IMG/VR virus record: IMGVR_UViG_3300031555_002663
Span: 1 to 64,000 of that record
DNA from: a virus
Lineage: Duplodnaviria; Caudoviricetes
DNA: 64,000 bases
Direction: 5' to 3' (one strand)
Part shown: in pieces, positions 1 through 64,000 of the stretch
Position numbering within the stretch: the stretch's first letter is position 1
Layout: every line of letters begins with the position of its first letter
Translations under genes and position numbers: made by a program
The notes under the pieces: generated by a model
Seen by the model: only the letters and a program-made list of their open reading frames with translations
Databases searched by the model: none
What the model was told of the DNA's origin: nothing

Positions 1-757
1 CGATAGGGAAAGTTTCATCACCGGCAAGGTAAGCCACAACTACACTTCTGGAATTCATCATCTCAACAGTGCCTTGACGATAACCGCCTTCACGCTCCCA
101 AGACATGCAGCTTTCCCACTCGTAAGAGTTATCACTCATGGTCATATAGTCAAGAGGGTGAATAGAAATCGTAAGTACACCGCCAAGGTCTTTCTGGTTC
201 AAAATCTGAGAATGACAAATTCTGAAATCTTCAAAGCCAGGGAGATCGAAGATAGTAGCTAACTTACCAAGAGCCTTGCTGGTCTTGCAGTTACGATTTA
301 CCTTAAAAGGCTTTCCGGCAGGAGTTTCAATTTCAAAAGATGAACCATCATAGATGTTAGAAATCAAGCAGTCGTCGCTCATAAGGCGGCTTAAGCCTTC
401 ATTCTGTTCATCAGTGAAAAGTCTACGATTACGATACATATAATCGTTCCATGCTCTCGTAAACTCCCAGCCATTTCTACCTGCTCTACCATAGCTTGCA
501 TATTCCTGCATCATGGTAGAAAGTTCATCCTGAAGCTCTTCATAAGACTTCGTATATGCAACTTTCTTGGAAAGAATAAGCTGATCGCCGAAGAGTTTTT
601 CAAGATATTCAGATTTACGCATTGCCCATTCATTCAGAATAGACTTCATCGGCGCATATTCATCACTTCTGCTATAAGCTTCATAGCTCCAAACATTTGC
701 CTTTCTGTAACTGTCCATCATATCAAGCTCTTCGGCACTCAATTTATCAATAAGCAT
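1..757 (-). CDS. conserved phage protein, partial (runs off window edge)
   Basis: Manual translation from ATG at 757 (RBS GGAG) is open to base 1: MLIDKLSAEELDMM...SIHPLDYMTMSDNSYEWESCMSWEREGGYRQGTVEMMNSRSVVVAYL. Absent from the ORF track because no stop falls inside the window. Confidence 0.75.
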   Translation of the reverse strand, partial: MLIDKLSAEELDMMDSYRKANVWSYEAYSRSDEYAPMKSILNEWAMRKSEYLEKLFGDQLILSKKVAYTKSYEELQDELSTMMQEYASYGRAGRNGWEFTRAWNDYMYRNRRLFTDEQNEGLSRLMSDDCLISNIYDGSSFEIETPAGKPFKVNRNCKTSKALGKLATIFDLPGFEDFRICHSQILNQKDLGGVLTISIHPLDYMTMSDNSYEWESCMSWEREGGYRQGTVEMMNSRSVVVAYLAGDETFPI

Positions 758-811
758 AGTCAACAACTCCTTTTCTTCTTATTTTTCTTTCTTTCTTTAT
801 CTTATATATAT

Positions 812-840
812 ATTATAACATAATTTTTATAAAAAATCAA
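812..840 (-). promoter_or_regulatory. sigmaA-type promoter TTGATT-17-TATAAT (copy 1 of 7 in left arm)
   Basis: Plus strand attata 812-817 and aatcaa 835-840. Near-identical copies at 2461-2489, 4312-4340, 5834-5862, 7277-7305, 9825-9853, 13013-13041. Confidence 0.8.
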
Positions 841-872
841 AAAAGCTCTCTGTGGTTAAACAGAGAGCTTTT
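841..872 (-). terminator. intrinsic terminator
   Basis: aaaagctctctgt-ggttaa-acagagagctttt stem-loop with A/T tails, downstream of ORF 887-2191. Confidence 0.8.
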
Positions 873-886
873 TGGAGGGGAAAGTG

Positions 887-2191
887 TTACGCCTGAGTCA
901 CAGGGGCTGCAGGAGTCTTGCTGCAATTGCAGGTATGATTCTGGTTCATCATCATGAACATAACCATGGGATCAATGTCCTTATTATCCTTCATGAGGAA
1001 GTACATCATCATGGGATTAGAGAACATGTTGCCGCCACCCTGATTCATCATCATAAACATCATCATGGGATCGATATCCTTGTTCTCACCCATCATGAGG
1101 AAAGGCAGCATATTACCGAAAGGCTGGTCGGCAGTAGGCGCATCAGTAAATGCACCGAACAGGCTTACAACCTTAGTCATGAAGTTGAAACCGAACATAT
1201 TGCGAGTAGGAATGATAGACTTAGTCTCGCCAGCGCGAACGTCAGTCACCTCAAAACTACCATTCTCATTGATGGCAGTAACGAACATAGGAACGCGATT
1301 GTGAATCACAATATCGCCAACCTTAACATCTGCGATAGCGACAGGCATCTTGTACATATACTTGCCACCATCGGCCATATTGAACACGTCAACATTGATA
1401 ATCTCACGGGAGTCAGGATTATAGCTTACCCACTCACCAGCCACATTCTGAATAGCCATACCATACATGCTGAGACGAACAGTGTTGCCGCAAGGGCCGA
1501 AATCGAAATTAATACCCTTAATCATATTTTCATTCTCCTTTTCTGCACATTTTGTTTCCTTATCTGCTTTCATCTGGAGGTCAGCCTCCATCTTATCCAT
1601 TCTTTTCTTGAGAGCTTCAGTATCCTCTTTCTGGGCATACTCAAGCCAACCGCCATTAATGGCAGTGCCAGTATTGGACCAACCATGACTTGAATCCAAA
1701 TCATAGTCAGGAATATTGATATTGATAGTGCGATCAGATACATATCCACCAGAAATGCTGGGGCCTGTGGTGGTAACGCTATCATACGCATAATTTACAT
1801 CAGCTTTAGTTGCCAAGTCAGAAATAACCTCACTCAAAGTATGAGAGCTATCTACCTTGTAGTCATAAGCCATGTAATCTGCTTTCATATTCTGCATTTT
1901 GCTACGCTCCTTTACTACATAATCGTAGAAGAAGCGACCGAAGCCGTTGTCATAGACTTTAGCTGAAAAGTGAATAATATCCTTTTCAACTCCACACACA
2001 TCAACAGCCGTATTGGAAATTTTTACAAAAGGTGAATCATATTCCACCTTAATGGGACCGCGCAGTTTCTTTAGCTTTCGCCAAGTGTCATAAGGAATTC
2101 GCTCAGTATATTCTTTATTGTCATATGCCTTCTGAAACTTGTCGAGCAGCTCAAGAAAATCGGTCGTAGTATAGACCAAATCCATAGACAT
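887..2191 (-). CDS. hypothetical phage protein with Met-rich C-terminal repeats
   Basis: 434 aa ORF with two DIDPM(M/V)MFMMMNQ repeats. Confidence 0.7.
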   Translation of the reverse strand: MSMDLVYTTTDFLELLDKFQKAYDNKEYTERIPYDTWRKLKKLRGPIKVEYDSPFVKISNTAVDVCGVEKDIIHFSAKVYDNGFGRFFYDYVVKERSKMQNMKADYMAYDYKVDSSHTLSEVISDLATKADVNYAYDSVTTTGPSISGGYVSDRTININIPDYDLDSSHGWSNTGTAINGGWLEYAQKEDTEALKKRMDKMEADLQMKADKETKCAEKENENMIKGINFDFGPCGNTVRLSMYGMAIQNVAGEWVSYNPDSREIINVDVFNMADGGKYMYKMPVAIADVKVGDIVIHNRVPMFVTAINENGSFEVTDVRAGETKSIIPTRNMFGFNFMTKVVSLFGAFTDAPTADQPFGNMLPFLMMGENKDIDPMMMFMMMNQGGGNMFSNPMMMYFLMKDNKDIDPMVMFMMMNQNHTCNCSKTPAAPVTQA

Positions 2192-2442
2192 TACCTCATT
2201 CTTCGATAGACTTCTTCTTTGATGTATTCTACATCAGATTCAGAGAAGCAATCATCGAGCTGAATAGACATCTCCGTATCACCATTCTCAATGGCAGTCA
2301 AAATCATTTGAATAACATCTTCCTTTTCTTGCTCGTGTTTTGCATATGCAGAAAAAGCAACATTTTCAATCTTGTTTCTTTCACCTGGTGCCCATAAATC
2401 GAAAGGGCAATGGCTTTCTAAATGTCTAAACATTTCTATCAC
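2191..2442 (-). CDS. hypothetical protein
   Basis: 83 aa ORF, GGAGGAG RBS, stop overlaps next start. Confidence 0.7.
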   Translation of the reverse strand: MIEMFRHLESHCPFDLWAPGERNKIENVAFSAYAKHEQEKEDVIQMILTAIENGDTEMSIQLDDCFSESDVEYIKEEVYRRMR

Positions 2443-2507
2443 TCCTCCTTTTCTATATATATAATAACATATTTTTTATAAAAAATCAAAGAAGAGCTTC
2501 TATGCTA

Positions 2508-3182
2508 TTATTTAAACACGGAAAGGTCAACAATAGCAAAGTTTGCTCGATGCACATATACAGGCATACCATCAATAAAGATTTCTGTGGTCTTAGGCAA
2601 ATTGCGAGAAACCTCCCAAGTTACCTTGTCGCCAGCAAACATACAGATAGGATCGCCATTCTGGGACTGAATAATAACAGCTCGAGCGGCAGGCTTTGTG
2701 TTCTTCTGCTGATGAGTATCCCACCACCACTGAAGAGACCAACCATCACCAAAACGCCAATCGCCGGGTGCAGTTACAGTATAGGAATCACCTTCAGAGA
2801 GATTGATGTCTTTTGGAATTTCAGTTTCAATCTTCTCCAAACGAGTATCATAGAACAGAACAGTCGAGCCGCAAGTTTCAATGTTGTGATTATCAATTGC
2901 GACAGTCACAACAGAAGAAGTCGTCCAACCAGAAATCCAAGAGCCATCACTATCATAGTAATACTCTTTAACCTTGTTGGGAGAAATGTCGAAGGACGTG
3001 CCTTCAACACTCATCCAGTTCTCGCCATAGTTGTCAAAGAAATCGGCAACATATGAAATTTTCACAGGCTCTTCACCTTCATTAGCAGGCGGAGCTGTAA
3101 TAGTAGTTGTCGTAGGTCCGCCGCACGCACACAAACTGACCATCATGGATGCTGCCAGAATTGAACCGAGAATCTTTTTCAT
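2508..3182 (-). CDS. lipoprotein of unknown function
   Basis: Signal peptide with lipobox MKKILGSILAASMMVSLCAC-GG, Thr/Pro linker. Confidence 0.65.
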   Translation of the reverse strand: MKKILGSILAASMMVSLCACGGPTTTTITAPPANEGEEPVKISYVADFFDNYGENWMSVEGTSFDISPNKVKEYYYDSDGSWISGWTTSSVVTVAIDNHNIETCGSTVLFYDTRLEKIETEIPKDINLSEGDSYTVTAPGDWRFGDGWSLQWWWDTHQQKNTKPAARAVIIQSQNGDPICMFAGDKVTWEVSRNLPKTTEIFIDGMPVYVHRANFAIVDLSVFK

Positions 3183-3183
3183 T

Positions 3184-3918
3184 TTACTTTACCTCCACAC
3201 ATCTAGTCAGAACAGTCTGACATTCATTACGATATTTACGATGGTCTTTTACAGTGCCCTTGATGTGATGTTCGGTGCCAGCAGACCAAGACTTTGCACC
3301 AGTTGTCCATACGAACAGATTGCCGCAATCATCACGCATGATATGCATAGTAGAACGACCATATGCACCATCCAGCTCAATGGCACGTTCAACAGTCAAA
3401 TACAGGTCAAGGCGCTCACCGATAGAGCCAACATATTCAGATTCAGACTCTTCATAGATGATAGACTCAACAGCTTCCTTAACCAGATGTTCAGGCTTTA
3501 ACTTGCCATCCTCCTGGCCAACCAGTTCCCAAGGAAGCTGAACAGGGGTGATGCCTGCAGGCAGATCTTCGGGAACCTCTTCAGTAGAGATGATGTACCA
3601 TCCCCAAAATCTTGCATATCTTGCAATAGAAGCGCGGAACCATTCGATTTCAGAATAAGTATCACCCTTAAAGATGGTGATATATCCTTTAGTGAAACCT
3701 AAAACTTCCTTCTGAGGCTTGTAGTAGGGATCGGAAGAGTGGTCAACGGCAGCTGCTTCGGGGTACATCTTGCGATATTCCGCATCAGTATACCAACGAA
3801 CAGTCTTAACCTTGCCAGACTTCAGCTTGACATTTACATATTGACGACCGGAAGAAACGAAAACCTCACCAACGATCTCCAAGTCTTGATAGGATTTTGC
3901 AACTGCCATAGTATCCAA
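3184..3918 (-). CDS. hypothetical protein, possible C-terminal OB-fold
   Basis: 244 aa. C-terminus YVGSIGERLDL...HIMRDDCGNLFVWTT...IKGTVKDH..YR..QTVLTR resembles a beta-barrel OB-like domain. Confidence 0.55.
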   Translation of the reverse strand: MDTMAVAKSYQDLEIVGEVFVSSGRQYVNVKLKSGKVKTVRWYTDAEYRKMYPEAAAVDHSSDPYYKPQKEVLGFTKGYITIFKGDTYSEIEWFRASIARYARFWGWYIISTEEVPEDLPAGITPVQLPWELVGQEDGKLKPEHLVKEAVESIIYEESESEYVGSIGERLDLYLTVERAIELDGAYGRSTMHIMRDDCGNLFVWTTGAKSWSAGTEHHIKGTVKDHRKYRNECQTVLTRCVEVK

Positions 3919-3931
3919 CTCCTTTTCTTAA

Positions 3932-4276
3932 TTATTTACGGCTAAATTCGGGCTCTTCCCAAACTTTAACATCATCAATAATGAAGTTATTCATCTCCCA
4001 CCAGAGATGACTACCTCCAAAGTAACGCCAATGATTTACGCTATTGGCAACAGTGCGGGTAACAGAAGTTTTCTTATCGTAGAAGCGGAGGACTACCCAC
4101 AATTCAGCACCACTTTTATCTTCGTATTGATACCATTCACAGGCGATCTGACGAACATAGAAGCGACCTTTCCAGAGATTGTCGTTTTCAACATTCTTAT
4201 TGAGAGCGCGCATCAATTCATTCATTGCTCTTTGATGACGCTTTCTGTTTTTTGAACTCAACCATCCATATCTCAT
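3932..4276 (-). CDS. hypothetical protein
   Basis: 114 aa ORF directly after promoter 4312-4340 with GGAGG RBS. Confidence 0.7.
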   Translation of the reverse strand: MRYGWLSSKNRKRHQRAMNELMRALNKNVENDNLWKGRFYVRQIACEWYQYEDKSGAELWVVLRFYDKKTSVTRTVANSVNHWRYFGGSHLWWEMNNFIIDDVKVWEEPEFSRK

Positions 4277-4338
4277 TTTTGTTTTTCCTCCTTTCTTTAT
4301 CTTACATATATATTATATCATATTTTTTATAAAAAATC

Positions 4339-4373
4339 AAAGAAGCTCTCTTGCATTCAACAAGAGAGCTTCT
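4339..4373 (-). terminator. intrinsic terminator
   Basis: aagaagctctcttg...caagagagcttctt stem-loop. Confidence 0.75.
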
Positions 4374-4380
4374 TAATGGC

Positions 4381-5253
4381 TTAATAGCCAACTTCCTTTA
4401 GAGCATATTCAATTTCAGCATCAGTATATCCTTCATATCGAAGCTGCTTTGCCATTCCTTCTTTTGAAAAAGAAGAATATTCAAGATAGGTGCGAGCTTC
4501 TTTAACGGCATTTACCATACCTAAAGTTACTGTATCACTTACTTCTGGCACGGGTTGAACATCATCAGCAGCCACTTCTTGATTAGATTCAGCCAACATG
4601 GTATCAATCATTTGATCCACTGCGCCTTCATCTTCAAACAGGCTCATCCAAAAACTATTCATAGAATTCATATCGCCCTCAATAGCTGACAAAAGTTCGC
4701 CAGTGATGGCATTTATAACTTCATCATCAATTTTCCATTCCCAACGATGATTGCGATAATGCATTTCAATAGTCGCAGGAATATAAATATAATCAGCATT
4801 GCGAACAGCATCTTCAAATTCTGACATATAATATTCATATAGACTTGCATCGTCTTCATAAGTCTCGGAAAACAAATTAGAAGCACACACTTCAGCGTAC
4901 TTAGTAAGACCATCAATCCAAGCCTGACCTGCATTTATAGTTTTAATTTTTACAATAACACTGGACTCGTTGCCAACTACATATGTTTTAATAGTTTCCA
5001 CTTCAAGATGTTTGAAGATACGGTCAACAATCTCAAGGGTTTCGGCGGTCTCTTCGCGGAATAGTTCATCATGAACTTCTGCTTTAATCTCATCCATATA
5101 GTTTGTAGGAGCGCTACTGGAAGAGCTCCCTTTTAAACTGTCATGATACTCCTTGGAAGGATCGACGTTCGTAAAGTTCTGGTTATCTCCAGAACACCCT
5201 GCCAAACTAATTGTGCATAAAACAGCGCAAGCAATAACTAAAAATCGCTTCAT
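4381..5253 (-). CDS. lipoprotein with C-terminal Ltp-like (host cell surface-exposed lipoprotein) repeat
   Basis: Lipobox ISLAG-C. C-terminus AVKEARTYLEYSSFSKEGMAKQLRYEGYTDAEIEYAL matches the Ltp repeat pattern. Confidence 0.65.
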   Translation of the reverse strand: MKRFLVIACAVLCTISLAGCSGDNQNFTNVDPSKEYHDSLKGSSSSSAPTNYMDEIKAEVHDELFREETAETLEIVDRIFKHLEVETIKTYVVGNESSVIVKIKTINAGQAWIDGLTKYAEVCASNLFSETYEDDASLYEYYMSEFEDAVRNADYIYIPATIEMHYRNHRWEWKIDDEVINAITGELLSAIEGDMNSMNSFWMSLFEDEGAVDQMIDTMLAESNQEVAADDVQPVPEVSDTVTLGMVNAVKEARTYLEYSSFSKEGMAKQLRYEGYTDAEIEYALKEVGY

Positions 5254-5256
5254 GTT

Positions 5257-5532
5257 TTACTCCTTTCTACCATAAGCGAGGTATTCTTCCTCGGAGACTT
5301 CCTCAATATCATAGCCGCACTCGCCAAGATAAGCATCATAATCGCCTTCAAATTCTTCTTCAGACTGGTCATCCCACCACTCGTAAGCATCTTCGGCAAC
5401 CATGCTGTAGATCTGTTCCATGAACTCATCTTCCTCAATAGAACGATCTTCTGGAACTGCCATATAATGATACATATGCTCACCGCAATAGCAAGTATAT
5501 GTAGTAATCAGATAATACTTCATTTTATTCAC
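5257..5532 (-). CDS. acidic hypothetical protein
   Basis: 91 aa ORF in operon. Confidence 0.65.
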   Translation of the reverse strand: MNKMKYYLITTYTCYCGEHMYHYMAVPEDRSIEEDEFMEQIYSMVAEDAYEWWDDQSEEEFEGDYDAYLGECGYDIEEVSEEEYLAYGRKE

Positions 5533-5785
5533 TCACTTTCTGATAGTCAAAACCAATCATATGAATATGACCAGCTTCAATCCAAGATACATAGCAAACG
5601 CCGCCTTCGCAGTTCGGCCATTCAGAACAACCTAACTGCCATTCCGTATCCTTGTAATTGGTGAAGAAATCAGAGATTGCATCAACCAATCCAGCTTCAT
5701 AAGTATCACTGCCTACGATATAATCATCCATGATTTCATAGATTTCATCTTCGATATAAGAAGGGTGAAAATTTGTACCTAACAT
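5525..5785 (-). CDS. hypothetical protein
   Basis: 86 aa, AAGGAG RBS, follows promoter 5834-5862. Confidence 0.65.
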   Translation of the reverse strand: MLGTNFHPSYIEDEIYEIMDDYIVGSDTYEAGLVDAISDFFTNYKDTEWQLGCSEWPNCEGGVCYVSWIEAGHIHMIGFDYQKVSE

Positions 5786-5861
5786 AATACCAACTCCTTT
5801 TTATTTTTCTTTCTTTCTTAACTTTACATATATATTATATCATAATTTTAATAAAAAATCA

Positions 5862-5896
5862 AAAAAGCCCTTATGCATTACACATAAGGGCTTTTT
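5862..5896 (-). terminator. intrinsic terminator
   Basis: aaaaagcccttatg...cataagggcttttt. Confidence 0.75.
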
Positions 5897-5897
5897 G

Positions 5898-6419
5898 TTA
5901 CTCAAGATCGACTTCGTACACGTTTTCAATTACAGAGCCTTCCGGTAAATAAATCGTATAGTATGTGGCCTCGGGATAGAAAAGCCACTTAAATACAGCA
6001 TTCTTGGGTCGTTTAGTCCATGTCTGAATGTAAGGAGCTTCATCTTCTCCAATATACTTAATATAAGCATCATCGGCATTAATACTGCCAGTAGTCATAC
6101 CCATATCAGTATCATAGATGTAGGTATACTTCAAGCTTTCATCAACCACAGAAGAGAACAAGAATGCAGATCCTTCAATCTGGAAACTATCCTTTAGGGC
6201 AACCAGTTCAGTCTTAGGACCATACTCGACAACTTTCGCATCTTCTGGCATAGCCGTAAAAATACACATAGCGAAGAGGCAGGCAAAAAGACCGATCATA
6301 GCTCCAGCTGCTGCCATCAATAGAGAGCAACCAAGGCTGCCAAAGCCAATACCCCAGTCACGATGTTCGTGAATCAAAAAACCTACCATAAAAGCGATCG
6401 CAAGAATGCCAATAATCAT
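5898..6419 (-). CDS. membrane protein
   Basis: 173 aa with two N-terminal hydrophobic segments. Confidence 0.65.
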   Translation of the reverse strand: MIIGILAIAFMVGFLIHEHRDWGIGFGSLGCSLLMAAAGAMIGLFACLFAMCIFTAMPEDAKVVEYGPKTELVALKDSFQIEGSAFLFSSVVDESLKYTYIYDTDMGMTTGSINADDAYIKYIGEDEAPYIQTWTKRPKNAVFKWLFYPEATYYTIYLPEGSVIENVYEVDLE

Positions 6420-6619
6420 TAGATAGTCACCTCATCTTCATCCATTTTAGGGGTGGGAGCGGGTTCATTATCATGACGATATACACTGATAGTGTTAATA
6501 TCAATCACCATCTCAGCTACGCCATTGTGGTCATCAAAGATAACATTATAGCCAAGGCGCAGGCACATAAGGATTTCTTCAAATTTCTTCCAGTCTTCGA
6601 AACTCATAGGAACTTTCAT
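6419..6619 (-). CDS. hypothetical protein
   Basis: 66 aa, GGAGG RBS. Confidence 0.6.
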   Translation of the reverse strand: MKVPMSFEDWKKFEEILMCLRLGYNVIFDDHNGVAEMVIDINTISVYRHDNEPAPTPKMDEDEVTI

Positions 6620-6631
6620 AATAATCCTCCG

Positions 6632-6934
6632 TTAATCCCAGGTCTTAAAGTCTTCTTCAACCATTTTTCTGCCGCCACAGAGATAGTCGAGGGCATTAAC
6701 TTCATCCTCAATATCACACTCAGGACAGTAAAAAGGAATATTCAGTTCGACACTGGGGAATTCTTTAGCGAGAGCGTTAACCGCATCACAGATGTTACGA
6801 ATAAGCTCATCACGACGAGTGCGTTTCCGACGCTTAATTTCTGCGTCAATATCAGCAGCGAAAGTGGTGAGACTTTCCATGCTCATTTCGGAAAGAAGAG
6901 GCATATACTCAAAAATTTCTTTCTTGTCATGCAT
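6632..6934 (-). CDS. hypothetical protein with CxxC
   Basis: Start refined to MHDKK after AAAGGA RBS; FYCPEC motif. Confidence 0.6.
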   Translation of the reverse strand: MHDKKEIFEYMPLLSEMSMESLTTFAADIDAEIKRRKRTRRDELIRNICDAVNALAKEFPSVELNIPFYCPECDIEDEVNALDYLCGGRKMVEEDFKTWD

Positions 6935-6954
6935 TGTATCAATTCCTTTCTTTA

Positions 6955-7245
6955 TTACCAACTAATCCAAACCATGATAGAACTACGATAGCCTTTAGCA
7001 CGCAGATGTTCAACAAGCTTCAGCTCATTCTTGTACTTCTGGACAGTTGCATCATTGAAACGATTTTCATTCCATTTAATTTCCTCGTTGATTTCCTCAA
7101 CTCGGTAATCGGACAGGTCCAAACATACATAACTGTCATTAGGACACATTTCAGTGAAGATAAAGTCTTGCCAGTGGCATCCCACCAGTTCGCCGGCGTC
7201 AGTGCCCTTAATATAATCCATTTTGTAGACAGGAATATCTTTCAT
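6955..7245 (-). CDS. hypothetical protein
   Basis: 96 aa, GAGGT RBS, follows promoter 7277-7305. Confidence 0.65.
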   Translation of the reverse strand: MKDIPVYKMDYIKGTDAGELVGCHWQDFIFTEMCPNDSYVCLDLSDYRVEEINEEIKWNENRFNDATVQKYKNELKLVEHLRAKGYRSSIMVWISW

Positions 7246-7342
7246 AGTTTTTACCTCTCTTTCACTTTCTATAAATATTATAACATATTTTTATAAAAAA
7301 ATCAAAAAAGCTCTTAGGCTTGCGGCATAAGAGCTTTCATAA

Positions 7343-7510
7343 TTACTTCTTACGACTAACTAACCAGTCTACCCAAGAATCAAGGACAACAATAGACAAA
7401 GGGCAGAATACAGAGAACCAAGTTGGAGTTACCCCAGCCGCTGCCTGAATAATGTCCATGACGGCGATCAAAGTCCAAAGAATCGCCAAAGTAAGTTTAA
7501 TACCTTTCAT
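7343..7510 (-). CDS. small membrane protein
   Basis: Start refined to MKGIKL; two hydrophobic helices. Confidence 0.55.
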   Translation of the reverse strand: MKGIKLTLAILWTLIAVMDIIQAAAGVTPTWFSVFCPLSIVVLDSWVDWLVSRKK

Positions 7511-7521
7511 ATATAACCCCC

Positions 7522-7839
7522 TTAAATGCAGCCACCGCAAGAGCTATGGCGCCAATCTTCAGCCTGAAATGCAAGGAAAACAGAGAAAGCGTCAGCCGGC
7601 AGGTTGAGCACCCAAGGATTCTGCGCCGCCCAATCCTCATAATCCAGACCATCGTCATAGTCTTCGAAGACCTCTCGCCAGTCTTCAAAATGCCAAGAAG
7701 CATAGGTCCCGAAAGTATTCATATGAGTATGACGCAGCTCCTCAGGAATTGCATCAGAATAATCCTCGCCATCAATACGCAGAACCCAAACTCCATTACA
7801 TAAAGTTGGATAAGAGCCAGTCCAAATAGCTTCTACCAT
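7522..7839 (-). CDS. hypothetical protein
   Basis: 105 aa ending HSSCGGCI. Confidence 0.65.
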   Translation of the reverse strand: MVEAIWTGSYPTLCNGVWVLRIDGEDYSDAIPEELRHTHMNTFGTYASWHFEDWREVFEDYDDGLDYEDWAAQNPWVLNLPADAFSVFLAFQAEDWRHSSCGGCI

Positions 7840-7843
7840 AGTA

Positions 7844-8161
7844 TCACTCCTTGTTCCATTCTCTTAAAATAGTTCCAATCTTCTTACCGCACCAAGGACA
7901 ATAAGTAGGCATAATCCATGAAGTCATATTGGTGCATTCTGTATTACAACAGGAAAACACTCGATGCATTTTACCATCTTTGATAGTTTCAACAATATCA
8001 AAAAAATTAGAAAGTTCTTTTGAAAGTTCTGCCAAATCAGCAATCAACATATGGATGCAACGCATCTTATATGTTTCATGGTCAAATTCTTTATAAGGAC
8101 ATTCGCCGCAAAGAAACTCTTTGCAGCAATCAAGTCCTTTATAAACTTTACTTCTCTCCAA
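7844..8161 (-). CDS. Cys-rich (zinc-binding) hypothetical protein
   Basis: TTG start after GGAGGT; CGEC and CPWCG motifs. Confidence 0.55.
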   Translation of the reverse strand: MERSKVYKGLDCCKEFLCGECPYKEFDHETYKMRCIHMLIADLAELSKELSNFFDIVETIKDGKMHRVFSCCNTECTNMTSWIMPTYCPWCGKKIGTILREWNKE

Positions 8162-8876
8162 GCTTTTTACCTCCACGCTTACGCTTACGCTCAGTAGCCT
8201 TGTCGATAGTGTCGCGATGAATAGTCTCAATACGAGCTAAAGCACCAGACTTCATGAACTGGTTCATGTTGACAGGAGTGTGTCCGATAACATCGGAACA
8301 AACATTCAAATGGTTTTTACGCTTCTTGCCTGCATGGTCATGACCGTGAATATTGAAAGCCCAAGGTACATCAATAGGCTCGTGAGAAAGAATCAGCTTT
8401 TCGGCAATCATAACAGGGCCTTCGTAAACTTCATCGAATAAGCAGTTATCGGCGACTACACACCAATACTCAAAAGGAGAGTGGAACTGATAACCTTCAG
8501 AGATAGTGTAACGGCAGCCGGGATAGAGACGCTGCATTTCGAGCAAAGCTTCATCTTTCTGATACTGTTCCTTGTCGAAAACCTTAGTCCACTTCTGGCG
8601 TTCATAGTTAGTACGACCAGAATCATGATTGCCCATAATGAGAACCTTATAGCCACGAATTTTCTTTACATATTCAATATCGCAAATGTCGCCTAAGATA
8701 ACAATAGTATCTTTGCGACCCACCTTAGAGTTGATCTTCTGGACCAACTCATCGGCAGAAGGACGCTCGATACCTTTCTTTAAGTCGGGATCATTGAAAT
8801 GAGGGTCGGAATAAATCCACAAAGTACCCTGTGCATGCCAATGGTCAAAGATTTTATATAAACCTGCAATAGCCAT
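8148..8876 (-). CDS. calcineurin-like metallophosphoesterase
   Basis: Motifs SDPHF, LGD, GNHD, SHEP, HGHDH in canonical order. Confidence 0.85.
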   Translation of the reverse strand: MAIAGLYKIFDHWHAQGTLWIYSDPHFNDPDLKKGIERPSADELVQKINSKVGRKDTIVILGDICDIEYVKKIRGYKVLIMGNHDSGRTNYERQKWTKVFDKEQYQKDEALLEMQRLYPGCRYTISEGYQFHSPFEYWCVVADNCLFDEVYEGPVMIAEKLILSHEPIDVPWAFNIHGHDHAGKKRKNHLNVCSDVIGHTPVNMNQFMKSGALARIETIHRDTIDKATERKRKRGGKKLGEK

Positions 8877-8878
8877 AT

Positions 8879-9049
8879 TTATTCCTCCTCCTCCTCGTGA
8901 ATACGATAAAATTCCAAATCAGAACGCAAGAAGTCATTATTCTGAAGATATATTAGAAAATTCATCTGCTCATTTGTCAGATGCCACTTACCAACATCAC
9001 CGTCCTCATGGACAATCCAGCGATAAGTTTTAGTCTTGCGTTTTGCCAT
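8879..9049 (-). CDS. small hypothetical protein (56 aa)
   Basis: Manual translation MAKRKTKTYRWIVHEDG...; GGAGG RBS; fills the gap in the operon. Confidence 0.55.
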   Translation of the reverse strand: MAKRKTKTYRWIVHEDGDVGKWHLTNEQMNFLIYLQNNDFLRSDLEFYRIHEEEEE

Positions 9050-9050
9050 A

Positions 9051-9296
9051 TTAATCCTCCTGTTTTAACAGTTCAAAACTCGCTTCAGAAGGGAAAGGAG
9101 CAATACCACTCATAGTGGTTATAAACTCCTTCTGCATCGCTGCCAAACGATCCTGGTCTGCACGGACGAGAAGCGCCTCAACGGCAGTTACAATTTCTTC
9201 TGAATAATCTGTGTAGCCTTCATCATGTGCAGAACAAGTTTCAACATATTCTGAATAAAGATTAATGAGGGCCTGCGCAGCTTCATGATACGTCAT
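9051..9296 (-). CDS. hypothetical protein
   Basis: 81 aa ORF in operon. Confidence 0.6.
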   Translation of the reverse strand: MTYHEAAQALINLYSEYVETCSAHDEGYTDYSEEIVTAVEALLVRADQDRLAAMQKEFITTMSGIAPFPSEASFELLKQED

Positions 9297-9297
9297 G

Positions 9298-9606
9298 TTA
9301 AATCTCCTCCGAATATTTCCACAGCAAATTAAATGCTTCCTGATATTCCTCGAAAGAATGACCTAGACCATTAAAATGGACAACATCAAAGAAGTGGTCG
9401 ATATCGTCGATATTATCAAATTCCATGGCATCAATGTCAAGGTCAATCAAAGCAACCTTACGAACCTCATAAGGAATAATTACAGTATGAGGACGAGTCA
9501 GATGCTTGATAAAATGGTTGGCATCATGCCAATGGGAAGTATCTTCAGCGTGGTAAGAAGGAGTGTGGTTGTCATCGTCCAGCATTAAAACTCGAATAGC
9601 ACTCAT
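9298..9606 (-). CDS. hypothetical protein
   Basis: Start refined to MSAIRV overlapping the upstream stop. Confidence 0.55.
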   Translation of the reverse strand: MSAIRVLMLDDDNHTPSYHAEDTSHWHDANHFIKHLTRPHTVIIPYEVRKVALIDLDIDAMEFDNIDDIDHFFDVVHFNGLGHSFEEYQEAFNLLWKYSEEI

Positions 9607-9782
9607 TATTCTGCATCCTCCCATTCAAATTCACACACAGGGCAAACGGAAAAATCATTGAAATCACATTCATAGATGGGCTCGTCACATTCGGGGCAGA
9701 TGAAGAATCTCTCTTCCCAATCTACATAAATGCCATAAACATCTTCACACATCTTTGCTACATACTCCCAAGTCTTTTTCAT
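9606..9782 (-). CDS. small zinc-ribbon protein (58 aa)
   Basis: Manual translation with CPEC and CPVC; AAGGAG RBS; follows promoter 9825-9853. Confidence 0.65.
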   Translation of the reverse strand: MKKTWEYVAKMCEDVYGIYVDWEERFFICPECDEPIYECDFNDFSVCPVCEFEWEDAE

Positions 9783-9890
9783 ATCAACAACTCCTTTATC
9801 ATTCTTTCTTTATCTTACATATATATTATAACATTTTTTTTATTAAAAATCAAAAGAGGTCTTATGATTGCCATAAGACCTCTTTTATCC

Positions 9891-10086
9891 TTATTTAATA
9901 TCATTCCACGGCTTGACAAAAACGGTGCCACAATCGAGACAAACAGTAAGTTCGCCAGTCTGTTCTTTGCCACTTGGGTCAGTATACCAAACTTTTGAAC
10001 CTCTTACTTCCCCAGTCATCATCATAGTAATAACGAAGTGGCGTGTTATTCTGATGAAGACAGGTGTTAATTTGGATGGTACTCAT
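9891..10086 (-). pseudogene. frameshifted small gene (64 aa if one G is removed at 10010-10013)
   Basis: RBS GAGG plus ATG 10086. The frame breaks at GGGG; the corrected product ends ...VCLDCGTVFVKPWNDIK. Confidence 0.4.
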
Positions 10087-10106
10087 TTTAGTTTCCTCAT
10101 TGATAA

Positions 10107-10373
10107 TTAGTCATTCGTAGAAATCTTTGCAGACTTAGACTTGAAATATCCACCGATCCAGCCAAGCGTTGCGGCACACAGAGGAATCATATCCTTTGTG
10201 AAATGAGTGGTATTAAACAGAGAGTTCAGGCCCTCGGCAAGCACATCGCCAATTACCAGAGAGCACAGCCAGCCGCCAAAGTAAGCGAACCAGAAAGAAA
10301 TAAACGGCACGAAAATAACGGTGAGAAAAATCGTAGTAATCGCGCCAATAATCGTCAGAATGTCTTTTCCCAT
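10107..10373 (-). CDS. membrane protein
   Basis: 88 aa hydrophobic, GGAGGT RBS. Confidence 0.65.
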   Translation of the reverse strand: MGKDILTIIGAITTIFLTVIFVPFISFWFAYFGGWLCSLVIGDVLAEGLNSLFNTTHFTKDMIPLCAATLGWIGGYFKSKSAKISTND

Positions 10374-10426
10374 ATTAGATTACCTCCACTTGATTTTACC
10401 TTTTATTTATGTTATAATTATTATAT

Positions 10427-11026
10427 ATGAAAGGAGTGAAACGTATGCTATCTATACTAGCGGGTATGATGATTGCCATCGGCGGCATTATCAACTTGAC
10501 TATTGGAGGAATTGCAGGAGCACTCTTCTTTTCCATGGGGTTATTAACAATTCTCACTTTGAAGTTTGAACTGTTTACCGGAAAGGCAGGACTCCTCGCC
10601 ACCAACGAGATCAAACCCGGCAAACTATTTGGAATTTGGATTGGAAACTTTATAGGTACAGCCGCATTAGCTTTCTTGCTCGTGATTACTCCAAGAGGCT
10701 TAGTATTAGCCGAAGAAGCTTCAAAAATCGTGGCAATTAGAGTTGCAAACGGTCCATTCGTCAATTTGATTTATGGCATCATATGCGGTATGCTCATGTT
10801 CCTGGCTGTTAAAACATTCGCCGTGTCGAACGGCAATCCGATTTACGCCATGTTACCTGTGGCAATCTTCATTCTATGTGGCTTCAACCACTGCATTGCA
10901 GATATGTTCTACTTGAACATGGGAGCCATCAATCTTGGAGATTACCTCGTATTGATTCCAACCACTATTGGAAATTTAATTGGATGTAATATTATTCCTT
11001 GGGCGATTGATCAATCTTCATCCTGA
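10427..11026 (+). CDS. formate/nitrite transporter (FNT) family channel
   Basis: Motifs ELFTG, WIGNFIG, GFNHCIADMFY, TIGNLIG; about 6 TM segments; own promoter TTGATT-17-TATAAT at about 10389-10417. Confidence 0.85.
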   Translation: MKGVKRMLSILAGMMIAIGGIINLTIGGIAGALFFSMGLLTILTLKFELFTGKAGLLATNEIKPGKLFGIWIGNFIGTAALAFLLVITPRGLVLAEEASKIVAIRVANGPFVNLIYGIICGMLMFLAVKTFAVSNGNPIYAMLPVAIFILCGFNHCIADMFYLNMGAINLGDYLVLIPTTIGNLIGCNIIPWAIDQSSS

Positions 11027-11322
11027 TCATCGGGACCTGAAGCAGGCTTCACATACCAAGAAATCCAGGATTCAATCTCTTCACGATAGTGCATATCGAC
11101 ATCTTCTTCCTCGGGCTCAGTGCCATAGGACTCGCGCAGGTCTTCCTGGCAATCATACCAGCTCATAATACCGTGACAGCCCTCGTAAGACTGATACTCC
11201 TCTTCGGCGATACGATAAGCATCGTCCAGAGCTTCCTCTTCATTGTCGTACTCATAAGTGCCCTGATAGTTAGCTCCGCCGAACGAGCCACCCATTCCGG
11301 CATAAATCTTAAACCACGCCAT
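11011..11322 (-). CDS. acidic hypothetical protein
   Basis: 103 aa, GGAGG RBS. Confidence 0.65.
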   Translation of the reverse strand: MAWFKIYAGMGGSFGGANYQGTYEYDNEEEALDDAYRIAEEEYQSYEGCHGIMSWYDCQEDLRESYGTEPEEEDVDMHYREEIESWISWYVKPASGPDDQDED

Positions 11323-11572
11323 TCGGAACCCCCTCCATTGTTTTCAGAATTTCGTCAGAAGACATTGTAGGAGTAAGTACGGGTGAGAATACCATGCCGA
11401 CATATTCGGCAAGACGATTGAAAGTCTCACGGGGGTCGTTTACGCCATAAAAGTCTTCTTTACCGTCCTTATATGTAATCATGATAGTGCCGGGACGGTC
11501 TTTCGGCACGCCAAACTCACGAATCTGAGTCAAGTCGATATACCAACTTTCGTTAATCTTAAACCAAATCAT
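11309..11572 (-). CDS. hypothetical protein
   Basis: Start refined to MIWFK after GGAGGT. Confidence 0.55.
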   Translation of the reverse strand: MIWFKINESWYIDLTQIREFGVPKDRPGTIMITYKDGKEDFYGVNDPRETFNRLAEYVGMVFSPVLTPTMSSDEILKTMEGVPNGVV

Positions 11573-11906
11573 CTTCTGGACCTCCAAAGTTAATGCAGTC
11601 TCGATACAATCGTTTAGTTAGGGAAGTGTCTTCATACATGAAGTTATTCCACAAAACCCAATCGTAATCATCAGTTACGTCGCCAGAGATGTCATAAATC
11701 TTATTACCGATTTGACAACCCCAGTGGTTTGCGACGGGGTCGTACATATAAAAGCAATCGTCAACATCGAGGAAGAAACGGTCATATAGAATTGAAGCAA
11801 ACCAGTAACAACAACCGTTAGAGAAACAGTCGATTACTTCTTGACGCTTTCCGTTATTGGTGAAGCGGCCGATAAACCGCATCACAGTATCATGATTGTT
11901 CGGCAT
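11559..11906 (-). CDS. hypothetical protein
   Basis: 115 aa with GCCYWFA and NHW motifs. Confidence 0.65.
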   Translation of the reverse strand: MPNNHDTVMRFIGRFTNNGKRQEVIDCFSNGCCYWFASILYDRFFLDVDDCFYMYDPVANHWGCQIGNKIYDISGDVTDDYDWVLWNNFMYEDTSLTKRLYRDCINFGGPEDDLV

Positions 11907-12369
11907 ATATATGATTCATCTCCTTGCAGTAATGAAATTGTCTCATACATCCAAATTCGGGGTTGAAACAATAACAGCCTTTTTCACAAGTCTGTCGAAT
12001 TCTTTCGGGGTTCATTACAGTTGTGACGGTAGTCATATGTCCCTGACGGAATTGTTTTTGTACCATCTTAGGAATTGGTGACGGATCGTCTTCAAATGCA
12101 CAGCTAACAGCATTCTTACAGAATGCGCAAGTGCCGAGTTGCTCCGCACACTCGTCACAAAGCAAATGCCATTTGTCTCCATCTGGAGTTAATACTGACG
12201 CACCGACGATAAGTCTGTGACAGGTTTCACAAATCTTTAATGAGGAAGCGTCTTGATGCTTTGAGCAGAAATCTTCTTCAGGGTCAACAACTGTTCGGAG
12301 AAGCGGGCATATGTTCTGCTCGGAGTCAAGCAAGCCGCAAGTCTTACAATATTTAATCACAGCGCTCAC
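11890..12369 (-). CDS. Cys-rich zinc-binding protein
   Basis: 159 aa with multiple CxxC motifs. Confidence 0.65.
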   Translation of the reverse strand: MSAVIKYCKTCGLLDSEQNICPLLRTVVDPEEDFCSKHQDASSLKICETCHRLIVGASVLTPDGDKWHLLCDECAEQLGTCAFCKNAVSCAFEDDPSPIPKMVQKQFRQGHMTTVTTVMNPERIRQTCEKGCYCFNPEFGCMRQFHYCKEMNHIYAEQS

Positions 12370-12673
12370 CTCTTATATTTTCAGTTAAAAAGTTGCCACG
12401 TTCGTCACAAGGAATAGAATGTGCACCTAATTCGGCAGTTGCATATTCCTCGATATTGATTCTCGGCATGAGAATGACGGGACTTTCTTCGTAAAGTTCA
12501 AGGGACTTGATGCAAATTAAGTCGGTACCATAATATTCCTCCAGAATATGTGCCGCGTCAGCAAAAGAATCGGCTAAACTCATTCCAGATTCAAAAACAT
12601 AGTGATTTTCTTCAGTTTCTTGGTCGTAATCAACGAAGATGACGACAGAATACGAAAATGGATACTTTGCCAT
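12353..12673 (-). CDS. hypothetical protein
   Basis: 106 aa, GGAGGT RBS. Confidence 0.65.
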   Translation of the reverse strand: MAKYPFSYSVVIFVDYDQETEENHYVFESGMSLADSFADAAHILEEYYGTDLICIKSLELYEESPVILMPRINIEEYATAELGAHSIPCDERGNFLTENIRGERCD

Positions 12674-12685
12674 TATATTACCTCC

Positions 12686-12988
12686 TTAAAATCCGTAACC
12701 CATTGCTTTCGGCAGACTCATTAAGACTTCCAAACTCTGGCTTGCCTTCTGCTCTCGAGCGACGTGTTCGGCAAATTCTTCACAAGACATTGAGAAATGC
12801 TTTTCATACTCGGCAATTAACTGCTTTAGCTTCTGGTTTTCAGCCTTGAGTTCCTGATTCTCTTTATCCAGAGTTAAGATCCGCGAACCTAATTCGGCAA
12901 CCTCTTGGCGATGTTGTTTCTTTAAGCGGGCTTTCTCTTCCATAAATGCCTTGTCTTTAGCGGATAAGGTTCTTGCCATCGTTATCAC
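12686..12988 (-). CDS. coiled-coil protein
   Basis: 100 aa heptad-rich; follows promoter 13013-13041. Confidence 0.6.
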   Translation of the reverse strand: MITMARTLSAKDKAFMEEKARLKKQHRQEVAELGSRILTLDKENQELKAENQKLKQLIAEYEKHFSMSCEEFAEHVAREQKASQSLEVLMSLPKAMGYGF

Positions 12989-13063
12989 ATTCCTTTCTTA
13001 TCTTATGTATATATTATATCATATTTTTTATAAAAAATCAATTGAGTTACTGTTAAATGCAAC

Positions 13064-13214
13064 TGTTAAAATTTTAGACACCTTTATAAATGTTAAAAAA
13101 TTGTGTTAAAATTTTAGACAGCTATATGTTTGTTAAAAAATTAGACATCTATATAAGTGTTAAAAAAATGTGTTAAAATTTTAGACACCTATATTTTTGT
13201 TAAAAATTTAGACT
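13064..13214 (+). repeat. iteron-like direct repeat array, candidate replication origin
   Basis: TGTTAAAAWWTTAGACW 17-mers at 13064, 13104, 13131, 13171, 13198 (spacing 40/27/40/27), plus TGTTAAA half-sites. Confidence 0.8.
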
Positions 13215-13286
13215 TCTATATTGTGGGTAAGAATTGTTAAGAGATTAACAAGAATTCTTATAAATATGTAGAGGGGAGGTGCAAAT

Positions 13287-13901
13287 GTGTTAAAGATCCA
13301 ACCAAATTCAAGACAGATTCCCAAGGCTAGAAATATTTGTTCGAATAAAAAGTATTATGATATTTTGTATGCTTATTTGCAGTGCATTTCGGAAAGAGAT
13401 AATGAAAGTAATAAGAGATACTTTTATAAGAAGGATATTAACTTTAGTAAGTTGGGAGAAATCTTTAATTTATCAAGACAAACAGTATCTACAAAGTTCA
13501 AGAATTTAAAAGAACTTGGACTTATTGAAGAGGTTAATAAGGACACTTATCAATTGATTGAGTTAAGTGCCGATATTGCCTCGCTGGTGCCTTATAATAC
13601 TTTAAAGTTGATTACGGATACCTTAAATGATAACTCTATTTCTACTTATATTTATTTATTAAATTGCTATTATGGTAATGATTGTCGCCCATTCCAGTTC
13701 ACATTGGATCAGATTAAAGGTTATATTGGTATTAGCACAAGCACAAGAAGTAACAATGATATTGTTACAAATATTCTGTATGTTTTGGAAAAGATCGGGC
13801 TCATTAAGTATTCATTGAGTACTGTGAAGCAAGAGTCCGATAGTTTTCAAAATGTGAAAACAATTTATCAATTAGATTGGTTAACTAATACGTTGAATTA
13901 A
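13287..13901 (+). CDS. tandem winged-helix DNA-binding protein, possible replication initiator
   Basis: HTH-like INFSKLGEIFNLSRQTVSTKFKNLKELGLI and a second FTLDQIKGYIG...ILYVLEKIGLIKY; GTG start after GGAGGT; adjacent repeats. Confidence 0.55.
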   Translation: MLKIQPNSRQIPKARNICSNKKYYDILYAYLQCISERDNESNKRYFYKKDINFSKLGEIFNLSRQTVSTKFKNLKELGLIEEVNKDTYQLIELSADIASLVPYNTLKLITDTLNDNSISTYIYLLNCYYGNDCRPFQFTLDQIKGYIGISTSTRSNNDIVTNILYVLEKIGLIKYSLSTVKQESDSFQNVKTIYQLDWLTNTLN

Positions 13902-14092
13902 GTTGTTAAATTTATTGCACAGCGTAAGTAGATGAAGTGTTAAAAAAATGTACATACTTTGTTAAAAAAATAGTATCCTTATAAATAGAAATAGGGGGTT
14001 CAAGATATAATATCTCTTCGGAGCTTCGCTCCTCCGAGATATTATATCTTTCACTACGAATCGTTGCGCGCCGGAGTAAAAGGAGTATAGAA

Positions 14093-14299
14093 ATGAATTT
14101 TGAAGTAGAAAAAAAGAATCCCATGGTGGGAAAGACTGTAAAGTTTGCATTAGGTACAAGAGAAAGCTTAAAGAATTGTGATAAGATATTGAAAAGAGTT
14201 GAAATATATATTGATGGAGAAAGTGGAATATTGTATGTTGTACCTGAAGAAGAGGAGAATATCTTTTTACCAAATTTTGAAATTAAAATTAGAGAGTAA
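14093..14299 (+). CDS. hypothetical protein
   Basis: 68 aa, AAGGAG RBS. Confidence 0.55.
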   Translation: MNFEVEKKNPMVGKTVKFALGTRESLKNCDKILKRVEIYIDGESGILYVVPEEEENIFLPNFEIKIRE

Positions 14300-14311
14300 A
14301 TGAAATTTCAT

Positions 14312-14340
14312 TTGAAAAATCAAAATAAATATGTTATAAT
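14312..14340 (+). promoter_or_regulatory. sigmaA-type promoter overlapped by a 16-bp palindrome
   Basis: TTGAAA-17-TATAAT with TG extension; palindrome AAATGAAATTTCATTT at 14298-14313. Confidence 0.6.
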
Positions 14341-14416
14341 ATAAATAAAGAAAATGAAAAATGAAATGAAAATCTCATTTCAAAAAACGAAACGAAAATC
14401 AGAAAGGAAAAATGAA

Positions 14417-14806
14417 ATGAAAAATATTGGTAAGTATAATGGTATTCCCTGCTATGAATGCTCTCATAGTGAGTATGTAAATGCCTATGACAATAAGCTG
14501 GATAACGGCAAACAGATTTTTATCATTGACGGCACTATGGTGCAGAAGAACACGATTATTGGCTACTACAATGGTCAGCACGTCAATGATGTTTATGACA
14601 GCAAGAAGTATTATGTCAAGATGCCTGAGCAGAAGAAGACTGCAACTGTTACGGCAGAAAACAGCAAGTGGGATGAGAAGTTTGTCGAAGAGGTAAAGAC
14701 TTCTTCTTCTACTGGAGCTACTTATGAAGAAGTAGTTGCAAAAGAGATTCGTTTCTCTGATTATAGTAAGATTGTTGATGAATTCTTTGCACTTCTGGAA
14801 GTGTAA
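14417..14806 (+). CDS. hypothetical protein
   Basis: Start refined to MKNIG after AAGGA RBS. Confidence 0.6.
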   Translation: MKNIGKYNGIPCYECSHSEYVNAYDNKLDNGKQIFIIDGTMVQKNTIIGYYNGQHVNDVYDSKKYYVKMPEQKKTATVTAENSKWDEKFVEEVKTSSSTGATYEEVVAKEIRFSDYSKIVDEFFALLEV

Positions 14807-14904
14807 TTATAGAAATTGTTGAAAATAGTCTAAAGATGGTGAGGTGAGGTGGCCCGATCGGTGCTGGACACCCAGCACTTTTCATCGTCACCGTTATCGT
14901 CATA

Positions 14905-14944
14905 AAAATAACCCCTGAGATGAAAATCTCAGGGGTTTTTCTTT
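14905..14944. terminator. bidirectional terminator
   Basis: aaccctgagat-gaaa-atctcagggg-ttttt type stem-loop between convergent genes. Confidence 0.7.
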
Positions 14945-15379
14945 TTACAGTCCCATTTCCTTAAGGAAATTACCAATTACCGCATCGGGATCATTAGGCT
15001 TAACGATCTTCTTAACGGGAGCCTTGACAACGGGCTTTGCGCCAAACATTGCCTCGAGACCCTTAACAGCCTCGATATACTCCTTCAAAGAATCAACAAG
15101 CTCGATTACCTGATCGGCCTTCAGCTCAGCCTTGATTTTCTCGGCGTTCATGCCGTAGTAAGTGCCGAACCAGTCACAGAACATATCAAGGATGTCCTGC
15201 AACTCTTCCTTCTTCTGGACCTCAGCCTTTTCAACAGCGGCCTTTTCGGCAGCCTGCTTAGCCAAAGTGTCCTGGTGCATCTTGTTCACCTTATTTAGCG
15301 CTGCGGCCATCTCATTAGCAATAGTCTGTGCGTCCTCGCCGTTCTGCAGTCTAGCAAGGATAGTAGCTTCATCAAACAT
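14945..15379 (-). CDS. hypothetical protein
   Basis: Start refined to MFDEATILARL after GGAGG; promoter TTGACA-17-TATAAT at about 15412-15440. Confidence 0.7.
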   Translation of the reverse strand: MFDEATILARLQNGEDAQTIANEMAAALNKVNKMHQDTLAKQAAEKAAVEKAEVQKKEELQDILDMFCDWFGTYYGMNAEKIKAELKADQVIELVDSLKEYIEAVKGLEAMFGAKPVVKAPVKKIVKPNDPDAVIGNFLKEMGL

Positions 15380-15567
15380 ATATATGTCCTCCTTTATCAC
15401 TTTATATATATATTATACCATATTTTTTTCAAAATGTCAAGTTTTTCTTTTGACGCGAACATAGAGAGGGGAGAGATATTTTTTGCTCTTCTGGATTAGC
15501 TCTGGAGGAGCTCAAATATGCCGTTTGAGCAAAGGAGAGATCAGTTTTTGTGTGAATTAAATTAATA

Positions 15568-15766
15568 CCGATCGGCGCCCATCTCTTTTTTTATATAATA
15601 ACATATTTTTTATTTTATGTCAAATCCGAGCGCATATGGCGAACCGATCGGCCCCCGCCCAGTGGAGGAGCTAAGATGAGGACCGATCGGCCTTTCGGGA
15701 AAAACTGGGCGCATATGTCGGAGGCGCTAGAAGTCTCGAAATTTTTGCATATGGATACCCGATCGG
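15568..15766. repeat. cluster of CCGATCGG and GCATATG palindromes
   Basis: CCGATCGG at 15568, 15644, 15683, 15759 (also 14854); GCATATG at 15632, 15711, 15747. Confidence 0.75.
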
Positions 15767-15872
15767 AAAATCGGGCCCTGCCTGCCGTCGAGGGCCCGCC
15801 GTATCCCTGTCTTAATTATACCACAAGTCGGACCATTTGTCAATAGGTATTTTCAACAAAAAAATCGCTCAA

Positions 15873-16058
15873 TTAAGAGCGATTTTCGGCAATCATTTTG
15901 TTCACTTCGTCAAGGGTCAAGTGCTGGTTACAACCCCAGCAAGCCATGTCCCCGCCCTCGCAGATGTCACAATCGGCACCAATGCAGGGCTTTGGAGTAT
16001 TTACCGCATAATGCGGATTGCGGACACAGTCCGCGCAAACGCAACCTTTACATCCCAT
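15873..16058 (-). CDS. small Cys-rich protein
   Basis: MGCKGCVCADC...; GGAGG RBS. Confidence 0.55.
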   Translation of the reverse strand: MGCKGCVCADCVRNPHYAVNTPKPCIGADCDICEGGDMACWGCNQHLTLDEVNKMIAENRS

Positions 16059-16254
16059 AGACCTTTGCCTCCAATCTCGGCTTCCATTCTTCCCACAGGG
16101 TAATGAGTTCGGCTTCTTTGTCCCAATCATTAACCTCTGCCATTGCAAATTCTAATGCTCCGAACGCCTGAGCAAGGAAGTTCTGACCGCCTTCGGGATA
16201 CTGCTCGATGCTCTGCTCTTTGCGTTCCCAGTATTTAATCAGTTTCTCTTTCAT
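16048..16254 (-). CDS. hypothetical protein
   Basis: Start refined to MKEKLIKY after AAAGGTGAT. Confidence 0.6.
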   Translation of the reverse strand: MKEKLIKYWERKEQSIEQYPEGGQNFLAQAFGALEFAMAEVNDWDKEAELITLWEEWKPRLEAKVYGM

Positions 16255-16327
16255 GGTATCACCTTTCCTTTCTGATACTATTATACCGCAAAAGGGGCGA
16301 TTTGTCAACCCCTTTTGCGAAAGTTTT

Positions 16328-16933
16328 TTAGAAAGGTAACTCGTGAGTTTCTGCAGCGTACTCGCAAGCAATGTTCATGTATTCCTCGGTAATAGAAGGA
16401 ATGTCAAGGAAAGAACGGCTTGCCATGTAGTCTGCCATGTGTACACAGCGGTCAATGTTGGTGGAAGGTCGGTCTTCCTTGTTAGTAGACCACTGACCCA
16501 TGTGAGCCTTCATTGCATCAAGCAGGTATTCGCTCGGTGCATAGTCGGTGTAATGGGTGCAGTACATCATGAAAGCATAGGCGGCATTTGCGGCGTGGTC
16601 TTTGTACTGGGTCTTGTCGTACTCGCCTAAACCATACTTTTGAGTGTCGTGCATGATGCAAGCGGCAATCACATAGTCCTTGTGTTCGGGCTTCATGTAT
16701 GCGTAACTGCTCATTCGCAGAAGTTCCTCGGCGAACATGACCACGGCTTTAGTGTGGCGAACCAGACCGCCCATGCCCTGAGAAAATGCAGGGTGATATT
16801 TGCCACTACTGGAAGCACCGTCCGTCCAGAAGTAGTCGGGTACAGCTTCTTCCATGTAGCCTTTGACAGCCATGCGAAGGTCTTCATTTACGATGAGGTC
16901 GATTTCTCTTTCAAACAGCTTGATAGTTTTCAT
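16328..16933 (-). CDS. HD-domain phosphohydrolase
   Basis: SSSGKYHP...GGLVRHT, MHD (HD), HMG, VHMADY motifs. Confidence 0.8.
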   Translation of the reverse strand: MKTIKLFEREIDLIVNEDLRMAVKGYMEEAVPDYFWTDGASSSGKYHPAFSQGMGGLVRHTKAVVMFAEELLRMSSYAYMKPEHKDYVIAACIMHDTQKYGLGEYDKTQYKDHAANAAYAFMMYCTHYTDYAPSEYLLDAMKAHMGQWSTNKEDRPSTNIDRCVHMADYMASRSFLDIPSITEEYMNIACEYAAETHELPF

Positions 16934-17173
16934 TTTGCGGTGTCCTTTCTTTTAGAGCTCCTGCTCTCTTGATTACATACTTATTATACCACCGTTTCGG
17001 GATTTTGTCAACACCTTTTGGAAAAATATTTTTCGGAAATTTTTTTTCTAAAACCCTTGACAAATCGAAATTCCGCCCGGACGCCTGTGTGCGGGCGGCT
17101 CAAGCCAATAGGCAAAATGCACAAAAAAAGAGCCGACCCTAAAAAGGGTGGCTCTTGTGAGAGGGAGAGGGGC

Positions 17174-17545
17174 TTACTCCGCAAGGGAGAAGTAAGCCTT
17201 TCTCTTGTCCTCAGTGCGGACAACGATGCCATCGTCCTTCATCTGGCGAAGCAGAGCGGACACTCTCTGGTTGCTGAGTTCAGCACACTCAGGGATTTCC
17301 TTCTGGATTTCGGTCACAGTGTAAAGGCGGTTGGGTTCCATACCCTCAGCGATAGCGGTCTTAATGCCCTCGTTGGCAGTCTGCTGAGCGGTAGGCTTTT
17401 TCTCAGCGGAGTTCTTGCGGTTGAGCAACTCAACCTCGTGGTCGATGAAGGCGATAACCTCATCGTAGTTGTCTGCGGTTGCAGGGTAAGCCGCACGGAT
17501 AATTGCGAAGTAGTCCTTCTTAGTCATCTTCTTAGTATTAGCCAT
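17174..17545 (-). CDS. winged-helix DNA-binding protein, paralog family A copy 1
   Basis: Start refined to MANTKK after AAAGGA; C-terminus LYTVTEI...LSNQRVSALLRQMKDDGIVVRTEDKRKAYF. Confidence 0.7.
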   Translation of the reverse strand: MANTKKMTKKDYFAIIRAAYPATADNYDEVIAFIDHEVELLNRKNSAEKKPTAQQTANEGIKTAIAEGMEPNRLYTVTEIQKEIPECAELSNQRVSALLRQMKDDGIVVRTEDKRKAYFSLAE

Positions 17546-17644
17546 AGTATCAAATCCTTTCTGGTTTTCTAAGGGTTTTCCTTCCCTTACTGTACTTACA
17601 TTATACCATACTTCTAAGGGTTTGTCAAGGGGTTTCGCAAACTT

Positions 17645-17862
17645 TTTTTCTCGACTTACTGCGTCCATTAGACGTTTCACTTCATCATGTCTATCACTCT
17701 TGCCGTTGGCGAAGTGCCACATTGTGGTGTTTCCCATTGGCTCAGATAGTCCGCCCGATAGTTACTGCGTGTAGTCGCCTTACTGCGGAATAAGTGGCTT
17801 ACTTCCTCTACTAACCGAAGTGTGCACCCCTCGGCTTTCTTGGGCTACCGCCCCTTGACTAT
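17645..17862 (-). ncRNA. candidate structured ncRNA 1 (about 215 nt)
   Basis: Own promoter 17867-17895, multiple hairpins, three CGCAGTAA copies, no RBS-backed ORF. Confidence 0.5.
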
Positions 17863-17919
17863 CTTTATTGTACCACAAACCTTTCGGTTTGTCAATACCT
17901 TTTTCAAAACTTTTTGAAA

Positions 17920-18090
17920 AAGTTTTGGCTTGTGTATCCTGCGTATCCACGACATTTTTTCAGCCTGCGTGGTCTGGTTCACATTTGTATACCGCAAACA
18001 GGAACACCTTGCGGTCGGGTCTTGGGGAATCGGTCTTACTGACTCACACGGGTCACACCTTTTTGGCTTTGCCATTCCCTCGCCTTTTGT
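17920..18090 (-). ncRNA. candidate structured ncRNA 2 (about 170 nt)
   Basis: Own promoter 18097-18125; stems GGGAAT/ATTCCC, ACCGCAA/TTGCGGT, CCACG/CGTGG. Confidence 0.45.
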
Positions 18091-18452
18091 ATCTTTATTA
18101 TACCACATCGGGAGCGGATTGTCAAGACCTTTTTCAAACTTTTTTCAAGTTTTTTCATCTTGCCTTTTGGCGGCTAGCCCCTCTCCCTTGGGACAATTAT
18201 AGTATACTACATTGAATGCAGTTTGTCAATAGTTTTGGGAAAAATAATTTCTTTTTTTATTTTCGCAAAACCCCTTGACAAAATGGCTGGCGGCATGGTA
18301 TAATAAAAATTCGGCCCAGCGCGCTCGTCGCCGGGCCGCCAATTATACCACATCAGCTTGCATTTGTCAATAGTTTTTTGAAAAAAAATAAATTTTGTGC
18401 AAAAAAGAGAAAAAATCTCCGATTTCTCGGAGATTTTTGTAAGATTTGCCGA

Positions 18453-18851
18453 TTATTTCGGCTTTCTTTTCTGCACAAGGGTCAATTCATAGGCATTTTC
18501 ACCAATTTTGAAAGCAATTTGGCGTTCTTTGTTGGTGATTTCGACATTTTCGCAAGCATTTTCGCTGTTTTCGGTCAAAAACTTGGCAAGTTCGGCAATG
18601 ATAGAGCCTTTTGTGGGGTTTTCCTTTCGGCTACGCTGTCCACCTGTGTTGTCTAACTTGTAGACGGGAGGGGTTTTGCGTGTCCCTGCGTTCCTTGCTT
18701 TTTTGCTTGCTTTTTCCTGTTCGGGAGAGAGTTCAAAGAGTTTTGCACCTTTGTCAATCTGTTCATCACACTTGATTACATCGTCAATCTCTTCCTGTGT
18801 GAAGCCTAAACTACGCATGGCTTCAATCTGCGACTTTTCAACTTTTGCCAA
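18453..18851 (-). CDS. hypothetical protein, paralog family B copy 1
   Basis: 132 aa; QIEAMRSLG...DKGAKLFEL...KKAR...VYKLDN shared with 20741-21127. Confidence 0.7.
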   Translation of the reverse strand: MAKVEKSQIEAMRSLGFTQEEIDDVIKCDEQIDKGAKLFELSPEQEKASKKARNAGTRKTPPVYKLDNTGGQRSRKENPTKGSIIAELAKFLTENSENACENVEITNKERQIAFKIGENAYELTLVQKRKPK

Positions 18852-18970
18852 AGCGTCATCCCCTTTCCTTGATTACATACTAATTATACCACATCAAAGG
18901 CGATTTGTCAATAGGTTTTGCAAAAAAGTTTTTGGAGAGAGGGAGAAATTTCTCCCTCTCTCTGTTAGGC

Positions 18971-19330
18971 TCACGCCTTGGAGAAATACGCCTTACGCTT
19001 CTCCTCAGTACGAACCACCTTGCCGTCATCCTTGAGCTGACGCATCAGAGCAGAAACACGCTGATTGGACAACTCGGCACACTCGGCAACTTCTTTCTGA
19101 ATTTCGGTTACGGTGTACAGACGGTTAGGCTCCATGGCTTCCAGAATGGCTTCCTTGATACCCTCGTTGGCAGTCTGCTGGGCAGTCGGCTTCTTTTCAG
19201 AGGCGTTCTTCTTCGCCAACAGTTCCAGTTCATGGTCGATGAACTCCACCAACATCTCATTACCTGCAACCTCGGGGATAACCTTGAGCATCTCGAACTT
19301 CTCACGCTTCGTAATCTTCTTCATAGTCAT
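18971..19330 (-). CDS. winged-helix DNA-binding protein, family A copy 2
   Basis: FIDHELELL..KNASEKKPTAQQTANEG...LSNQRVSALMRQL. Confidence 0.75.
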   Translation of the reverse strand: MTMKKITKREKFEMLKVIPEVAGNEMLVEFIDHELELLAKKNASEKKPTAQQTANEGIKEAILEAMEPNRLYTVTEIQKEVAECAELSNQRVSALMRQLKDDGKVVRTEEKRKAYFSKA

Positions 19331-19749
19331 AGTATCAACTTCCTTTCTTGCGTTGGTCGCAACCCTTATTGTATCTTTATTATACCATACTCGGTTGAGT
19401 TTGTCAAGAGGTTTTTTGAAATTTCCTAAAGTTTTTTTCTTTCGGCTCTTGACTTTCTTTCCCTTTCTGTATCTTTATTATACCATACTCGGTTAGGTTT
19501 GTCAATACCTTTTTGAAAACTTTTTGAAATTTTTTTCTGACCTCTTGGAGTTCCTCTCCCTTGGTACATTATTATTATACCACCACTCCCCCACATTGTC
19601 AACACTTTTGGGAAAAATAAAAAAATAAAAATTTTCGCAAAAACTCTTGACAAAATTTGTGCCGCGTGGTATAATGGTGAATTCGGCGCCCATCGACCGT
19701 GGGCGCCGCGCCAAAGTCAATAGGCAAATTGCACAAAAAGCAAAATCCC

Positions 19750-20232
19750 TTAAAGGGATTTGCTTTCAGAAACGAAATACTTTCCGTTGTGCTTTTCGAT
19801 GAAGTTTTTGATGATAGTGCTTTCAGCCTGAGTGTGAGAGTAGAAGTCAACTTCGTAATACTTTACAATGTCATTGTACTTGTAACCAATGTCGTTGACC
19901 TTGCCCCACTCTTTCAACTCGGCAATCAAATTATCGTCGTGCTTGAAAGTGGTTTCAATCTTCCACAACTTGTCTTTGCGTGCCTTTTCCTCGCCCCACT
20001 TGACAAGGAACACGCCGACCACATTACACACAAAAGTGATAATACATTTCTGCCACATAGGGAAATCGGCAACCGTGTAAATCATCATAATGTTATAAAA
20101 TGCGAAATAGCCACCAGAAATCAGACTTGCCGCAATCTTACTGCCGTTAATGGTTACGATGGAGCGAATAGTGGAGAATACCACATTCACAATGGAAAGT
20201 CCGACAAACACCAACAAAAATTCGTAGTTCAT
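19750..20232 (-). CDS. membrane protein, possibly DUF2179/UPF0316-like
   Basis: Three N-terminal TM segments (STIRSIVTINGSKIAASL) and a soluble C-terminal domain. Confidence 0.55.
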   Translation of the reverse strand: MNYEFLLVFVGLSIVNVVFSTIRSIVTINGSKIAASLISGGYFAFYNIMMIYTVADFPMWQKCIITFVCNVVGVFLVKWGEEKARKDKLWKIETTFKHDDNLIAELKEWGKVNDIGYKYNDIVKYYEVDFYSHTQAESTIIKNFIEKHNGKYFVSESKSL

Positions 20233-20331
20233 AGTATCAACTCTCTTTCTTACTTTCTATAATTATTATAACATAATTTTAATGATTTGTCAATAGGTAA
20301 ATGCTAAATTATTTGTTTTTTTCTCTTCCTT

Positions 20332-20490
20332 TTAAGCAAGGAAGAGAAATTTAGCCAAATAGGCAAAAGCCATGATTTCAATGCCGAACCACACCATTAA
20401 GCCACCACAATCACTGTCGATAGCCTTTACAAATTGTGCAGATAACTGAAATACAAAGATAATTAAAATAACAAGATTAAAACTATTCAT
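20332..20490 (-). CDS. small membrane protein (52 aa)
   Basis: Manual translation MNSFNLVILIIFVFQL...; own promoter upstream. Confidence 0.45.
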   Translation of the reverse strand: MNSFNLVILIIFVFQLSAQFVKAIDSDCGGLMVWFGIEIMAFAYLAKFLFLA

Positions 20491-20740
20491 AACTCATTTC
20501 CCCTTTCTGTAATTACATTATACACCCACTACTGGAAACTGTCAAGGGTTTTAGGAAAAAAAGTTTTTTAATTTATTTTACATTTTTCTCTTGACAAATT
20601 GCGTGGACTGGGGTATAATTAAAATTCCGGCCGCAACGTGCGTGAGCGGCCGGCCAATTTTACCACATTCATTTGGATTTGTCAATAGGCAAAATGCACA
20701 AAATTTTCATTTGGTAAAATTGCACAAAAAAAATGCCCCC

Positions 20741-21127
20741 TCAAGAGCGGGGGGCACTCAACACGATTTTGTACTTTTTGCCGTTCCAGTCGAACACAAA
20801 TTCACGTTCAGGGTTCAGCACTTCAAGGCTTTTGCAGTCGGCTTGGTCGCTGATGGTCTTGGTCAACAGTTCAATCAAACCGCCCTTGACATCATCTGCC
20901 TTTTTATTGCGCTTTCCTTTGGAATTGTCCAGACTGTAAACAGTGGGTTTGCGCTCGGCTTGTCTTGCCTTCTTTGCGCCCTTTTCTAACTCTGGGGGCA
21001 ACTCGAACAGCTTTTCGCCTCGGTCAATGCGCTTGTCATCTTCCAAAACCTGTTTGATTTCTTCCTCGGTCATTCCGAGATTTCGCATGGCTTGAATTTG
21101 CTTTTCATTACTTGCCATCTTCATCAC
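20741..21127 (-). CDS. hypothetical protein, family B copy 2
   Basis: Paralogous to 18453-18851. Confidence 0.7.
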   Translation of the reverse strand: MMKMASNEKQIQAMRNLGMTEEEIKQVLEDDKRIDRGEKLFELPPELEKGAKKARQAERKPTVYSLDNSKGKRNKKADDVKGGLIELLTKTISDQADCKSLEVLNPEREFVFDWNGKKYKIVLSAPRS

Positions 21128-21211
21128 CTGTCCTTTCTGTACTTATAGTATAGCACAAGGTGGAAGGTTTGTCAAGGGGTTTTTTGAAAAACCCCTTGAC
21201 TTTTTCCTTCA

Positions 21212-21574
21212 TCAGATAGCCTTGAAGTAAGCCTTGCGCTTATCTTCAATTCTCTCAACCTTGCCGTCATCCTTCATCTGACGAAGCAGAGCAGATACAC
21301 GCTGGTTAGACAGTTCTGCCATACCCTCGCAGTTCTTCTGAATGTCGGTAACGGTCATCATCTCGCCGCTTTCAGCAAGGAAGTCATAGATGGTGTCCTT
21401 CAGACCTTCATTTGCCACCTGCTGTGCAGTGGGCTTCTTCTCGCTTGCGTTCTTCTTGGCAAGCAGGTCGAGTTCGTGGTCGATGAATTCGACAAGCATT
21501 TCGTTTGCGGAAACTTCGGGGATAGCCTTCAGCATTTCAAACTTTTCTCTCTTAGTCATCTTCTTGTTCATCAT
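21212..21574 (-). CDS. winged-helix DNA-binding protein, family A copy 3
   Basis: Paralogous to 17174-17545 and 18971-19330. Confidence 0.75.
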   Translation of the reverse strand: MMNKKMTKREKFEMLKAIPEVSANEMLVEFIDHELDLLAKKNASEKKPTAQQVANEGLKDTIYDFLAESGEMMTVTDIQKNCEGMAELSNQRVSALLRQMKDDGKVERIEDKRKAYFKAI

Positions 21575-21812
21575 AGTATCATTCTCCTATCTCGTGTTAG
21601 GTCACGACCCATTTTTTTATCTGTAAGAGGCTTCCCTCTTTACATTCTTATTATACCATACTTGGTGAGGTTTGTCAAGGGGTTTTTCAAACTTTTTTAA
21701 AGTTTTTTTCTTGGAGGTTTTGTTTCTCTCTCCCTCTCACTGTAATCATTATACCACAGTGAGAGGGGTTTGTCAAGAGGTTTTTAAAAAGTTTTTTGAA
21801 AAACTTTTCAGA

Positions 21813-22472
21813 TTAGAAACGGCACTTTACATTGTTAAAGCGGTAGGGAGTGTCGCCCTTGTGTGCATTTCGAGTGAATTTGCGGTGAGTGTTCCAAACT
21901 GCACGCAGGATTTCAACTTCGATTTCGCAGTCAGCGAGAGCGGTGTGTTCTTCGACAAACTCAATCTCTCCGCTGATGAAACGATAGCAAATTTCAGCGG
22001 ACATCTGAATGTTGCCCTTTGCAGTTACAAAGCCATTTTCGGCACAGAATTTGTTATACTTTGCATACTGTCCGATAGTTTCAAAGAAAGCGAGCCAGGT
22101 GTCAACAAATTCCATTCCCTCAATGCACTCTGCAACGAAAGTCTTGTTGAAGTCAAAGCCAGAGTTGTGAGCGCAGGCGCAGGAAACATCGTTGGAAGTA
22201 AGCCAGTTGGAAAAGATTTCCTTTGCTTCATCTTCATTGTAGCAAATGACAGTTGCAGGGTTCTTGAGCAAGTCACGGTAATAATCTTTCTTATACTTGC
22301 CATAGAAAGCACTATCGAGCATTAAGTTGCCGATAACTACAATGTCAATGCGGTCAATTTCGCCCCTCTTGGAGAGGGCAATGCCAGCGCAGTGGTAGGT
22401 AGGGCAATGAGCCTGAGCCGCACCGCCGAGGGTTTCAGTATCAATTACAGCAAAAATCTTTTCCTTAAACAT
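21813..22472 (-). CDS. DEDDh (DnaQ-like) 3'-5' exonuclease
   Basis: VIDTET, AHNSGFD, EEHTALAD motifs; start refined to MFKEK. Confidence 0.8.
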   Translation of the reverse strand: MFKEKIFAVIDTETLGGAAQAHCPTYHCAGIALSKRGEIDRIDIVVIGNLMLDSAFYGKYKKDYYRDLLKNPATVICYNEDEAKEIFSNWLTSNDVSCACAHNSGFDFNKTFVAECIEGMEFVDTWLAFFETIGQYAKYNKFCAENGFVTAKGNIQMSAEICYRFISGEIEFVEEHTALADCEIEVEILRAVWNTHRKFTRNAHKGDTPYRFNNVKCRF

Positions 22473-22920
22473 GGTATCAAATCCTTTCAAATTAGTGATT
22501 GAGGTTTGCCATCGCTCTCTCAACCTTACATACTTATTATACCACAGGTCGGTCGGTTTGTCAAGAGGTTTTTTGAAAGTTTTTTAATTTTTTTTTCTAA
22601 CCTCTTGGAACTCCGTTCCCTTACCTTGTATACTTATTATACACCCAACGGCTGAAAATGTCAAGGGTTTTGGGAAAAATAATTATTAAAAAAATTTTCG
22701 TAAAAAGTCTTGACAAATTGCGTGGGAAGTGGTATAATAGAAAATTCGGCGCGCCACAATCGTCCGCGCGCCGCCGAAATTTGTCAATACCTTTTTTGAA
22801 ATTTGTGCAAAATGACGAAAATCCCAACCCGAAATGGATTGGGATTTTCATCAAGAAAGAGAGAGGGAAGGGGGTGGAAAATAGTGGGATGGGGCTGATT
22901 AGCTCAACCCCCGAGAAGCC

Positions 22921-23175
22921 TTACCAGCAGATGGTGTAATTGCCGAAACTGCTGTGAACAGTGAAACCGCTCTGCTCAAGGTAAGCCTTAAGGAAAGTCC
23001 ATTCAATGTTCCTTGTCTTTGTAAAAGTGGCTTCTCTCCTGCCGTGCTTTGCGGCATCTTCAAGGGCAGGTCCGATGACTTCTTCTGCATACGCCATTGC
23101 CCTATTCATCTTTGCAGTTTCACGCTCACCCTGTATCTGTGTAGCGACTGCTTCTAACTCTTTTGCATTTTTCAT
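22921..23175 (-). CDS. hypothetical protein
   Basis: 84 aa with own promoter and RBS. Confidence 0.65.
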   Translation of the reverse strand: MKNAKELEAVATQIQGERETAKMNRAMAYAEEVIGPALEDAAKHGRREATFTKTRNIEWTFLKAYLEQSGFTVHSSFGNYTICW

Positions 23176-23230
23176 GGTATCAACTCCTTGTCCTTTTGTA
23201 CCTTAATTATACCACATGAGGAGGGGTTTG

Positions 23231-23536
23231 TCAACCCCTTTCCTCAAATTCTTTGAGAATTTTTGCGGCTTCGGCGATTGCCTGCTTGAAACGACCTGAC
23301 AGCTCATGCTCTCCGCAACAGTCCATTTCATCAGCAATGTGTTCTTTTACTTTGTTCAGCTCATCGCCAAACTGAGTGGCGTACTTGGCAAAGCAGACGC
23401 AGGGCATGGAGCCGATTTTGTCAACATAGATTTCCAGTGCTTCGCCCTCGCGGATGCCACACTGTCTGCGGATTTCCTTGGGGATTACAACTCTGCCGAG
23501 GTCATCAACACGGCGAATAATTCCAGTAGCTTTCAT
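23231..23536 (-). CDS. AbrB/SpoVT-family transcriptional regulator
   Basis: N-terminus MKATGIIRRVDDLGRVVIPKEIRRQCGIREGEALEIYV. Confidence 0.85.
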   Translation of the reverse strand: MKATGIIRRVDDLGRVVIPKEIRRQCGIREGEALEIYVDKIGSMPCVCFAKYATQFGDELNKVKEHIADEMDCCGEHELSGRFKQAIAEAAKILKEFEERG

Positions 23537-23613
23537 AGTATCAATTCCTTTCTTGTTTGTGTCTTAATTATACCACATTTCGGGAGGTTTGTCAAGGGGT
23601 TTTTTGGAAGTTC

Positions 23614-24060
23614 TCAAAGATTTTTGAGAACTTCCATGATGTTCTGCACATCGTAGGCTCTGCCCGTCCAGTTGTCACGGTTCTTTGCTTCATCGTCAAA
23701 GAGAATGTCAAGAGGATTTTCGCAGAAGTTCTGCTTCGGTGTACCGTAAGGGACGATTGTAATTCTATCCCAATTCACAGAGGGAAGATGTTCGGCAAGC
23801 CAACGCATTTTTGCTTCGGTGACTGCTTCGTTATAGGCTTCGCTTCCACTCTTGGAAAGCCAAGAGATAACAGCGATTTCATAACCTGCTCTCTGGAGTG
23901 CGTTTAACTTACGAGCCAGAGTGCAAAGGCGAAGCAGAGGATTTGCGTTTGCGTAGGGGAATACATCTTCATTGATAAGGTATTCGAGCCAGTTTTCAAC
24001 GCCGTAAAGGTCAGCAATCGTGCCGTCCATGTCAAAGTTAATAGTAATGTTCATCTTCAT
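23614..24060 (-). CDS. HAD-superfamily phosphatase (5'-nucleotidase-like)
   Basis: FDMDGTIAD motif I, ISW, LFDDE motif IV. Confidence 0.75.
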   Translation of the reverse strand: MKMNITINFDMDGTIADLYGVENWLEYLINEDVFPYANANPLLRLCTLARKLNALQRAGYEIAVISWLSKSGSEAYNEAVTEAKMRWLAEHLPSVNWDRITIVPYGTPKQNFCENPLDILFDDEAKNRDNWTGRAYDVQNIMEVLKNL

Positions 24061-24130
24061 AGTATCAATTCCTTTCCTTACTTTCTATAATTATTATACC
24101 ACCGATTGACCGATTTGTCAAGGGGTTTTC

Positions 24131-24562
24131 TTAAATTTCTTTCTGAAATTTTACCCAAGTTTCGTAGTAGTCTTTTTCTACGCTCTTGGAATAGCCTTCT
24201 TTCTGGTAGCCTTCTTCAATGAACTTGTGCATTTTGTAGTCAAATTTCATTGCCCATTTACGCAGATGCAGAGGGGCTTTTCTCCATAGGTTACTGTAAC
24301 CCCAATCCATGCAGTAGTAAAAAGCATTATCTTCTTCGACCCATTCGAGAATGTAGGGCAGAACATGGTCAAGCACCTTGCAAGCGGTTTCTTCGCTCCA
24401 CTCTCTACGATTGTAAGCCCATTCAGATGCCTTGTCGTAAGCAACCACAAAGGGAATGAGGGGTAGTGCCCAGATGTAATAGCTGTACTTTTTGCCGTGG
24501 ATTACATACCACTTTCTTTTGGATTTATTCTCTCTTGTCTTTGCGTATTCAAAATCTTTCAT
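24131..24562 (-). CDS. hypothetical protein with one TM segment
   Basis: 143 aa, own promoter. Confidence 0.65.
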   Translation of the reverse strand: MKDFEYAKTRENKSKRKWYVIHGKKYSYYIWALPLIPFVVAYDKASEWAYNRREWSEETACKVLDHVLPYILEWVEEDNAFYYCMDWGYSNLWRKAPLHLRKWAMKFDYKMHKFIEEGYQKEGYSKSVEKDYYETWVKFQKEI

Positions 24563-24781
24563 GTTTGTTTCTCCCTTCCTTTACTGTATCTATAGTATAC
24601 CATACCCGCCCGCATTTGTCAATAGTTTTAGGAAAAATAATTATTTTATTTTTTTTTGATTTTTCTCTTGACAAAATGTGCAGGCTGTGGTATAATGGAA
24701 ATAACGCGCGCCTGGGTCGTGGGCGCGCGGCCGAAAAAGAAAAACCGCCCCCATTTCGGGAGCGGTTTCTGCAAGGGGAAA

Positions 24782-25030
24782 TCAAATTCCCCAAGCAGTC
24801 ATCATCATCCAACCCAGAATCATCATCGTCCATTCCTCGGTGATGTAATCCTCTTCGGCGTTGGCGGTTACATAGACCTCACCAGTGTAGCCATCGACCA
24901 CATCAACGGGAGCGCCGTTGGTTGCGTGTTCCATCAGAGCACAGATGGCAACATCAGCGGAGTTGGTGGCAACAGTAATGTCGCAGTCCTCGTAGTGAGC
25001 AGTTACATAGTAAGCAGAAGTGTTCATCAT
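24782..25030 (-). CDS. hypothetical protein
   Basis: Start refined to MMNTSAYY after AAAGGA. Confidence 0.6.
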   Translation of the reverse strand: MMNTSAYYVTAHYEDCDITVATNSADVAICALMEHATNGAPVDVVDGYTGEVYVTANAEEDYITEEWTMMILGWMMMTAWGI

Positions 25031-25109
25031 AGTATCAAATCCTTTCCTTTTTTGTATCTTAATTATAGCACAGAGCAGATGATTTGTCAAGGGGTTTGGA
25101 GAAGATTTT

Positions 25110-25328
25110 TCAATCTTCTCCGACACAACTTCTACAAAAGATGTTACCCTCTTCGTCAATCATTGCAGAAGGAAGAATCATCGAGCTGTCACAGCACTGG
25201 CATCTGACAATCATCGGCAGGTCATTGGCGAAGAACCATTCGCCGTTAATCTGTCCCTTCGGCATTTCTACGCCGATGTTTTTCTTAATCCACTTTTCAG
25301 CGGTGAGAATCTTTTTAGTGTTAGCCAT
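25110..25328 (-). CDS. small zinc-finger protein
   Basis: MANTKK...CQCC...CRSC. Confidence 0.6.
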   Translation of the reverse strand: MANTKKILTAEKWIKKNIGVEMPKGQINGEWFFANDLPMIVRCQCCDSSMILPSAMIDEEGNIFCRSCVGED

Positions 25329-25418
25329 GGTATCAATTCCTTTCCTGTTTTCTGATACTATTATACCATACTCTGAGCAGTTTGTCAATAGGTTTTTGAA
25401 AAGTTTTTAATTGGCTCT

Positions 25419-25835
25419 TTAGAAAGAGCCAATCTGTGTGATGCCTTGGTCTTTCAACCATTCGCAGAACTGGTCGGCAGGAAGTAAGTCAACAAGGTCT
25501 TTCATGGTGTACCATCTGGTCACTTCCATCTTTTCCCATTTCACACGAATAGGCTCAAAAGTCTTTTCAGTGAGTTCAGTGTTGTTTCTTTCAATGTCGC
25601 CCCAGTGAATTTCAATGGTAGGACGACCACGAAACAGAGTGAAACCAGTTTCGGCATTTCTAATCATGTTGCGTTCAATCGCTTCACATGCTTCGGCAAA
25701 TGTGCCGTAGTAGTATTCTGTACTGTTGGAACTACCTTCCATTTCAATGTAGCGAATGTGGCTCCAGATGGAAGTGTCACAGAAGTCGCTGTTTCCGATT
25801 GCTACGGAACATCTAAGGTCAATAAGTTTTTTCAT
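25419..25835 (-). CDS. hypothetical protein
   Basis: 138 aa with own promoter and RBS. Confidence 0.65.
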   Translation of the reverse strand: MKKLIDLRCSVAIGNSDFCDTSIWSHIRYIEMEGSSNSTEYYYGTFAEACEAIERNMIRNAETGFTLFRGRPTIEIHWGDIERNNTELTEKTFEPIRVKWEKMEVTRWYTMKDLVDLLPADQFCEWLKDQGITQIGSF

Positions 25836-25895
25836 AGTATCAATTCCTTTCTCTCTTGCTTTCTGTAATTATTATACCACACATTAGGGGCTTTG

Positions 25896-26222
25896 TCAAC
25901 CCCTAATTGTGAAAAGTTCGGGATGTCTTTTGCAATTTTTAGTGATGCGTTTTTCCATGCGAGGGGACATTTGCCCTTTACCTGCCATTCTGTACAGTTT
26001 GTATCCCTGAGATACTGTTGCCATGAATGCAGTAATTACAATGTCACGATACAGATTCTTTACTACGATAATTCCGCTACTGGTCAGAATGTATCTTTTT
26101 TCTTCTTCAACTACTGCAACTTCGAGAACTGCATTGGTGAAGCCGAGGACTTCTTCGAGAGCCTGCAGGCGGTTTGCTCTTTCTACTCCTGCGTGGAAGG
26201 TGGTGTTGTGGATGGTAGTCAT
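25896..26222 (-). CDS. hypothetical protein
   Basis: Start refined to MTTIHNTTFHAGVER. Confidence 0.6.
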   Translation of the reverse strand: MTTIHNTTFHAGVERANRLQALEEVLGFTNAVLEVAVVEEEKRYILTSSGIIVVKNLYRDIVITAFMATVSQGYKLYRMAGKGQMSPRMEKRITKNCKRHPELFTIRG

Positions 26223-26292
26223 TGTATCAAGTCCTTTCTTGTTTCCCTTTGTTGTATTTATTATACCACGGAGAAGGGGTTTTGTCAACCCC

Positions 26293-26646
26293 TTATTTGA
26301 AAAATTCTCCGTAATTTTTTCTGTTTTTTCCACACTTGAAAGCGCACAGACCGAGTTCGCACAGCTGATTGTAGAAGGGGTCTTCGTAAGGAACTTTGAA
26401 CCATTCAGTTTTCTTGCCGTCAATGGTAGCAACTACCATTTCATAACCCATTTTGACGATTTCCTTGTGGAACAGACCTTCCACAAAATGCTTGCTCTTT
26501 TCCATGGTCTTTACATAGCTAATGCAACGGACTTCGGGGTTGTGTGTAGTGTAAGCATTGAAGCGGTTTGCAAGGTCGCTTGCAAAACCAGCCTTGAACA
26601 GGGCGTAGTTCTTCTTTTCATCCATCATCAGATACACAGAATTCAT
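26293..26646 (-). CDS. GIY-YIG-like (T5orf172/MUG113-type) nuclease
   Basis: VYLM...FKAGFASDLANRF...YTTHNP...E..FH...EWF pattern. Confidence 0.55.
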   Translation of the reverse strand: MNSVYLMMDEKKNYALFKAGFASDLANRFNAYTTHNPEVRCISYVKTMEKSKHFVEGLFHKEIVKMGYEMVVATIDGKKTEWFKVPYEDPFYNQLCELGLCAFKCGKNRKNYGEFFK

Positions 26647-26745
26647 TTTAATTTACCTCTTTCTTTCTCTTGTTGTTTTCCCTTGTTGTTGTATTTATTA
26701 TAGCATGGAAGGGGCTGTTTGTCAACCCCTTTTTTCAATTTTGTT

Positions 26746-26916
26746 TTAATTATTTTCAGCAAATTCAGTAAGCATTACAAATGCATTGTATTCACTGTGT
26801 ACAGGATTGGGCATGGTGTTGTCTGCGACGATGTCTACCCAACTGGCTACAAGCCACAACATGAACAACACATTTACTAAACACCACAATCTACCTAACC
26901 ACTTCATCATTGTCAT
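26746..26916 (-). CDS. small membrane protein (about 56 aa)
   Basis: Manual translation MTMMKWLGRLWCLVNVLFMLWLVASWVDI... Confidence 0.5.
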   Translation of the reverse strand: MTMMKWLGRLWCLVNVLFMLWLVASWVDIVADNTMPNPVHSEYNAFVMLTEFAENN

Positions 26917-27094
26917 CATCTCCCTTTCTTTAATACTATTATAGCATTACGGGAGATTGTTGTCAATAGTTTTTTTACAACTTTTTTTAGTTTTTTTACT
27001 GTAGCACTTTAGCGCGCTAAAGCTAGGGCTCCAGCGGCCCTGCTCGGCGCCAACGGCACACAAAGAAAAAGAGAGGGCTTTCACCCTCTCTTGA

Positions 27095-27424
27095 TTAAGG
27101 CATGATGTGCTTAACACAGATGACTTCTTGGCAATCATCACACACCCAATAGTATTTATCTCCACCATTCTTTACATGGTCAGCACTCTTGAACTCCCAC
27201 GCCTGTCCGCACTCATGGCATACGCCATTGTTCCACGCCTTCTCGTCGTGTGCGCTCTCTGCCCACATCACACCTGTCATGAGGAGACCGAAGGCCACAG
27301 CCACAAGCACACCTACCACACCACGCACCCACGGCTTGCTGTTGTCCATGTTGCTGGTTACCATGAGGGAGAAGAAGCTCCCCACGATGCTACATACTAC
27401 TACGCTAAAGATGAATACTCCCAT
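27095..27424 (-). CDS. membrane protein with C-terminal zinc ribbon
   Basis: Two TM segments, CHEC and CDDC. Confidence 0.65.
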   Translation of the reverse strand: MGVFIFSVVVCSIVGSFFSLMVTSNMDNSKPWVRGVVGVLVAVAFGLLMTGVMWAESAHDEKAWNNGVCHECGQAWEFKSADHVKNGGDKYYWVCDDCQEVICVKHIMP

Positions 27425-27539
27425 TGTTCCTACCTCTTTCTTTGTGTTGTTCTTTCCTTTACTGTACCTTTATTATACCACACTACTGGTTATTTGTCAA
27501 GGGGTTTACACAAAGTTTTTTGCACAAATTAAGAGAGGC

Positions 27540-27935
27540 TCAATGAGCCTCTCTCCATACCTTTACAATGATGTCGTCCTCTGTATTGTTAGGTGTGTGG
27601 TTGTCTGCTATCCACAAGAGCAAGAAGTCATCAGCCTGCACAGGCTCTTCGATGTACCACACATCGCCTGTCTCATCCTCTACCAGCTGACGCTCGTACT
27701 GCCATGCCCCCACCATGCGGATGGTGCCATCGCTGAAGTCCCCGCACCAGTTATCCTCGATGATAGAGGTATCAAAACCCCCGCTCTGCTCTACCACAGG
27801 AGCCTCTACGGCAGATGCCTGCACAGGAGTTATTGCCTGCATGAACAGAACTACAGCGAACAGAAACGCTACAGCACCAAGTGCCATGCCAATGCTCAAG
27901 GTTACATCTCTCAAAGTCTTCTTCATAGTTATCAT
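27540..27935 (-). CDS. membrane-anchored or secreted protein
   Basis: N-terminal hydrophobic segment followed by an acidic domain. Confidence 0.65.
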   Translation of the reverse strand: MITMKKTLRDVTLSIGMALGAVAFLFAVVLFMQAITPVQASAVEAPVVEQSGGFDTSIIEDNWCGDFSDGTIRMVGAWQYERQLVEDETGDVWYIEEPVQADDFLLLWIADNHTPNNTEDDIIVKVWREAH

Positions 27936-28374
27936 TTCCTTTCCTCTTTGTTGATACTATTATACCATGCTACTGGCTTGTTGTCAATAGGTTTGTGCAA
28001 ATTATTTTGGGAATTTTTTAAGTTTGTCAGATTGCACAAAAATTTGTCGAGAAGTTTGTGCAGACTGCCAATTGCGTAAAACTCGGCTCGCCACGTCCGG
28101 CGCCGAGCCGAGCAATTGCTAGGGGTGGTAGATTGTTCTTACTGTCGCTGCTTCTGGAAAGCTGGCAATACTTTTTGTATAGGGATGTGGGGGGTGTATT
28201 TCAGGGAAAAAAATTTTTTTTCTTGTTGATTTGTTTTGCTCTGGGCACAACTATCCTGTAGACCATTTTCGATTTCGGATTACGGAGTTCAGAATAGACG
28301 AAGGACCCACCCCCATCCCTATTTCCGGGATTTTTAGGGAGTGGGTCCCATACTACCAGGTTTGTGTATATTAA

Positions 28375-28623
28375 TTAGATAAAATCATTTTCATCGGCTA
28401 GCACGAACTTATCATGCCAACCCTTTTCGCCACACTTAGGGCATTTCAGCATTCTCTTGCCAGGCATGTGCATACTACACGCCCATTCTTTTACTGTGGG
28501 TTTGTGAATAGTTCTACACTTCCCACATTGATAAACTGCAGTCTTAAAATCATATACAGTTGCCGCAACGGTCGCTACAACCATCACGCCAGTCAAAATT
28601 CCACCAATTACTTTCTTGTTCAT
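28375..28623 (-). CDS. membrane-anchored zinc-ribbon protein
   Basis: TM plus CGKC and CPKC. Confidence 0.65.
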   Translation of the reverse strand: MNKKVIGGILTGVMVVATVAATVYDFKTAVYQCGKCRTIHKPTVKEWACSMHMPGKRMLKCPKCGEKGWHDKFVLADENDFI

Positions 28624-28811
28624 AAACTACCACCTTTCTTGCCGCCAAAGCCAAACTTAAACCAATCCTTCAATTCTTCAACTTTAGCCTTTCCTGTATA
28701 AATTAAAAATGTCTTTGTGCCGATTCCTGCAATATAAATGAAAGCGTATGCCGTTGCCCATGCTCCGACCGCTTTGCCAATTGCCATGAGACCTTCGCCT
28801 AAAATTTCCAT
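28620..28811 (-). CDS. small membrane protein
   Basis: 63 aa, coupled start/stop. Confidence 0.55.
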   Translation of the reverse strand: MEILGEGLMAIGKAVGAWATAYAFIYIAGIGTKTFLIYTGKAKVEELKDWFKFGFGGKKGGSL

Positions 28812-29146
28812 TACTCTTTACCTCCAAAAAGTGCACCAAGAATATCGCCAAGTTCTTTTTCAACATTGATATTGTTAAATGGCTTTACATAATAGTGCCA
28901 AACGAAGCCGAGTCCATCTTGCACTGTGCCGATGTAGTCTAAATACTTAAGAGTCTCTGGCAGCTCCCAACCGGTGCCAAGGCAAATAATTTGCAATTCA
29001 ATTTCATCCACATCATCGTCAACTTCATACCAGATGCAAGGACCTGCGCCCGGCTGAAATTGTGCCGTTAAAATTCTTCTAATCTTACCCTTAATATTTG
29101 TAATTGCTCCATCAGTTCCCAATTCATCTTTATAAATTCTAATCAT
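28811..29146 (-). CDS. hypothetical protein
   Basis: 111 aa; IYK...Q...CIWYEVD...GTG...YIGTVQ...VWHYY. Confidence 0.65.
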   Translation of the reverse strand: MIRIYKDELGTDGAITNIKGKIRRILTAQFQPGAGPCIWYEVDDDVDEIELQIICLGTGWELPETLKYLDYIGTVQDGLGFVWHYYVKPFNNINVEKELGDILGALFGGKE

Positions 29147-29170
29147 GCCGTTTCCCGGTCCTCCGATCTA

Positions 29171-29626
29171 TTAATCTGGCTTAAATCTGCCCATGCCGCA
29201 ATCGACAAATCTATGACAAGTTAGCATACATTGTGCATCTGCCGAATGACATGGTACAAATTCATCAAGTTCTCTCATGTAACTAATATCATAGTTACAT
29301 TCATAATCATGTGGTTTTGTATGAAATAAGAAACTGTCATAACCGATTTCATAAAAGCATCTACTTGCAATATATTCATCCCGCATTTTAATCCATGCGT
29401 CTTTTTCTGCGCGAGAAGGCTCTTCGATGTCTTCTTTAATTTTGCCAGTTTCATCATCAATTTCAATATCAACGCTCATACTACCATCTTTATTTCGATG
29501 GCATCGTTTTGAAAAAAGTTTTCTGCTTACTTCAAAAGGGTCTCTAATATTATGTTCTCTGGCAAATTTATTAAAATCTGCCGAAAAATTCATAGCTTTA
29601 AAGCCATCTTCTGATACAATTACCAT
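29171..29626 (-). CDS. hypothetical protein
   Basis: 151 aa ORF. Confidence 0.6.
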   Translation of the reverse strand: MVIVSEDGFKAMNFSADFNKFAREHNIRDPFEVSRKLFSKRCHRNKDGSMSVDIEIDDETGKIKEDIEEPSRAEKDAWIKMRDEYIASRCFYEIGYDSFLFHTKPHDYECNYDISYMRELDEFVPCHSADAQCMLTCHRFVDCGMGRFKPD

Positions 29627-29826
29627 TTTGTAATTACTCCTTCAACATGGCCGACTTTAATAAACCCTGCAGGTTCATCTAAATCAACAAAATACCCATC
29701 ATTTATTTTAATGAATCGTTTATCTTGAACAATCCATAAGTCGCCGAAACAAGGATTCAAATAAATATCTCCATCAACGGCATCTTCATATTCATTATCC
29801 AATTCTTCAAATTCTTTATTTGCCAT
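29620..29826 (-). CDS. hypothetical protein
   Basis: Start refined to MANKEF. Confidence 0.5.
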   Translation of the reverse strand: MANKEFEELDNEYEDAVDGDIYLNPCFGDLWIVQDKRFIKINDGYFVDLDEPAGFIKVGHVEGVITKW

Positions 29827-30655
29827 TTTCCTTACGCTCCTTAAAACCAGTACGTCTGAATTGCGCGGCAAGCAAAGTATTTTCCAATAGGGCGACTCTT
29901 GTGAGGAGCCCAACCCCGCCAGGAACTGGCGTTACATCTCGGTTTTCAGTGTTAATACAGTCACCTACAAGTTTGCCGTTTTCATCAAAATTAATACCAA
30001 CATCAACCACTGGTACATGAATTGCATAACAATTTAAAAATGCTGGTTTGCCGACTGCCGTAATAATGAAATCTGCCGTTTCAATAAACTGCCATTTGTC
30101 CTTACTCTTTGAATGACACAGAGTAACTGTAGCGTCCCTGTTAGTTAACATTTGCGCCAATGGCTTACCAACAATATCACTTCTGCCAAAAATCGTGACA
30201 TTTTTACCTGTAAAATCATAGCCGCAACCATTTACTACATAGTCAACAATTCCAGCAGGAGTGCATGGATTGAACCAGCTCATAGGATGAAAACCATCTA
30301 CATCTTTTTCTGGCGCAATGGTTAGCTTAATAGCATCTACATCAATATGCTCTGGTAGAGGCATCTGAACAATCATACCGTCCACATAAGGAAGTAAGTC
30401 TTTGATTTCTGTTACGAGTTCATTTTCTGAAATTGTTTCTTCATAATAATACCACTCGAAAGAAATTCCGACTTCTTCACAATCTTTCTTTTTATTGCGA
30501 ATATAACGAGTTGAAGCTTCGTTATTGCCGACTTGGATAACTGCCAAAGTTGGCTTCTTGGCATCTACAAAGTCTTGCTCAATATCTTCTTTAATCTGCG
30601 CTTTCTTATTTGCACAAAATTCTTTAATGTTTTGAGTTAAAATCATCGTCATCAT
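29816..30655 (-). CDS. folD: bifunctional methylenetetrahydrofolate dehydrogenase/cyclohydrolase
   Basis: Y.RNK...C..VGI, VQMPLP, KDVDGFHP, PCTPAG, GRSDIVGKP, DVGIN, TPVPGGVGLLT motifs. Confidence 0.93.
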   Translation of the reverse strand: MMTMILTQNIKEFCANKKAQIKEDIEQDFVDAKKPTLAVIQVGNNEASTRYIRNKKKDCEEVGISFEWYYYEETISENELVTEIKDLLPYVDGMIVQMPLPEHIDVDAIKLTIAPEKDVDGFHPMSWFNPCTPAGIVDYVVNGCGYDFTGKNVTIFGRSDIVGKPLAQMLTNRDATVTLCHSKSKDKWQFIETADFIITAVGKPAFLNCYAIHVPVVDVGINFDENGKLVGDCINTENRDVTPVPGGVGLLTRVALLENTLLAAQFRRTGFKERKENGK

Positions 30656-30863
30656 CCCATCCTTCTGGTAAGATACAATCCAATAGAGTAGTAAGAACCT
30701 GATTAATGCCGAAAATCGGTCCGCCGATCGCGAAAATCAGAAAGAATGCTACTTTATCGGAAGGTTCTAAATTTTGAACATATGGAATATAATCTATCAT
30801 TGCGATTGTTGATAGAGTAAACCATAAAATTACTGCTATTACATAAGAGATCGAAAATCCCAT
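30624..30863 (-). CDS. small membrane protein
   Basis: 79 aa, two hydrophobic segments. Confidence 0.55.
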   Translation of the reverse strand: MGFSISYVIAVILWFTLSTIAMIDYIPYVQNLEPSDKVAFFLIFAIGGPIFGINQVLTTLLDCILPEGWDDDDDFNSKH

Positions 30864-31231
30864 TGATAACTCCCATCCTTCATTTTACAAACTATTTGAT
30901 TTGGAAGGAGTGCAAATCGGAATCCGTCTTCATCATTTTTATCTTCATGTGTTATTTCAGTTTGATATTCTGTAAGTCCAATAATTTTCTTTTCGTCGTA
31001 TAATGAAAAATCATAGACAGAACCAGTAAAATCTGCACCTTCTTTTACTGAGAGTAAAAGAGAACATGGATATTTCTCTTCAATATTTTTCTCGAACCAA
31101 AGTTTCATGCTTTCTTCTGGATGTGATTTAATGTAGGCATCCATAAGTTTGCCGATTGCTATCCACAATGAAGCGATAATAAATATTGAGCATAGTAGCA
31201 ACCCGCCTAAAATACAAATTGCAATTACCAT
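30839..31231 (-). CDS. membrane-anchored protein
   Basis: N-terminal TM segment. Confidence 0.6.
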   Translation of the reverse strand: MVIAICILGGLLLCSIFIIASLWIAIGKLMDAYIKSHPEESMKLWFEKNIEEKYPCSLLLSVKEGADFTGSVYDFSLYDEKKIIGLTEYQTEITHEDKNDEDGFRFALLPNQIVCKMKDGSYQWDFRSLM

Positions 31232-31259
31232 ATAAAACCCCTTTACCTTTTTATATAAT

Positions 31260-31321
31260 TATTATAACATTTTTTTTTGAATTTGTCAAAAATTTGACTT
31301 TGCCCAAAATTTTTGTTATAA
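31260..31321. promoter_or_regulatory. divergent sigmaA-type promoters at the strand switch
   Basis: Minus TTGACA-17-TATAAT (about 31260-31288) and plus TTGACT-17-TATAAT (about 31294-31322). Confidence 0.7.
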
Positions 31322-31339
31322 TAATTGTAGACTTAGGAG

Positions 31340-32404
31340 GTGAATCCTATTATTAAGTTAGATTACACTTTAGAGTCTCCAGAAGAAAGAGTTGCGTTGG
31401 TCGAACAGATTTTAGCTGAGAATCCCGACCCCAACGAGAAGTATTTAGAAATATTAGCTGATTACTTAATTCTTTGCATGGAGAAACAAGAGAAAAAGGA
31501 ACGTAAAATATTAACTGAAAATCGAATGATGACAGTTAATAAAAGAGAATGCTCTTTTGAAGGTCTTGTTTCCCAACTTGAAAATGGCGAAGATGGTATA
31601 TATAATTTAATTAGTGAGAATAAAAATCAAATTTTCCAGCCGAAAGTTACAATTACGAAAAAAGATTTAGAAGAGATTGAACCGTTAAGACAGTTGAGAG
31701 AAGCCATTAATTTATGGGAAGCAAAATTAAAAGTCACTGAGGGAAAAGACGCATTTATTATTAAGAAAGCTTTAATTGAGATGCGAAAAGATCAGTATCT
31801 TATTAAGAACGCTTATCGCAAACCCATTGTTTTTAATAAGCTTACTCGTTCCAGAAGCTACATTAAGCTTGAAGATACTACTTGCCGTTTTGACGAGGAC
31901 GGATACCCAATCCCTGAGGGCATTAGTTTGCTAGACCCTGTGGTTTGCTCAGCTATCTTATGTAACTATTCGAAGTTAAAACAAGACTCCGCCGATCAAT
32001 TTGAAGGAGATTTGTATTACTTAATGGAATCATTCGATCAAGTCGCAGATATTGCATTAGAAGAATACCCTTTATATGAAAAGATCGTCGAGTGTAAAAT
32101 TGATGGGTTACAAAATGTACAAATCCAAGAAATTTTACAAGAAGAGTTTGGAATTAAACATAGTCTTGAATATATTTCAAGTTTATGGCGTAAAAAAATT
32201 CCAAAATTAATTGCCTCTGCCGCTGAAGATGAATATCTTGATTGGTATTATCAAGAAGTTGAAAGAGGGAAATATAAACGTTGCAGCCGTTGTGGTGAAA
32301 TTAAATTAGCTCATAATAAATATTTTAGTAAGAATAAAACCAGCAAAGACGGTTTCTACAGCATTTGCAAAAAATGTCGTAACAGCAAGGCCAAGAAAGC
32401 CTAA
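31340..32404 (+). CDS. putative regulator with sigma-region-4-like HTH and C-terminal zinc ribbon
   Basis: KIDGLQNVQIQEILQEEFGIKHSLEYISSLWRKKIPKLI; CSRC...CKKC; first gene of the late arm. Confidence 0.45.
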   Translation: MNPIIKLDYTLESPEERVALVEQILAENPDPNEKYLEILADYLILCMEKQEKKERKILTENRMMTVNKRECSFEGLVSQLENGEDGIYNLISENKNQIFQPKVTITKKDLEEIEPLRQLREAINLWEAKLKVTEGKDAFIIKKALIEMRKDQYLIKNAYRKPIVFNKLTRSRSYIKLEDTTCRFDEDGYPIPEGISLLDPVVCSAILCNYSKLKQDSADQFEGDLYYLMESFDQVADIALEEYPLYEKIVECKIDGLQNVQIQEILQEEFGIKHSLEYISSLWRKKIPKLIASAAEDEYLDWYYQEVERGKYKRCSRCGEIKLAHNKYFSKNKTSKDGFYSICKKCRNSKAKKA

Positions 32405-32449
32405 TTTGAGTTTGGTGTTTTTATTAAGATATAAAAGGAGGAAAATTAC

Positions 32450-33616
32450 ATGGCTGAACAACAATACTACTGTAAAAAATGTAATAGAACCATGAGTGCT
32501 GATTAGTTCTATGGATCCTCCAACTTGGAGAAATATCCCACAGGCAAATTAGACACTTGTAAAAAATGCATTTCAATGCATGTTGATAACTGGAAGCCAG
32601 AAACTTATGTATGGATTTTGCAAGAATGCGATGTGCCATATGTTCCAGATGAATGGAATAAGTTATTAGAGTCTTACGCGCGCGACCCTTCCAAGGTAAC
32701 AGGTATGACTATTCTTGGCAGATATTTATCAAAAATGAAACTTAAACAATACAAAGAATACAGATGGAAAGATACTGAATTTTTGCAGGAGCTTGCCGAT
32801 AATAAATTAGAACAAGCAATGAAGAGACAAGGTTACAGCGCTGCTGAAATTACTTTGGCTCAAGAGCAAAAACGAATTATTATTCCAGAAGAGGGATTTA
32901 AAGAACCTGTTTATGAAGAACCTGTTGTTGAAGATTACTTTGCACAACAAGCAGGTGGCGATGACATTGAAATTGATTTAACAGATGAAGATAGAACTTA
33001 TTTAAGATTAAAATGGGGTAAAGCTTACAAGCCAGAAGAATGGGTTAAACTTGAACAGCTTTATGAAGAAATGATGAGTTCTTATGACGTGCAAGGTGCC
33101 GGACATATTGATACATTGAAGCTTGTTTGTAAAACATCTTTGAAGGCTAATCAGTTGATTGATATGGGTGATATCGAAGGATTCCAAAAGATGTCAAAAG
33201 TTTACGACAGTCTTATGAAGTCTGGTAAGTTTACTGCCGCTCAGAATAAAGCAGAGTCTGGCGAGTTCGTTGATGCGATCGGACAGCTGGTTGAAATCTG
33301 CGAAAAAGAAGGATTCATTCCAAGATACTATATTGATAAACCAAATGATAAAGTTGATGAAACTCTTGCAGATATGAAGAGCTATACAAAGACTTTGGTT
33401 TATGAAGAATTGAATCTTGGTAATCTTATTGAGCAATCTATTAAGACTATGATGAGTGAAGAGAATAAAGACGAAGATGAAGATATTGAAGAGGAATTGA
33501 GCTTGGAGGAAATTGATTCTTTGAAAGATGAAGACTTTGAAGAGCATCTTGATTTCCTTGAAGAAGAAGCTGAATTGGATGAAGAAATTCTAAAAAGAAT
33601 GATGGGTGAAGATTAA
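32450..33616 (+). CDS. probable terminase small subunit (388 aa with TAG read through at 32504)
   Basis: GGAGG RBS plus ATG 32450. Readthrough restores CKKC...CKKC zinc ribbon. Directly upstream of terL; function inferred from position. Confidence 0.55.
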
Positions 33617-35361
33617 TGGCTCTGCAAGATTTGTTAGACCTTAGTCAAAACCGTAAAAAAATTGGTTTATCCGAAGAGCGTATTCGAGCTATTATTCCTG
33701 CCGCTAGAGATTATATTGCTTTCTGGCGTGAATATCCCGACCTTTTTGTTGACTTTATGAAAGGCCCAGATAACAACTTTAATTTATTCTTTTACCAAAG
33801 AGTTTTTATGCGTGCCGCTATGCGTCACAAATATGTTTATGCAGTTTTCCCTCGTGCATATTCAAAATCATTCCTTGCGGTTATGATTTTAATGATTAGA
33901 TGTATTCTTTATCCTCGCTGCAAATTGTTTGTTACCTCAGGCGGTAAGGAACAAGCTGCAGGAATTATGAAAGAAAAAGTTAAAGAAATTTGCACTCTTA
34001 TCCCCGCCTTTGAGCGAGAGATTGACTGGGGTCGAGGCAAATCTCTTGAAGGTAAGGACTATTGTAAATATGTATTTAAGAATGGTTCTTATTTCGATAA
34101 TATTGCCGCCCGCGAATCTTCGCGTGGTAAACGTAGACATGGCGGTCTTATCGAGGAATGTGTTGGTGTTGATGGCACCATTCTTTCCGAAGTTATTTTA
34201 CCTACTATGAACATTTCTCGTATGTGCATGGATGGAACTACTCAACCTGATGAAACTTTAAATAAATCTCAAATTTATGTTACAACTGCAGGTTGGAAAA
34301 ATACTTTCCCATATGAAAAGCTGATTCAATTACTTATTTGGCAAATTGTCCAGCCAGGTAAGGCAATGATTATGGGTGGTACTTATAGAATTCCTATCTT
34401 AATGAAGTTGCTTGATAAGAACTTTATTAAAGACTTAAAGATGGACGGAACTTTCAATGAGAGCTCATTCGACCGTGAATATGAGTCTAAATGGTCTGGA
34501 ACTGTTGAAGATGCATTCTTTAGTTCTGAAGTATTTGATAGAAATAGAATTCTTAATCAGCCTGAATATGAAGCTTCCGGTCGTTCAAGCAAAGCAGCAT
34601 ATTATATTCTTGCAGCCGACGTTGGACGTAAAGGTTGTGACACTGTTGTTTGTGTATTTAAGGTAACTCCTCAACCACAAGGTTCTGCAATTAAGAGTTT
34701 AGTAAATATTTACACTCTTACTGATGAACACTTTGAGGAACAGGCAATTAAATTAAAATCTTTATATTATAAATATAATGCCAGAAGAATTGTAATTGAC
34801 GCAAATGGTCTTGGTGTTGGCTTGGTTGACTTTATGGTTAAACCTCAAGTTAATCCAGATACCCTTGAAGTTATGCCAGACTTTGGTGTCTATGGTGGCA
34901 CACAAGATGATGCAGCTCAAGAGTATAAAAAGTATAAAACCAATTCTACAGAACAAGATGCACTTTATTTAATTAAAGCTAGCGCTCCGATTAATACCGA
35001 GGCTCATACGATCGCTCGTTCCAATTTGTCTTCTGGAAAAGTAAAATTCTTAATTGATGAACGTGTTGCTAAACAGAAGTTATTAAATACTAAAGTCGGT
35101 CAAAATATGAAACCTGAAGAAAGGGCAAATTATTTAAAACCATTCACCTTAACTTCTATATTAAAAGAGGAAATGATGAACCTTCGAGAAGAAAACGAAG
35201 GTGTAAATATTATCCTAAAGCAAGCAAATAGAGGTATTCGAAAAGATAAATTTTCAGCTTTTGAATACGGTTTATATTATATAAAACAAGAAGAAGAGTC
35301 TAAAAAGAAGCGTAAAAAATTTAATGCTAAAGAATGGGCATTTTATTCATCTGGTAGATAA
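33616..35361 (+). CDS. terL: terminase large subunit
   Basis: Walker A-like FPRAYSKS, Walker B LIEE, nuclease motifs AADVGR and IDANGLG. Confidence 0.9.
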   Translation: MALQDLLDLSQNRKKIGLSEERIRAIIPAARDYIAFWREYPDLFVDFMKGPDNNFNLFFYQRVFMRAAMRHKYVYAVFPRAYSKSFLAVMILMIRCILYPRCKLFVTSGGKEQAAGIMKEKVKEICTLIPAFEREIDWGRGKSLEGKDYCKYVFKNGSYFDNIAARESSRGKRRHGGLIEECVGVDGTILSEVILPTMNISRMCMDGTTQPDETLNKSQIYVTTAGWKNTFPYEKLIQLLIWQIVQPGKAMIMGGTYRIPILMKLLDKNFIKDLKMDGTFNESSFDREYESKWSGTVEDAFFSSEVFDRNRILNQPEYEASGRSSKAAYYILAADVGRKGCDTVVCVFKVTPQPQGSAIKSLVNIYTLTDEHFEEQAIKLKSLYYKYNARRIVIDANGLGVGLVDFMVKPQVNPDTLEVMPDFGVYGGTQDDAAQEYKKYKTNSTEQDALYLIKASAPINTEAHTIARSNLSSGKVKFLIDERVAKQKLLNTKVGQNMKPEERANYLKPFTLTSILKEEMMNLREENEGVNIILKQANRGIRKDKFSAFEYGLYYIKQEEESKKKRKKFNAKEWAFYSSGR

Positions 35362-35375
35362 GGAGGTTTGGTTGA

Positions 35376-35732
35376 ATGAGAGCTTCAAGAGGCGAAATTA
35401 AAATTGAAGAGATTTTAAAAGAAGCGGAATTGAATTTCAAAATGGAATATATTTTTCCTGACTTAAGAAGTCCAAATGGCCGACCTTTAAGATTCGATTT
35501 TGTTATTTTTGATGACGATGGTAAAATTGATTTTATTATCGAGTATCAAGGAAAACAACATTATGAACCTAGCCAGAAGTTTGGTGGAAAGCGTGGCTTT
35601 TACCAACAGCAATATAATGACAATCAGAAGCGTAGATTTTGTGCGCTTCACGATTTCAAATTAATTGAAATCCCATACACCGATGAAAACTTAATTTCTT
35701 ATGATTATATAATGAAACTTGCTGGATATTAA
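35376..35732 (+). CDS. PD-(D/E)XK (Vsr/DUF559-like) endonuclease
   Basis: RFDFVIF...IIEYQGKQHY...K...C...FKLIEIPY. Confidence 0.7.
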   Translation: MRASRGEIKIEEILKEAELNFKMEYIFPDLRSPNGRPLRFDFVIFDDDGKIDFIIEYQGKQHYEPSQKFGGKRGFYQQQYNDNQKRRFCALHDFKLIEIPYTDENLISYDYIMKLAGY

Positions 35733-35746
35733 AAGGAGGTGGGATT

Positions 35747-37399
35747 TTGGATACTAAAATGACTCGCTCTGAAGAGGTTCATAGCAAAGGCTTCGACTTA
35801 TTTGGTTCTACATATAGCCTTCAAGATGTTGAGGATCCACTTGCTTATCGAAAGATTAAGGTCGGTCCAAAAAGTCTTGATGATGCAATTTTAAATCTTG
35901 GTAGCTATAGTGCAGATTTGCCGAAATACAATGGTATTAGTAAACGAATGATTTTGCAGGCTTTAGCTGTAAATGATTTAAAGGAACTTCGTAGAATTTC
36001 AAATTTGTTTTACAATGTAAGTGGTATGTATCAACGCGTATGTGATTATTTTGCATATCTTTATAGATACGATTGGTATGTTGTTCCAGAAGTATACGAT
36101 GATGGAACAAAAGAAGAAAAGATTTTGAAAGATTTTTCAAAGATTTTAAACTATTTAGATAATTCTTATTTGAAGAAAATGTGCGGAGATATTGCCCTCG
36201 AAGTTATTAAGAATGGTTGCTATTATGGTTATATTGTTGACAGTCCAGATGGATTGGTTTTGCAGCAATTGCCAATTGATTTCTGCCGTTCAAGATATTA
36301 TGTTGGGACAAATCCCGCAATCGAGTTTAACATGAGATTCTTCGACACTATTCCAAATGTGGCTTATAGAATGAAGGTTCTTAAATTATTCCCAGAAGAG
36401 TTTGCAAAAGGTTATATGCTGTATAAGCAAGGTAAGCTTGTTGATACAGAAGATACCAGCAGACCTTTTGGAGCATGTATGACAAACTCTGGTTGGTATT
36501 TGTTAGATCCAAATAATACCGTTAAATTTAATTTCAAAAATAGCGATGTTCCAATTTTTGTAAATTCAATTCCAGCTATGTTGGATTTGGATGCAGCCCA
36601 AGATTTAGATAGACGCAAACAAATGCAGAAACTTTTGAAAATTATTGTTCAGAAGTTACCTATGGATAAAAATGGTGATTTGATTTTTGACGTTGATGAA
36701 GCTAGAGATATCCATAATAATGCAGTTGAAATGTTAAAGCGTGCTATTGGTGTTGACGTTTTAACTACTTTTACTGATGTTGATTCTATTGACTTGTCTG
36801 ATAAAAATACTACTGCAAGTCAAGACGATTTGGAAAAGGTAGAAAGAACGGTTTATAACAATTTAGGTATTTCTAAAAATATTTTTAATACTGATGGTAA
36901 TTTATCTCTTGAAAAGTCCATTTTGAATGATGAATCTACTGTAAGAAATCTTTTATTGCAGTTTAATATGTTTATGGATAGAGTTATCAAGAAAAAGAAT
37001 ACTAATATTAAAAAGTATAATTTCAAGATTTATTTCTTGGAAACCACACAGTATAATTATCAAGCATTATCCAAGCTTTATAAAGAGCAAACTCAGCTTG
37101 GCTATTCTAAAATGTTACCACAGATTGCTCTTGGACATTCACAAAGTTTCATTCTTAATACTGCTCATTTTGAAAATGAAGTATTGCATTTAAGTGAAAT
37201 TATGATTCCTCCATTAATGAGTTCTACTTTAAGTAGTGAAGATATTTTGGGTAAAAAAGATTCAAGTGCAAGTTCTAATTCTCAAAATAATTCAGGAACG
37301 AAGAAAAACTCTACGGAATCAAAGACGGTCGGGCGTCCTGAAAAGGCCGATGATCAGAAAAGTGAAAAAACAATTTAGAATAAAGAATCAATGAGCTGA
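35747..37399 (+). CDS. portal protein (550 aa with TAG read through at 37376)
   Basis: Size and position after terL; C-terminal GRPEK motif; readthrough ends at TGA overlapping the next RBS. Confidence 0.75.
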
Positions 37400-37409
37400 G
37401 GAGGATATT

Positions 37410-38999
37410 ATGAAACATACAAGCATTAAATTAGATACGCCTTGTGAGTTTATTAATGTAACTCCTGTCAACCCTTTAATTTCTAAGTGTCAGATTAAGG
37501 TTTGTTATGTTGGTGAAGAACCTAATCGCAACAGAAGTATTATTACGAAAGAAGTGGCTACCCAAATGGCGAATAGCTTGCCAGGTAGCCCAATTGTTGG
37601 TTTTTATAACGAAGCTAAAGAAGATTTCGAAGAGCACAATCGTGTAATTGATATCTCTAATGGCGAGTTTAAAATTAAAGACACTACCAGACCTTATGGT
37701 TTCGTTGATATGAATGCAAAGGTTTGGTTCCAGAAATTTTTAGACGATGGCGTAAATGAACATGAGTATCTAATGACAGAAGGGTACATTTGGACAGGTC
37801 AATATCCAGAAAGTCAAAGAATTATTGACAAAGGAAATAACCAGTCTATGGAACTTTCTGAAAATTATTTAGATGCGACATGGACAAAAGATGATAATGG
37901 AAAACCATAGTTTTTTATTATTAATGAGGCAATAGTCTCAAAACTTTGTATTTTAGGTGAGGACTGCGAACCTTGTTTCGAAGGCTCCCAAATTGCAAAG
38001 ATTGAGTTTTCTTTCGATGATAGCTTTAAGAATCAACTTTTTGCTATGATGAATGAACTTAAAGAATATTTAAAAGAAGGAGGAGCCAAAGAAGTGTTTA
38101 CAAGATATGCAGTGGAAATCGGTGACGCTTTATGGAGTGCACTTTATAGTCACATCGAAAAGACTTATCCCGATGCACAGAACTGCTACTGCTCTGTTTA
38201 CCGCATTGAAGGAATCTTTGAGGATAACGGACAGAAGTTTGCTGTTCTTCAGAGTCGCTCTGACATGAAGTATTATCGCTTAAATTTCGCTCTTACTGAA
38301 GATACTGGTTTTGTTCCTTCCGACACCTTAATCGAAGTTACTAAGTCCTATACTCCTGCCGAAGAGCCTCAGTTTGCTCTTGACGCTGTTGAAGAGTTTG
38401 AGGCTGAGTACGCTAATAAGAAAAAGGAAGAAGAAGAGGGCAAAGATGGTGAAAACGCCAATAACAATTCTGAAGATAATTCAGAAGGTGGCGAAGAAGA
38501 AAAGTGTCCTAAGTGCGGCAAGCCTCTTGCAGAGTGCGAGTGCGACGATGAAGATAACCATGAAGACGGACCTCAGAAGACCTATAATCTTGAAGAGGTT
38601 GTTGAATATACCGAGCTAAAGGCTCAGTATGAAGAATTAGAAGCAAAGTTTAGTGCTCTCGAAACTGAGCATGAAAACCTTAAGTCTGAAGTCGAACCTT
38701 TAAAGGCTTTCAAATTAGAAGCTGAAAAGAAAGATAAGCAGGCTATGATTGATCAGTTCTATATGCTCTCTGACGAGGATAAGGCTGACGTAATTGCTAA
38801 TATTGACACTTACTCAGTGGATGACATTGAGGCAAAGCTTTCTATTATTTGTGTTCGCAACAAGGTGAGTTTCGACCTTGACGAAGATAATAAGAACAGC
38901 GGAAATCCTACCGTTTATAATTTGAATAATAACGATAGTGATGAAGCAAATGTTCCAGCATGGGTAAAATCTTTGCGTGAAACCGCAAAGTCCATGTAA
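37410..38999 (+). CDS. prohead protease/scaffold protein (529 aa with TAG read through at 37908)
   Basis: Track ORFs 37410-37910 and 38046-38999 are in one frame, joined by 45 sense codons (FFIINEAIVSKLCILGEDCEPCFEG); acidic coiled-coil C-terminus. Confidence 0.65.
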
Positions 39000-39031
39000 A
39001 ATAAAAAAACTATTAAGGAGGAAAATCTAAG

Positions 39032-39871
39032 ATGATGACAGATTTTTTAAAGAGTCGTATTACATCTCAGGCTAAGTATCCTGAAGTAGGATTTGGTCAG
39101 GTCGAGCCAAACCATTTGTCTGCTCAGTACACTGGTCAGATTTATGCTCAGTTGCCTGCCGATCCTGATATTGAGATTCTTGAACAGGGTCAGTTTGTAA
39201 AGTACGACTATGCCAATGGCCTCGTTAATTTTACTGGCGAAGGCGAATGGATGCTTGTTTATAATGAAATTAAACTTTATAGAGATTTCCAGAGAGATTG
39301 CGAATTCGCAATGTTGAAGGGTAACTATCAAGCTCGTGTTTACAGCCCACTTGATGGTACTGTAATGCAGGAGATGTATGGTCCTACTCGTTTCTTACAG
39401 GGTAAGAGAGAGGCTTATGACAATGCTACTGGCACTCTCCAGACTCTTACTGGCGAGTTGGCCTATGATGAAGTAAATAAGAAGTGGGTTCAGGCTGATG
39501 AGGATCATCCTGCTGCTGATTATTCTGTTGCTTCTACTGTTCATGATTATTATGAACTTGATGATGTAAATGCTCCTGATCTTGATGAAGTTTCTAAGAG
39601 ACTCTTCATGAAGCTCCGTGATTACAAAGAAAAGATGATGCCTGCTGGCACCACTATGGTTCCTCGTGTATTTAAGACTAACGTTGGTGACCATTATACT
39701 ACTAATATGATTAATGCAACTCCTGAAGAGCTCACTCTCGGTGCAACTTTGAAGGTTGGCGAGAAGGGTATTCTTGAACCAGGTTCTGATGAAAAGATGA
39801 CTTGGCAGGTAGTTAAGGTTTATACAATGCCCGACCATCAGCGTGGCGTTAAGATCATGCGTATCGCGTAA
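39032..39871 (+). CDS. probable head-associated (decoration) protein
   Basis: Lies between scaffold and capsid; high-expression-like codon bias. Confidence 0.5.
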   Translation: MMTDFLKSRITSQAKYPEVGFGQVEPNHLSAQYTGQIYAQLPADPDIEILEQGQFVKYDYANGLVNFTGEGEWMLVYNEIKLYRDFQRDCEFAMLKGNYQARVYSPLDGTVMQEMYGPTRFLQGKREAYDNATGTLQTLTGELAYDEVNKKWVQADEDHPAADYSVASTVHDYYELDDVNAPDLDEVSKRLFMKLRDYKEKMMPAGTTMVPRVFKTNVGDHYTTNMINATPEELTLGATLKVGEKGILEPGSDEKMTWQVVKVYTMPDHQRGVKIMRIA

Positions 39872-39888
39872 GAAAGGAGAGAAGAGTA

Positions 39889-40986
39889 ATGTTAGATAGA
39901 GCTAATTTAGTTGCTTTAATGAAGCAAGTTGCTAAGGCTGATCCTTCTGCTCCAGTTTCTTATAGCTATGGTGATCAGAATTTCAGCTATGACCAGTTGA
40001 ATGAAACTCTCCGTAAGGAGCTTAATGAATACGCTGGTACTTATTCTCTATATCGTGAGAATAAAAATTTGATTTTCTCTTTAATCGAAGAGACAATTAA
40101 CGAAATCCTTCCTAAGAAGGTTGAGCAGGCTTATATGCAGTTTGCTGAGACTAAGACCTTCAAGCAGGGCGACAAGCCTATTTTCCGTCGTAAGAGAGAT
40201 GCACGTTCTCGTGCTAAGCAGTTCGTAACTCGCGTTGGACTTGCTGGTATTTATGAAGTCTTTAAGCTCGGTCCTTCTGAGGCTGAGAGCTTCGAAGTCC
40301 GCACCTCTGCTATCGGCGGAGCTGCTCAGATTGGCTTCGAAGAGTTCCTTGATGGTCGTGTTGACTTCGCTGAAGTTACCGCTATCGTTATGGAAGGTAT
40401 GGACGAACTTATCTTTAAGGAAGTCGGCCATGCTCTTAAGGCTGCAGTAAATCAGCTTCCTCCTGCAAATATCGTTGTTACTACTGGTTTCGACGAAGAA
40501 GAATTTGATCGTCTTCTTGTTATTGCTTCTGCTTATGGCGAGCCTTCTATTTACTGCACTTACGAGTTCGCAGTTAAGATGGTTCCTTCTGAGGGCTGGA
40601 GATATACCGAGTCCATGAAGAATGAGCTTTGGAACACTGGTCATCTTGCTACTTATAAGGGCCGCAAGGTTATCATTCTTCCTCAGGGTCTTGAAGACGA
40701 GTCCAATACTCGCAAAGTAATTGATCCTGGTTATTGCTATATTATTCCTGCCGGTGCTGATAGTAAGCCTGTTAAGATTGCTTTTGAGGGTGGCGCTATT
40801 GTTGACGAATATGTTAACAAGGATCGTAGCCGTGAGATTCAGGTTTATGAAAAGGTTGGCGTAACTGCTTTGTTGGCTAACAACATTTGTGCTTATGTTG
40901 ACTTGGCTCTTGCTGGTCAGTATGACCTTCAGGGTTCTAAGTGGGATAGTACTGCATACATTGATATGACCTATCCTAACGCTTAA
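39889..40986 (+). CDS. major capsid protein
   Basis: 365 aa, strong codon bias, position in the head operon, followed by a terminator. Confidence 0.75.
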   Translation: MLDRANLVALMKQVAKADPSAPVSYSYGDQNFSYDQLNETLRKELNEYAGTYSLYRENKNLIFSLIEETINEILPKKVEQAYMQFAETKTFKQGDKPIFRRKRDARSRAKQFVTRVGLAGIYEVFKLGPSEAESFEVRTSAIGGAAQIGFEEFLDGRVDFAEVTAIVMEGMDELIFKEVGHALKAAVNQLPPANIVVTTGFDEEEFDRLLVIASAYGEPSIYCTYEFAVKMVPSEGWRYTESMKNELWNTGHLATYKGRKVIILPQGLEDESNTRKVIDPGYCYIIPAGADSKPVKIAFEGGAIVDEYVNKDRSREIQVYEKVGVTALLANNICAYVDLALAGQYDLQGSKWDSTAYIDMTYPNA

Positions 40987-41013
40987 TTAATAACCGAATA
41001 ATTAATATAATTA

Positions 41014-41049
41014 GAGGGGAGCAGGGGTATTCCCCTACTCCCCTTTTTC
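41014..41049 (+). terminator. intrinsic terminator after capsid gene
   Basis: aggggagcaggggtattcccctactccccttttt. Confidence 0.75.
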
Positions 41050-41077
41050 TTATTTTTGTGATAAAGGAGATATTAAA

Positions 41078-41665
41078 ATGAGTACAATGTACAATGTTAA
41101 AAATAGAAGTGCCGGAGTGGCTGTTTATAAGATTCCTGAGCTTGGAGTTCGTCGTAGTTTTGCCCCTGGTGAAGTAAAGCAGATTAGTGCCGAAGAGCTT
41201 GAAAAGCTTACCTATCAGCCCGGTGGCATGGCAATGCTTGCTGGCTTTTTGCAGATTATGGAACCAGAAGCAATTAAGAAGGTTGGCTTAAATCCTCAGC
41301 CTGAATATCATATGAGTGAAAAAGATATTGCTAATCTTATGATTAATGGTTCCATTGATGAATTCCTTGACTGTCTTGATTTCGCTCCTCCAGGCGTTAT
41401 TGATTTAATTAAGAAGATGAGTGTAAGTTTACCTCTTGCTGATTATCAGAAGAAATCTGCTCTTAAAGCAAAGACTGGTTTTGATTGCGATGCTGCTCTT
41501 AAGCACGTGATGGAAGAAAAGGAAGATGATGGCGAGAATACAATCCTCAAAACTTCTGGTGAGCGCAGAGTTAAGAAAGAGGAGCCTGCTGCGCCAGAGC
41601 GCAGAACCGCTCCTAAATATAATGTAGTAACTCCTACTGAAAAGAAGGAAGAAACTGCTGAGTAA
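41078..41665 (+). CDS. conserved phage morphogenesis-region protein
   Basis: 195 aa, GGAG RBS. Confidence 0.65.
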   Translation: MSTMYNVKNRSAGVAVYKIPELGVRRSFAPGEVKQISAEELEKLTYQPGGMAMLAGFLQIMEPEAIKKVGLNPQPEYHMSEKDIANLMINGSIDEFLDCLDFAPPGVIDLIKKMSVSLPLADYQKKSALKAKTGFDCDAALKHVMEEKEDDGENTILKTSGERRVKKEEPAAPERRTAPKYNVVTPTEKKEETAE

Positions 41666-41690
41666 TCTTCAAGAAAGGAGGTTGTAAATT

Positions 41691-42266
41691 TTGGGAACTA
41701 AATTTGCAACAGTATATAACCGCTTTCTTGGAAAAATTACTGATGATATGTATCTAGAATTAACTCCAGAAGATACAATTAAGGATTTGCAAAATCTTTT
41801 AGTTGATGCAATTCCTGGATTTGAATTTCCACGAATTAATCTTTATGATTATGATATTTCGGTTGTAAAGATTGCCGAAGATGAAATCGTAGAAGAAGAT
41901 TTTGTTTTGGGTGTAGTTTGGGAAGATGATTCTGGGGAATTATCAGAAGTTCCTAACGTTCTAGTCGATCGTTCTAGTTTTAATGTTGAATTAAGCTCTG
42001 AAGAAGTTAACATCTTAGCACTGTTAATGAAACAGGCTTGGGTTCAACGTCAAGTCACTTCTATTGAGAATACAAGAATGAAATATAGTGGAGCTGATTT
42101 TAAAATGACTTCACAAGCTAATCACTTGGCTAAATTGCTTTCATTATTGACAGAGTCTCGTAGAGATTCTTTCCATATGCAAAGACTTTATAAAAGGAGA
42201 AAACTTTCCAAAGATGGTTATTCATCTAACTGGTCAGTTTTACGAGAAACAAGTGCTATTAACTAA
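41691..42266 (+). CDS. probable head-tail adaptor
   Basis: TTG start after GGAGG; position after capsid. Confidence 0.5.
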   Translation: MGTKFATVYNRFLGKITDDMYLELTPEDTIKDLQNLLVDAIPGFEFPRINLYDYDISVVKIAEDEIVEEDFVLGVVWEDDSGELSEVPNVLVDRSSFNVELSSEEVNILALLMKQAWVQRQVTSIENTRMKYSGADFKMTSQANHLAKLLSLLTESRRDSFHMQRLYKRRKLSKDGYSSNWSVLRETSAIN

Positions 42267-42567
42267 ATATGATTTTTTATTCTCAGCTAATGACATTGAT
42301 AAAAATGTTAAACGCCTAACTAATCAACTTTGGAAATTAATTCCAATGAGAGAAAATGATGAAGATTGGCGTAAACAATTGGATACAGTTACTTTAGAAG
42401 TTGTGGGTCTGAATGAAATTTTCCTTTCATACCCACAATTTTTATAGCTGTTAAGTAAACTAGAAGGATTGCAACATACTGAAGAAATTGAATTTGATTT
42501 GTATCGAAAAACTGTTTTTGAAGCTATAAATTTACTTCAGGAGATTAACCGTGTCACGAGGGTATGA
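42253..42567 (+). CDS. hypothetical protein (104 aa with TAG read through at 42445)
   Basis: GTG start overlaps the upstream stop; ...PQFL*LLSKLEGL... continues to TGA overlapping the next start. Confidence 0.65.
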
Positions 42568-43654
42568 CCTTAGTGAAAAGTTGGGATACAGATTAATTCA
42601 AGGACGTTTAGGAGTATATGATAAATACAAAACAGTTGATACCATTCTCGACTCCGATTTAACTGGTATTGAAAATCAGTTTAAACGCTTAAAGCCTCGT
42701 AAAAAGTTCGGAGGTGTCCAAGACGCTCGAATCAATTACCAAGGCGGCAGTTTTCAGCAAGATAGAATGATTGCCGATAAGCGTAGATCGCTAGATCGAG
42801 CATTATGGTATTCATACCAAGGAGCGAATGTAATTAAGACTGACTCCACTGCAGAAGAGCACGTTAGAGCCTTAATTAATCCAAATAAATTAAAACAGGA
42901 CTATGATGACAAAATCATCTCTGTTGGATTCGAACATGATTTTGAACCCGGCACTGTTTTTGAATGGATTGGAACTAATACCTATTGGCTTGTTTATCTT
43001 CAAGATTTAACCGAGCTTGCATATTTTAGAGGAGATATTCGTAAATGTTCCGATGAAATTTCATGGGAAGATGAAGATGGTCTTCATAAAGCTTATGCAG
43101 CAATTAGAGGTCCAGTAGAAACAAAAATTAATTATATTCAGAAACATGGAATCAGTGTTGACACTCCAAACTTTTCTTTAAATATATTAATGCCAAAGAC
43201 TGAGTCTGCGGTGAAATATTTTCAAAGATATAAAAAATTTTATCTCCAAGGAGATAAAGATTATAATATTTGCTGGCGAGTTGAGGCAGTAGACTGGCTA
43301 AGTATGCCAGGTGTTTTAGAGATTAATGCCGTTGAGTATTATGCTAATGAAACTGAAGATGATTTAGAAAATGGCTTGGTTGGTGCATTAATTGCCGAAC
43401 CAGTATCTCCAAACACACAAGAACAAGAAGAAAATATTACAGGTCCTACATTTATTAAACCTAAGCGTGAGTATGAATTTACTTATGTCGGTAATAAAGT
43501 GGGAGAATGGTCTGTTGATAAAGACGTCCCTGTAAGCTTAGAGCAAAATGGTAAAACTGTGAGACTTCGTTGGCATGACACATATAGCGGTCAATTTGAT
43601 CTCTATTATGCAAAGGTGTTTAAAAAGACTATTGTTGTAGAGTCTTTGTTTTGA
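42551..43654 (+). CDS. probable head closure/neck protein
   Basis: 367 aa; position; C-terminal Ig-like segment. Confidence 0.5.
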   Translation: MSRGYDLSEKLGYRLIQGRLGVYDKYKTVDTILDSDLTGIENQFKRLKPRKKFGGVQDARINYQGGSFQQDRMIADKRRSLDRALWYSYQGANVIKTDSTAEEHVRALINPNKLKQDYDDKIISVGFEHDFEPGTVFEWIGTNTYWLVYLQDLTELAYFRGDIRKCSDEISWEDEDGLHKAYAAIRGPVETKINYIQKHGISVDTPNFSLNILMPKTESAVKYFQRYKKFYLQGDKDYNICWRVEAVDWLSMPGVLEINAVEYYANETEDDLENGLVGALIAEPVSPNTQEQEENITGPTFIKPKREYEFTYVGNKVGEWSVDKDVPVSLEQNGKTVRLRWHDTYSGQFDLYYAKVFKKTIVVESLF

Positions 43655-43674
43655 GTAAAAGGAGAGTATGTTAA

Positions 43675-44262
43675 ATGAAGATTAATAAAGATCCGATGCC
43701 TAAATCTTCATTCCTATCTATGGAAAAAGATATGCATCTTATTACCAATATGATGCTAAGAAATCCTCGATTAAAAAAGTTGTTGCATCATACTACACCA
43801 AGATGTTTAGAGATGCCTGCTTTGACTGAGGATCAAACCTATGATCTTATTGGTAAAAATATTAAATTAATTCCTAAACTTTATGTCGATAATTCAGTAT
43901 TGAATTATATTATTGTTAGCTTTGATAATTTTACACCAAATGCAACAAATCCAGAGTTTAGAGATAATATTATTGAATTTGACATTATTTGTCATTTTGA
44001 CCAGTGGGGCCTAAAAGATTTCCAATTGCGTCCATATAAAATTGCAGCGGAAATTGATTCAATGTTTAATGAAAAACATTTAACTGGAATCGGTACTTTA
44101 AAATTCTTAGGTGCGAATCAAATAATTCTTACTGACGAATACGCTGGTTTATGTTTAATGTACTCTGCTATTCATGGCGAAGAAGACAAGATTGATATGC
44201 TCAATCCTCGTGATCAAGAGCAGTTTGAAAAAGACTTTAAAGAATTAATGGGCCAAAAATGA
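43675..44262 (+). CDS. probable tail completion/neck protein
   Basis: 195 aa; FDIICHFDQW...RPYKIAAEIDSMFN; upstream of tail genes. Confidence 0.5.
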   Translation: MKINKDPMPKSSFLSMEKDMHLITNMMLRNPRLKKLLHHTTPRCLEMPALTEDQTYDLIGKNIKLIPKLYVDNSVLNYIIVSFDNFTPNATNPEFRDNIIEFDIICHFDQWGLKDFQLRPYKIAAEIDSMFNEKHLTGIGTLKFLGANQIILTDEYAGLCLMYSAIHGEEDKIDMLNPRDQEQFEKDFKELMGQK

Positions 44263-44987
44263 ATGATATTCGATTGGCGCTAATGTGCGGGTCGGACATC
44301 CCTATTCCTGAGATTCAAGCGGCCGTGCATTAGCCGAAAATGAAAGAAATTGCTCTTATTGGAGAAGCAGATTTTTTTGTAGCAATACAATGCTTAAACG
44401 TAGACAAAAACCTTTTACGTCAGGACAAAACACTTTTATAGAATACAAGTAATTTTTAGATATTTATGACGATAATGTCTGAGAAGGAGACAAAAGATAA
44501 GAAATTAGCAACTCAGCAATTACTACAACTTTTATTTCCTAATCATAACATTATGTTTACCCCTCGATCAATTCTTTTACAAGGAAAAGAGAATTCTTCA
44601 ACAATTGATGAATCAAATTTCGAGTTTTTGCAAGAAATTTTAAAACAAGTCTTTTGTGTTTCTAATAAAAATAATCAGCAGGCAGGTTTTAATCCAGCAA
44701 ATGAAAAAGCTCGTGAGATTGCTGAAAAGTTAATGAGAGGTAGACAAAGAGTTGCTGAACAAAACGGTTCAGCTAATGCTAGTATATTCAGCCAATATCT
44801 TTCTATATTAACTGTTGGACTTTCATCCATGTCTCTGCAAGAATTAATGGAACTAACCATGTATTAGTTATATGATTTAGTGGAAAGATATCAGCTTTAT
44901 ATTAGTTGGGACATTGATATTCGTTCTCGTTTGGCTGGAGCCAAGCCAGATGATCGTCCCGATAATTGGATGAAAAACATTCATTAA
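44259..44987 (+). CDS. tail-region protein (242 aa with 4 TAG read through)
   Basis: ATG overlaps the upstream TGA; in-frame TAG at 44331, 44439, 44457, 44865; ends TAA just before the next RBS. Confidence 0.7.
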
Positions 44988-45009
44988 TTTTTAAGGAGGA
45001 AAATAACCT

Positions 45010-46038
45010 ATGAAATTCGGTGTTCGCGAAATTTGTGACGTTGTTTTGAAGGCAAAGGCTCCTCAGAAGATTGGTAATAAGATTTTCTATAAGAACGAGC
45101 CAGTTCTTTATTTCGACACTTTAAAAACTTCTACTATGGAAGGCGCTGCTACCACTGTATATGCACAGGGTGGTCGTGGTAACTCTCGTCTCGTTGCATG
45201 GGAAGGTGAGAGAACTGTAACTTTCACTATGGAGGACGCTTTGATTTCTCCAGAAGGCTTTATGATTCTTTCTGGTGCTGGTCTTATTGAGGCCGCTGAA
45301 AATAAGCCTGTTTATCAGCACGTAACTGAAACTGTTGATGGTTCTAAGATTTCTAGAACTCAGGAAGGTATTACTATTAAGTTGAGCAAAGAGCCTTATT
45401 TGCCAATTATGACTGATGACTCTGTTGGCGTTGAAGGTAACTATGCTTATGTAATGCTAGTTAAGAATGGTGAAATCGTTTCTGAGCCTTACATTCCTGT
45501 TCATGGTGATGTTACCAAGGTTGAAGAGGGTAGCGAAGTTTACTATCTCTTGAACGTAGCTGGACATGAAAACTATGATACTCTTGAGACTGATGCTGGT
45601 TCTGAAGATCAGTATGATGTTGATGCAGACCTTACTGCTGTTGGTGCTTTTGATAGCGTAATCGTTGATTATTATGTAAAACACATTGGTGGTGCAATGC
45701 AGATCGAAATTACTCCTGACAAGTTCGGTGGTAACTACTATCTCGAAGCTTCTACTTTGTTCCGTGATCAGAACGGTGTTGACATGCCTGCAGAATTTAT
45801 CATTCCTAACTGCAAGATTCAGTCTAACTTTACATTTACTATGGCTTCTTCTGGCGATCCATCCACTTTCACTTTCACTATGGATGCATTCCCAGATTAT
45901 ACAAGATTTGACCATAGTAAGAAGGTTCTTGCTGCAATTCAGATTATTAAGGACGTAACTGGCGAAGATCTCTATCGTCTTGATACTATCCATAATTTGA
46001 CTGATGAAGGTAAGAAACACGACATTATTCTTGGTTAA
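45010..46038 (+). CDS. major tail (tube) protein
   Basis: 342 aa, strong codon bias, followed by a terminator, upstream of chaperone and tape measure. Confidence 0.65.
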   Translation: MKFGVREICDVVLKAKAPQKIGNKIFYKNEPVLYFDTLKTSTMEGAATTVYAQGGRGNSRLVAWEGERTVTFTMEDALISPEGFMILSGAGLIEAAENKPVYQHVTETVDGSKISRTQEGITIKLSKEPYLPIMTDDSVGVEGNYAYVMLVKNGEIVSEPYIPVHGDVTKVEEGSEVYYLLNVAGHENYDTLETDAGSEDQYDVDADLTAVGAFDSVIVDYYVKHIGGAMQIEITPDKFGGNYYLEASTLFRDQNGVDMPAEFIIPNCKIQSNFTFTMASSGDPSTFTFTMDAFPDYTRFDHSKKVLAAIQIIKDVTGEDLYRLDTIHNLTDEGKKHDIILG

Positions 46039-46060
46039 TAGAGAATAAATATATAAATTT

Positions 46061-46095
46061 AGGGGAGAGATAGAAATATCTCTCCCCTTATTTTT
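46061..46095 (+). terminator. intrinsic terminator
   Basis: aggggagagata-gaaa-tatctctcccct-tattttt. Confidence 0.8.
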
Positions 46096-46116
46096 GTTTA
46101 AAGGAGGAAAAGGCGT

Positions 46117-47160
46117 ATGGATTTAGTGATTCCAAATATTGCTGCAGAAGCAGAACAGTTAGGAATTCAAGAAATGTCTGAAAATGTTGTTTTAGAACAT
46201 AAAGGAGATTTAGAGTTTTTAAAACAAGCGGCTTTAGATTATAAGAGAATTGTTGACGATTTAGATGGTAGATTAAAATTATTTTCTCAAACGCTAAAAA
46301 GACAATCTCAAATACGACGTCAAGTTGGAAAAACAAATGTCCAACAGGTCGATGAATATGTTAAAAATAAAGAAAAAGTCCATGAATTTTTAATTAGCGA
46401 TATTCCAAAGCAATTATATCATGCCAGTTTTGAATTTCAAAATAAATTAAATGAATTTTTAGGTCAGCAAGTAAAGATGATATTTGTAGTTGAAGGAGCT
46501 TCTGGACCAGAACTTTATGAAATGACTTCTGAAGAAATATTACGATTTGACTATAGTAGTTCGAATCAATTGTCTGCTCGTTATAAAGTTACAAGTGATG
46601 ATCTTGGAAAGTCATTAAAACATTTAGAAATTACTGAATCAAATTTGAATTTTAGTTTGACAGGATTAAAAACTACATATTCAGAAGTACTTGCAAGATA
46701 TCGTATCAGCAGAAGTAAAAATTTAAGATTGCTCATGTGGAAGCCTGGTAATTCTTGGAAGAAAATGACTATTTCTGCTGAGGGCGATATTAATGAGGCT
46801 TATGCTGCTTTTGTATTTTTAAATAAAGTGTCTCCATCATTTAAAAAAAGTATGGAGTATAATATTGGAGATTTTGCTCAAGGCGTAGCAGCGGTAGATA
46901 ATATGTCAGGTTTATTAAAAGGTGACGTTAGTGTTGGAAATATTGAGTATGGTATTAAATCTGCAGATGCATCAGCTCTTGGTTTAAAACAGATGGAAAA
47001 ATTGGCGAATCAAATTCTTATGGAAGATTTTGGTCCAGATTCTTTGCAAAAAATTCAACAAAAATTAGCTTCAAGAGCGAAAACCCGTAACCATATTTCT
47101 GATTTAGTTAATAACACCACAGATGAACTTTTAGAAATTATTGATCCAAGAGTGCAATAA
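46117..47160 (+). CDS. hypothetical protein inserted in the tail module
   Basis: 347 aa, GGAGG RBS. Confidence 0.65.
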   Translation: MDLVIPNIAAEAEQLGIQEMSENVVLEHKGDLEFLKQAALDYKRIVDDLDGRLKLFSQTLKRQSQIRRQVGKTNVQQVDEYVKNKEKVHEFLISDIPKQLYHASFEFQNKLNEFLGQQVKMIFVVEGASGPELYEMTSEEILRFDYSSSNQLSARYKVTSDDLGKSLKHLEITESNLNFSLTGLKTTYSEVLARYRISRSKNLRLLMWKPGNSWKKMTISAEGDINEAYAAFVFLNKVSPSFKKSMEYNIGDFAQGVAAVDNMSGLLKGDVSVGNIEYGIKSADASALGLKQMEKLANQILMEDFGPDSLQKIQQKLASRAKTRNHISDLVNNTTDELLEIIDPRVQ

Positions 47161-47161
47161 C

Positions 47162-47190
47162 TTGACAAGACAAAAAAATTATGTTACAAT
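47162..47190 (+). promoter_or_regulatory. sigmaA-type promoter
   Basis: TTGACA-17-TACAAT with TG extension. Confidence 0.6.
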
Positions 47191-47221
47191 ATAATAAGAA
47201 GAGTAAAAGGAGGTAAATGAA

Positions 47222-47746
47222 ATGGCAAAAGTTTCACTTACAAAACTTGGTTTGAAAGTAAATCAAGATGTTAAAATTGTTGACTTTAATGAACAAGACA
47301 TTGAAGTTAAACAGTATTTACCAGTTAATGAAAAATTAGAATTGATTAGTAATGTTATTAATTTATCTCATGATGATAATAATTTTGCTAATCCTGTAAA
47401 AGTTAGTATTTTTACTACATTGGAAATTATGTATGCTTATACTAATATTAATTTTACAGACAAACAAAAAGAAGATCCAACTAAATTATATGATATGTTA
47501 ATTTCTTCTGGCTTAGTGAAGAAAGTTGTATCTATGATTCCAGAAGAAGAATATCATGAAGTACTTTGCGGAGTTTCTGATAGTATTGATGCAGTGTATA
47601 CATATCGCAATTCTGTGATGGGTATTTTAGATATTGTATCTGCTGATTATAGTGCATTAAATTTAAATGCAACTGAAATTCAACAGAAGTTGGCAGATCC
47701 TAAAAATATGGAATTGTTAAAACAGGTTTTGACTAAATTGGGCTAA
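47222..47746 (+). CDS. probable tail assembly chaperone
   Basis: 174 aa directly upstream of tape measure. Confidence 0.5.
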   Translation: MAKVSLTKLGLKVNQDVKIVDFNEQDIEVKQYLPVNEKLELISNVINLSHDDNNFANPVKVSIFTTLEIMYAYTNINFTDKQKEDPTKLYDMLISSGLVKKVVSMIPEEEYHEVLCGVSDSIDAVYTYRNSVMGILDIVSADYSALNLNATEIQQKLADPKNMELLKQVLTKLG

Positions 47747-47792
47747 TTAAATCCATTAAATTATCTTATTTTTTAAAGATATATAGGAGTAA

Positions 47793-47835
47793 TTGGGGAT
47801 AAGAGTAGTATTACTCTTATCCCCAATTTTTTATT
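47793..47835 (+). terminator. long stem-loop terminator
   Basis: aattggggataagagta-gtat-tactcttatccccaatt-tttt. Confidence 0.75.
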
Positions 47836-47874
47836 TTGCAAAATAAAAAATTAGGAGAGAAAGGAGCAAAATAA

Positions 47875-50800
47875 ATGGCTAAACAATTAAATGTTAATCT
47901 TTCATTTACCGCCGATACCGGAAAGGCGAGAGCTCAATTGAAAGATTTGCAAACTCAATTGACACATTTAATAAATCAGTCTTCTATTGATGGCGATGGC
48001 TTGGGTCTCAGTAAAGATATTGAAAAAGCAACAAAATCTGTCGCTGAACTTCAAACCCATTTAAATAAAGCCATGAATACTAAAACTGGTAATTTAGATT
48101 TTTCAAAATTAAATGATTCATTGAAAAAAAGTGGAAAAAGTTTAGACAAGTATGGAGAAGAATTAAGATCTTTAGGTCCAGACGGATAGAAAGCTTTTTA
48201 GGCTTTAGCTACATCAGTTGCAAATGCAGAGATTCCTATTAGACGATCAAATGCTGCATTAACAGAAATGTGGACTACTTTAAAAAATACTGCTCGTTGG
48301 CAGATTTCTTCAAGTATTTTACATGGATTTATGGGTGCCGTTTCTTCTGCTTATGGGTACGCTCAAGATTTAAATGAGTCTTTAAATAATATCCGCATTG
48401 TAACAGGAAATAGTACTGAAGAGATGGCTAAGTTTGCAAAAGAAGCAAATAAGGCTGCAAAAGCTCTCAGCACTACTACCACTAATTATACAGATGCGGC
48501 TTTAATTTACTACCAACAGGGTTTAAATGAAGAGCAAGTTAAGGAGCGTGCTGATATTACTGTAAAAATGGCTAATGTTGCTCGTGAAAGTGCTGATATC
48601 GTTTCTGACCAGTTAACTGCTGTTTGGAATAACTTCTATGAAGAAGGCGGTCAATCTTTAGAGCACTACGCTGATGCAATGACAGCTCTTGGTGCGGCTA
48701 CAGCATCTAGTACAGATGAAATCGCAGGCGGCTTAGAGAAGTTTGCATCTATCGCAGATATGATTGGTTTAAGCTTTGATAATGCAGCTGCAGCTTTAGC
48801 TACTATTACTGCAACTACTCGTCAAAGTGAAGAGGTAGTTGGTACAGCATTAAAAACTATTTTTGCTCGTATTCAAGGTTTAAATTTAGGAGAAACTCTT
48901 GATGATGGTACTACTTTAAATAAGTATTCTGAAGCTTTAGCTAAAGTAGGAATTTCCATTTATGATGCTGCTGGAGGATTAAAAGACATGGATAGCATCC
49001 TTGAAGAGATGGGTGCTAAATGGCAATCCTTAAGCAAAGACCAGCAAGTGGCTTTAGCTCAAACTGTAGCTGGTGTTCGTCAATATAACCAATTGGTTTC
49101 TTTGATGGATAATTTTGATTTTTATCAACAAAATTTATTAACAGCACAAACTTCTGAGGGAGCCCTTAATAAACAGGCTGAAATTTACGCAGAATCATGG
49201 GAAGCTGCACAAGCTCGAGTAAGAGCTGCGGCAGAGGCCATTTATGGAGAATTACTCAATGATGAAGCTTTTATTGACCTTTTAAATATCATAGAAAAAC
49301 TTTTAAACGGCATTAAAACTTTTATTGATAGTGTCGGAGGTCTTGAAGGCGTTTTAGTATCTTTAGGAGCTGTTATTACTAAAGTATTTCATAATCAGTT
49401 ATCTCAAAGCTTGACAAATGCTGCCTATAGTATGAAAATGTTAACCGCTAAAGGCAGAGAAGAAATTCAAAATGAAAGAAAATCATTTTTAGATAGAGCT
49501 GCGGGCGTTACTGAGAATAAAGAATATACTACTGGAGAAGAAAAAGCTAGATCTGAAGCTTTAAGAGATCAGCTAACATTGCAATCTGAACTTTTAGATA
49601 AAGCTGATCGAATGAGCGAAATTGAGTTAGAAACTAATAGGACTCTAATGGACCGAGCAAAACTTCTTGGTGAAAATAAAATTAAAGCGGCTGAAAATTT
49701 AGATCAACAAAAAGAAAAAGTTAGCGATAAAACTTTTGATGTAAAAACATCTATTACTCAAAATGCATTAGATAATGGATTAAATCTTAAACAAGTTACA
49801 GCTGAATTTGATGGATTTCAAAAGAAATTAAAGAATGGTATTAACATAAAGACAAATCTTCCTGCTGAATTAAGAAAAATGCAATCTGAAGGAAAAAAAG
49901 CAGACAAGCAATTGGAATATATCCAAAAGCAAGCTCGAAAAATGGCAGATGCAGATTTAACAAAATTTGTTAATGGATTAAAAGCTAGTGATTTAGAGGG
50001 AGAAGAATTAGAACAAACACTGGTTCAAATTGTTGCTCACGTCAATAATATCATGGACGACTCTCATGCAGGTATTGTTGACCTGGGAGTAGATGTTAAA
50101 GATGTTGATGATTTAGTTGATTCCATGTATGATAGAGCAGAGGCTCAAAGAGATGTAAATAAAGCAACAGAAGAGGCAGCAGCAGCTCAAAAGACCGCTT
50201 CAGATTCTATTAAAGAATCTAATGGTGCTCAAAAGGGTTGGGCTGATCATATGGTTAACATTGCCAATACAACTATGGCAACTATCTCCATCATCCAAAC
50301 TCTTGGAGGAGTTTGGGATACAGTATCTAATCCAGATGCATCAGCATGGGAAAAAGTCGGTTCTGTAATGATGGGTCTTGCAACTATTGTTCCAATGTTA
50401 ACAATGGCTCTCAGTAAAGAATCTATTCAGTCAATGGCGGCAGCGGCCGCAGCTATTGCTCATGCATTGGGTCTATCTACTGAAGCAACCGCGGCAGGAA
50501 TTGCAGCCGGAGCTACAGCAACCTTCGGAACTGTATTGTATACGGTATTGTGGCCTATTGGACTTGTAATAGCGGCTATTGGACTTTTAGTTGGAATTGT
50601 CATGGGAGTTGTAAAAGCTTTCCAATATTTCCAATCTCAAACTCCTGAAGGAAAATTAAAAACTTTACAAGAGGAAGCTCAAAAAAGTGCAGATGCTTTT
50701 GCTAGAGTTACAGAGTCTGTTGAAGAAACAAAAGCTGCTCTTGAAAGTTTAGATTCTGCATATGAAACTATAGAAAATTTAACTCGTGGTACTGACGAGT

Positions 50801-53800
50801 GGTATAATGCCATTACAAATGTAAATGCAGAAGTAATGAAGCTTCTGGAAAAATATCCTGATTTAATTTCTGATCAGGTATATGCTACTGAAGATGGCAT
50901 GTTAAAAATTACTGAAGCTGGCATCGATGCAATTGAGAAAGAAAATCGTATGCGACTTCAAACAGCTCAAAATGTAAATACTGCAAATCAAATTGCTGTC
51001 AAAAAGCAAGAAATCGAAGTTTCTCAAAATGATTTTGAGGGAATGAATAAAATTGCTCGCGGCAGATATGACGATGAAGTTGCAGATGCAATTCAACAGT
51101 ATTATGAAACTGAAGGTGTTGGAGAGCAATTATTTACTAAAGAAGGAGCAAATGCATTACTAAAAGGCCTTCGTGATGAAGCTTCTTTCCTTATTAAAGA
51201 TAAAGTTGATTCTGAGAAATTTTATCAGATGCTTTTGGATAACCAAGAGCAAATTAGAGAGAATGCTAATATTCACAAGCAAATTAACATCTTAGAAGAT
51301 TCTCTTATTCAATCTCGTGCAACTGCTGTTGGATCTACTAGAAGTGCAGATGAAGTTAGAGATTTAGTTGGAGAAGATACAATTACCAGAATTAAGAATA
51401 AAGCTAAGGAAGATGTAAAACTTGATTTTGGTAACTGGAATAAACATATTAATTATGATAAAGATGATGAAGAATGGGGTATGATTGAAGACTTCATGAA
51501 TCTTCAAGGCGATGATGTTGAATATGTTGCTCAACGTCATGGAAAAATGGTTCTTGAAATTGATGGAGAAGAAATTGAATACTCTAAAGATGAAGTTTAT
51601 AATGCATTAACTGAATTATATAGTGGACCAGAAATTGAATCAAAACTTGAAGAAGGTTTTGAAAAGAGTATTGGTGCTGCTTTAGGTCGTTCAGTTGCTA
51701 ATTTAGACGTTACAGAACTTGCCGAATTAGATAATTTCCAAAGAGGACTTGCTGATGCTTTAACAGGCACCGACTTTGAAGGAAATTCTGATGAAGTATT
51801 TAAATCTGTTGCTAACACCTGGAACGTTGACACAGAGCAAGGATTTGAAAATTTCCAAACTGATACTCAATATATTGATTTAACATCAGAAGCATTTTTA
51901 CGCCAAGCTTTAGCTTTAAATGAAGGTGCTATTAGCGCTGGTCAATTTAAAGATGCAGTTCAAGAGCTAAATGCTCAAGGCGAGATTTTAGCAATGAATG
52001 ATTTCTTTACCAATGCGGCGAAGGGATTAGGCTTAGATGATGAAGCTGCTGCTGAAATGCAAGAATATGCTGAACATTTAAGAAGTATTGCAAAAGAATC
52101 TGAGATTTTAGATGAAAGATTAGCAGAAGACGCAAAGAGTGCGGCAGATTTAGCTGTTGAAATAACTCGAATGAATAAGGGTATCGATGACTTAGCAGAC
52201 GGTTTTGAAGAGTGGAGCGATATTCTTAAAAAGAGTAGTAAAGAAAGTGCTGAATATGCTAGTGCTATGTCTAATATCAAGAAATCTTTAAGTAATGTTC
52301 TTGATGTAGAATCCGATTTAATTTCTAGCAGCTTTGTTGAAGACCATTTGGAAGAAATTGAAAAGGCTTCTCAAGGAGACGCTGAAGCTATTGATTTCTT
52401 ACGTTCTCAAATGGATGAAGAGATTATCCAAAAAGTTTCTTTAACTAAGCCAGAAGAATTACAGCAAGAAATTCTTGAATTAGATAATAAATTAAAATCA
52501 GAGTTAGAGCGAATTAATGCTGAGATTCCAGATATTGAAGTTGGTGCAATTTTACAAGATCAGGCATTTATTGATGCTGCAAACAACTTAGTAACTCAAT
52601 CTGGTATGACTGCCGATGAAGCAAATGCATATTTTGCTGGTATTGGTTATGAACCAGTATATAATGTTACTGACGTTGAAGCTCCTGGTGAAATTGATAC
52701 TAACACTCAAACAACTAGCTATTTAGATCATTTCTCTTTATTTAATGGCTATTCTGATTTAGATTTAGGACCTCTTGGTTCTTATAAAATTCCTAAAATT
52801 AATCCTAATATTACTTGGCATAGTGAAACTAAACCATTAACACCAACTCCAATTGAAACAACCATGCCTTTGGTTAGCTTCAGTGGTGATGGTAAACCTC
52901 CTCAGATTCAAGGATTAAGAAAAAAAGCCACTGGCTCAATGAACAATTATTCCAAGTCAAATTCAGGAGGAAAAGCTCCTGGATCTTCTGGAGGTAAAAA
53001 AGGTAGCGGTAGTAAAGGCAGCGAACCTAAAAAAGTAGATCAAACTAAAAAAACAGATATTGTTGATAGATATAAGCAAATAGAAGATCAAATTGATGAT
53101 GTATCAGATGCATTAGATGATGCTTCTAAAGCTGCAGACCGACTTTATGGACTTGATAAAATTAAGAAAATGCGTGAAGTCAATTCTTTGTTACAAGAAG
53201 AAGTTGGCTTATTGGAGAAGAAAAAAGAAGAAGCTGAAAATTATTTAGCTACAGACTTAGCAGATCTTCAAAGCGCCGCGTCTGAATTTGGAGTCCAATT
53301 TACTACTGATGAAAATGGTAATTTAACTAATTATCAAACCATTATGGAAGGTCTCTATAATCAGCTCCACGCTTTAGAAACTGCTAATGGTGGCATGGCC
53401 GATGAGGCTCAAGAAGAAGAAATTAAAAATCTTAAAGAAAAAATTGATAAAGTTAAAGAAGCTATTTCTCAATATGATGAAACTCGTGAATTAATTGAAG
53501 ATATAGATAATGAAATTCAAGATAAGATTTATGAATGGCAAGATAATAATTATGAAATTTTACAATATGAGCTTGAATTAAAAATAGAAATAAATGATGA
53601 AGATTTAAGAAAGTTAGATTATTATTTAAATAAATATTCTGATAATTTCTATAAAATGGCAGAATCTGCGGAGTTGTTAAACAAACAAATCCCAGAATTA
53701 AAAGAAGCTTTAAGTATTTATGATGAGCATAAAGCAAAATTAGATGAAGCTTATGCCAATGGAGAAATTTCACAAGAAGCTTATATAGAAGGATTGAAAG

Positions 53801-55911
53801 AAGTCCGTGATGGTTATTATGACAGCCTTGAAGCTCTCAATGAATTAGATAAAAAGATGCTTCATTACTATGAAGATACTTTATCTGAGGCAAGAAGTGA
53901 ACTTGAAGACTATACTGATCATATGGAACATCTTACTGAGGTATTTGATCATTATATTAACTTAATGGATATTCTTGGAAAATCTAAAAACTATGAAGCA
54001 ATTGGAGATTTCTTAGGAGGAAAAGCGGATACTATTAGAGATCGATTAGAGGTTTCTAAAGAGTATTACAATATGCTTCTTGAGCAAAAATCTGACATTG
54101 AAGCTAAATTAAATGCTGCTATTGCAGAAGGTGACGATGCAGCCGCTGAACTCTATAAAGAAGAGTGGGATGCTATTGCTGATGAAGTTGATGCCGCACA
54201 AGAAGAGGTTTTAAGTCTTACTGAAGAGTGGGCCGAAGCAATGAAAGCAGTTATTGAAAATAATATGGCGGAAATTGCTGAAGTTCTTGAAAAATCTTTG
54301 ACTGGTGGAACTACTTTTGATACTCTCATGGATGAATTTGATAAATTAAATACTCGTCAAGAAGAATATTTAACTAAAACAAATCAAATCTACGAAACCA
54401 ACAAGTTGATGCGCACTGCAAGTAAAGCATTAGATGAAACAGATAATAAAGTTGCAAAACAAAAACTTAAAAACTTTATTGATGAAACAAAGAGTTTGCA
54501 AGAGAATACTAAATTAAGTCAATATGAGTTAGAAATTCAGCAGGCTAAATATGATTTGTTATTGGCTGAAATTGCTCTTGAAGAAGCTCAAAATGCAAAA
54601 TCTACTGTTCGCTTGTCCCGAGATAGTGAAGGTAATTTTGGATATGTTTATACTGCAGATCAAGATAAAGTGGATGATGCTCAACAGGCTTATGAAGATG
54701 CAGATAATAGATTATATAATCTTTCTCTTGAAGGTCAGCAAGAATTTACTGAAAAGTATTTACAAGCTACTCAAGAAATGTATAATCAATTAACCGAGTT
54801 ACAGCAAGCTTGGTTAGATGGTGAAATTGCTTCTGAAGAAGAGTATGAAAGAAGAAAAGAAGAAATTCTTAATCATTATCTTGGTCCAGAAGGCGTTTTA
54901 ACTACTTATCAAAATCTTTATAACATTGCAGTTCGTACTGATGCCGATGCTACCGCAGATAACTGGCAAAAAGATTATGCTGCAATGACTCAAAATACTG
55001 AAGATTGGAAAGACGCAGTAAATGAGTATTTAGTGGCTGTTGAAGAACAAACTGCACAGTGGGCAGAAGTTTCTGAACAGGCTAATGAAGATGTTGAGGG
55101 AGCTCTTGAAGATAGTGCAACAGCAACTAAAGAATTGACTGATGAAAGCGCTGAATTAAGAGATACAATTGTTGATGAAGTTATTCCAGCAATTGAAGAA
55201 GAATTGGATTGGGTTCAAGCGCAAACTGAAGCTTATGCTGAACAGCGTGCAGAATTACTGGCTTTAATTGAAACCTATGAAGATTATATTGATGCTATTA
55301 ATCAGCAAATTGAAGAAGAGGCCGGTCTTGGATATGATAAAAACACAGACTATTCAGCTGTTATGGCTGGATACTTAGCCGCTGGAGGAACTGTTGGTAG
55401 TGATACTTGGAATGAACTTGAAAGACAAAGAGAAGCAAAAATTGAAGGAGAAGATTTAAAGAAAGATTATTATGGTTCTCGTGTTGGAGAAGACGATTAT
55501 AATCCTCAAGCAAGTAATAAATGGTATGAAGATAAAGATGCAGTTAATGAAATCCTTAAAAAATTAGGTATTCAAACTTTCTCTTCTGGAGGATACACAG
55601 GAGACTGGGGTCCAGAAGGAAAACTTGCTATTTTGCATGAAAAAGAACTTGTTCTTAATGCAGGAGATACTGCTAATTTATTATCTACTATTTCTTTCAT
55701 TCGTGATTTGGTATCTTTGATTGATAGTCAAGCAACATCTGCAAGTCTATATAATCTTATGAGTACTCCTGGAGTAACAACCTCTCAAGAAGTTCTTGAA
55801 CAAAAAGTTGAAATTTATGCAGAATTCCCGAATGCAACAGACCATAATGAAATTGAAGAAGCCTTTAATAATCTTGTTAATAGAGCGTCTCAATATGCTA
55901 ATAGAAAATAA
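47875..55911 (+). CDS. tape measure protein (2678 aa with TAG read through at 48187 and 48199)
   Basis: Long helical Ala/Glu-rich ORF with central hydrophobic segments and C-terminal GGYTG...LAILHEKELVL; track ORFs 47875 and 48268 are in one frame. Confidence 0.85.
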
Positions 55912-55915
55912 TATG

Positions 55916-55948
55916 AAGGGTGAGATAGAAATATCTCACCCTTTATTT
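55916..55948 (+). terminator. intrinsic terminator
   Basis: aagggtgagata-gaaa-tatctcaccctt-tatttt. Confidence 0.8.
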
Positions 55949-56036
55949 TCGTTTATTGGCCAAATTACATTATGAAATTATATTGAAAACTTAAAATATA
56001 ATAGGAAAATTATTAGAGAAAAAGGAGGAATTGATA

Positions 56037-59000
56037 ATGGCAGATATTGCTGAGCAAATTTGTTTAGCTGTCGATTAGATCGTTTTAGAACGATTAAAAA
56101 ATATTAAATACGACACTACAATTGTCGCTACAATTGTAGATAATAAACACGCCGCAGATTATAGATATACTTGTTCTAATGGTTCTGCGCAATTTGTTGC
56201 TTTCTCTAAAGATACAACTTATAAAATTAACGATTCTGTGCAAGTAACAATTCCTAATGGAGATTATGATCAGCAAAAAATTATTATTGGTAAATATGTA
56301 GCTGATGATGAAACTCCTTATATTTTTACTTAGCCCTTTGATACAATCATTGATGTTAGTGCAAATTTAATTGATGAAGAAGTTTCAGCCAAAGGACTTA
56401 TTGCTAATGATGAATATGATACTGGACGTCATATGGATGAAGTTCTTGTATGGAGTAAAGTTTTTTCAGAAGGCTTTTATGATTTTGAAAGACTTGGTAT
56501 TCAAGGTCAATTTAGAAGTAGAATAAAATCTTTAAAACCAGTTTCAGGAAACTATGGTTATAGATTAGAAGTTCTTTCAAGTAGAGATGAAATTGTTTCT
56601 AATGGCTCTGTCCCAGAAATTGCTTTTATTTATAGTGCAATTTTAAATAAAGAAGAATATGGTCTTGGACCTTTAAATACTATTCCCGAAAGTTGGTTTG
56701 GAAAAGTTGCTGATGAATTGGGATTAACTATTACAGAAACTGAAGAAACTTTCAAAAAAGCTTATATTCAAAGTTTTAATGCGGAATATGAAATTGATAA
56801 GTTTTCAAATAAATGTATGAGCATGGCAAAGGCTTTGCTTTATGCTAATGCACAATTAACAGAATTATATTTAAGTAGTGCAGATATGTATGGTAACCCA
56901 TATAATTTTCAAAGCTTTTTTGAGCAAGAAAAAGTTTATGATATTTCTTCCTTAAATGCAATTTTTGGAATGAGTTTATATTTTTATGAAGATTCAGGTT
57001 CTTTCTTTGATGAAGATGGAGAACCAATTCCTTATAAATATCAAACCGGCAGAAAAAGAGATCCTAATTTGCATACAAAGGATCCTTATATTTGTTTGGG
57101 TTATGATTTATCTAATTTTGATTCTGAGCAGGCTCTATTATTTACTACTGATGGTTCTACATACAAGACTCGTGATGAAGTAGCGGTAGCAGATAATAGA
57201 AAACATATTCGTTTAAGATGGCTTCATTTGTTTGAAAATGGTAATATTTCAGTAATTTCAGAAGCCTCTCAATTAGAAGGATATGAAGTTAGATGGTATC
57301 GATATAAAATGGGCGCTCCTAGCGCCGATGAATACAGTGGAGTCTATTGGACTGCGATAGAAAAAACTGACGATTGGTTTAATTATACTTTAAATCCTGC
57401 ACCAAATACTTCAATAGAACAAATTAAAGCTATTGTTTTATTTGAAGGAAAAGTAATTCGTAGCAATATTTTAACTTTTTCAAATGAAGTTGAAGTCGCT
57501 AATACTGCAACTGCTGAAGTTATTTCTGGTTTATCTATTTGGTGTAAAGATGGCAGCTATGGCAATTATTGTCGATATGGTCAAAATAATGAACTTATGG
57601 ATAGTATTCAGCCAAATGAAAACATTCAAACCATTACTGCTAATACTGTTTTTACATTTGAAGCAAGATTTGCAGATAAAACTTTATTGGCTGATGAATA
57701 TAATGTAGACCAGGTTGCTTTACCTTTACAAGAAGCAAAAGAGATTACTTGGGAAATTCCTTTGCAAAATTCTATGATTATTGTGCAAGGGTTTAATTAT
57801 AACTATCCTATTTATGATAGCGAGTGGGTTAATGTAGATAAAACTATTCCCAATTATGAAATGATTTATGCTAATGATGATTTAAATGATGGCGCTCGTT
57901 ATAAACAAGATGGTTTTTATAGTGACGCTATTATTAAAGTAAGAGGAAATAGTATTTTTATTACTCGCAAGGGAGCGGAAGATGGTTCTATTAATGCCTT
58001 GCAGGATTATCGAATAAATAAAACATTTAATGCATCCGCATTAAATAATACTGTAAAATGTACTGTTCTTAAAAATGGTTTAATTTATAGTGCCACTAAA
58101 GAATTGACTTTTGGCATTATGGGAACAAATGGTACAGATGCTACTATTGTTATTGATTTTGACAATAATAAGACGGCTTTAACCGCAAATGACCCAGAAG
58201 ACCTTTTAAAAGTGACAGCACACCTATATGACTCTTCTCATAGAGAAGTTGATTTTCATGATGAAACCAATAAAAATATTCGTTGCTATTGGTCTTGGAA
58301 ACATTATTCTTTAAATGATGGAGAAGAAGTAAAACTGACTCAGCGCCTTAATGCTGAATATTTAGAAGTTGATGCAACTATCCCAAAAAATGTATGTTAT
58401 TTATCTCATACAACTCCGCTGTCTATTGCAGCAAATTCAAAATATTTTTTGGTATTAAAAGTAACTGTTACTGGTTTTGGTGATTATAATTTAATTGCCT
58501 ATAAAGCAGTACCTTTGCGCGCTAATCGTCAATATAGAAATATTATTGGCCCAACTGAAATTATTTATAACACTACTGGACATCCCACTTACTATAAAGA
58601 TAAATTCTCTTTATGGTGGTGTGCAGATGAAAATAAAATTACAGAATTTGATACTGTAACAGATGAAACAGCTATTTCCAATATTTCTTCTAATTGGAAA
58701 ATTCATAATCCATATTTAGAAGAATTGAATTTAATTGGTACAATTAGCAACAATATTTTAAAACCTGCTAATGTGTATATTAAGAACGCAGAGCCTTATG
58801 GAGCTTATTGTTTCTTAAATACTGCGGATGGAGGAACCTCTGAACCTGTTTGGATTCAGCCTTTTGTAATTATGCAAAATGAATATCCTTCTGCGACAAT
58901 TAATCAGTGGAATGGTAAAGAAGTTCAAATTGAATATGATAAAGGATATATTCTTTCTCCTGCAATTGCAGCAGGTAGAAAAGATAAAGATAATCGTTTT

Positions 59001-61052
59001 TATGGTGTTATGATTGGCGATTGGAGTAACACTCCAACCGCAGATGATTTAACTAAACAAACTGGTGTTTATGGTTTCCATGCGGGCGCACTAAGCTTTG
59101 CTTTTAAAGAAGATGGTACTGCTTTTATTGGTAAGAGCGGCCGTGGACGAATTGAACTTGATGGTAATAATGGTACTTTAAAATCTTCTGCTTGGACAGA
59201 AGAAAATGAGACTGGCATGTTTTTAGATTTGGATGATGGTATTCTTAAACTCCAAAGAGAAGGCGGATTTGACCAAATTCGTATTGACGATCCAGGAAGT
59301 TATAGTACAGGAACTTATTATGTTCAAAAAATTACCTATACTAAAGTTGATTTAAATACACCTTATGATTCTTCTCAAGTATATTTTAAAAAGGGTCTTG
59401 TCCCAGTTCTTGCTATTAATGAAGCTACTTTTAATAGAAAGAAAGCGGCAGGCATTCTTTATTATAGAGCGCCAGATGTTTATAATCAATGTAAAGATAC
59501 TGACGTATACAGTGATACTAATGAGTATTATCAACATACTTATACTGCCGCGATCGGTTTAACTGCAGAAACTTTTGTACCATCTAACTATTATATTAAA
59601 GATGGAGATACTTATACAAAATGTTCTGCAACAGCAACGTTTGATGAAAATACAACTTATTATACTCAAAATGAAGGTTTAAGTAGAGTTTATCCAACTA
59701 AAGAGCAATATGAAGCAAATCCAGGGCAATATTTCATTTATATGCAAGGTAATATTGTTAAAGTAACTTCTAACTTAGCTTATAATGCCGAGCATGAATA
59801 TTATCAAGAAGGATATGTGGAACAAAATTATGGCGTTTCCCCTCCTCCTTCAACTTGGAACACATCAGAAGATGAAAGTCTTGCAGATGGGGAAAGTTAT
59901 TATATTGCAACAGGTATGGAATATGTAATTTCAAATGATCCATACGACCCGGGCGAAATTTATTATGAAGATAATCGTTCTGAGTCTGATAGATATATTA
60001 CATTATCTGCAAAAACAACCCAATACCCTCTTGCTATTGGTACAAATGTAAATCCATCTAGCCGAAAGTTTAGAGTTGATTGGGATGGTACTTGCTATAT
60101 TCAAGATGGCGTTTTTAGTGGAACTATTGACGCAGAAAGTGGAACCCTTGGAGACTTAACTTTATATGGAACTCTTTCTGTTGAGAATGGTGGACATATT
60201 AATATTGATAGAGAAGGATATATGTATGTTGGACCTTCAGGATATATCGAATTAGATAATAATGCATATATTACCATGAATAAAGGTGGATATATTGAAT
60301 TAGATGCTCGTGGAGGATATATTTCCTCTGTAAAATTAAAACTATCTGATGTTGAAAATTCTGGATTCTGGTTAGATATTGATGGATTCCATGTTGGTGG
60401 TAGACAAAGATATTTTTATGCATCTCCGAGCGCCATTGGATTTTATAGTAATATGCTTGGATATGATGGTAGCAGAATTACTTATTTCCCTGGTACTTTA
60501 AGATTGTCTGGACACGCCTTAGATATGTATGCTTCTGCTATGGAAGAAGGATGGGGTGCAAGTGATGACGATCTTATTAAAGCCGCAGAAGATGGTCTTT
60601 CAAAAATTACTTCTACTAATTTTTATGATGAAGGATCAATTAGAATTGGTTGGGAGCCAAATAGAACATTTTTCCATCCTTATTTAAGACTTGGTTTTGG
60701 TACTTATGCTTCAGGCTCCACTTATCATATGGCTGATGCCGCGACAATTAAAAAATATACTGGCGGCATTTGGATTGGTAACTATGGATATGGAAACTAT
60801 ATAGGAGATGGCGGTAATCATTTACAAACCCCATTTGTAGACCCTAGAATTTATTGTGGTATGTTTTATTATACTGGTTCAACTTATTTGGACGGAAAAA
60901 CCGAACAGGTTGCTGAATATGGTCCGGGTGGAAGTTCTCCAACTGTACCTACAGTATTTAGATGTGAAGTTATTCCTATATATAATGCTAAGGGTAATAT
61001 CACAGGATATAAAACTGTTTATGAACCAGCGAGATATGCAAGATTTGCATAA
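56037..61052 (+). CDS. large tail/baseplate (host-recognition) protein (1671 aa with TAG read through at 56076 and 56331)
   Basis: GGAGG RBS plus ATG 56037, in frame with track ORF 56433; beta-rich, Tyr/Gly-rich C-terminus. Confidence 0.7.
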
Positions 61053-61076
61053 TATGAGATAAAGGAGATTTTTAAT

Positions 61077-61463
61077 ATGAAAACAATTAATAAAGTTATG
61101 ACCAATGATGAAATTTATCGTTGCGCTGTTGATATTATGAATAGTCTCAATGATATTGAGACCCCAATGCCAGCAGCAATTAGTTTCAGCATTACAAAAA
61201 ATAAAAAGACAATTTCTGCTTTAGCAGAAGACATTGAAAAGTATAGAATTGATATATTAAATAAATACGGTGCAAAAATCGTTGAAAATAATATGATTTC
61301 TATTCCAGAAGAAAAAGTTAATGATGCAAACAGAGAGCTTGAAGAATTATTAACTATTTCTCAGGAAGTTAGAATCTATACTTTTTCTATTGAAGATTTA
61401 CAGAATGTAAACCTTTCACCAGCACAAATGGAAGCAATTCTATTTATGATTGATGAGGAATAA
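61077..61463 (+). CDS. small tail-region protein
   Basis: 128 aa, GGAG RBS. Confidence 0.6.
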   Translation: MKTINKVMTNDEIYRCAVDIMNSLNDIETPMPAAISFSITKNKKTISALAEDIEKYRIDILNKYGAKIVENNMISIPEEKVNDANRELEELLTISQEVRIYTFSIEDLQNVNLSPAQMEAILFMIDEE

Positions 61464-61489
61464 ATAAAGAGAAAAAGGAGGCAAATTAA

Positions 61490-64000
61490 ATGTTAGCTTC
61501 ACCTATTATCGAAGGAACATTGCCCGCTTTTTATTTAGAAAACGGGACTGCTACTATTGCAGTCCCTTTTTCTCGAAGTAGAGCGGTTAGCGATTATGAT
61601 GTTAATGGATATAGTCTTAAAATTAAAAATTTACAAGGCTCAGAATATTTATTAACTTTATCTCATTCTCGCTTTGACTCCAGCGAATCTATTGTTTATT
61701 TTGATGTTCTTGAAGATACTGTAAAAAAAGTTTTTTCAGTTGGTTCTTTCTACAAAGCGCAAATGGCTTATGTAGATAGAGATGGTTTAGTTGGATATTA
61801 TTCCACTGTTGGTATTCTTAAGTATACTACTAAACCAGATGTTTCTATTCTTGATTTAAAAACCATGAAGAATAATGGACATCAATATTCTTATACAGGA
61901 GTTTATAGTCAAAAAGGAAAAGATTTTACTGAAAAAGCTTATTCTTATAGATTCGTTGTGAAAAATAGTAATAATGGTATAGTTGAGGATACTGGTTTTA
62001 TTGTTCATAATCATTCTACCGATACTAATCAGTATGAGTCTCAAGATGTGTTCTTATTTTCACAAGACCTTCCTCCAAATGAAAAATACTCTATTACTTA
62101 TACAGTAAGAACAAATAATAACTTAGAAGTTTCTAGTCCAACATATAAAATTGTAGCTCAAACCTCTATGGTTTCTACTTTAATTTCTGAGATTAGTACT
62201 TCTTTAGACTATGATAACGGCTATGTTGCAATTAAATTAAAAGGAGAAATTGATCCAAATACTGGGCTAGAGCGTTTGGTCAAAGGCTCTTTCATGTTAT
62301 CTCGAACTTCTGAAAAATCTAACTTTTTAGATTGGGAAACTATAGATTGTTTTAATTTAACTTCTTCTAAGCCTTCTATAGAAACCTGGAAGGATTTTGC
62401 GGTAGAGCAAGGTATCCGTTATAAATATTGCATTCAGCAGTACAATAAACAAAATCTATTTTCTCAAAAGTTGATTTCAAATGAAGTTTATGTAGATTTT
62501 GAAGATGCTTTTTTATATGATGGAAAACGTCAATTAAAAATTCGTTTTAATCCAAAAGTATCTTCTTTTAAGAAAAATTTATTAGAAGCCAAAATTGACA
62601 CAATCGGAAGTCAGTACCCTTTTATTTTTAAGAATGGTAATGTTGAATATAAAGAATTCCCTATTGCGGGATTAATTTCTCGAACAATGGATGAACAAAA
62701 TCTTTTTAGAGAAGATTCTAATTTAGTTTTACCAGAACAAGGACATAGAAAGCAAGATAGATCATTTATTAAAGTTTCTTTTCCAAGTGAAACATCTGAT
62801 GCATATCAGGCACAAGTTTATGAAAAGAATTATATGATTTATTATGTTTCTATTTATACTGCCGCGACTGGAACATCAAAAATGTGGAAGTGGACAGAGT
62901 ATCTTTCTTCTCTTGGAATTCCAGTAAATCAACATCACTTGTGGACTTATTGTGCAGATCTATTTAAAAACAATATCAATAGATTGTATGTTTCTAAATG
63001 TGTAGCTACCAAGCAAGATTTAAAAGAAGAGCTGTTCTTAAAAGTAACAGATGAAATTTCTTCTAATATTTTTGCAGAACGTGAATTTAAATTAGATGTT
63101 CTTGATTGGTTAACCAATGGTCAACCAAAATTATTTAAATCTCCTAATGAGGGTAATTATTTAGTGCGTTTAATGAATACTTCATTAACACCTCAAGACC
63201 AGTTAGGACGAATGCTTCATAATTTTTCTTGTACTGCATATGAAATTGATAAATTTACATATGATGCGATGATTAAATATGGTATTATAAATATTAGTAA
63301 TGAAAATAGTAAGTATTTAAAAATTATTTCTGTTCCATTGCAAACCTATGATACTAACTGGGCAAATCTTAGTGGTATTGAATTTCAACCAAATCCTAAA
63401 CGCGTTCCTTCTGGACCTTATTATGCACAAGGAGATTTGTTAAAAATGAATCGAATGGTTGAATGGGCTACCTTAGAAGATATGGAGCCTGGCACTAAAT
63501 TAACTATCGATGGAGAATCTGTTACTGTTGGTGCGAGTGGAAAATATCATATACCAATGACAGTGTCTCAGATTTCTTTAGATCCAGGCCAAAAAAGTAC
63601 AGGTATTTTAACATATGCTTATTATGGTGAAATTAATGACTCTTTTAGTCAAGTTATTAATACCAATATTGATGAGGTTATTGGAAGACAATTTATTGGT
63701 GCCCATGAAAATGTTATAGATTTAATAAAAGATAATGCAACTCAAGTTTCATCTTTTTATAATGTAAGACTCTTAAAACGACCTATTCAAGATTGTTATA
63801 TGAGTCCTTATACCTATTACGAAAGAATCGATTATACTTATGAGTTTGTTTTAACATATAAAGATAATTATAAGAATTATTTCGTAGAGAATAAAAATGT
63901 AGATGGAGAATATATTCCTGCTCCAGAAACATATGACCCTAATTTAAGCTATTATAAAGCAATTATAAAACAAGAGTTAATAACTGAAAATGGAGATGTA
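61490..64000 (+). CDS. tail/baseplate protein with FN3-like beta domains, partial
   Basis: GGAGG RBS plus ATG 61490 (MLASPIIEGTLPAFY...). Translated by hand for the first part; absence from the ORF track implies no stop before the window end. Confidence 0.65.
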   Translation, partial: MLASPIIEGTLPAFYLENGTATIAVPFSRSRAVSDYDVNGYSLKIKNLQGSEYLLTLSHSRFDSSESIVYFDVLEDTVKKVFSVGSFYKAQMAYVDRDGLVGYYSTVGILKYTTKPDVSILDLKTMKNNGHQYSYTGVYSQKGKDFTEKAYSYRFVVKNSNNGIVEDTGFIVHNHSTDTNQYESQDVFLFSQDLPPNEKYSITYTVRTNNNLEVSSPTYKIVAQTSMVSTLISEISTSLDYDNGYVAIKLKGEIDPNTGLERLVKGSFMLSRTSEKSNFLDWETIDCFNLTSSKPSIETWKDFAVEQGIRYKYCIQQYNKQNLFSQKLISNEVYVDFEDAFLYDGKRQLKIRFNPKVSSFKKNLLEAKIDTIGSQYPFIFKNGNVEYKEFPIAGLISRTMDEQNLFREDSNLVLPEQGHRKQDRSFIKVSFPSETSDAYQAQVYEKNYMIYYVSIYTAATGTSKMWKWTEYLSSLGIPVNQHHLWTYCADLFKNNINRLYVSKCVATKQDLKEELFLKVTDEISSNIFAEREFKLDVLDWLTNGQPKLFKSPNEGNYLVRLMNTSLTPQDQLGRMLHNFSCTAYEIDKFTYDAMIKYGIINISNENSKYLKIISVPLQTYDTNWANLSGIEFQPNPKRVPSGPYYAQGDLLKMNRMVEWATLEDMEPGTKLTIDGESVTVGASGKYHIPMTVSQISLDPGQKSTGILTYAYYGEINDSFSQVINTNIDEVIGRQFIGAHENVIDLIKDNATQVSSFYNVRLLKRPIQDCYMSPYTYYERIDYTYEFVLTYKDNYKNYFVENKNVDGEYIPAPETYDPNLSYYKAIIKQELITENGDV

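Follow-up and report, generated by a model that had tools for sequence, protein, structure and literature searches.

Repeated units in which a consensus promoter points backward, against the genes, and runs into a short GC-rich hairpin may well be transcription-boundary cassettes of the phage early region, a reading that we hold with moderate confidence from sequence analysis. In the direction of the genes, such a unit would begin with the normal intrinsic terminator of the gene, followed by a 25–27 nt GC hairpin that together with an A/T-rich tract could act as a back-up terminator, and then by a perfect host sigmaA-type promoter, which points backward and overlaps the A/T-rich tract. We infer that the promoter fires and the hairpin acts as a terminator; read-through polymerase would then run head-on into host RNA polymerase that sits at the backward promoter or is leaving it. 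As the promoter-to-stem spacing is rigid, any backward transcript is predicted to start 0–3 nt before the hairpin, so that the product would be an antisense RNA that opens with a hairpin. Overall, each early block would be fenced off from the next. We favour this reading because the only perfect GC hairpins of the 74 kb sit in the early region, because the units combine an antisense rule, a rigid geometry, a selected structure, adjacency to terminators and T-richness in gene direction, and because the hairpin persists in copies without a promoter, with a better T-tract.

The window, which is the whole stretch of DNA analysed, comprises the first 64 kb of a 73,984-bp uncultured gut phage record with an estimated completeness of only 38%. 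The whole record was scanned for perfect stems of at least 6 bp with at least 85% G+C and loops of 3–16 nt, and only 8 matches were found, all between 15772 and 24729 and none elsewhere in the 74 kb. Seven of them are hairpins pointed out in an earlier note on this DNA, and the eighth is an ordinary terminator (20734–20756). The perfect 9-bp stem of hairpin 28082–28112 is absent from the scan because its G+C content (78%) is below the filter. A covariance model trained on 50 relatives of 27 nt recovered all eight window hairpins on the plus strand. The three that were among the training sequences (18312, 20627 and 22747; hairpins are named by their first position) scored 43–52 bits (E 1e-9 to 1.5e-12) and the other five had E values of 0.0003–0.02, while the minus-strand reading of the same hairpins gave only about 10 bits. 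From the scan and the model, eight of the nine hairpins named by the earlier note are genuine and form a single, strand-specific family. The ninth, a proposed degenerate copy at 27007–27050, is unsupported as a member, with no covariance-model match and a folding no better than that of shuffles (z −0.2). Stem sequence varies from copy to copy and length is constant at 25–27 nt, except for the 31 nt of hairpin 28082. No Rfam family matched at the gathering threshold over the whole window, and sub-threshold matches fell only at ordinary terminators or other intergenic stretches, none of them on a GC hairpin.

Table 1. Positions of promoters, GC hairpins and terminators in the window (model, covariance model).
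Feature	Position	Strand	Remarks
GC hairpin, 27 nt, without backward promoter	15772–15798	+	model E 0.02
GC hairpin, 26 nt (17073–17098), with promoter remnant	17050–17098	+	model E 0.01
Backward consensus promoter	18275–18304	+	12/12 with extended −10; −10 ends 7 nt before hairpin 18312
GC hairpin, 27 nt, face-to-face type	18312–18338	+	perfect stem; model E 1e-9
Sense promoter facing hairpin 18312	18370–18342	−	−10 ends 3 nt from stem
Terminator of gene 18851–18453	18411–18438	−	A/T tracts on both sides
Backward consensus promoter	19647–19675	+	12/12; −10 ends 8 nt before stem
GC hairpin, 25 nt, 9-bp stem, 7-nt loop	19684–19708	+	model E 0.0026
Backward consensus promoter	20591–20619	+	12/12; −10 ends 7 nt before stem
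GC hairpin, 27 nt, face-to-face type	20627–20653	+	model E 1.5e-12
Sense promoter facing hairpin 20627, −10 TAAAAT	20685–20657	−	3 nt from stem
Backward consensus promoter	22710–22738	+	12/12; −10 ends 8 nt before stem
GC hairpin, 27 nt	22747–22773	+	scan and model match
Backward consensus promoter	24668–24696	+	12/12; −10 ends 8 nt before stem
GC hairpin, 25 nt, abutting T-tract of terminator of gene 25030–24782	24705–24729	+	scan and model match
Ordinary intrinsic terminator of upstream gene	24740–24770	−	directly precedes hairpin 24705 in gene direction
Hairpin, 31 nt (9-bp stem, 13-nt loop), without promoter	28082–28112	+	model E 0.001

The five plus-strand promoters that had been reported against gene orientation all proved to be full consensus matches, with distances of 7, 8, 7, 8 and 8 nt from the end of the −10 box to the stem. 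Downstream of them, the window has no ORF preceded by a ribosome-binding site, and all window units are oriented toward the plus-strand late region beginning near 31.3 kb. An upstream motif occurs at fixed positions relative to the promoter (AT-rich upstream region), and conservation between copies extends to the spacer of the backward promoters. Within 12.6 kb, consensus promoters number 34 (minus strand) and 5 (plus strand), gene-less tandem copies included. The second promoters described as facing hairpins 18312 and 20627 from just past the stem were both located on the minus strand. The predicted start site of the promoter at 18342–18370 is inside the stem, because its −10 box ends so near to it. 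Across the family, a sense promoter faces the hairpin at 2–4 nt in 42 of 120 units, and at this distance the polymerase footprints of both promoters must overlap, so that an RNA polymerase trap formed by colliding promoters, as once suggested for these sites, is possible from the layout.

Individual units differ in what surrounds them. The antisense RNA predicted for unit 18312 folds with a z of −3.5, and the terminator at 18411–18438 would end it at about 135 nt. After hairpin 19684 comes what is left of a sense −35 box, together with its upstream motif. In the orthologues of hairpin 20627 in three IMG/VR loci (L125–L127), the stem is kept and the loop is variable. Promoter and hairpin of unit 22747 are identical to those of L126 at 70 of 72 positions, while the adjoining protein is only 83% identical. 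The orthologue of hairpin 24705 in L001 (7575–7599) has genes on both sides that differ from those of the window. In the promoter remnant of element 17050–17098, a −35 box is almost directly fused to the AAATT linker without a −10 box, a junction type also seen in about 20 of 74 promoter-less relatives. Hairpin 15772 lies about 10–37 nt into the transcript of a sense promoter (15843–15815) and heads a conserved non-coding locus with orthologues in L001, L095 and L124, and hairpin 28082 is located upstream of the first early promoter.

Among relatives, a large family with compensated stems was found: 126 distinct promoter-hairpin units across 65 IMG/VR loci, invariably antisense to the genes on both sides, from phages whose hosts are probably Clostridia. 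The −10 box ends 7–9 nt before the stem across the family and the commonest hairpin length is 27 nt, although the spacing statistics are partly built in, because the promoter pattern used to gather the loci itself sets some of the spacing. When promoters were chosen by promoter sequence alone, 59 of 108 were found with a perfect stem of at least 7 bp, compared with 1.5 in shuffles. Judged by purine skew, the downstream genes are on the opposite strand in 98 of 117 units and on the same strand in none, in contrast to the consensus promoters that lack a hairpin, most of which are sense (766 of 992). The promoter-hairpin cassette is more conserved than the genes that adjoin it.

The stems covary between copies and between orthologues, which bears out the suggested selection on structure. 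In the stem alignment, 99% of stem cells are Watson-Crick paired, both partners vary at 6 of 8 pairs, and double changes occur in 83 cells against 27.5 in shuffles; within subfamilies that have common flanks, four compensated stem variants were found. G.U pairs are almost absent (1 of 384 stem cells), and G-T and A-C mismatches stand at 5:7 without strand bias, which fits a helix that is needed on both strands. In the 11-nt loops, C, G, C and G are present at loop positions 3, 4, 7 and 8 in 74–86% of copies, and an inner helix within the loop is unsupported.

The flanks of the hairpin are asymmetric. Read with the genes, the 9-nt stretch past the hairpin has 3.0–4.0 T, often preceded by an AA step, a richness on a par with ordinary terminators (3.98); read in antisense direction, the corresponding stretch has 1.2–1.6 T, except where a promoter faces the hairpin. 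In 71 of 124 units a terminator for the gene direction begins no more than 60 nt away, and the most frequent distance is 9–13 nt. The placement of the elements just beyond gene terminators, which had been stated for each of them, holds for six of the eight window hairpins, with the terminator 10–60 nt beyond. In 74 promoter-less copies with large loops the hairpin is kept and the T-tract is better than in promoter-bearing copies, with at least 5 T after the hairpin in 31 of 74, as against 20 of 78 and 4 of 43 promoter-bearing copies. Several points count against the boundary cassette. Intrinsic terminators do not typically have loops of 7–15 nt or an AA step ahead of the T-run, and a plain terminator would have no need of the partly conserved loop positions. 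The need for insulation is not obvious where early genes each have their own strong promoter, and a strong backward promoter should also disturb the upstream gene, because most of the antisense RNAs have no terminator of their own.

The same anatomy could be read as a source of small RNAs, abundant, long-lived and shielded by a 5' hairpin, that would act in cis as antisense to the 3' end of the early mRNA preceding them, or in trans on targets in host or phage, which we consider rather doubtful. The consensus promoters, a stem beginning 0–3 nt after the predicted start, the partly conserved loop and a cassette conservation exceeding that of neighbouring genes speak for it, the predicted place of the hairpin fits a protected 5' end, and the window RNAs are predicted to consist of a 5' hairpin and a 3' terminator hairpin (z −2.4 to −5.6). 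However, no defined RNA body is conserved, because a terminator usable by the antisense RNA lies no further than 100 nt away in just 26 of 124 units, so that the small RNAs of 75–135 nt once proposed would be a local feature of the window and not one of the family. The interval between hairpin and terminator consists of promoter remnants and T/A tracts, hairpins persist without a promoter, G.U pairs show no excess on the promoter strand, and there is no match to an Rfam family. It is still less probable that the hairpin is a protein recognition site on nascent RNA or single-stranded DNA, for example a nut/put-like antitermination signal for plus-strand transcripts toward the late genes, or a priming site. 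A fixed size of 25–27 nt, semi-conserved loop bases and the common orientation toward the late region suit such a role, and a DNA hairpin would likewise agree with stems that are perfectly Watson-Crick paired and nearly free of G.U. However, the stem sequences vary so widely that a protein could recognise only the shape and a few bases of the loop; a Pfam scan gave no RNA-binding or antiterminator candidate among ten early proteins, a boxA-like companion motif was not seen, and the inner loop helix found no support. That the promoters are a polymerase sink, titrating host polymerase while the hairpin shortens a useless transcript, is very improbable. The region is saturated with consensus promoters, but titration needs no antisense orientation, gene-less sense promoters already exist, and the hairpin has no T-tract in antisense direction.

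Two further readings concern DNA exchange. The repeats might mainly be portable homology for module exchange, whatever their effect on transcription, as in the promoter-early stem-loop (PeSL) cassettes that do mediate shuffling (PMC2839356); we regard this as improbable. The window and L001 differ by heavy shuffling of their early genes, with unit 24705 and its L001 orthologue flanked by unrelated genes on both sides, the homology between the window and L126 stops at the −35 box of a backward promoter, and the spacer conservation points the same way. However, mapping of breakpoints, which had been proposed as a check, gave a weak enrichment: internal homology ends number 31 within 60 nt of hairpins (vs 21.6 ± 4.5) and show no excess within 120 nt, and homology-driven exchange leaves the antisense rule, the rigid spacing and the copy-specific compensated stems unexplained. 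The suggestion that the hairpins are attC-like folded-DNA recombination sites bounding mobile modules is hardly credible. They are intergenic, variable in sequence and at module borders, but their perfect stems have neither extrahelical bases nor R/L core sites, the link to breakpoints is weak, and a tyrosine recombinase (PF00589) has no match in this incomplete record.

Parts of these readings could be combined with the boundary cassette. As a speculative joint reading, to which we attach a low probability, the units would be polymerase-assisted insulators of an undescribed kind, with a loop-read opening factor and portable module junctions. Host polymerase would be held on a promoter whose first 27 transcribed bp form a hard-to-melt GC palindrome, and this head-on roadblock would take over part of the role of the U-tract against read-through. 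A phage or host factor would read the semi-conserved loop and set the time of opening, and the repeats would also serve as junctions for module exchange. If the boundary cassette is true, uncultured Firmicute phages of gut and rumen, a large group, order early transcription with a compact repeated element, in which a promoter is used for stopping transcription rather than for expression. A fixed-size GC hairpin with a backward consensus promoter would then be an element without description in searchable papers, and a natural, portable insulator for Gram-positive synthetic biology. The signature of promoter, AAATT and 27-nt GC hairpin could mark early regions and operon ends in metagenomic phage contigs.

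Several known systems share single features with these units. The Bacillus subtilis ermC and aprE leaders carry 5'-terminal stabiliser stem-loops on coding mRNAs. Here too a stable stem is within a few nt of the predicted 5' end and would be expected to block 5'-end-dependent decay, but no coding sequence follows, and the start is predicted from the −10 spacing. Convergent promoters near enough for interference, as in the subclass with a facing promoter, are known from coliphages 186 (pR/pL) and P2 (Pe/Pc), where they form single developmental switches with repressors and starts 35–62 bp apart. Unlike these, both promoters here are consensus, the predicted starts are about 22–24 bp apart across the hairpin, and the unit is repeated many times. 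Lambda OOP, which acts on cII, is one defined RNA of 77 nt and overlaps coding sequence. As in OOP and other 3'-overlapping cis-antisense RNAs, the promoter is just downstream of a phage gene and convergent with it, and the predicted RNA ends near the terminator of the gene; unlike OOP, there are many copies per genome, the 5' hairpin instead of an RNA body is the conserved part, and the antisense RNA usually has no terminator.

The closest known kind is the PeSL cassettes of phages RB49, phi1 and other T4-like myoviruses (Arbiol et al. 2010, PMC2839356; Comeau et al. 2014, PMC4122927), so that a related class is on record for elements that no feature class known to the earlier note would explain; no description of an antisense promoter-hairpin unit was found in the papers searchable. 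The PeSL stem-loop was shown to terminate transcription, the promoters are directed at the downstream gene and have the ribosome-binding site of that gene at their end, the stem-loops occupy five positions around the promoter, and antisense or convergent arrangements find no mention in these two papers (PMC2839356, PMC4122927). Genuine PeSL-like composites also occur in the window: there, a G-run/C-run hairpin has the −35 box of a sense promoter in its loop. Like PeSLs, the units described here combine, in repeated copies, a host early promoter of consensus type that has an AT-rich region upstream with a GC stem-loop physically joined to it, and they are placed between small variable genes of a hyperplastic region. 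Unlike PeSLs, the promoter points backward, away from the next gene, without a Shine-Dalgarno sequence or start codon at its 3' end, and the hosts are probably Clostridia instead of Gram-negative bacteria. Instead of five positions, the stem-loop has a single fixed place 7–9 nt after the −10 box.

The promoter-hairpin feature is genuine and widespread; it is specific to one strand, and selection acts on it. The same units, each a GC hairpin preceded by an antisense ("backward") consensus promoter and named here by hairpin start, are found in a relative represented by six contigs of IMG/VR, one early protein of which is 82% identical; the shared elements include orthologues of units 24705 and 19684 and of hairpin 15772. 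A search of IMG/VR, using as pattern the promoter plus the first five bases past the linker and nothing else, gave matches in more than 118 stretches, and 126 distinct promoter-hairpin units across 65 loci were counted among these matches. In 59 of 108 sequences, chosen on the promoter pattern alone, a perfect stem of 7 bp or more was detected at the expected place, compared with 1.5 in shuffles. The stem begins 7–9 nt past the end of the -10 box across units, and the hairpin is most often 27 nt long (50 units), followed by 24–25 nt and a minor mode of 36–38 nt. AAATT precedes the hairpin almost without exception, and CC, then A, follows it. Rfam gave no relevant match at gathering or permissive thresholds.

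The earlier note had suggested selection on hairpin structure, and this is borne out by 50 aligned 27-nt hairpins, in which six of eight stem pairs change on both sides and double-change cells number 83 against 27.5 in shuffles, as well as by subfamilies set by common flanks, which contain four stem variants with perfect compensation in each. Stem cells in this alignment are paired at 99%, a value that is partly circular because presence of a stem was a criterion in choosing the sequences; the range of compensated pairs is free of this circularity. Pairing is lost when the stem partner is shifted along. G.U pairs are found in 1 of 384 cells and the rare non-standard pairs are balanced (G-T 5 vs A-C 7), so the helix is kept Watson-Crick on both strands, and the wobble test therefore cannot name one acting strand. 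An inner mini-helix within the 11-nt loops was rejected, with pairing in just 17–28 of the 50 copies.

Fifty relatives of 27 nt each served to train a covariance model, which recovered on the + strand all eight hairpins listed in the earlier note, with E-values of 1e-9 to 1.5e-12 for 18312, 20627 and 22747, which are inside the training set, and 0.0003–0.02 for the other five. Read on the - strand, the same hairpins score only about 10 bits, indicating that the family is strand-specific via its flanks and loops. The five + strand promoters with a stem at 7–8 nt and the two facing - strand promoters at 3 nt from the stem are exactly as first described, while the supposed degenerate copy at 27007-27050 was missed by the model, folds like shuffled sequence and finds no support as a member of the family. 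Scanning the full record for GC stems with perfect pairing, we found eight, all within 15772-24729, of which seven are listed hairpins and one is a normal terminator. The hairpin at 28082-28112 has a perfect 9-bp stem of lower G+C, and a short palindromic repeat, CAATTGC, lies on both its flanks (28060-28125).

In bacterial genomes, a highly specific pattern gave no matches, and a general pattern found mainly host tRNA and rRNA promoters, with hairpins on phage-like contigs only. On bacterial MAG contigs (L132-L251), this promoter pattern marks tRNA/rRNA promoters of Clostridia (Oscillospiraceae, Ruminococcus and others), a hint both to the host clade and to mimicry of the promoters that are strongest in the host. 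No tRNA genes were found in the window. The source record, whose first 64 kb form the window, is a linear virus of 73,984 bp (CheckV completeness 38%), with no near-identical record among GenBank phages. On its + strand, from about 31.3 kb, lie genes for a portal, a terminase-like protein, a sigma factor and very large tail-type proteins; the portal is 30–51% identical to Enterococcus phages and to records of phages from the human gut. Between 15.4 and 28.0 kb, every gene is small and on the - strand, most with its own promoter, and promoters with at most one mismatch to TTGACA-17-TATAAT number 34 on the - strand vs 5 on the + strand. The early proteins scanned have ordinary phage early functions (HD domain, AbrB/MazE-like fold, 5' nucleotidase, T5orf172 and three winged-helix paralogues). 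A face-to-face promoter-hairpin unit closes each of the two winged-helix two-gene modules, and so those two units are not independent. Tandem consensus promoters without genes were also observed, 97–104 bp apart and ahead of one gene (e.g. 19602, 19505, 19407); none of the intervals between them contains an ORF with a ribosome-binding site, and Tandem Repeats Finder did not detect these spaced promoters.

Coordinates of features in the window and in related loci
Feature	Position	Strand
Winged-helix protein paralogues (three)	17174-17722, 18971-19330, 21212-21574	
Paralogous 128-132 aa genes, after two of the three winged-helix paralogues	18453-18851, 20741-21127	
TTGCACAAA motif or complement	18394, 19729, 20720, 22802, 27520, 27992, 28032, 30610	
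Tandem gene-less consensus promoters	19379-19602, 21650-21776, 22536-22664, 17867-18229	-
Conserved non-coding locus, window	15625-15810	-
Conserved non-coding locus, related locus L001	18700-18960	
Conserved non-coding locus, related locus L095	937-1216	
Conserved non-coding locus, related locus L124	4725-5004	
PeSL-like composite promoters	26725, 26288, 25899, 23234, 16308, 21175	-

Because long antisense ORFs make orientation by ORF coverage ambiguous, we used purine skew, which in this phage gives good separation of the coding strands (0.45 vs 0.54), together with a control set. Units are antisense to downstream genes in 98 of 117 cases and to upstream genes in 105 of 115, and none is sense, whereas hairpin-less consensus promoters of the same loci are sense in 766 of 992. 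Among 277 different GC hairpins in about 1 Mb of sequence, 120 have an antisense promoter at 6–11 nt, and 42 of these 120 also have a sense promoter whose -10 box ends 2–4 nt from the stem; 16 have a sense promoter only and 114 have neither. With a facing sense promoter so close, its start site should fall inside the stem and both polymerase footprints would have to overlap. In 71 of 124 units, the start of a gene-direction terminator is no more than 60 nt from the hairpin, with 9–13 nt the commonest distance.

Large-loop GC hairpins without a promoter, of the same size as those in units (n = 74), come in gene direction after the normal terminator's T-tract and a GG. Past the hairpin there is a stretch like ATTTT, which in many cases continues into a -35 box in reverse complement. 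Some 20 of the 74 resemble copies in which the promoter spacer and -10 box were removed between two AAATT repeats, for example hairpin 17073 in the window. In the 9 nt downstream in gene direction, T averages 3.96 for promoter-less hairpins, 3.98 for ordinary small-loop terminators, and 3.5 and 3.0 for promoter-bearing units, compared with 1.2–1.6 in the antisense direction. This points to a gene-direction termination role of the hairpin that is independent of the promoter, and in promoter-bearing units the poorer T-tract may be offset by bound polymerase.

In relatives, a 7-nt motif (TGCACAA or its complement) lies at fixed distances from the backward -35 box (-49, and -16 or -26), and the inverted pair is common to the backward promoter and the divergent sense promoter. 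Counting both the 9-mer TTGCACAAA and its complement, the window has 8 occurrences, compared with an expected 1.3. Since the inverted TTGCACAAA pair is fixed between divergent promoters in relatives, it is likely an operator or upstream promoter element. A 26-bp unit repeated twice (20677-20729), with a -35-like box and the TTGCACAAA motif, adjoins unit 20627. Separately, a conserved non-coding locus spans the ~190 nt after sense promoter 15843; it starts with the 27-nt hairpin, past which the palindromes CCGATCGG and CATATG occur three or four times, and is a candidate either for an array of sites bound by protein or for a structured RNA.

The reading we favour for the units is a transcription-boundary cassette, in which the hairpin would back up the normal terminator and the backward promoter would load host RNA polymerase head-on; our confidence in this function is evenly balanced against our doubt. 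A live competitor is that the units are a source of small RNAs, as the earlier note proposed. RNAs of 70–135 nt are indeed predicted in the window, but an antisense-usable terminator within 100 nt is present in only 26 of 124 units, so such tidy products are not general to the family. Alternatively, the hairpin may be a protein site; its both-strand Watson-Crick helix fits use as DNA or in both transcription directions.

The units as recombination cassettes are the other live explanation. Early gene order is strongly shuffled between the window and L001, and the L001 orthologue of unit 24705 is 83% identical over 119 nt with unrelated genes on both sides; unit 22747 matches another related locus, L126, at 70 of 72 positions, with homology ending at the -35 box on one side. 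The association of homology breakpoints with hairpins survives as a weak enrichment within 60 nt (31 vs 21.6 ± 4.5; 417 internal homology ends). The units may have a shuffling role like that of the promoter-early stem-loop (PeSL) cassettes of T4-type phages. The idea of attC-like sites found no support: the features of attC are missing, and the record, itself 38% complete, yielded no integrase. By inspection, we also rejected a CRISPR-repeat mimic, with stems too variable and no repeat-like 3' handle after them.

PeSL cassettes are the closest described kind (PMC2839356; PMC4122927). Real PeSL-like composites are likewise present in the window, where at six sense promoters the -35 box lies in the loop or one arm of a G-run/C-run hairpin that would terminate the preceding gene. 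Antisense arrangements are not mentioned in the two PeSL papers (PMC2839356, PMC4122927), where promoters face the next gene, while the units described here are antisense to their flanking genes.

Follow-up and report, generated by a model that had tools for sequence, protein, structure and literature searches.

What does an early phage promoter transcribe when the sequence that follows it carries no gene? The question is raised by the minus strand of a 64-kb window (the whole stretch of DNA analysed in this work, 64,000 nt), which is the first part of a viral contig of 73,984 bp with an estimated completeness of 38%. The source is a large gut/rumen phage. Its large terminase is ~50% identical to the counterparts in Enterococcus and Geobacillus phages of ~140 kb, and genes for the portal, the terminase, and very large tail proteins lie in the right half of the window. 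At 15.4-31.3 kb, 32 perfect promoters of the form TTGACA-N17-TGnTATAAT were found, nearly all of them on the minus strand, and the typical unit of this array consists of a promoter, 35-60 nt, and a small gene with a AGAAAGGA-type ribosome-binding site. The gene for a 132-aa protein (18851-18453) and the gene Y1 (17545-17174) are separated by a gene-free stretch of ~900 nt, in which there are five minus-strand promoters (starts at 18370, 18229, 18125, 17895, and 17628) and one plus-strand promoter. This stretch contains the element described here, a non-coding cassette that belongs to the early array (“one promoter per gene”) of a large Firmicutes phage; the neighbouring genes encode a winged-helix protein (Y1) and an HD-domain protein. 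An earlier note, made from the letters of the sequence, had pointed to a structured RNA behind the promoter at 17895, and its descriptions of that promoter, of the word CGCAGTAA at 17656, 17762, and 17780, and of an A-tract before the next promoter were all accurate. The locus is organised as follows.

17867-17895, minus strand: promoter Pa, TTGACA, 17 nt, and a TG-extended TACAAT, which drives the element.
17763-17866, minus strand: conserved 5' domain of 104 nt, taken to begin at the base that follows the -10 box, not at a mapped start.
17664-17762, minus strand: variable middle domain, closed by helix H4, with the conserved junction UGAGCC... / ...GCAAGA.
17623-17663, minus strand: conserved 3' tail with CGCAGUAA copy 3 (17663-17656), GUCGAG, A7, GUUUGCGAAACCCC, and the -35 box of the next promoter.
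17600-17628, minus strand: consensus promoter Pb of the downstream gene Y1.
17174-17545, minus strand: Y1, encoding a 123-aa winged-helix protein with weak Pfam matches to winged-helix families.

No terminator was found between the element and Y1, and the sole terminator-like site on the minus strand here is weak and lies downstream of Y1 (17149-17136). Because no terminator separates them, Y1 would be co-transcribed with the element, and the RNA would be made as a leader of this winged-helix gene unless it is processed. Thus, no terminator defines the discrete RNA that had been proposed. The structural model of Y1 (pLDDT 89.7) has MarR/ArsR-type regulators as its top fold matches, a generic winged helix that gives no pointer to RNA binding. 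Elsewhere in the array, both paralogues of Y1 are preceded by 2-3 consensus promoters spaced ~98 nt (19379-19602 and 21650-21776, minus strand), and just ~45 nt of transcribed, gene-free sequence lies between these promoters, so that they form “empty” promoter units. Within the ~900-nt stretch, positions 18230-18340 hold a terminator-like, GC-rich hairpin on the minus strand (18338-18312) and, on the plus strand, a consensus promoter (18275-18304) that points against all genes; this segment is recognisably conserved, with 74-95% identity, in dozens of related loci.

By comparison of its copies, the element is non-coding and contains no conserved open reading frame. The frame that extends Y1 upstream (MGNTT) is broken by a 1-nt insertion in L103, by a longer insertion in L102, and by stop codons in L026 and L059, in agreement with the non-coding character claimed earlier. 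Public gene calls (P0001, P0053, P0079) list Y1-type proteins of 178-184 aa, and the corresponding open reading frame of the window (17174-17722) extends through the consensus promoter into the RNA cassette; since the upstream extension is not conserved, these calls are probably over-long. The Rfam search that the earlier note had suggested gave no family: the Rfam 15 covariance models had no match in the window at the gathering score and none in 17640-17866 at E up to 10. A search for tRNA and tmRNA found neither.

Related loci were fetched with Y1 as the query, plus one pattern scan of genomes, which yielded two homologous contigs binned with a Clostridia genome. In total, 11 distinct full copies were obtained from related phage contigs (the window copy and 10 other long copies, many of the 11 being close relatives), plus one partial copy. 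The element was not matched by blastn in the phage GenBank collection, nor were three conserved words of the long and short cassettes matched in exact-pattern scans of IMG/VR, and a covariance model found no further copy in four large related viral records (two of them at least 90% complete) or in the rest of the contig. When 399 sampled Clostridia genomes were searched by BLAST with the 238-nt element, the only matches were two phage-like contigs in one metagenome-assembled genome, and neither CRISPR arrays nor any other look-alike were among them.

The conservation of the locus is segmented. Among five copies, identity is 89-99% in the 104-nt 5' domain (77-79% when they are compared with the divergent copy L046) and 95-100% in the 41-nt 3' tail. 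The middle domain shows 40-53% identity between subgroups, its apical hairpins being swapped in each of the three subgroups, and in L046 it is deleted entirely. The TACAAT of Pa is kept in all homologues, the 17-nt spacer is just 53-65% identical in most pairs, and the coding sequence of Y1 is 64-75% identical in all but one pair. These segment-by-segment identities argue for selection and not for recent transfer alone. Moreover, the conserved block spans from the -10 box to the next promoter, and the element therefore matches a transcription unit.

The whole 223 nt folds no better than shuffled sequences (z = -0.63), and the 5' 110 nt gives a z of -2.0. Four helices were modelled:

17842-17853, minus strand: helix H1, GGGC-GGUA-GCCC, whose stem is invariant in the 11 copies.
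17814-17835, minus strand: helix H2, the core hairpin, with a covarying 7-bp stem GCCGAGG/CUUCGGU and the loop GGUGCACA at 17828-17821.
17787-17806, minus strand: helix H3, GGAAGUAAG-CCA-CUUAUUCC, bulged, of which a 3-bp core is kept.
17749-17745 with 17695-17691, minus strand: helix H4, CUAUC/GAUAG, which closes the middle domain and covaries.

All 19 pairs of these helices (204 cells) are paired in every one of the 11 copies, and seven of the 19 are altered on both sides. None of 500 shuffles reached this result, and slid controls were 24-49% paired. Two helices covary, the H2 hairpin and the H4 stem. In H2, five of the seven pairs have changes on both sides (the stem reads UUCACUC/GAGUGGA in L046 and GCUGAAG/CUUCGGU in L102, and one G.U becomes G-C in L059), and the loop GGUGCACA is never altered. 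Inside the long family this covariation comes largely from one divergent copy, L046, and independent change rests on the short family described below. The loop includes the palindrome GUGCAC, which is placed there by the covariation of the flanking stem; a self-complementary 6-nt sequence is thus displayed in a hairpin loop, as in the HIV-1 dimerisation initiation site (DIS). In the genome GTGCAC is neither unusually rare nor common (4 copies, 8.5 expected). Four other 6-bp palindromes are missing from the whole 74-kb contig, namely TACGTA (24.9 expected) and GTCGAC, CCTAGG, and TCCGGA (8.5 expected each), a pattern in the sequence that suggests restriction-site avoidance. H4 occurs as CUGUU/AACAG and CUAUU/AAUAG and in the wobble forms CUGUU/AGCAG and CUAUC/GGUAG, and the junction words inside it, UGAGCC and GCAAGA, are kept. 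G.U pairs are numerous in the helices; on the plus strand they would turn into C.A mismatches, and it is therefore the minus-strand transcript that is under selection as a structured molecule.

All the hairpins listed in the earlier note, and the inverted repeat AGATAGTC/GACTATCT, are present in the sequence, and its proposal of a promoter-driven, structured RNA holds. Their fate among the homologues differs. The hairpin CCGAGG..CTTCGG, which corresponds to H2, is strongly supported by covariation across the 11 homologues. The stem of GGGC-GGTA-GCCC (H1) is invariant and its single change, a G to A in L102, falls in the loop; the pairing itself shows no covariation and is neither supported nor contradicted. 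Of AGTAAG..CTTATT (H3), the 3-bp core is supported, with one change of U-A to U.G, and the remainder is not; the closing G-C pair is lost in three copies, and the strand CUUA is predicted to be able to pair alternatively with UAAG of CGCAGUAAG copy 1. The hairpins CCAC/GTGG, GCC/GGC, and CGTCT/GGACG are lineage-specific, their place being taken by other hairpins in other copies, and the pair CGACT/AGTCG is not kept in the homologues. The long-range pairing of AGATAGTC with GACTATCT is perfect in the window type only and competes with the better-supported H4. We also set aside the long-range helix AGAUAGUC/GACUAUCU, the pairing of the 5' end in the earlier note, since it is likewise perfect in the window type only, is mismatched in most homologues, and shares with H4 the CUAUC strand, which pairs better with GAUAG. 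A candidate pairing is offered by CCCCUUGAC of the tail, a perfect 9-nt complement of GUCAAGGGG at the 5' end of the RNA, both of which are invariant. A likeness of AGUAGAGGAAG to the sarcin-ricin loop was dropped because the length of the loop disagrees with it and AGUAGAGGAAG is missing from the short cassette.

The functional core of the cassette is indicated by a natural replacement. The locus L110 is 96.6% identical to the window in both flanks, and positions 17865-17635 are replaced exactly by a short cassette of 114 nt (L110:1297-1410), which is bounded by the -10 box of Pa on one side and by the upstream element of Pb on the other and keeps the GGUGCACA hairpin. Apart from this hairpin, the short cassette (~115 nt) is unrelated to the long element, and it contains no CGCAGUAA. 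Its outer stem covaries (UUGCUUGG/CCAAGCAA, with the variants UCGCUUG/CAAGCGA and UUGCUC/GAGCAA), and most of its members carry the same GGUGCACA loop on yet other stems, with seven distinct variants of the short cassette in all. When long and short cassettes are pooled, eight different stems surround one invariant loop. The four inner pairs, taken over nine representatives, are paired in 94% of cells as compared with 58% in shuffles, none of 500 shuffles reached this value, and 13 cells have changes on both sides. As the short cassette replaces the element and retains the same hairpin, the GGUGCACA hairpin is, on these comparisons, the functional core of the cassette. Carriers of the short cassette in the same slot are L110, L111-L120, L027, L029, L031, L067, L081, and L136:486-595. 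In L095, L097, L098, and L064 the short scaffold is kept and other inner modules are present instead.

The hairpin was also followed through the Y genes, of which 122 with at least 300 nt of upstream sequence were counted. The word GGTGCACA lies upstream of 21 of them, always in the sense orientation, at -138 to -152 nt in the short cassette and at -255 to -283 nt in the long cassette. One further copy, in L136, is located at -352; there, the hairpin cassette occupies one slot further upstream, and the neighbouring RNA cassette lies between it and Y. This permuted order means that the module is not tied to promoter Pb. We propose a new family of GGUGCACA-hairpin early RNA cassettes, which are promoter-bounded, non-coding, read in the sense of the downstream gene, and located upstream of a Y-type winged-helix gene.

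Other RNA units occur at the same place. The cassette directly upstream of the element (17930-18090, minus strand, promoter 18125-18097) is a second conserved non-coding RNA candidate, 84-86% identical in L006-L011, L088, and L034, where Y is ~61% identical. It shows the compensatory changes CCGCAA/UUGCGG to CCGCAC/GUGCGG and CCACG/CGUGG to CCUCG/CGAGG, and its only open reading frame crosses the next promoter and is not conserved in frame. In a relative with a Y that is 80% identical (L022:109-352), the slot of the element is filled by another non-coding unit of ~240 nt with several strong hairpins (folding z = -1.4), whose 3' part resembles the RNA at 17930-18090. Given the second covarying cassette directly upstream, the locus may be a general RNA-cassette locus.

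The earlier note had placed its emphasis on the repeated word, which is CGCAGUAA in the RNA. Besides copy 3 in the tail, the copies are:

17780-17787, minus strand: CGCAGUAA copy 1, inside the 13-nt repeat CGCAGUAAGKCGA, kept in 10 of the 11 copies of the element (GCGUAGUAA in L046).
17762-17769, minus strand: CGCAGUAA copy 2, not conserved (CUCAGUAAC in L121 and CUUAGUA in the L026 group), with AGUA alone invariant.

At the DNA level, the second copy reads CTCAGTAAC or CTTAGTA in other copies of the element. The first and third copies stood the comparison, and both lie within the 13-nt repeat that is kept in nearly all long-family copies. CGCAGTAA occurs four times in the window against an expectation of 1.03, and three of these lie inside 132 nt with spacings of 18 and 106 nt. 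The sequence CGCA-GUAA-GNCG could, on inference only, fold as a small GNRA-loop hairpin.

What, then, does the cassette do? That the stretch is a real, conserved, structured RNA cassette matching no Rfam family is well supported by sequence comparison. We hypothesize that it is a modular early RNA whose hairpin offers a specific docking site for a protein or for another copy of the RNA, a reading whose probability we put a little short of even. The consensus host-type promoter Pa would transcribe a cassette with a near-invariant 5' domain, a variable middle, and a conserved tail, in which the invariant GGUGCACA loop would act as the sequence-specific docking site. Its partner would most likely be a host or phage protein that is bound or titrated by the abundant early RNA. 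Alternatively, the partner may be a second copy of the loop, since the self-complementary GUGCAC could form a kissing dimer; the use of this palindrome for kissing in HIV-1 makes self-association a concrete alternative to protein docking. The two are indistinguishable because the loop never varies. The repeated (C)GCAGUAAG words would be secondary, as further contact sites or small GUAA-loop hairpins. Transcription would continue across the next promoter and Y1, with the RNA first made as the 5' part of this longer transcript; cleavage in the A-rich tail may then release it. A self-contained, loop-recognised RNA module is favoured by the promoter-bounded block, by the invariant loop on freely changing stems, by the long, short, and absent alleles, and by the permuted order in L136. 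A search for antisense targets within the phage gave just matches of 11-12 nt, about the chance number.

This docking module has to be weighed against a leader function. The RNA might act in cis as the 5' part of the Pa-initiated Y1 transcript, on stability, processing, translation, or a nut/put-like loading of polymerase. Since no terminator intervenes and a Y gene always follows, such a leader role stays in the discussion: every copy found, long or short, is sense-oriented upstream of a Y gene, which would fit a Y-linked regulatory site as well, and the position directly after an early promoter is the one expected, by analogy, of nut and put sites. However, Y1 is served by a consensus promoter and a ribosome-binding site of its own, both downstream of the element, and the later genes each have their own promoters, so that read-through is not obviously needed. 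In addition, the Pa and Pb transcripts show no consistent difference in the predicted accessibility of the Y1 ribosome-binding site, another RNA cassette with a promoter separates the hairpin cassette from Y in L136, and ~100 of the 122 checked Y genes have no such hairpin. We regard the leader function as unlikely on balance. The same linkage to a Y gene could reflect an element that acts as DNA, either as operators of Y1 (the GTGCAC inverted repeat or the CGCAGTAA repeats) or as a single-stranded DNA hairpin for priming or origin function; the modelled MarR/ArsR-like DNA-binding fold of Y1 and the location of repeat copy 3 ~30 bp upstream of the -35 box of Pb are consistent with it. An operator would keep its half-site sequence, whereas the arms of this inverted repeat change entirely and stay complementary with wobble pairs, which makes a DNA operator unlikely. 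The imperfections are all G.T on the transcribed sense strand, i.e., G.U in RNA, and the conserved block coincides with the transcription unit. By sequence alone a single-stranded DNA hairpin stays conceivable, and an action at the DNA level is given a slim chance.

The interpretation offered in the earlier note was a protein sponge, in which the three CGCAGUAA words would titrate an RNA-binding protein or nuclease in the manner of type III antitoxins or CRISPR-repeat mimics. The three exact copies within 132 nt, the conservation of copies 1 and 3, and a roughly tenfold local enrichment of AGTAAG and CGCAG in the 540 nt that hold the element RNA, the neighbouring RNA, and the Y1 leader speak for it, although these enrichment figures are generous because the words were chosen after the sequence had been viewed. 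In this form the sponge is not supported, since one of the three copies is not conserved and none occurs in the short cassette, which nevertheless keeps the GGUGCACA hairpin. Tandem Repeats Finder detected no tandem array inside the element (it finds just the A/T repeats of promoter upstream elements), so that the ToxI-like repeats of ~34-36 nt are missing, and nothing resembling a CRISPR-repeat mimic was found in the 399 sampled Clostridia genomes or anything similar in the four large relatives. We consider the sponge through these words improbable. Thus, the observation made earlier was confirmed in part and its interpretation supported in part, the core being the second hairpin and not the CGCAGUAA words. 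A coding function, as an extended Y1 or as a small peptide, is hardly plausible. The 5' domain contains no ATG, and its one GTG, in the H2 loop, starts a frame of 15 codons that is open in all copies and in which several substitutions are synonymous; the long forms of Y in public gene calls also point in this direction. However, this GTG is enclosed in a hairpin loop and directly abutted by GAGGG, the peptide sequence of the frame is not conserved, with non-conservative replacements where the stem covaries (TSV to RVE), conservation reaches 40 nt upstream and past the stop codon, and the extended frame crosses a consensus promoter. Finally, the element could be filler with no function, left between tandem promoters by the decay of a cassette or as the scar of a recombination. 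Gene-less tandem promoters ~98 nt apart do exist upstream of the two Y1 paralogues, and cassettes are clearly shuffled at promoter sequences. On the other hand, decay is difficult to reconcile with a 5' domain conserved at 89-99% beside a diverged promoter spacer, with compensatory changes in two helices, and with the same hairpin in two different scaffolds, and we regard filler as very improbable.

The docking-module reading can be extended to the biology of the phage. Lytic phages carry their functions for host takeover and counter-defence in the early regions, and almost all of those known are exerted by proteins. The unit described here is non-coding and yet behaves like one of these accessory genes. 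It has a strong promoter of its own, is more tightly conserved than the sequences around it, occurs in near-identical phages as a long, a short, or an absent allele, and shows its fixed-loop hairpin in two scaffolds. It is conceivable, though we hold it only tentatively and at well under an even chance, that these are interchangeable RNA cassettes, swapped at promoters like protein genes, whose shared GGUGCACA hairpin neutralises a host protein (a defence nuclease, for example, or a global regulator that binds RNA) or multimerises through GUGCAC kissing. It would mean that the phage carries a new, purely RNA-based module for host takeover or counter-defence. The hairpin is a small, well-defined RNA bait of ~22 nt for a partner search, and the long, short, and empty variants found in nature are ready-made comparisons.

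Among known systems, the nut sites of phage lambda and the put sites of HK022 are short structured RNAs located just after an early phage promoter that act on their own transcript. The element resembles them in what follows its early promoter, a hairpin whose identity is conserved and, next to it, a single-stranded word that is conserved too. It differs in that no sequence or structure match and no N-like protein were identified, in that the downstream genes have their own promoters, and in that the L136 cassette is separated from the gene by another cassette. The pRNA of phi29 is an abundant RNA of a Firmicutes phage, made from a strong early promoter, with a functional 5' domain, a dispensable 3' part, and multimers formed by loop-loop contacts. 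The element had no Rfam match at E up to 10 and hence no match to the pRNA model, and the source phage, which packages with a terminase, has no need for a pRNA.

Pseudo-ToxI and Racr decoys are, like the element, small non-coding RNAs carried by phages; they titrate a host defence protein (PMC10651486 for Racr). The element differs from pseudo-ToxI in having no tandem 34-36-nt array. Unlike the Racr RNA anti-CRISPRs, the element has no repeat match in the 399 sampled Clostridia genomes, and no Cas context or cognate toxin is known for it. Large comparative screens report candidate structured RNAs in phage and microbiome sequence (PMC10690425, PMC8040213), and these candidates rest on the same type of evidence as ours, an intergenic covarying motif in viral contigs. 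The element is distinct from the families of Rfam 15 (nothing at E = 10), which is the reach of this comparison. The last comparison is with the HIV-1 DIS, a site in a retroviral genome and not in a phage early transcript, for which GUGCAC is among the palindromes used for kissing dimerisation (PMC5874298). The DIS loops pair with a second copy, which for the phage hairpin is an analogy only, and the invariant phage loop would fit protein recognition equally. The likeness lies in the hairpin itself, which shows the 6-nt GC-rich palindrome GUGCAC, flanked by purines, in a loop of 8-9 nt (PMC5874298).

Follow-up and report, generated by a model that had tools for sequence, protein, structure and literature searches.

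TAG serves as a sense codon, in all likelihood for glutamine, in the late genes of a large uncultured phage

Results

TAG as a sense codon in the late operon

The window analyzed here, 64,000 nucleotides long, covers the first 64 kb of a 73,984-bp contig, a 74-kb piece of an uncultured phage with a CheckV completeness of ~38%. Our analysis confirms that TAG is a sense codon in the late genes and never a terminator, and comparison of aligned protein sequences shows that it stands for glutamine. On this contig it is confined to the late genes. The source is probably a large siphovirus-like phage with a genome of 130–190 kb and a Gram-positive (Bacillota-type) host. The late operon runs on the + strand from 31340 to the contig end and comprises 25 genes that become tightly packed once TAG is read through, in agreement with the gap-free packing described in an earlier note on this DNA; a ribosome-binding site (RBS) of the AGGAGG type lies ahead of almost every one. 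Each of the 12 positions named in that note indeed holds an in-frame TAG, spread over seven + strand ORFs ending in TAA or TGA, and four further in-frame TAGs follow beyond the window end (contig positions 67652, 68117, 69515, and 73256). The late genes (13,940 codons) thus contain 16 in-frame TAGs and not a single in-frame TAA or TGA, as the note had also stated, compared with 490 TAG, 1222 TAA, and 1183 TGA in their off-frames; were the stops random, the chance that all 16 interruptions would be TAG is ~5e-13. The late genes end in TAA (19) or TGA (5), with the remaining gene running off the contig, and the 41 RBS-backed early genes likewise end in TAA (35) or TGA (6). The claim that no gene ends in TAG therefore stands, with 65 RBS-backed ends checked rather than roughly 80. 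In-frame TAG is found in 10 of the 25 late genes (40%), or 10 of the 66 genes called on the contig, at a density of ~1 per 870 late codons and with a weak 5' bias within genes (KS p = 0.04–0.06). It accounts for 16 of 544 Gln-type codons in the late genes (2.9%) and 0 of 142 in the early genes (Fisher p = 0.023).

The readings of the TAGs as sense codons and as true stops differ little in coding density, which for the late region is 98.1% when genes are called with table 15 and 95.9% with table 11. This gain of 2.2 points falls short of the 5–10% used to screen for recoding, an operational rather than a biological criterion. Such a small difference would fit true stops that stem from amber mutations in a defective phage, from genuinely split genes, or from errors of sequencing or assembly, and most of the pieces do remain ORFs under code 11. 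We nevertheless consider true stops extremely improbable, because the interruptions are exclusively TAG, a codon never used as a gene end, and because the restarts that code 11 demands have no RBS. In addition, a sister lineage also has TAG at seven of the nine window TAG sites that can be aligned (p = 0.013), dozens of other, independent assemblies show the same TAG pattern, and stops at these positions would leave a tape measure of only 104 aa and break the protease domain and the zinc ribbon.

TAG-containing late genes

Reading through the TAGs restores RBS-backed starts, as proposed earlier, for example ATG 32450, ATG 47875, and TTG 56031 in place of the RBS-less code 11 starts at 32525, 48268, and 56433. 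It also restores the full-length proteins that the earlier note had called essential, with PHROG profiles for the portal, protease-scaffold, and tape measure proteins, as well as those of three uncharacterized families, aligning straight across the TAGs. The operon opens with a sigma-factor-like gene (31340–32404, +; phrog_5767 "sigma factor", E 1.3e-54) that has no TAG. This is followed by a gene for a 388-aa zinc-ribbon protein (32450–33616, +; phrog_3314, profile match over residues 1–331) with a TAG at 32504 (codon 19). The zinc ribbon is genuine, with CKKC at residues 8–11 and 37–40 on either side of the TAG, and translation from the RBS-backed ATG at 32450 requires read-through of that TAG. 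Directly downstream lies a gene for a 581-aa terminase-large-subunit-like protein (33616–35361, +; phrog_15503 and phrog_24618, plus weak matches to TerL families), which is free of TAG here and has TAG at several Gln columns in relatives.

The 550-aa portal protein (35747–37399, +; phrog_2739, residues 72–548) has its TAG at 37376, and the column of this codon, 544, contains Ala in 14, Gln in 13, and TAG in 3 relatives. In the 529-aa prohead protease-scaffold fusion (37410–38999, +; phrog_3313, residues 8–512) the TAG at 37908 (codon 167) lies within the protease domain, and Bacillus-phage prohead proteases align over residues 1–240, thus across it. A 117-aa protein (42214–42567, +; phrog_29637) with a TAG at 42445 (codon 78; TAG in 15, Gln in 7, and Ile in 5 relatives) closes a 284-nt gap present under code 11. 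The densest TAG use of any gene is seen in g44259 (44259–44987, +), which encodes a 242-aa virion-module protein matching phrog_4051 over residues 1–241 and has TAGs at 44331, 44439, 44457, and 44865 (codons 25, 61, 67, and 203). The tail tape measure protein (2678 aa; 47875–55911, +) has TAGs at 48187 and 48199 (codons 105 and 109), both within the stretch from residue 1 to ~678 that is aligned by its PHROG profiles, and an RBS precedes its start. The 1673-aa tail-region protein encoded at 56031–61052 (+) had no family match in the PHROG search; AGGAGG lies upstream of its TTG start, and since a single homologue could be aligned, its TAGs at 56076 and 56331 (codons 16 and 101) are assigned from ORF and RBS structure. 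A 1139-aa tail-region gene then starts at 61490 (+) and runs past the window end at 64000, with the operon continuing to the contig end.

Code-neutral early genes

The early module (887–31231, mostly − strand) comprises the 41 RBS-backed genes already mentioned, with no in-frame TAG and only TAA or TGA ends, which makes their translation identical under codes 11 and 15. Gene calls are uncertain in the promoter-rich block at 15–28 kb, where a PHROG search with ten ambiguous ORFs (18.9–28.1 kb) gave nothing usable. Alternative codes for this block were rejected, as no coherent long genes resulted, and recoding of TGA or TAA in the window was likewise discarded, neither codon occurring in frame in the late genes. 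Comparison of the early region with relative G001 by tblastx, used to check the early-gene frames, gave no informative matches because repeated non-coding promoter-like elements dominate the hits. An exact-protein look-up of a 434-aa early gene gave no match, the left-end 42-mer used to look for the rest of the genome had no exact match in the viral contig collection, and no near-identical annotated phages were detected by megablast.

Identity of the amino acid at TAG

Approximately 60 related phage loci and the family profiles align across the TAGs. The clearest columns are codons 25, 67, and 203 of g44259, where relatives that do not recode TAG have Gln in 9 of 9, 10 of 10, and 10 of 10 cases, respectively. 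By summed BLOSUM62 scores Gln is the best-scoring residue (15.7), and at 1,193 unique TAG sites in relatives the window has Gln at the opposite position in 41.5% of cases, an 11-fold enrichment over the 3.8% background. The earlier assignment of TAG to Gln is thus supported by three invariant Gln columns, the substitution scores, and the family-wide enrichment. The remaining signal is uneven, with 11 of the 16 sites being uninformative for Gln (seven in variable columns and four with a single aligned homologue), so that the call derives mainly from five sites and the family-wide statistics.

Glutamate, or tyrosine, has to be considered because other lineages of the family apparently read TAG in this way. 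In relatives L033, L120, and L143 TAG occurs mostly in invariant Glu columns and in L136 in Tyr/Phe columns, and the tRNA(CUA) of L120 shares its acceptor stem with the tRNA-Glu(UUC) of the same phage. Mixed Gln/Glu columns are seen at some window sites, for instance at codon 167 of the protease and codon 105 of the tape measure. However, conserved Glu and Tyr columns contain no window TAG, whereas invariant Gln columns contain three; the summed BLOSUM62 score for Glu is only 6.3; at 48 of 101 TAG sites of the sister lineage the window has CAA or CAG; and in the portal tree the window nests among TAG-to-Gln lineages. A Glu or Tyr reading is therefore very unlikely for this phage.

Search for a decoder

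No tRNA genes and no Rfam families were detected anywhere in the 73,984-bp contig, and genes for a release factor or a Glx-tRNA synthetase were found neither on the contig nor in the relatives searched for each, which extends to the whole contig the earlier remark that neither a suppressor tRNA nor a release factor is visible. The first base of the window matches the ~17 kb position of G001, whose tRNA block lies at 0.2–8.5 kb. With a completeness of only ~38% and a syntenic tRNA block that falls past the left end of the contig, the missing suppressor says little about whether the phage has one. A tRNA(CUA) is present in six of the nine TAG-recoded relatives examined, phAss-1 included, and in several of them it shares acceptor or D arms with a tRNA-Gln of the same phage. 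A phage-borne suppressor is not guaranteed, as TAG-recoded relative G002 (176 kb, 92% complete) has no tRNA genes and relative G005 (91% complete) has tRNAs, none of them with a CUA anticodon.

These two genomes, together with the 74 kb at hand, lend some weight to decoding of TAG as Gln with no phage suppressor at all, by an amber suppressor of the host or a co-infecting element or by natural near-cognate read-through. TAG suppressors were reported in only 40% of TAG-recoded genomes in the preprint by Borges et al. (10.1101/2021.08.26.457843), and weak suppression could most easily support a load as low as 16 codons. On the other hand, most of the relatives examined do carry tRNA(CUA), synteny places the tRNA block just off this contig, and the efficiency of near-cognate read-through is in general too low to get past four TAGs in one gene or to supply structural proteins at hundreds of copies. 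We regard decoding without a phage suppressor as unlikely, if less so than the two alternatives above.

Discussion

Late-gene recoding of TAG to Gln in phages of standard-code hosts has been described before (10.1101/2021.08.26.457843; PMC10607447), and for crAss-like phages it has been proven by metaproteomics (Peters et al., PMC9523058). The phenomenon is therefore known; what is unusual here is its sparing use. The comparison with Lak and crAss-like phages drawn in the earlier note is fair for the mechanism, as the same codon is read as the same amino acid and a late-gene bias is reported for both. It does not extend to kinship, since those phages are unrelated virion lineages on Bacteroidota hosts, and the real relatives of the window phage are large Firmicutes-type siphovirus-like phages and, distantly, phAss-1. 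In addition, some Lak phages have RF2, whereas no release-factor gene was found on this contig or in four relatives.

A close parallel is offered by the phages described by Borges et al. that use code 15 in gut hosts with the standard code (large Firmicutes-infecting clades including Agate and Sapphire; 10.1101/2021.08.26.457843). Shared features are TAG in structural late genes with code-neutral early genes, loss of TAG as a terminator, a low-GC genome, suppressor tRNA(CUA) carried by relatives, and the occurrence of codes 4, 11, and 15 side by side within one clade. Genome size, host type, and code mix are compatible with the Agate or Sapphire clades. In contrast to those phages, the TAG load is far lower here, and the density gain of ~2 points lies below the 5–10% detection thresholds of that study. 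The siphovirus-like gut phage phAss-1 (OQ749652) belongs to the proposed Phassvirus and is listed by NCBI under "Caudoviricetes code 15 clade". Its 136-kb genome encodes 36 tRNAs, three of them tRNA-Sup(CTA), and no dedicated synthetase (PMC10607447). TAG-to-Gln recoding affects 41 of its ORFs, or 28% of the total; among these are the genes for the tape measure and portal proteins, which also hold TAG here. Its protease-scaffold protein is homologous to that of the window with only ~37% identity, and megablast of 23.6 kb against the phage collection gave no nucleotide match to phAss-1 or others, which places the window phage outside the phAss-1 genus.

Taken overall, the explanation that we consider highly probable is that TAG is never a terminator, that it is read as Gln in the late operon by a putative phage tRNA(CUA), and that it would act as a late gate. 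The early genes would be readable by unmodified host machinery, while the presence of 16 TAGs in 10 of 25 late genes makes full-length late proteins dependent on an amber-reading Gln-tRNA; the complete portal, protease-scaffold, tape measure, and tail proteins would be made only once such a tRNA is available. The predicted tRNA(CUA), of tRNA-Gln type, would be encoded in the counterpart of the relatives' tRNA block just beyond the left contig end. Charged by host enzymes, it would compete with host RF1, and TAG could in this way gate late expression.

Among close relatives 16–36% of Gln-type codons are TAG, compared with 2.9% here. Other lineages of the family appear to use TAG as Glu or Tyr and TGA as Trp, and the meaning of TAG can therefore not be assumed from kinship. 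A count of TAG sites common to the sister lineage and at least two outgroups was tried as proof of ancestral TAG loss in the window lineage and abandoned, because with TAG at 16–36% of Gln sites independent coincidence predicts a similar number. We tentatively suggest, as a possibility that falls short of an even chance, that recoding in this phage is transitional and minimal, within a family with several amber captures (mostly Gln, some Glu, and apparently one Tyr, alongside a clade in which TGA is read as Trp). The 16 TAGs, most of which the sister lineage also has, would in that case represent either what is left after a retreat from code 15 or, alternatively, a minimal "amber gate" that times late translation.

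For annotation, table 11 truncates or splits the portal, protease-scaffold, and tape measure proteins, the small zinc-ribbon protein, and several tail proteins, and table 15 is the correct choice. As relatives within the family mix several stop-codon meanings, the amino acid at TAG needs to be tested for each genome. Dependence on amber suppression is possible at so few TAGs that coding-density screens pass the genome as standard code, and if the transitional or minimal reading is true, light recoding of this kind would evade density screens and its spread among phages may be underestimated.

In-frame TAG codons in the late operon

The late module of the contig is a single plus-strand operon that begins at 31,340 and extends as far as the contig end. 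All 12 positions for which the earlier note had claimed an in-frame TAG carry that triplet in frame, and four further in-frame TAGs lie downstream of the window end on the same contig. Reading through TAG yields 25 genes that together occupy 98.1% of the region, almost every one with an AGGAGG-type ribosome-binding site upstream, whereas under code 11, with TAG as a stop, the operon falls into 39 pieces covering 95.9%, many without such a site; the supported starts and tight packing described earlier are thus restored. This density gain is under the thresholds of 5–10% used to detect recoding by coding density. The 13,940 late codons contain 16 in-frame TAGs and no TAA or TGA, in line with the claimed lack of comparable interruptions by the latter two. 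Because TAG makes up only 17% of the off-frame stop triplets in late genes, the probability of all 16 interruptions being TAG by chance is ~5e-13. As also proposed in the note, TAG does not terminate genes, being found at the end of none of 24 complete late genes and none of 41 early genes with a ribosome-binding site. The code-11 reading frames that do end in TAG have no ribosome-binding site and lie mostly on the antisense strand.

The operon begins with a sigma-factor-like gene (31340–32404, plus strand; phrog_5767 'sigma factor', E 1e-54), and the C-terminal 40–65 residues of its product weakly match HNH and zinc-finger-type families. Genes for a zinc-ribbon protein, a terminase-like protein, the portal, a protease-scaffold fusion, and virion proteins follow on the same strand, and further on come those for a 2,678-residue tape measure and several tail proteins that each exceed 1,000 residues. 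PHROG profiles span every TAG in the portal, protease-scaffold protein, and tape measure, and phrog_3314, phrog_29637, and phrog_4051 likewise span every TAG of their window proteins. Bacillus-phage prohead proteases cover residues 1–240 of the protease-scaffold protein, spanning TAG codon 167, and TAG codon 19 of the zinc-ribbon protein (phrog_3314) is flanked by two CKKC motifs. These alignments bear out the predicted zinc ribbon and full-length proteins. Structural homologues were found in Bacillus, Lactococcus, and Enterococcus phages, which together with the strong AGGAGG ribosome-binding sites points to a probable Bacillota-type host.

Amino acid inserted at TAG

The codon under each window TAG was determined in 66 related loci from IMG/VR. 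In g44259, the gene for a 242-residue virion-module protein (44259–44987, plus strand), relatives that never use in-frame TAG have Gln at codon 25 in 9/9, at codon 67 in 10/10, and at codon 203 in 10/10 sequences. In relatives without in-frame TAG, the column of portal codon 544 is Gln or Ala and the remaining window TAG columns are variable. Scores summed over the window TAG sites were 15.7 for Gln, 6.3 for Glu, and at most 0 for all other residues. In the reverse test, with the window as reference, 1,193 distinct in-frame TAGs of relatives face window Gln in 41.5% of cases compared with a background of 3.8%, and Glu and Lys are near background. The three invariant columns and the top score support the claimed reading of TAG as Gln in the window. 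Neither Glu nor Tyr is supported at these sites by the aligned columns or scores.

Probable source of the decoding tRNA

No TAG-decoding tRNA, and no tRNA gene of any kind, was found on the contig, and neither an RF-1/RF-2 domain nor a Glu/Gln-tRNA synthetase gene on it or in the near-complete relatives searched, so that the absence of a suppressor tRNA and release factor noted for the window holds for the whole contig. The contig is colinear with a 126-kb relative, G001, and starts at ~17 kb of that sequence, past the G001 tRNA block at 0.2–8.5 kb; absence of the decoder would therefore be expected, as a homologous block would fall before window base 1. Relatives carry 8–39 tRNAs except G002, in which no tRNA gene whatsoever was detectable; this contig of L014 (176,574 bp, 92% complete) is TAG-recoded, with 39 in-frame TAGs in aligned late genes. 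A tRNA(CUA) was found in G003, G004, G006, G007, G008, and phAss-1 (OQ749652), and was absent in G005 and in G001, whose tRNA block is cut by the contig end. Several relatives' suppressors have acceptor or D arms in common with their own tRNA-Gln(UUG). The tRNA(CUA) genes of G007 (L109:13356–13448) and G008 (L110:11888–11975) are 88–93 nt long with a long variable-region insertion, possibly an extended variable arm or an element resembling an intron; TAGs of both genomes face Gln despite the insertion. From the tRNA(CUA) of relatives, the Gln-like arms, and the syntenic tRNA block expected beyond the contig, we infer that a phage-borne Gln-type amber suppressor would decode TAG, probably charged by host enzymes and competing with host RF1.

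Genetic codes among related phages

In the portal tree, the window branches within a TAG-recoding clade, with the L001 group as its sister. Relatives that read TGA as Trp make up a separate, well supported clade (L025, L026, L028, L029, L035, L054–L060, L062–L064, and L066) with in-frame TGA and no TAG, opposite Trp in 166 cases, corresponding to code 4. A few members without in-frame stops (L032, L036, L039, and L050–L052) are interspersed. Judged from these alignments, one phage family mixes at least three codes.

TAG accounts for 16–36% of Gln-type codons in aligned late genes of close relatives and ~3% in the window. Nine window TAGs can be aligned with the sister lineage, and seven of these match a TAG in it (p = 0.013). 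Of 101 TAG sites in the sister, 27 are CAA, 21 CAG, and 7 TAG in the window. By an estimate from counts, TAG sites common to lineages are not commoner than independent use predicts. TAGs may be disappearing from the window lineage, or they may have been gained independently by its relatives, and we prefer neither reading.

Three more distant relatives, L033 (IMGVR_UViG_3300037249_000228), L120 (IMGVR_UViG_3300037400_003528, 133 kb), and L143, have most of their in-frame TAGs where Glu is invariant across the window and ~20 relatives (L120, 24 Glu columns versus 1 Gln column; L033 BLOSUM sums, 103.6 for Glu versus 47.0 for Gln). The tRNA(CUA) of the L120 genome (L148:6092–6168, minus strand) has an acceptor stem matching its own tRNA-Glu(UUC), which together with the invariant columns suggests that TAG is read as Glu in this subclade. 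The 6.2-kb L136 (IMGVR_UViG_3300035498_000629) has nine in-frame TAGs in its terminase region; judged against 50–90 homologue contexts, five of these TAGs fall in Tyr columns (≥80%), two in Phe, and two in mixed columns (one Phe/Tyr, one Tyr/Ala/His), making L136 a candidate TAG-to-Tyr lineage within the same family. Full-text searching of the literature turned up no phage report in which TAG encodes Glu or Tyr. As TAG does not appear to mean Gln throughout the family, a residue test for each genome matters.

Relation to known recoded phages and use of TAG by module

TAG-to-Gln recoding in late genes of large phages is already known, and the window phage adds one case. Borges et al. (10.1101/2021.08.26.457843) described it in structural genes of large phages that infect Firmicutes and Bacteroidota with the standard code, with suppressor tRNAs in ~40% of the recoded genomes and clades mixing codes 4, 11, and 15. 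The gut phage phAss-1, a distant relative of the window phage that NCBI assigns to its 'Caudoviricetes code 15 clade', has 41 recoded ORFs and encodes three tRNA-Sup(CTA) (PMC10607447), and for crAss-like phages confirmation of code 15 by metaproteomics is reported in PMC9523058. The one distinctive trait of the window phage is its very light TAG load.

The source record is a single virus contig of 73,984 bp (38% complete by CheckV, no terminal repeat), with the window covering bases 1–64,000, and its two modules are divergently oriented. Bases 1–31,231 hold small genes, for the most part on the minus strand, among them those for a phosphoesterase, superinfection-exclusion-like proteins, and a FolD-like tetrahydrofolate dehydrogenase/cyclohydrolase (29816–30655, minus strand; phrog_7320, E 7e-71), which is an auxiliary metabolic gene. 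Positions 15000–28400 form a GC-richer block (0.43–0.45) with strongly negative AT skew and low stop density in six frames; its many small minus-strand genes, several possibly paralogous, are uncertain calls, and a shared 'AAGGAATTGATACT-ATG' context precedes those at 21574, 23536, 24060, and 25835. Gln codon preference reverses between the early module (887–31231; CAG 103, CAA 39) and the late (31340–64000; CAA 381, CAG 147), in parallel with their GC difference.

Late genes have 544 Gln-type codons, of which 16 are TAG, whereas none of the 142 in early genes is (Fisher p = 0.023), and the 5' bias of TAG within genes is weak (p = 0.04–0.06). With early genes free of TAG, this arrangement fits the idea, already published (10.1101/2021.08.26.457843), of a translational gate on late genes.
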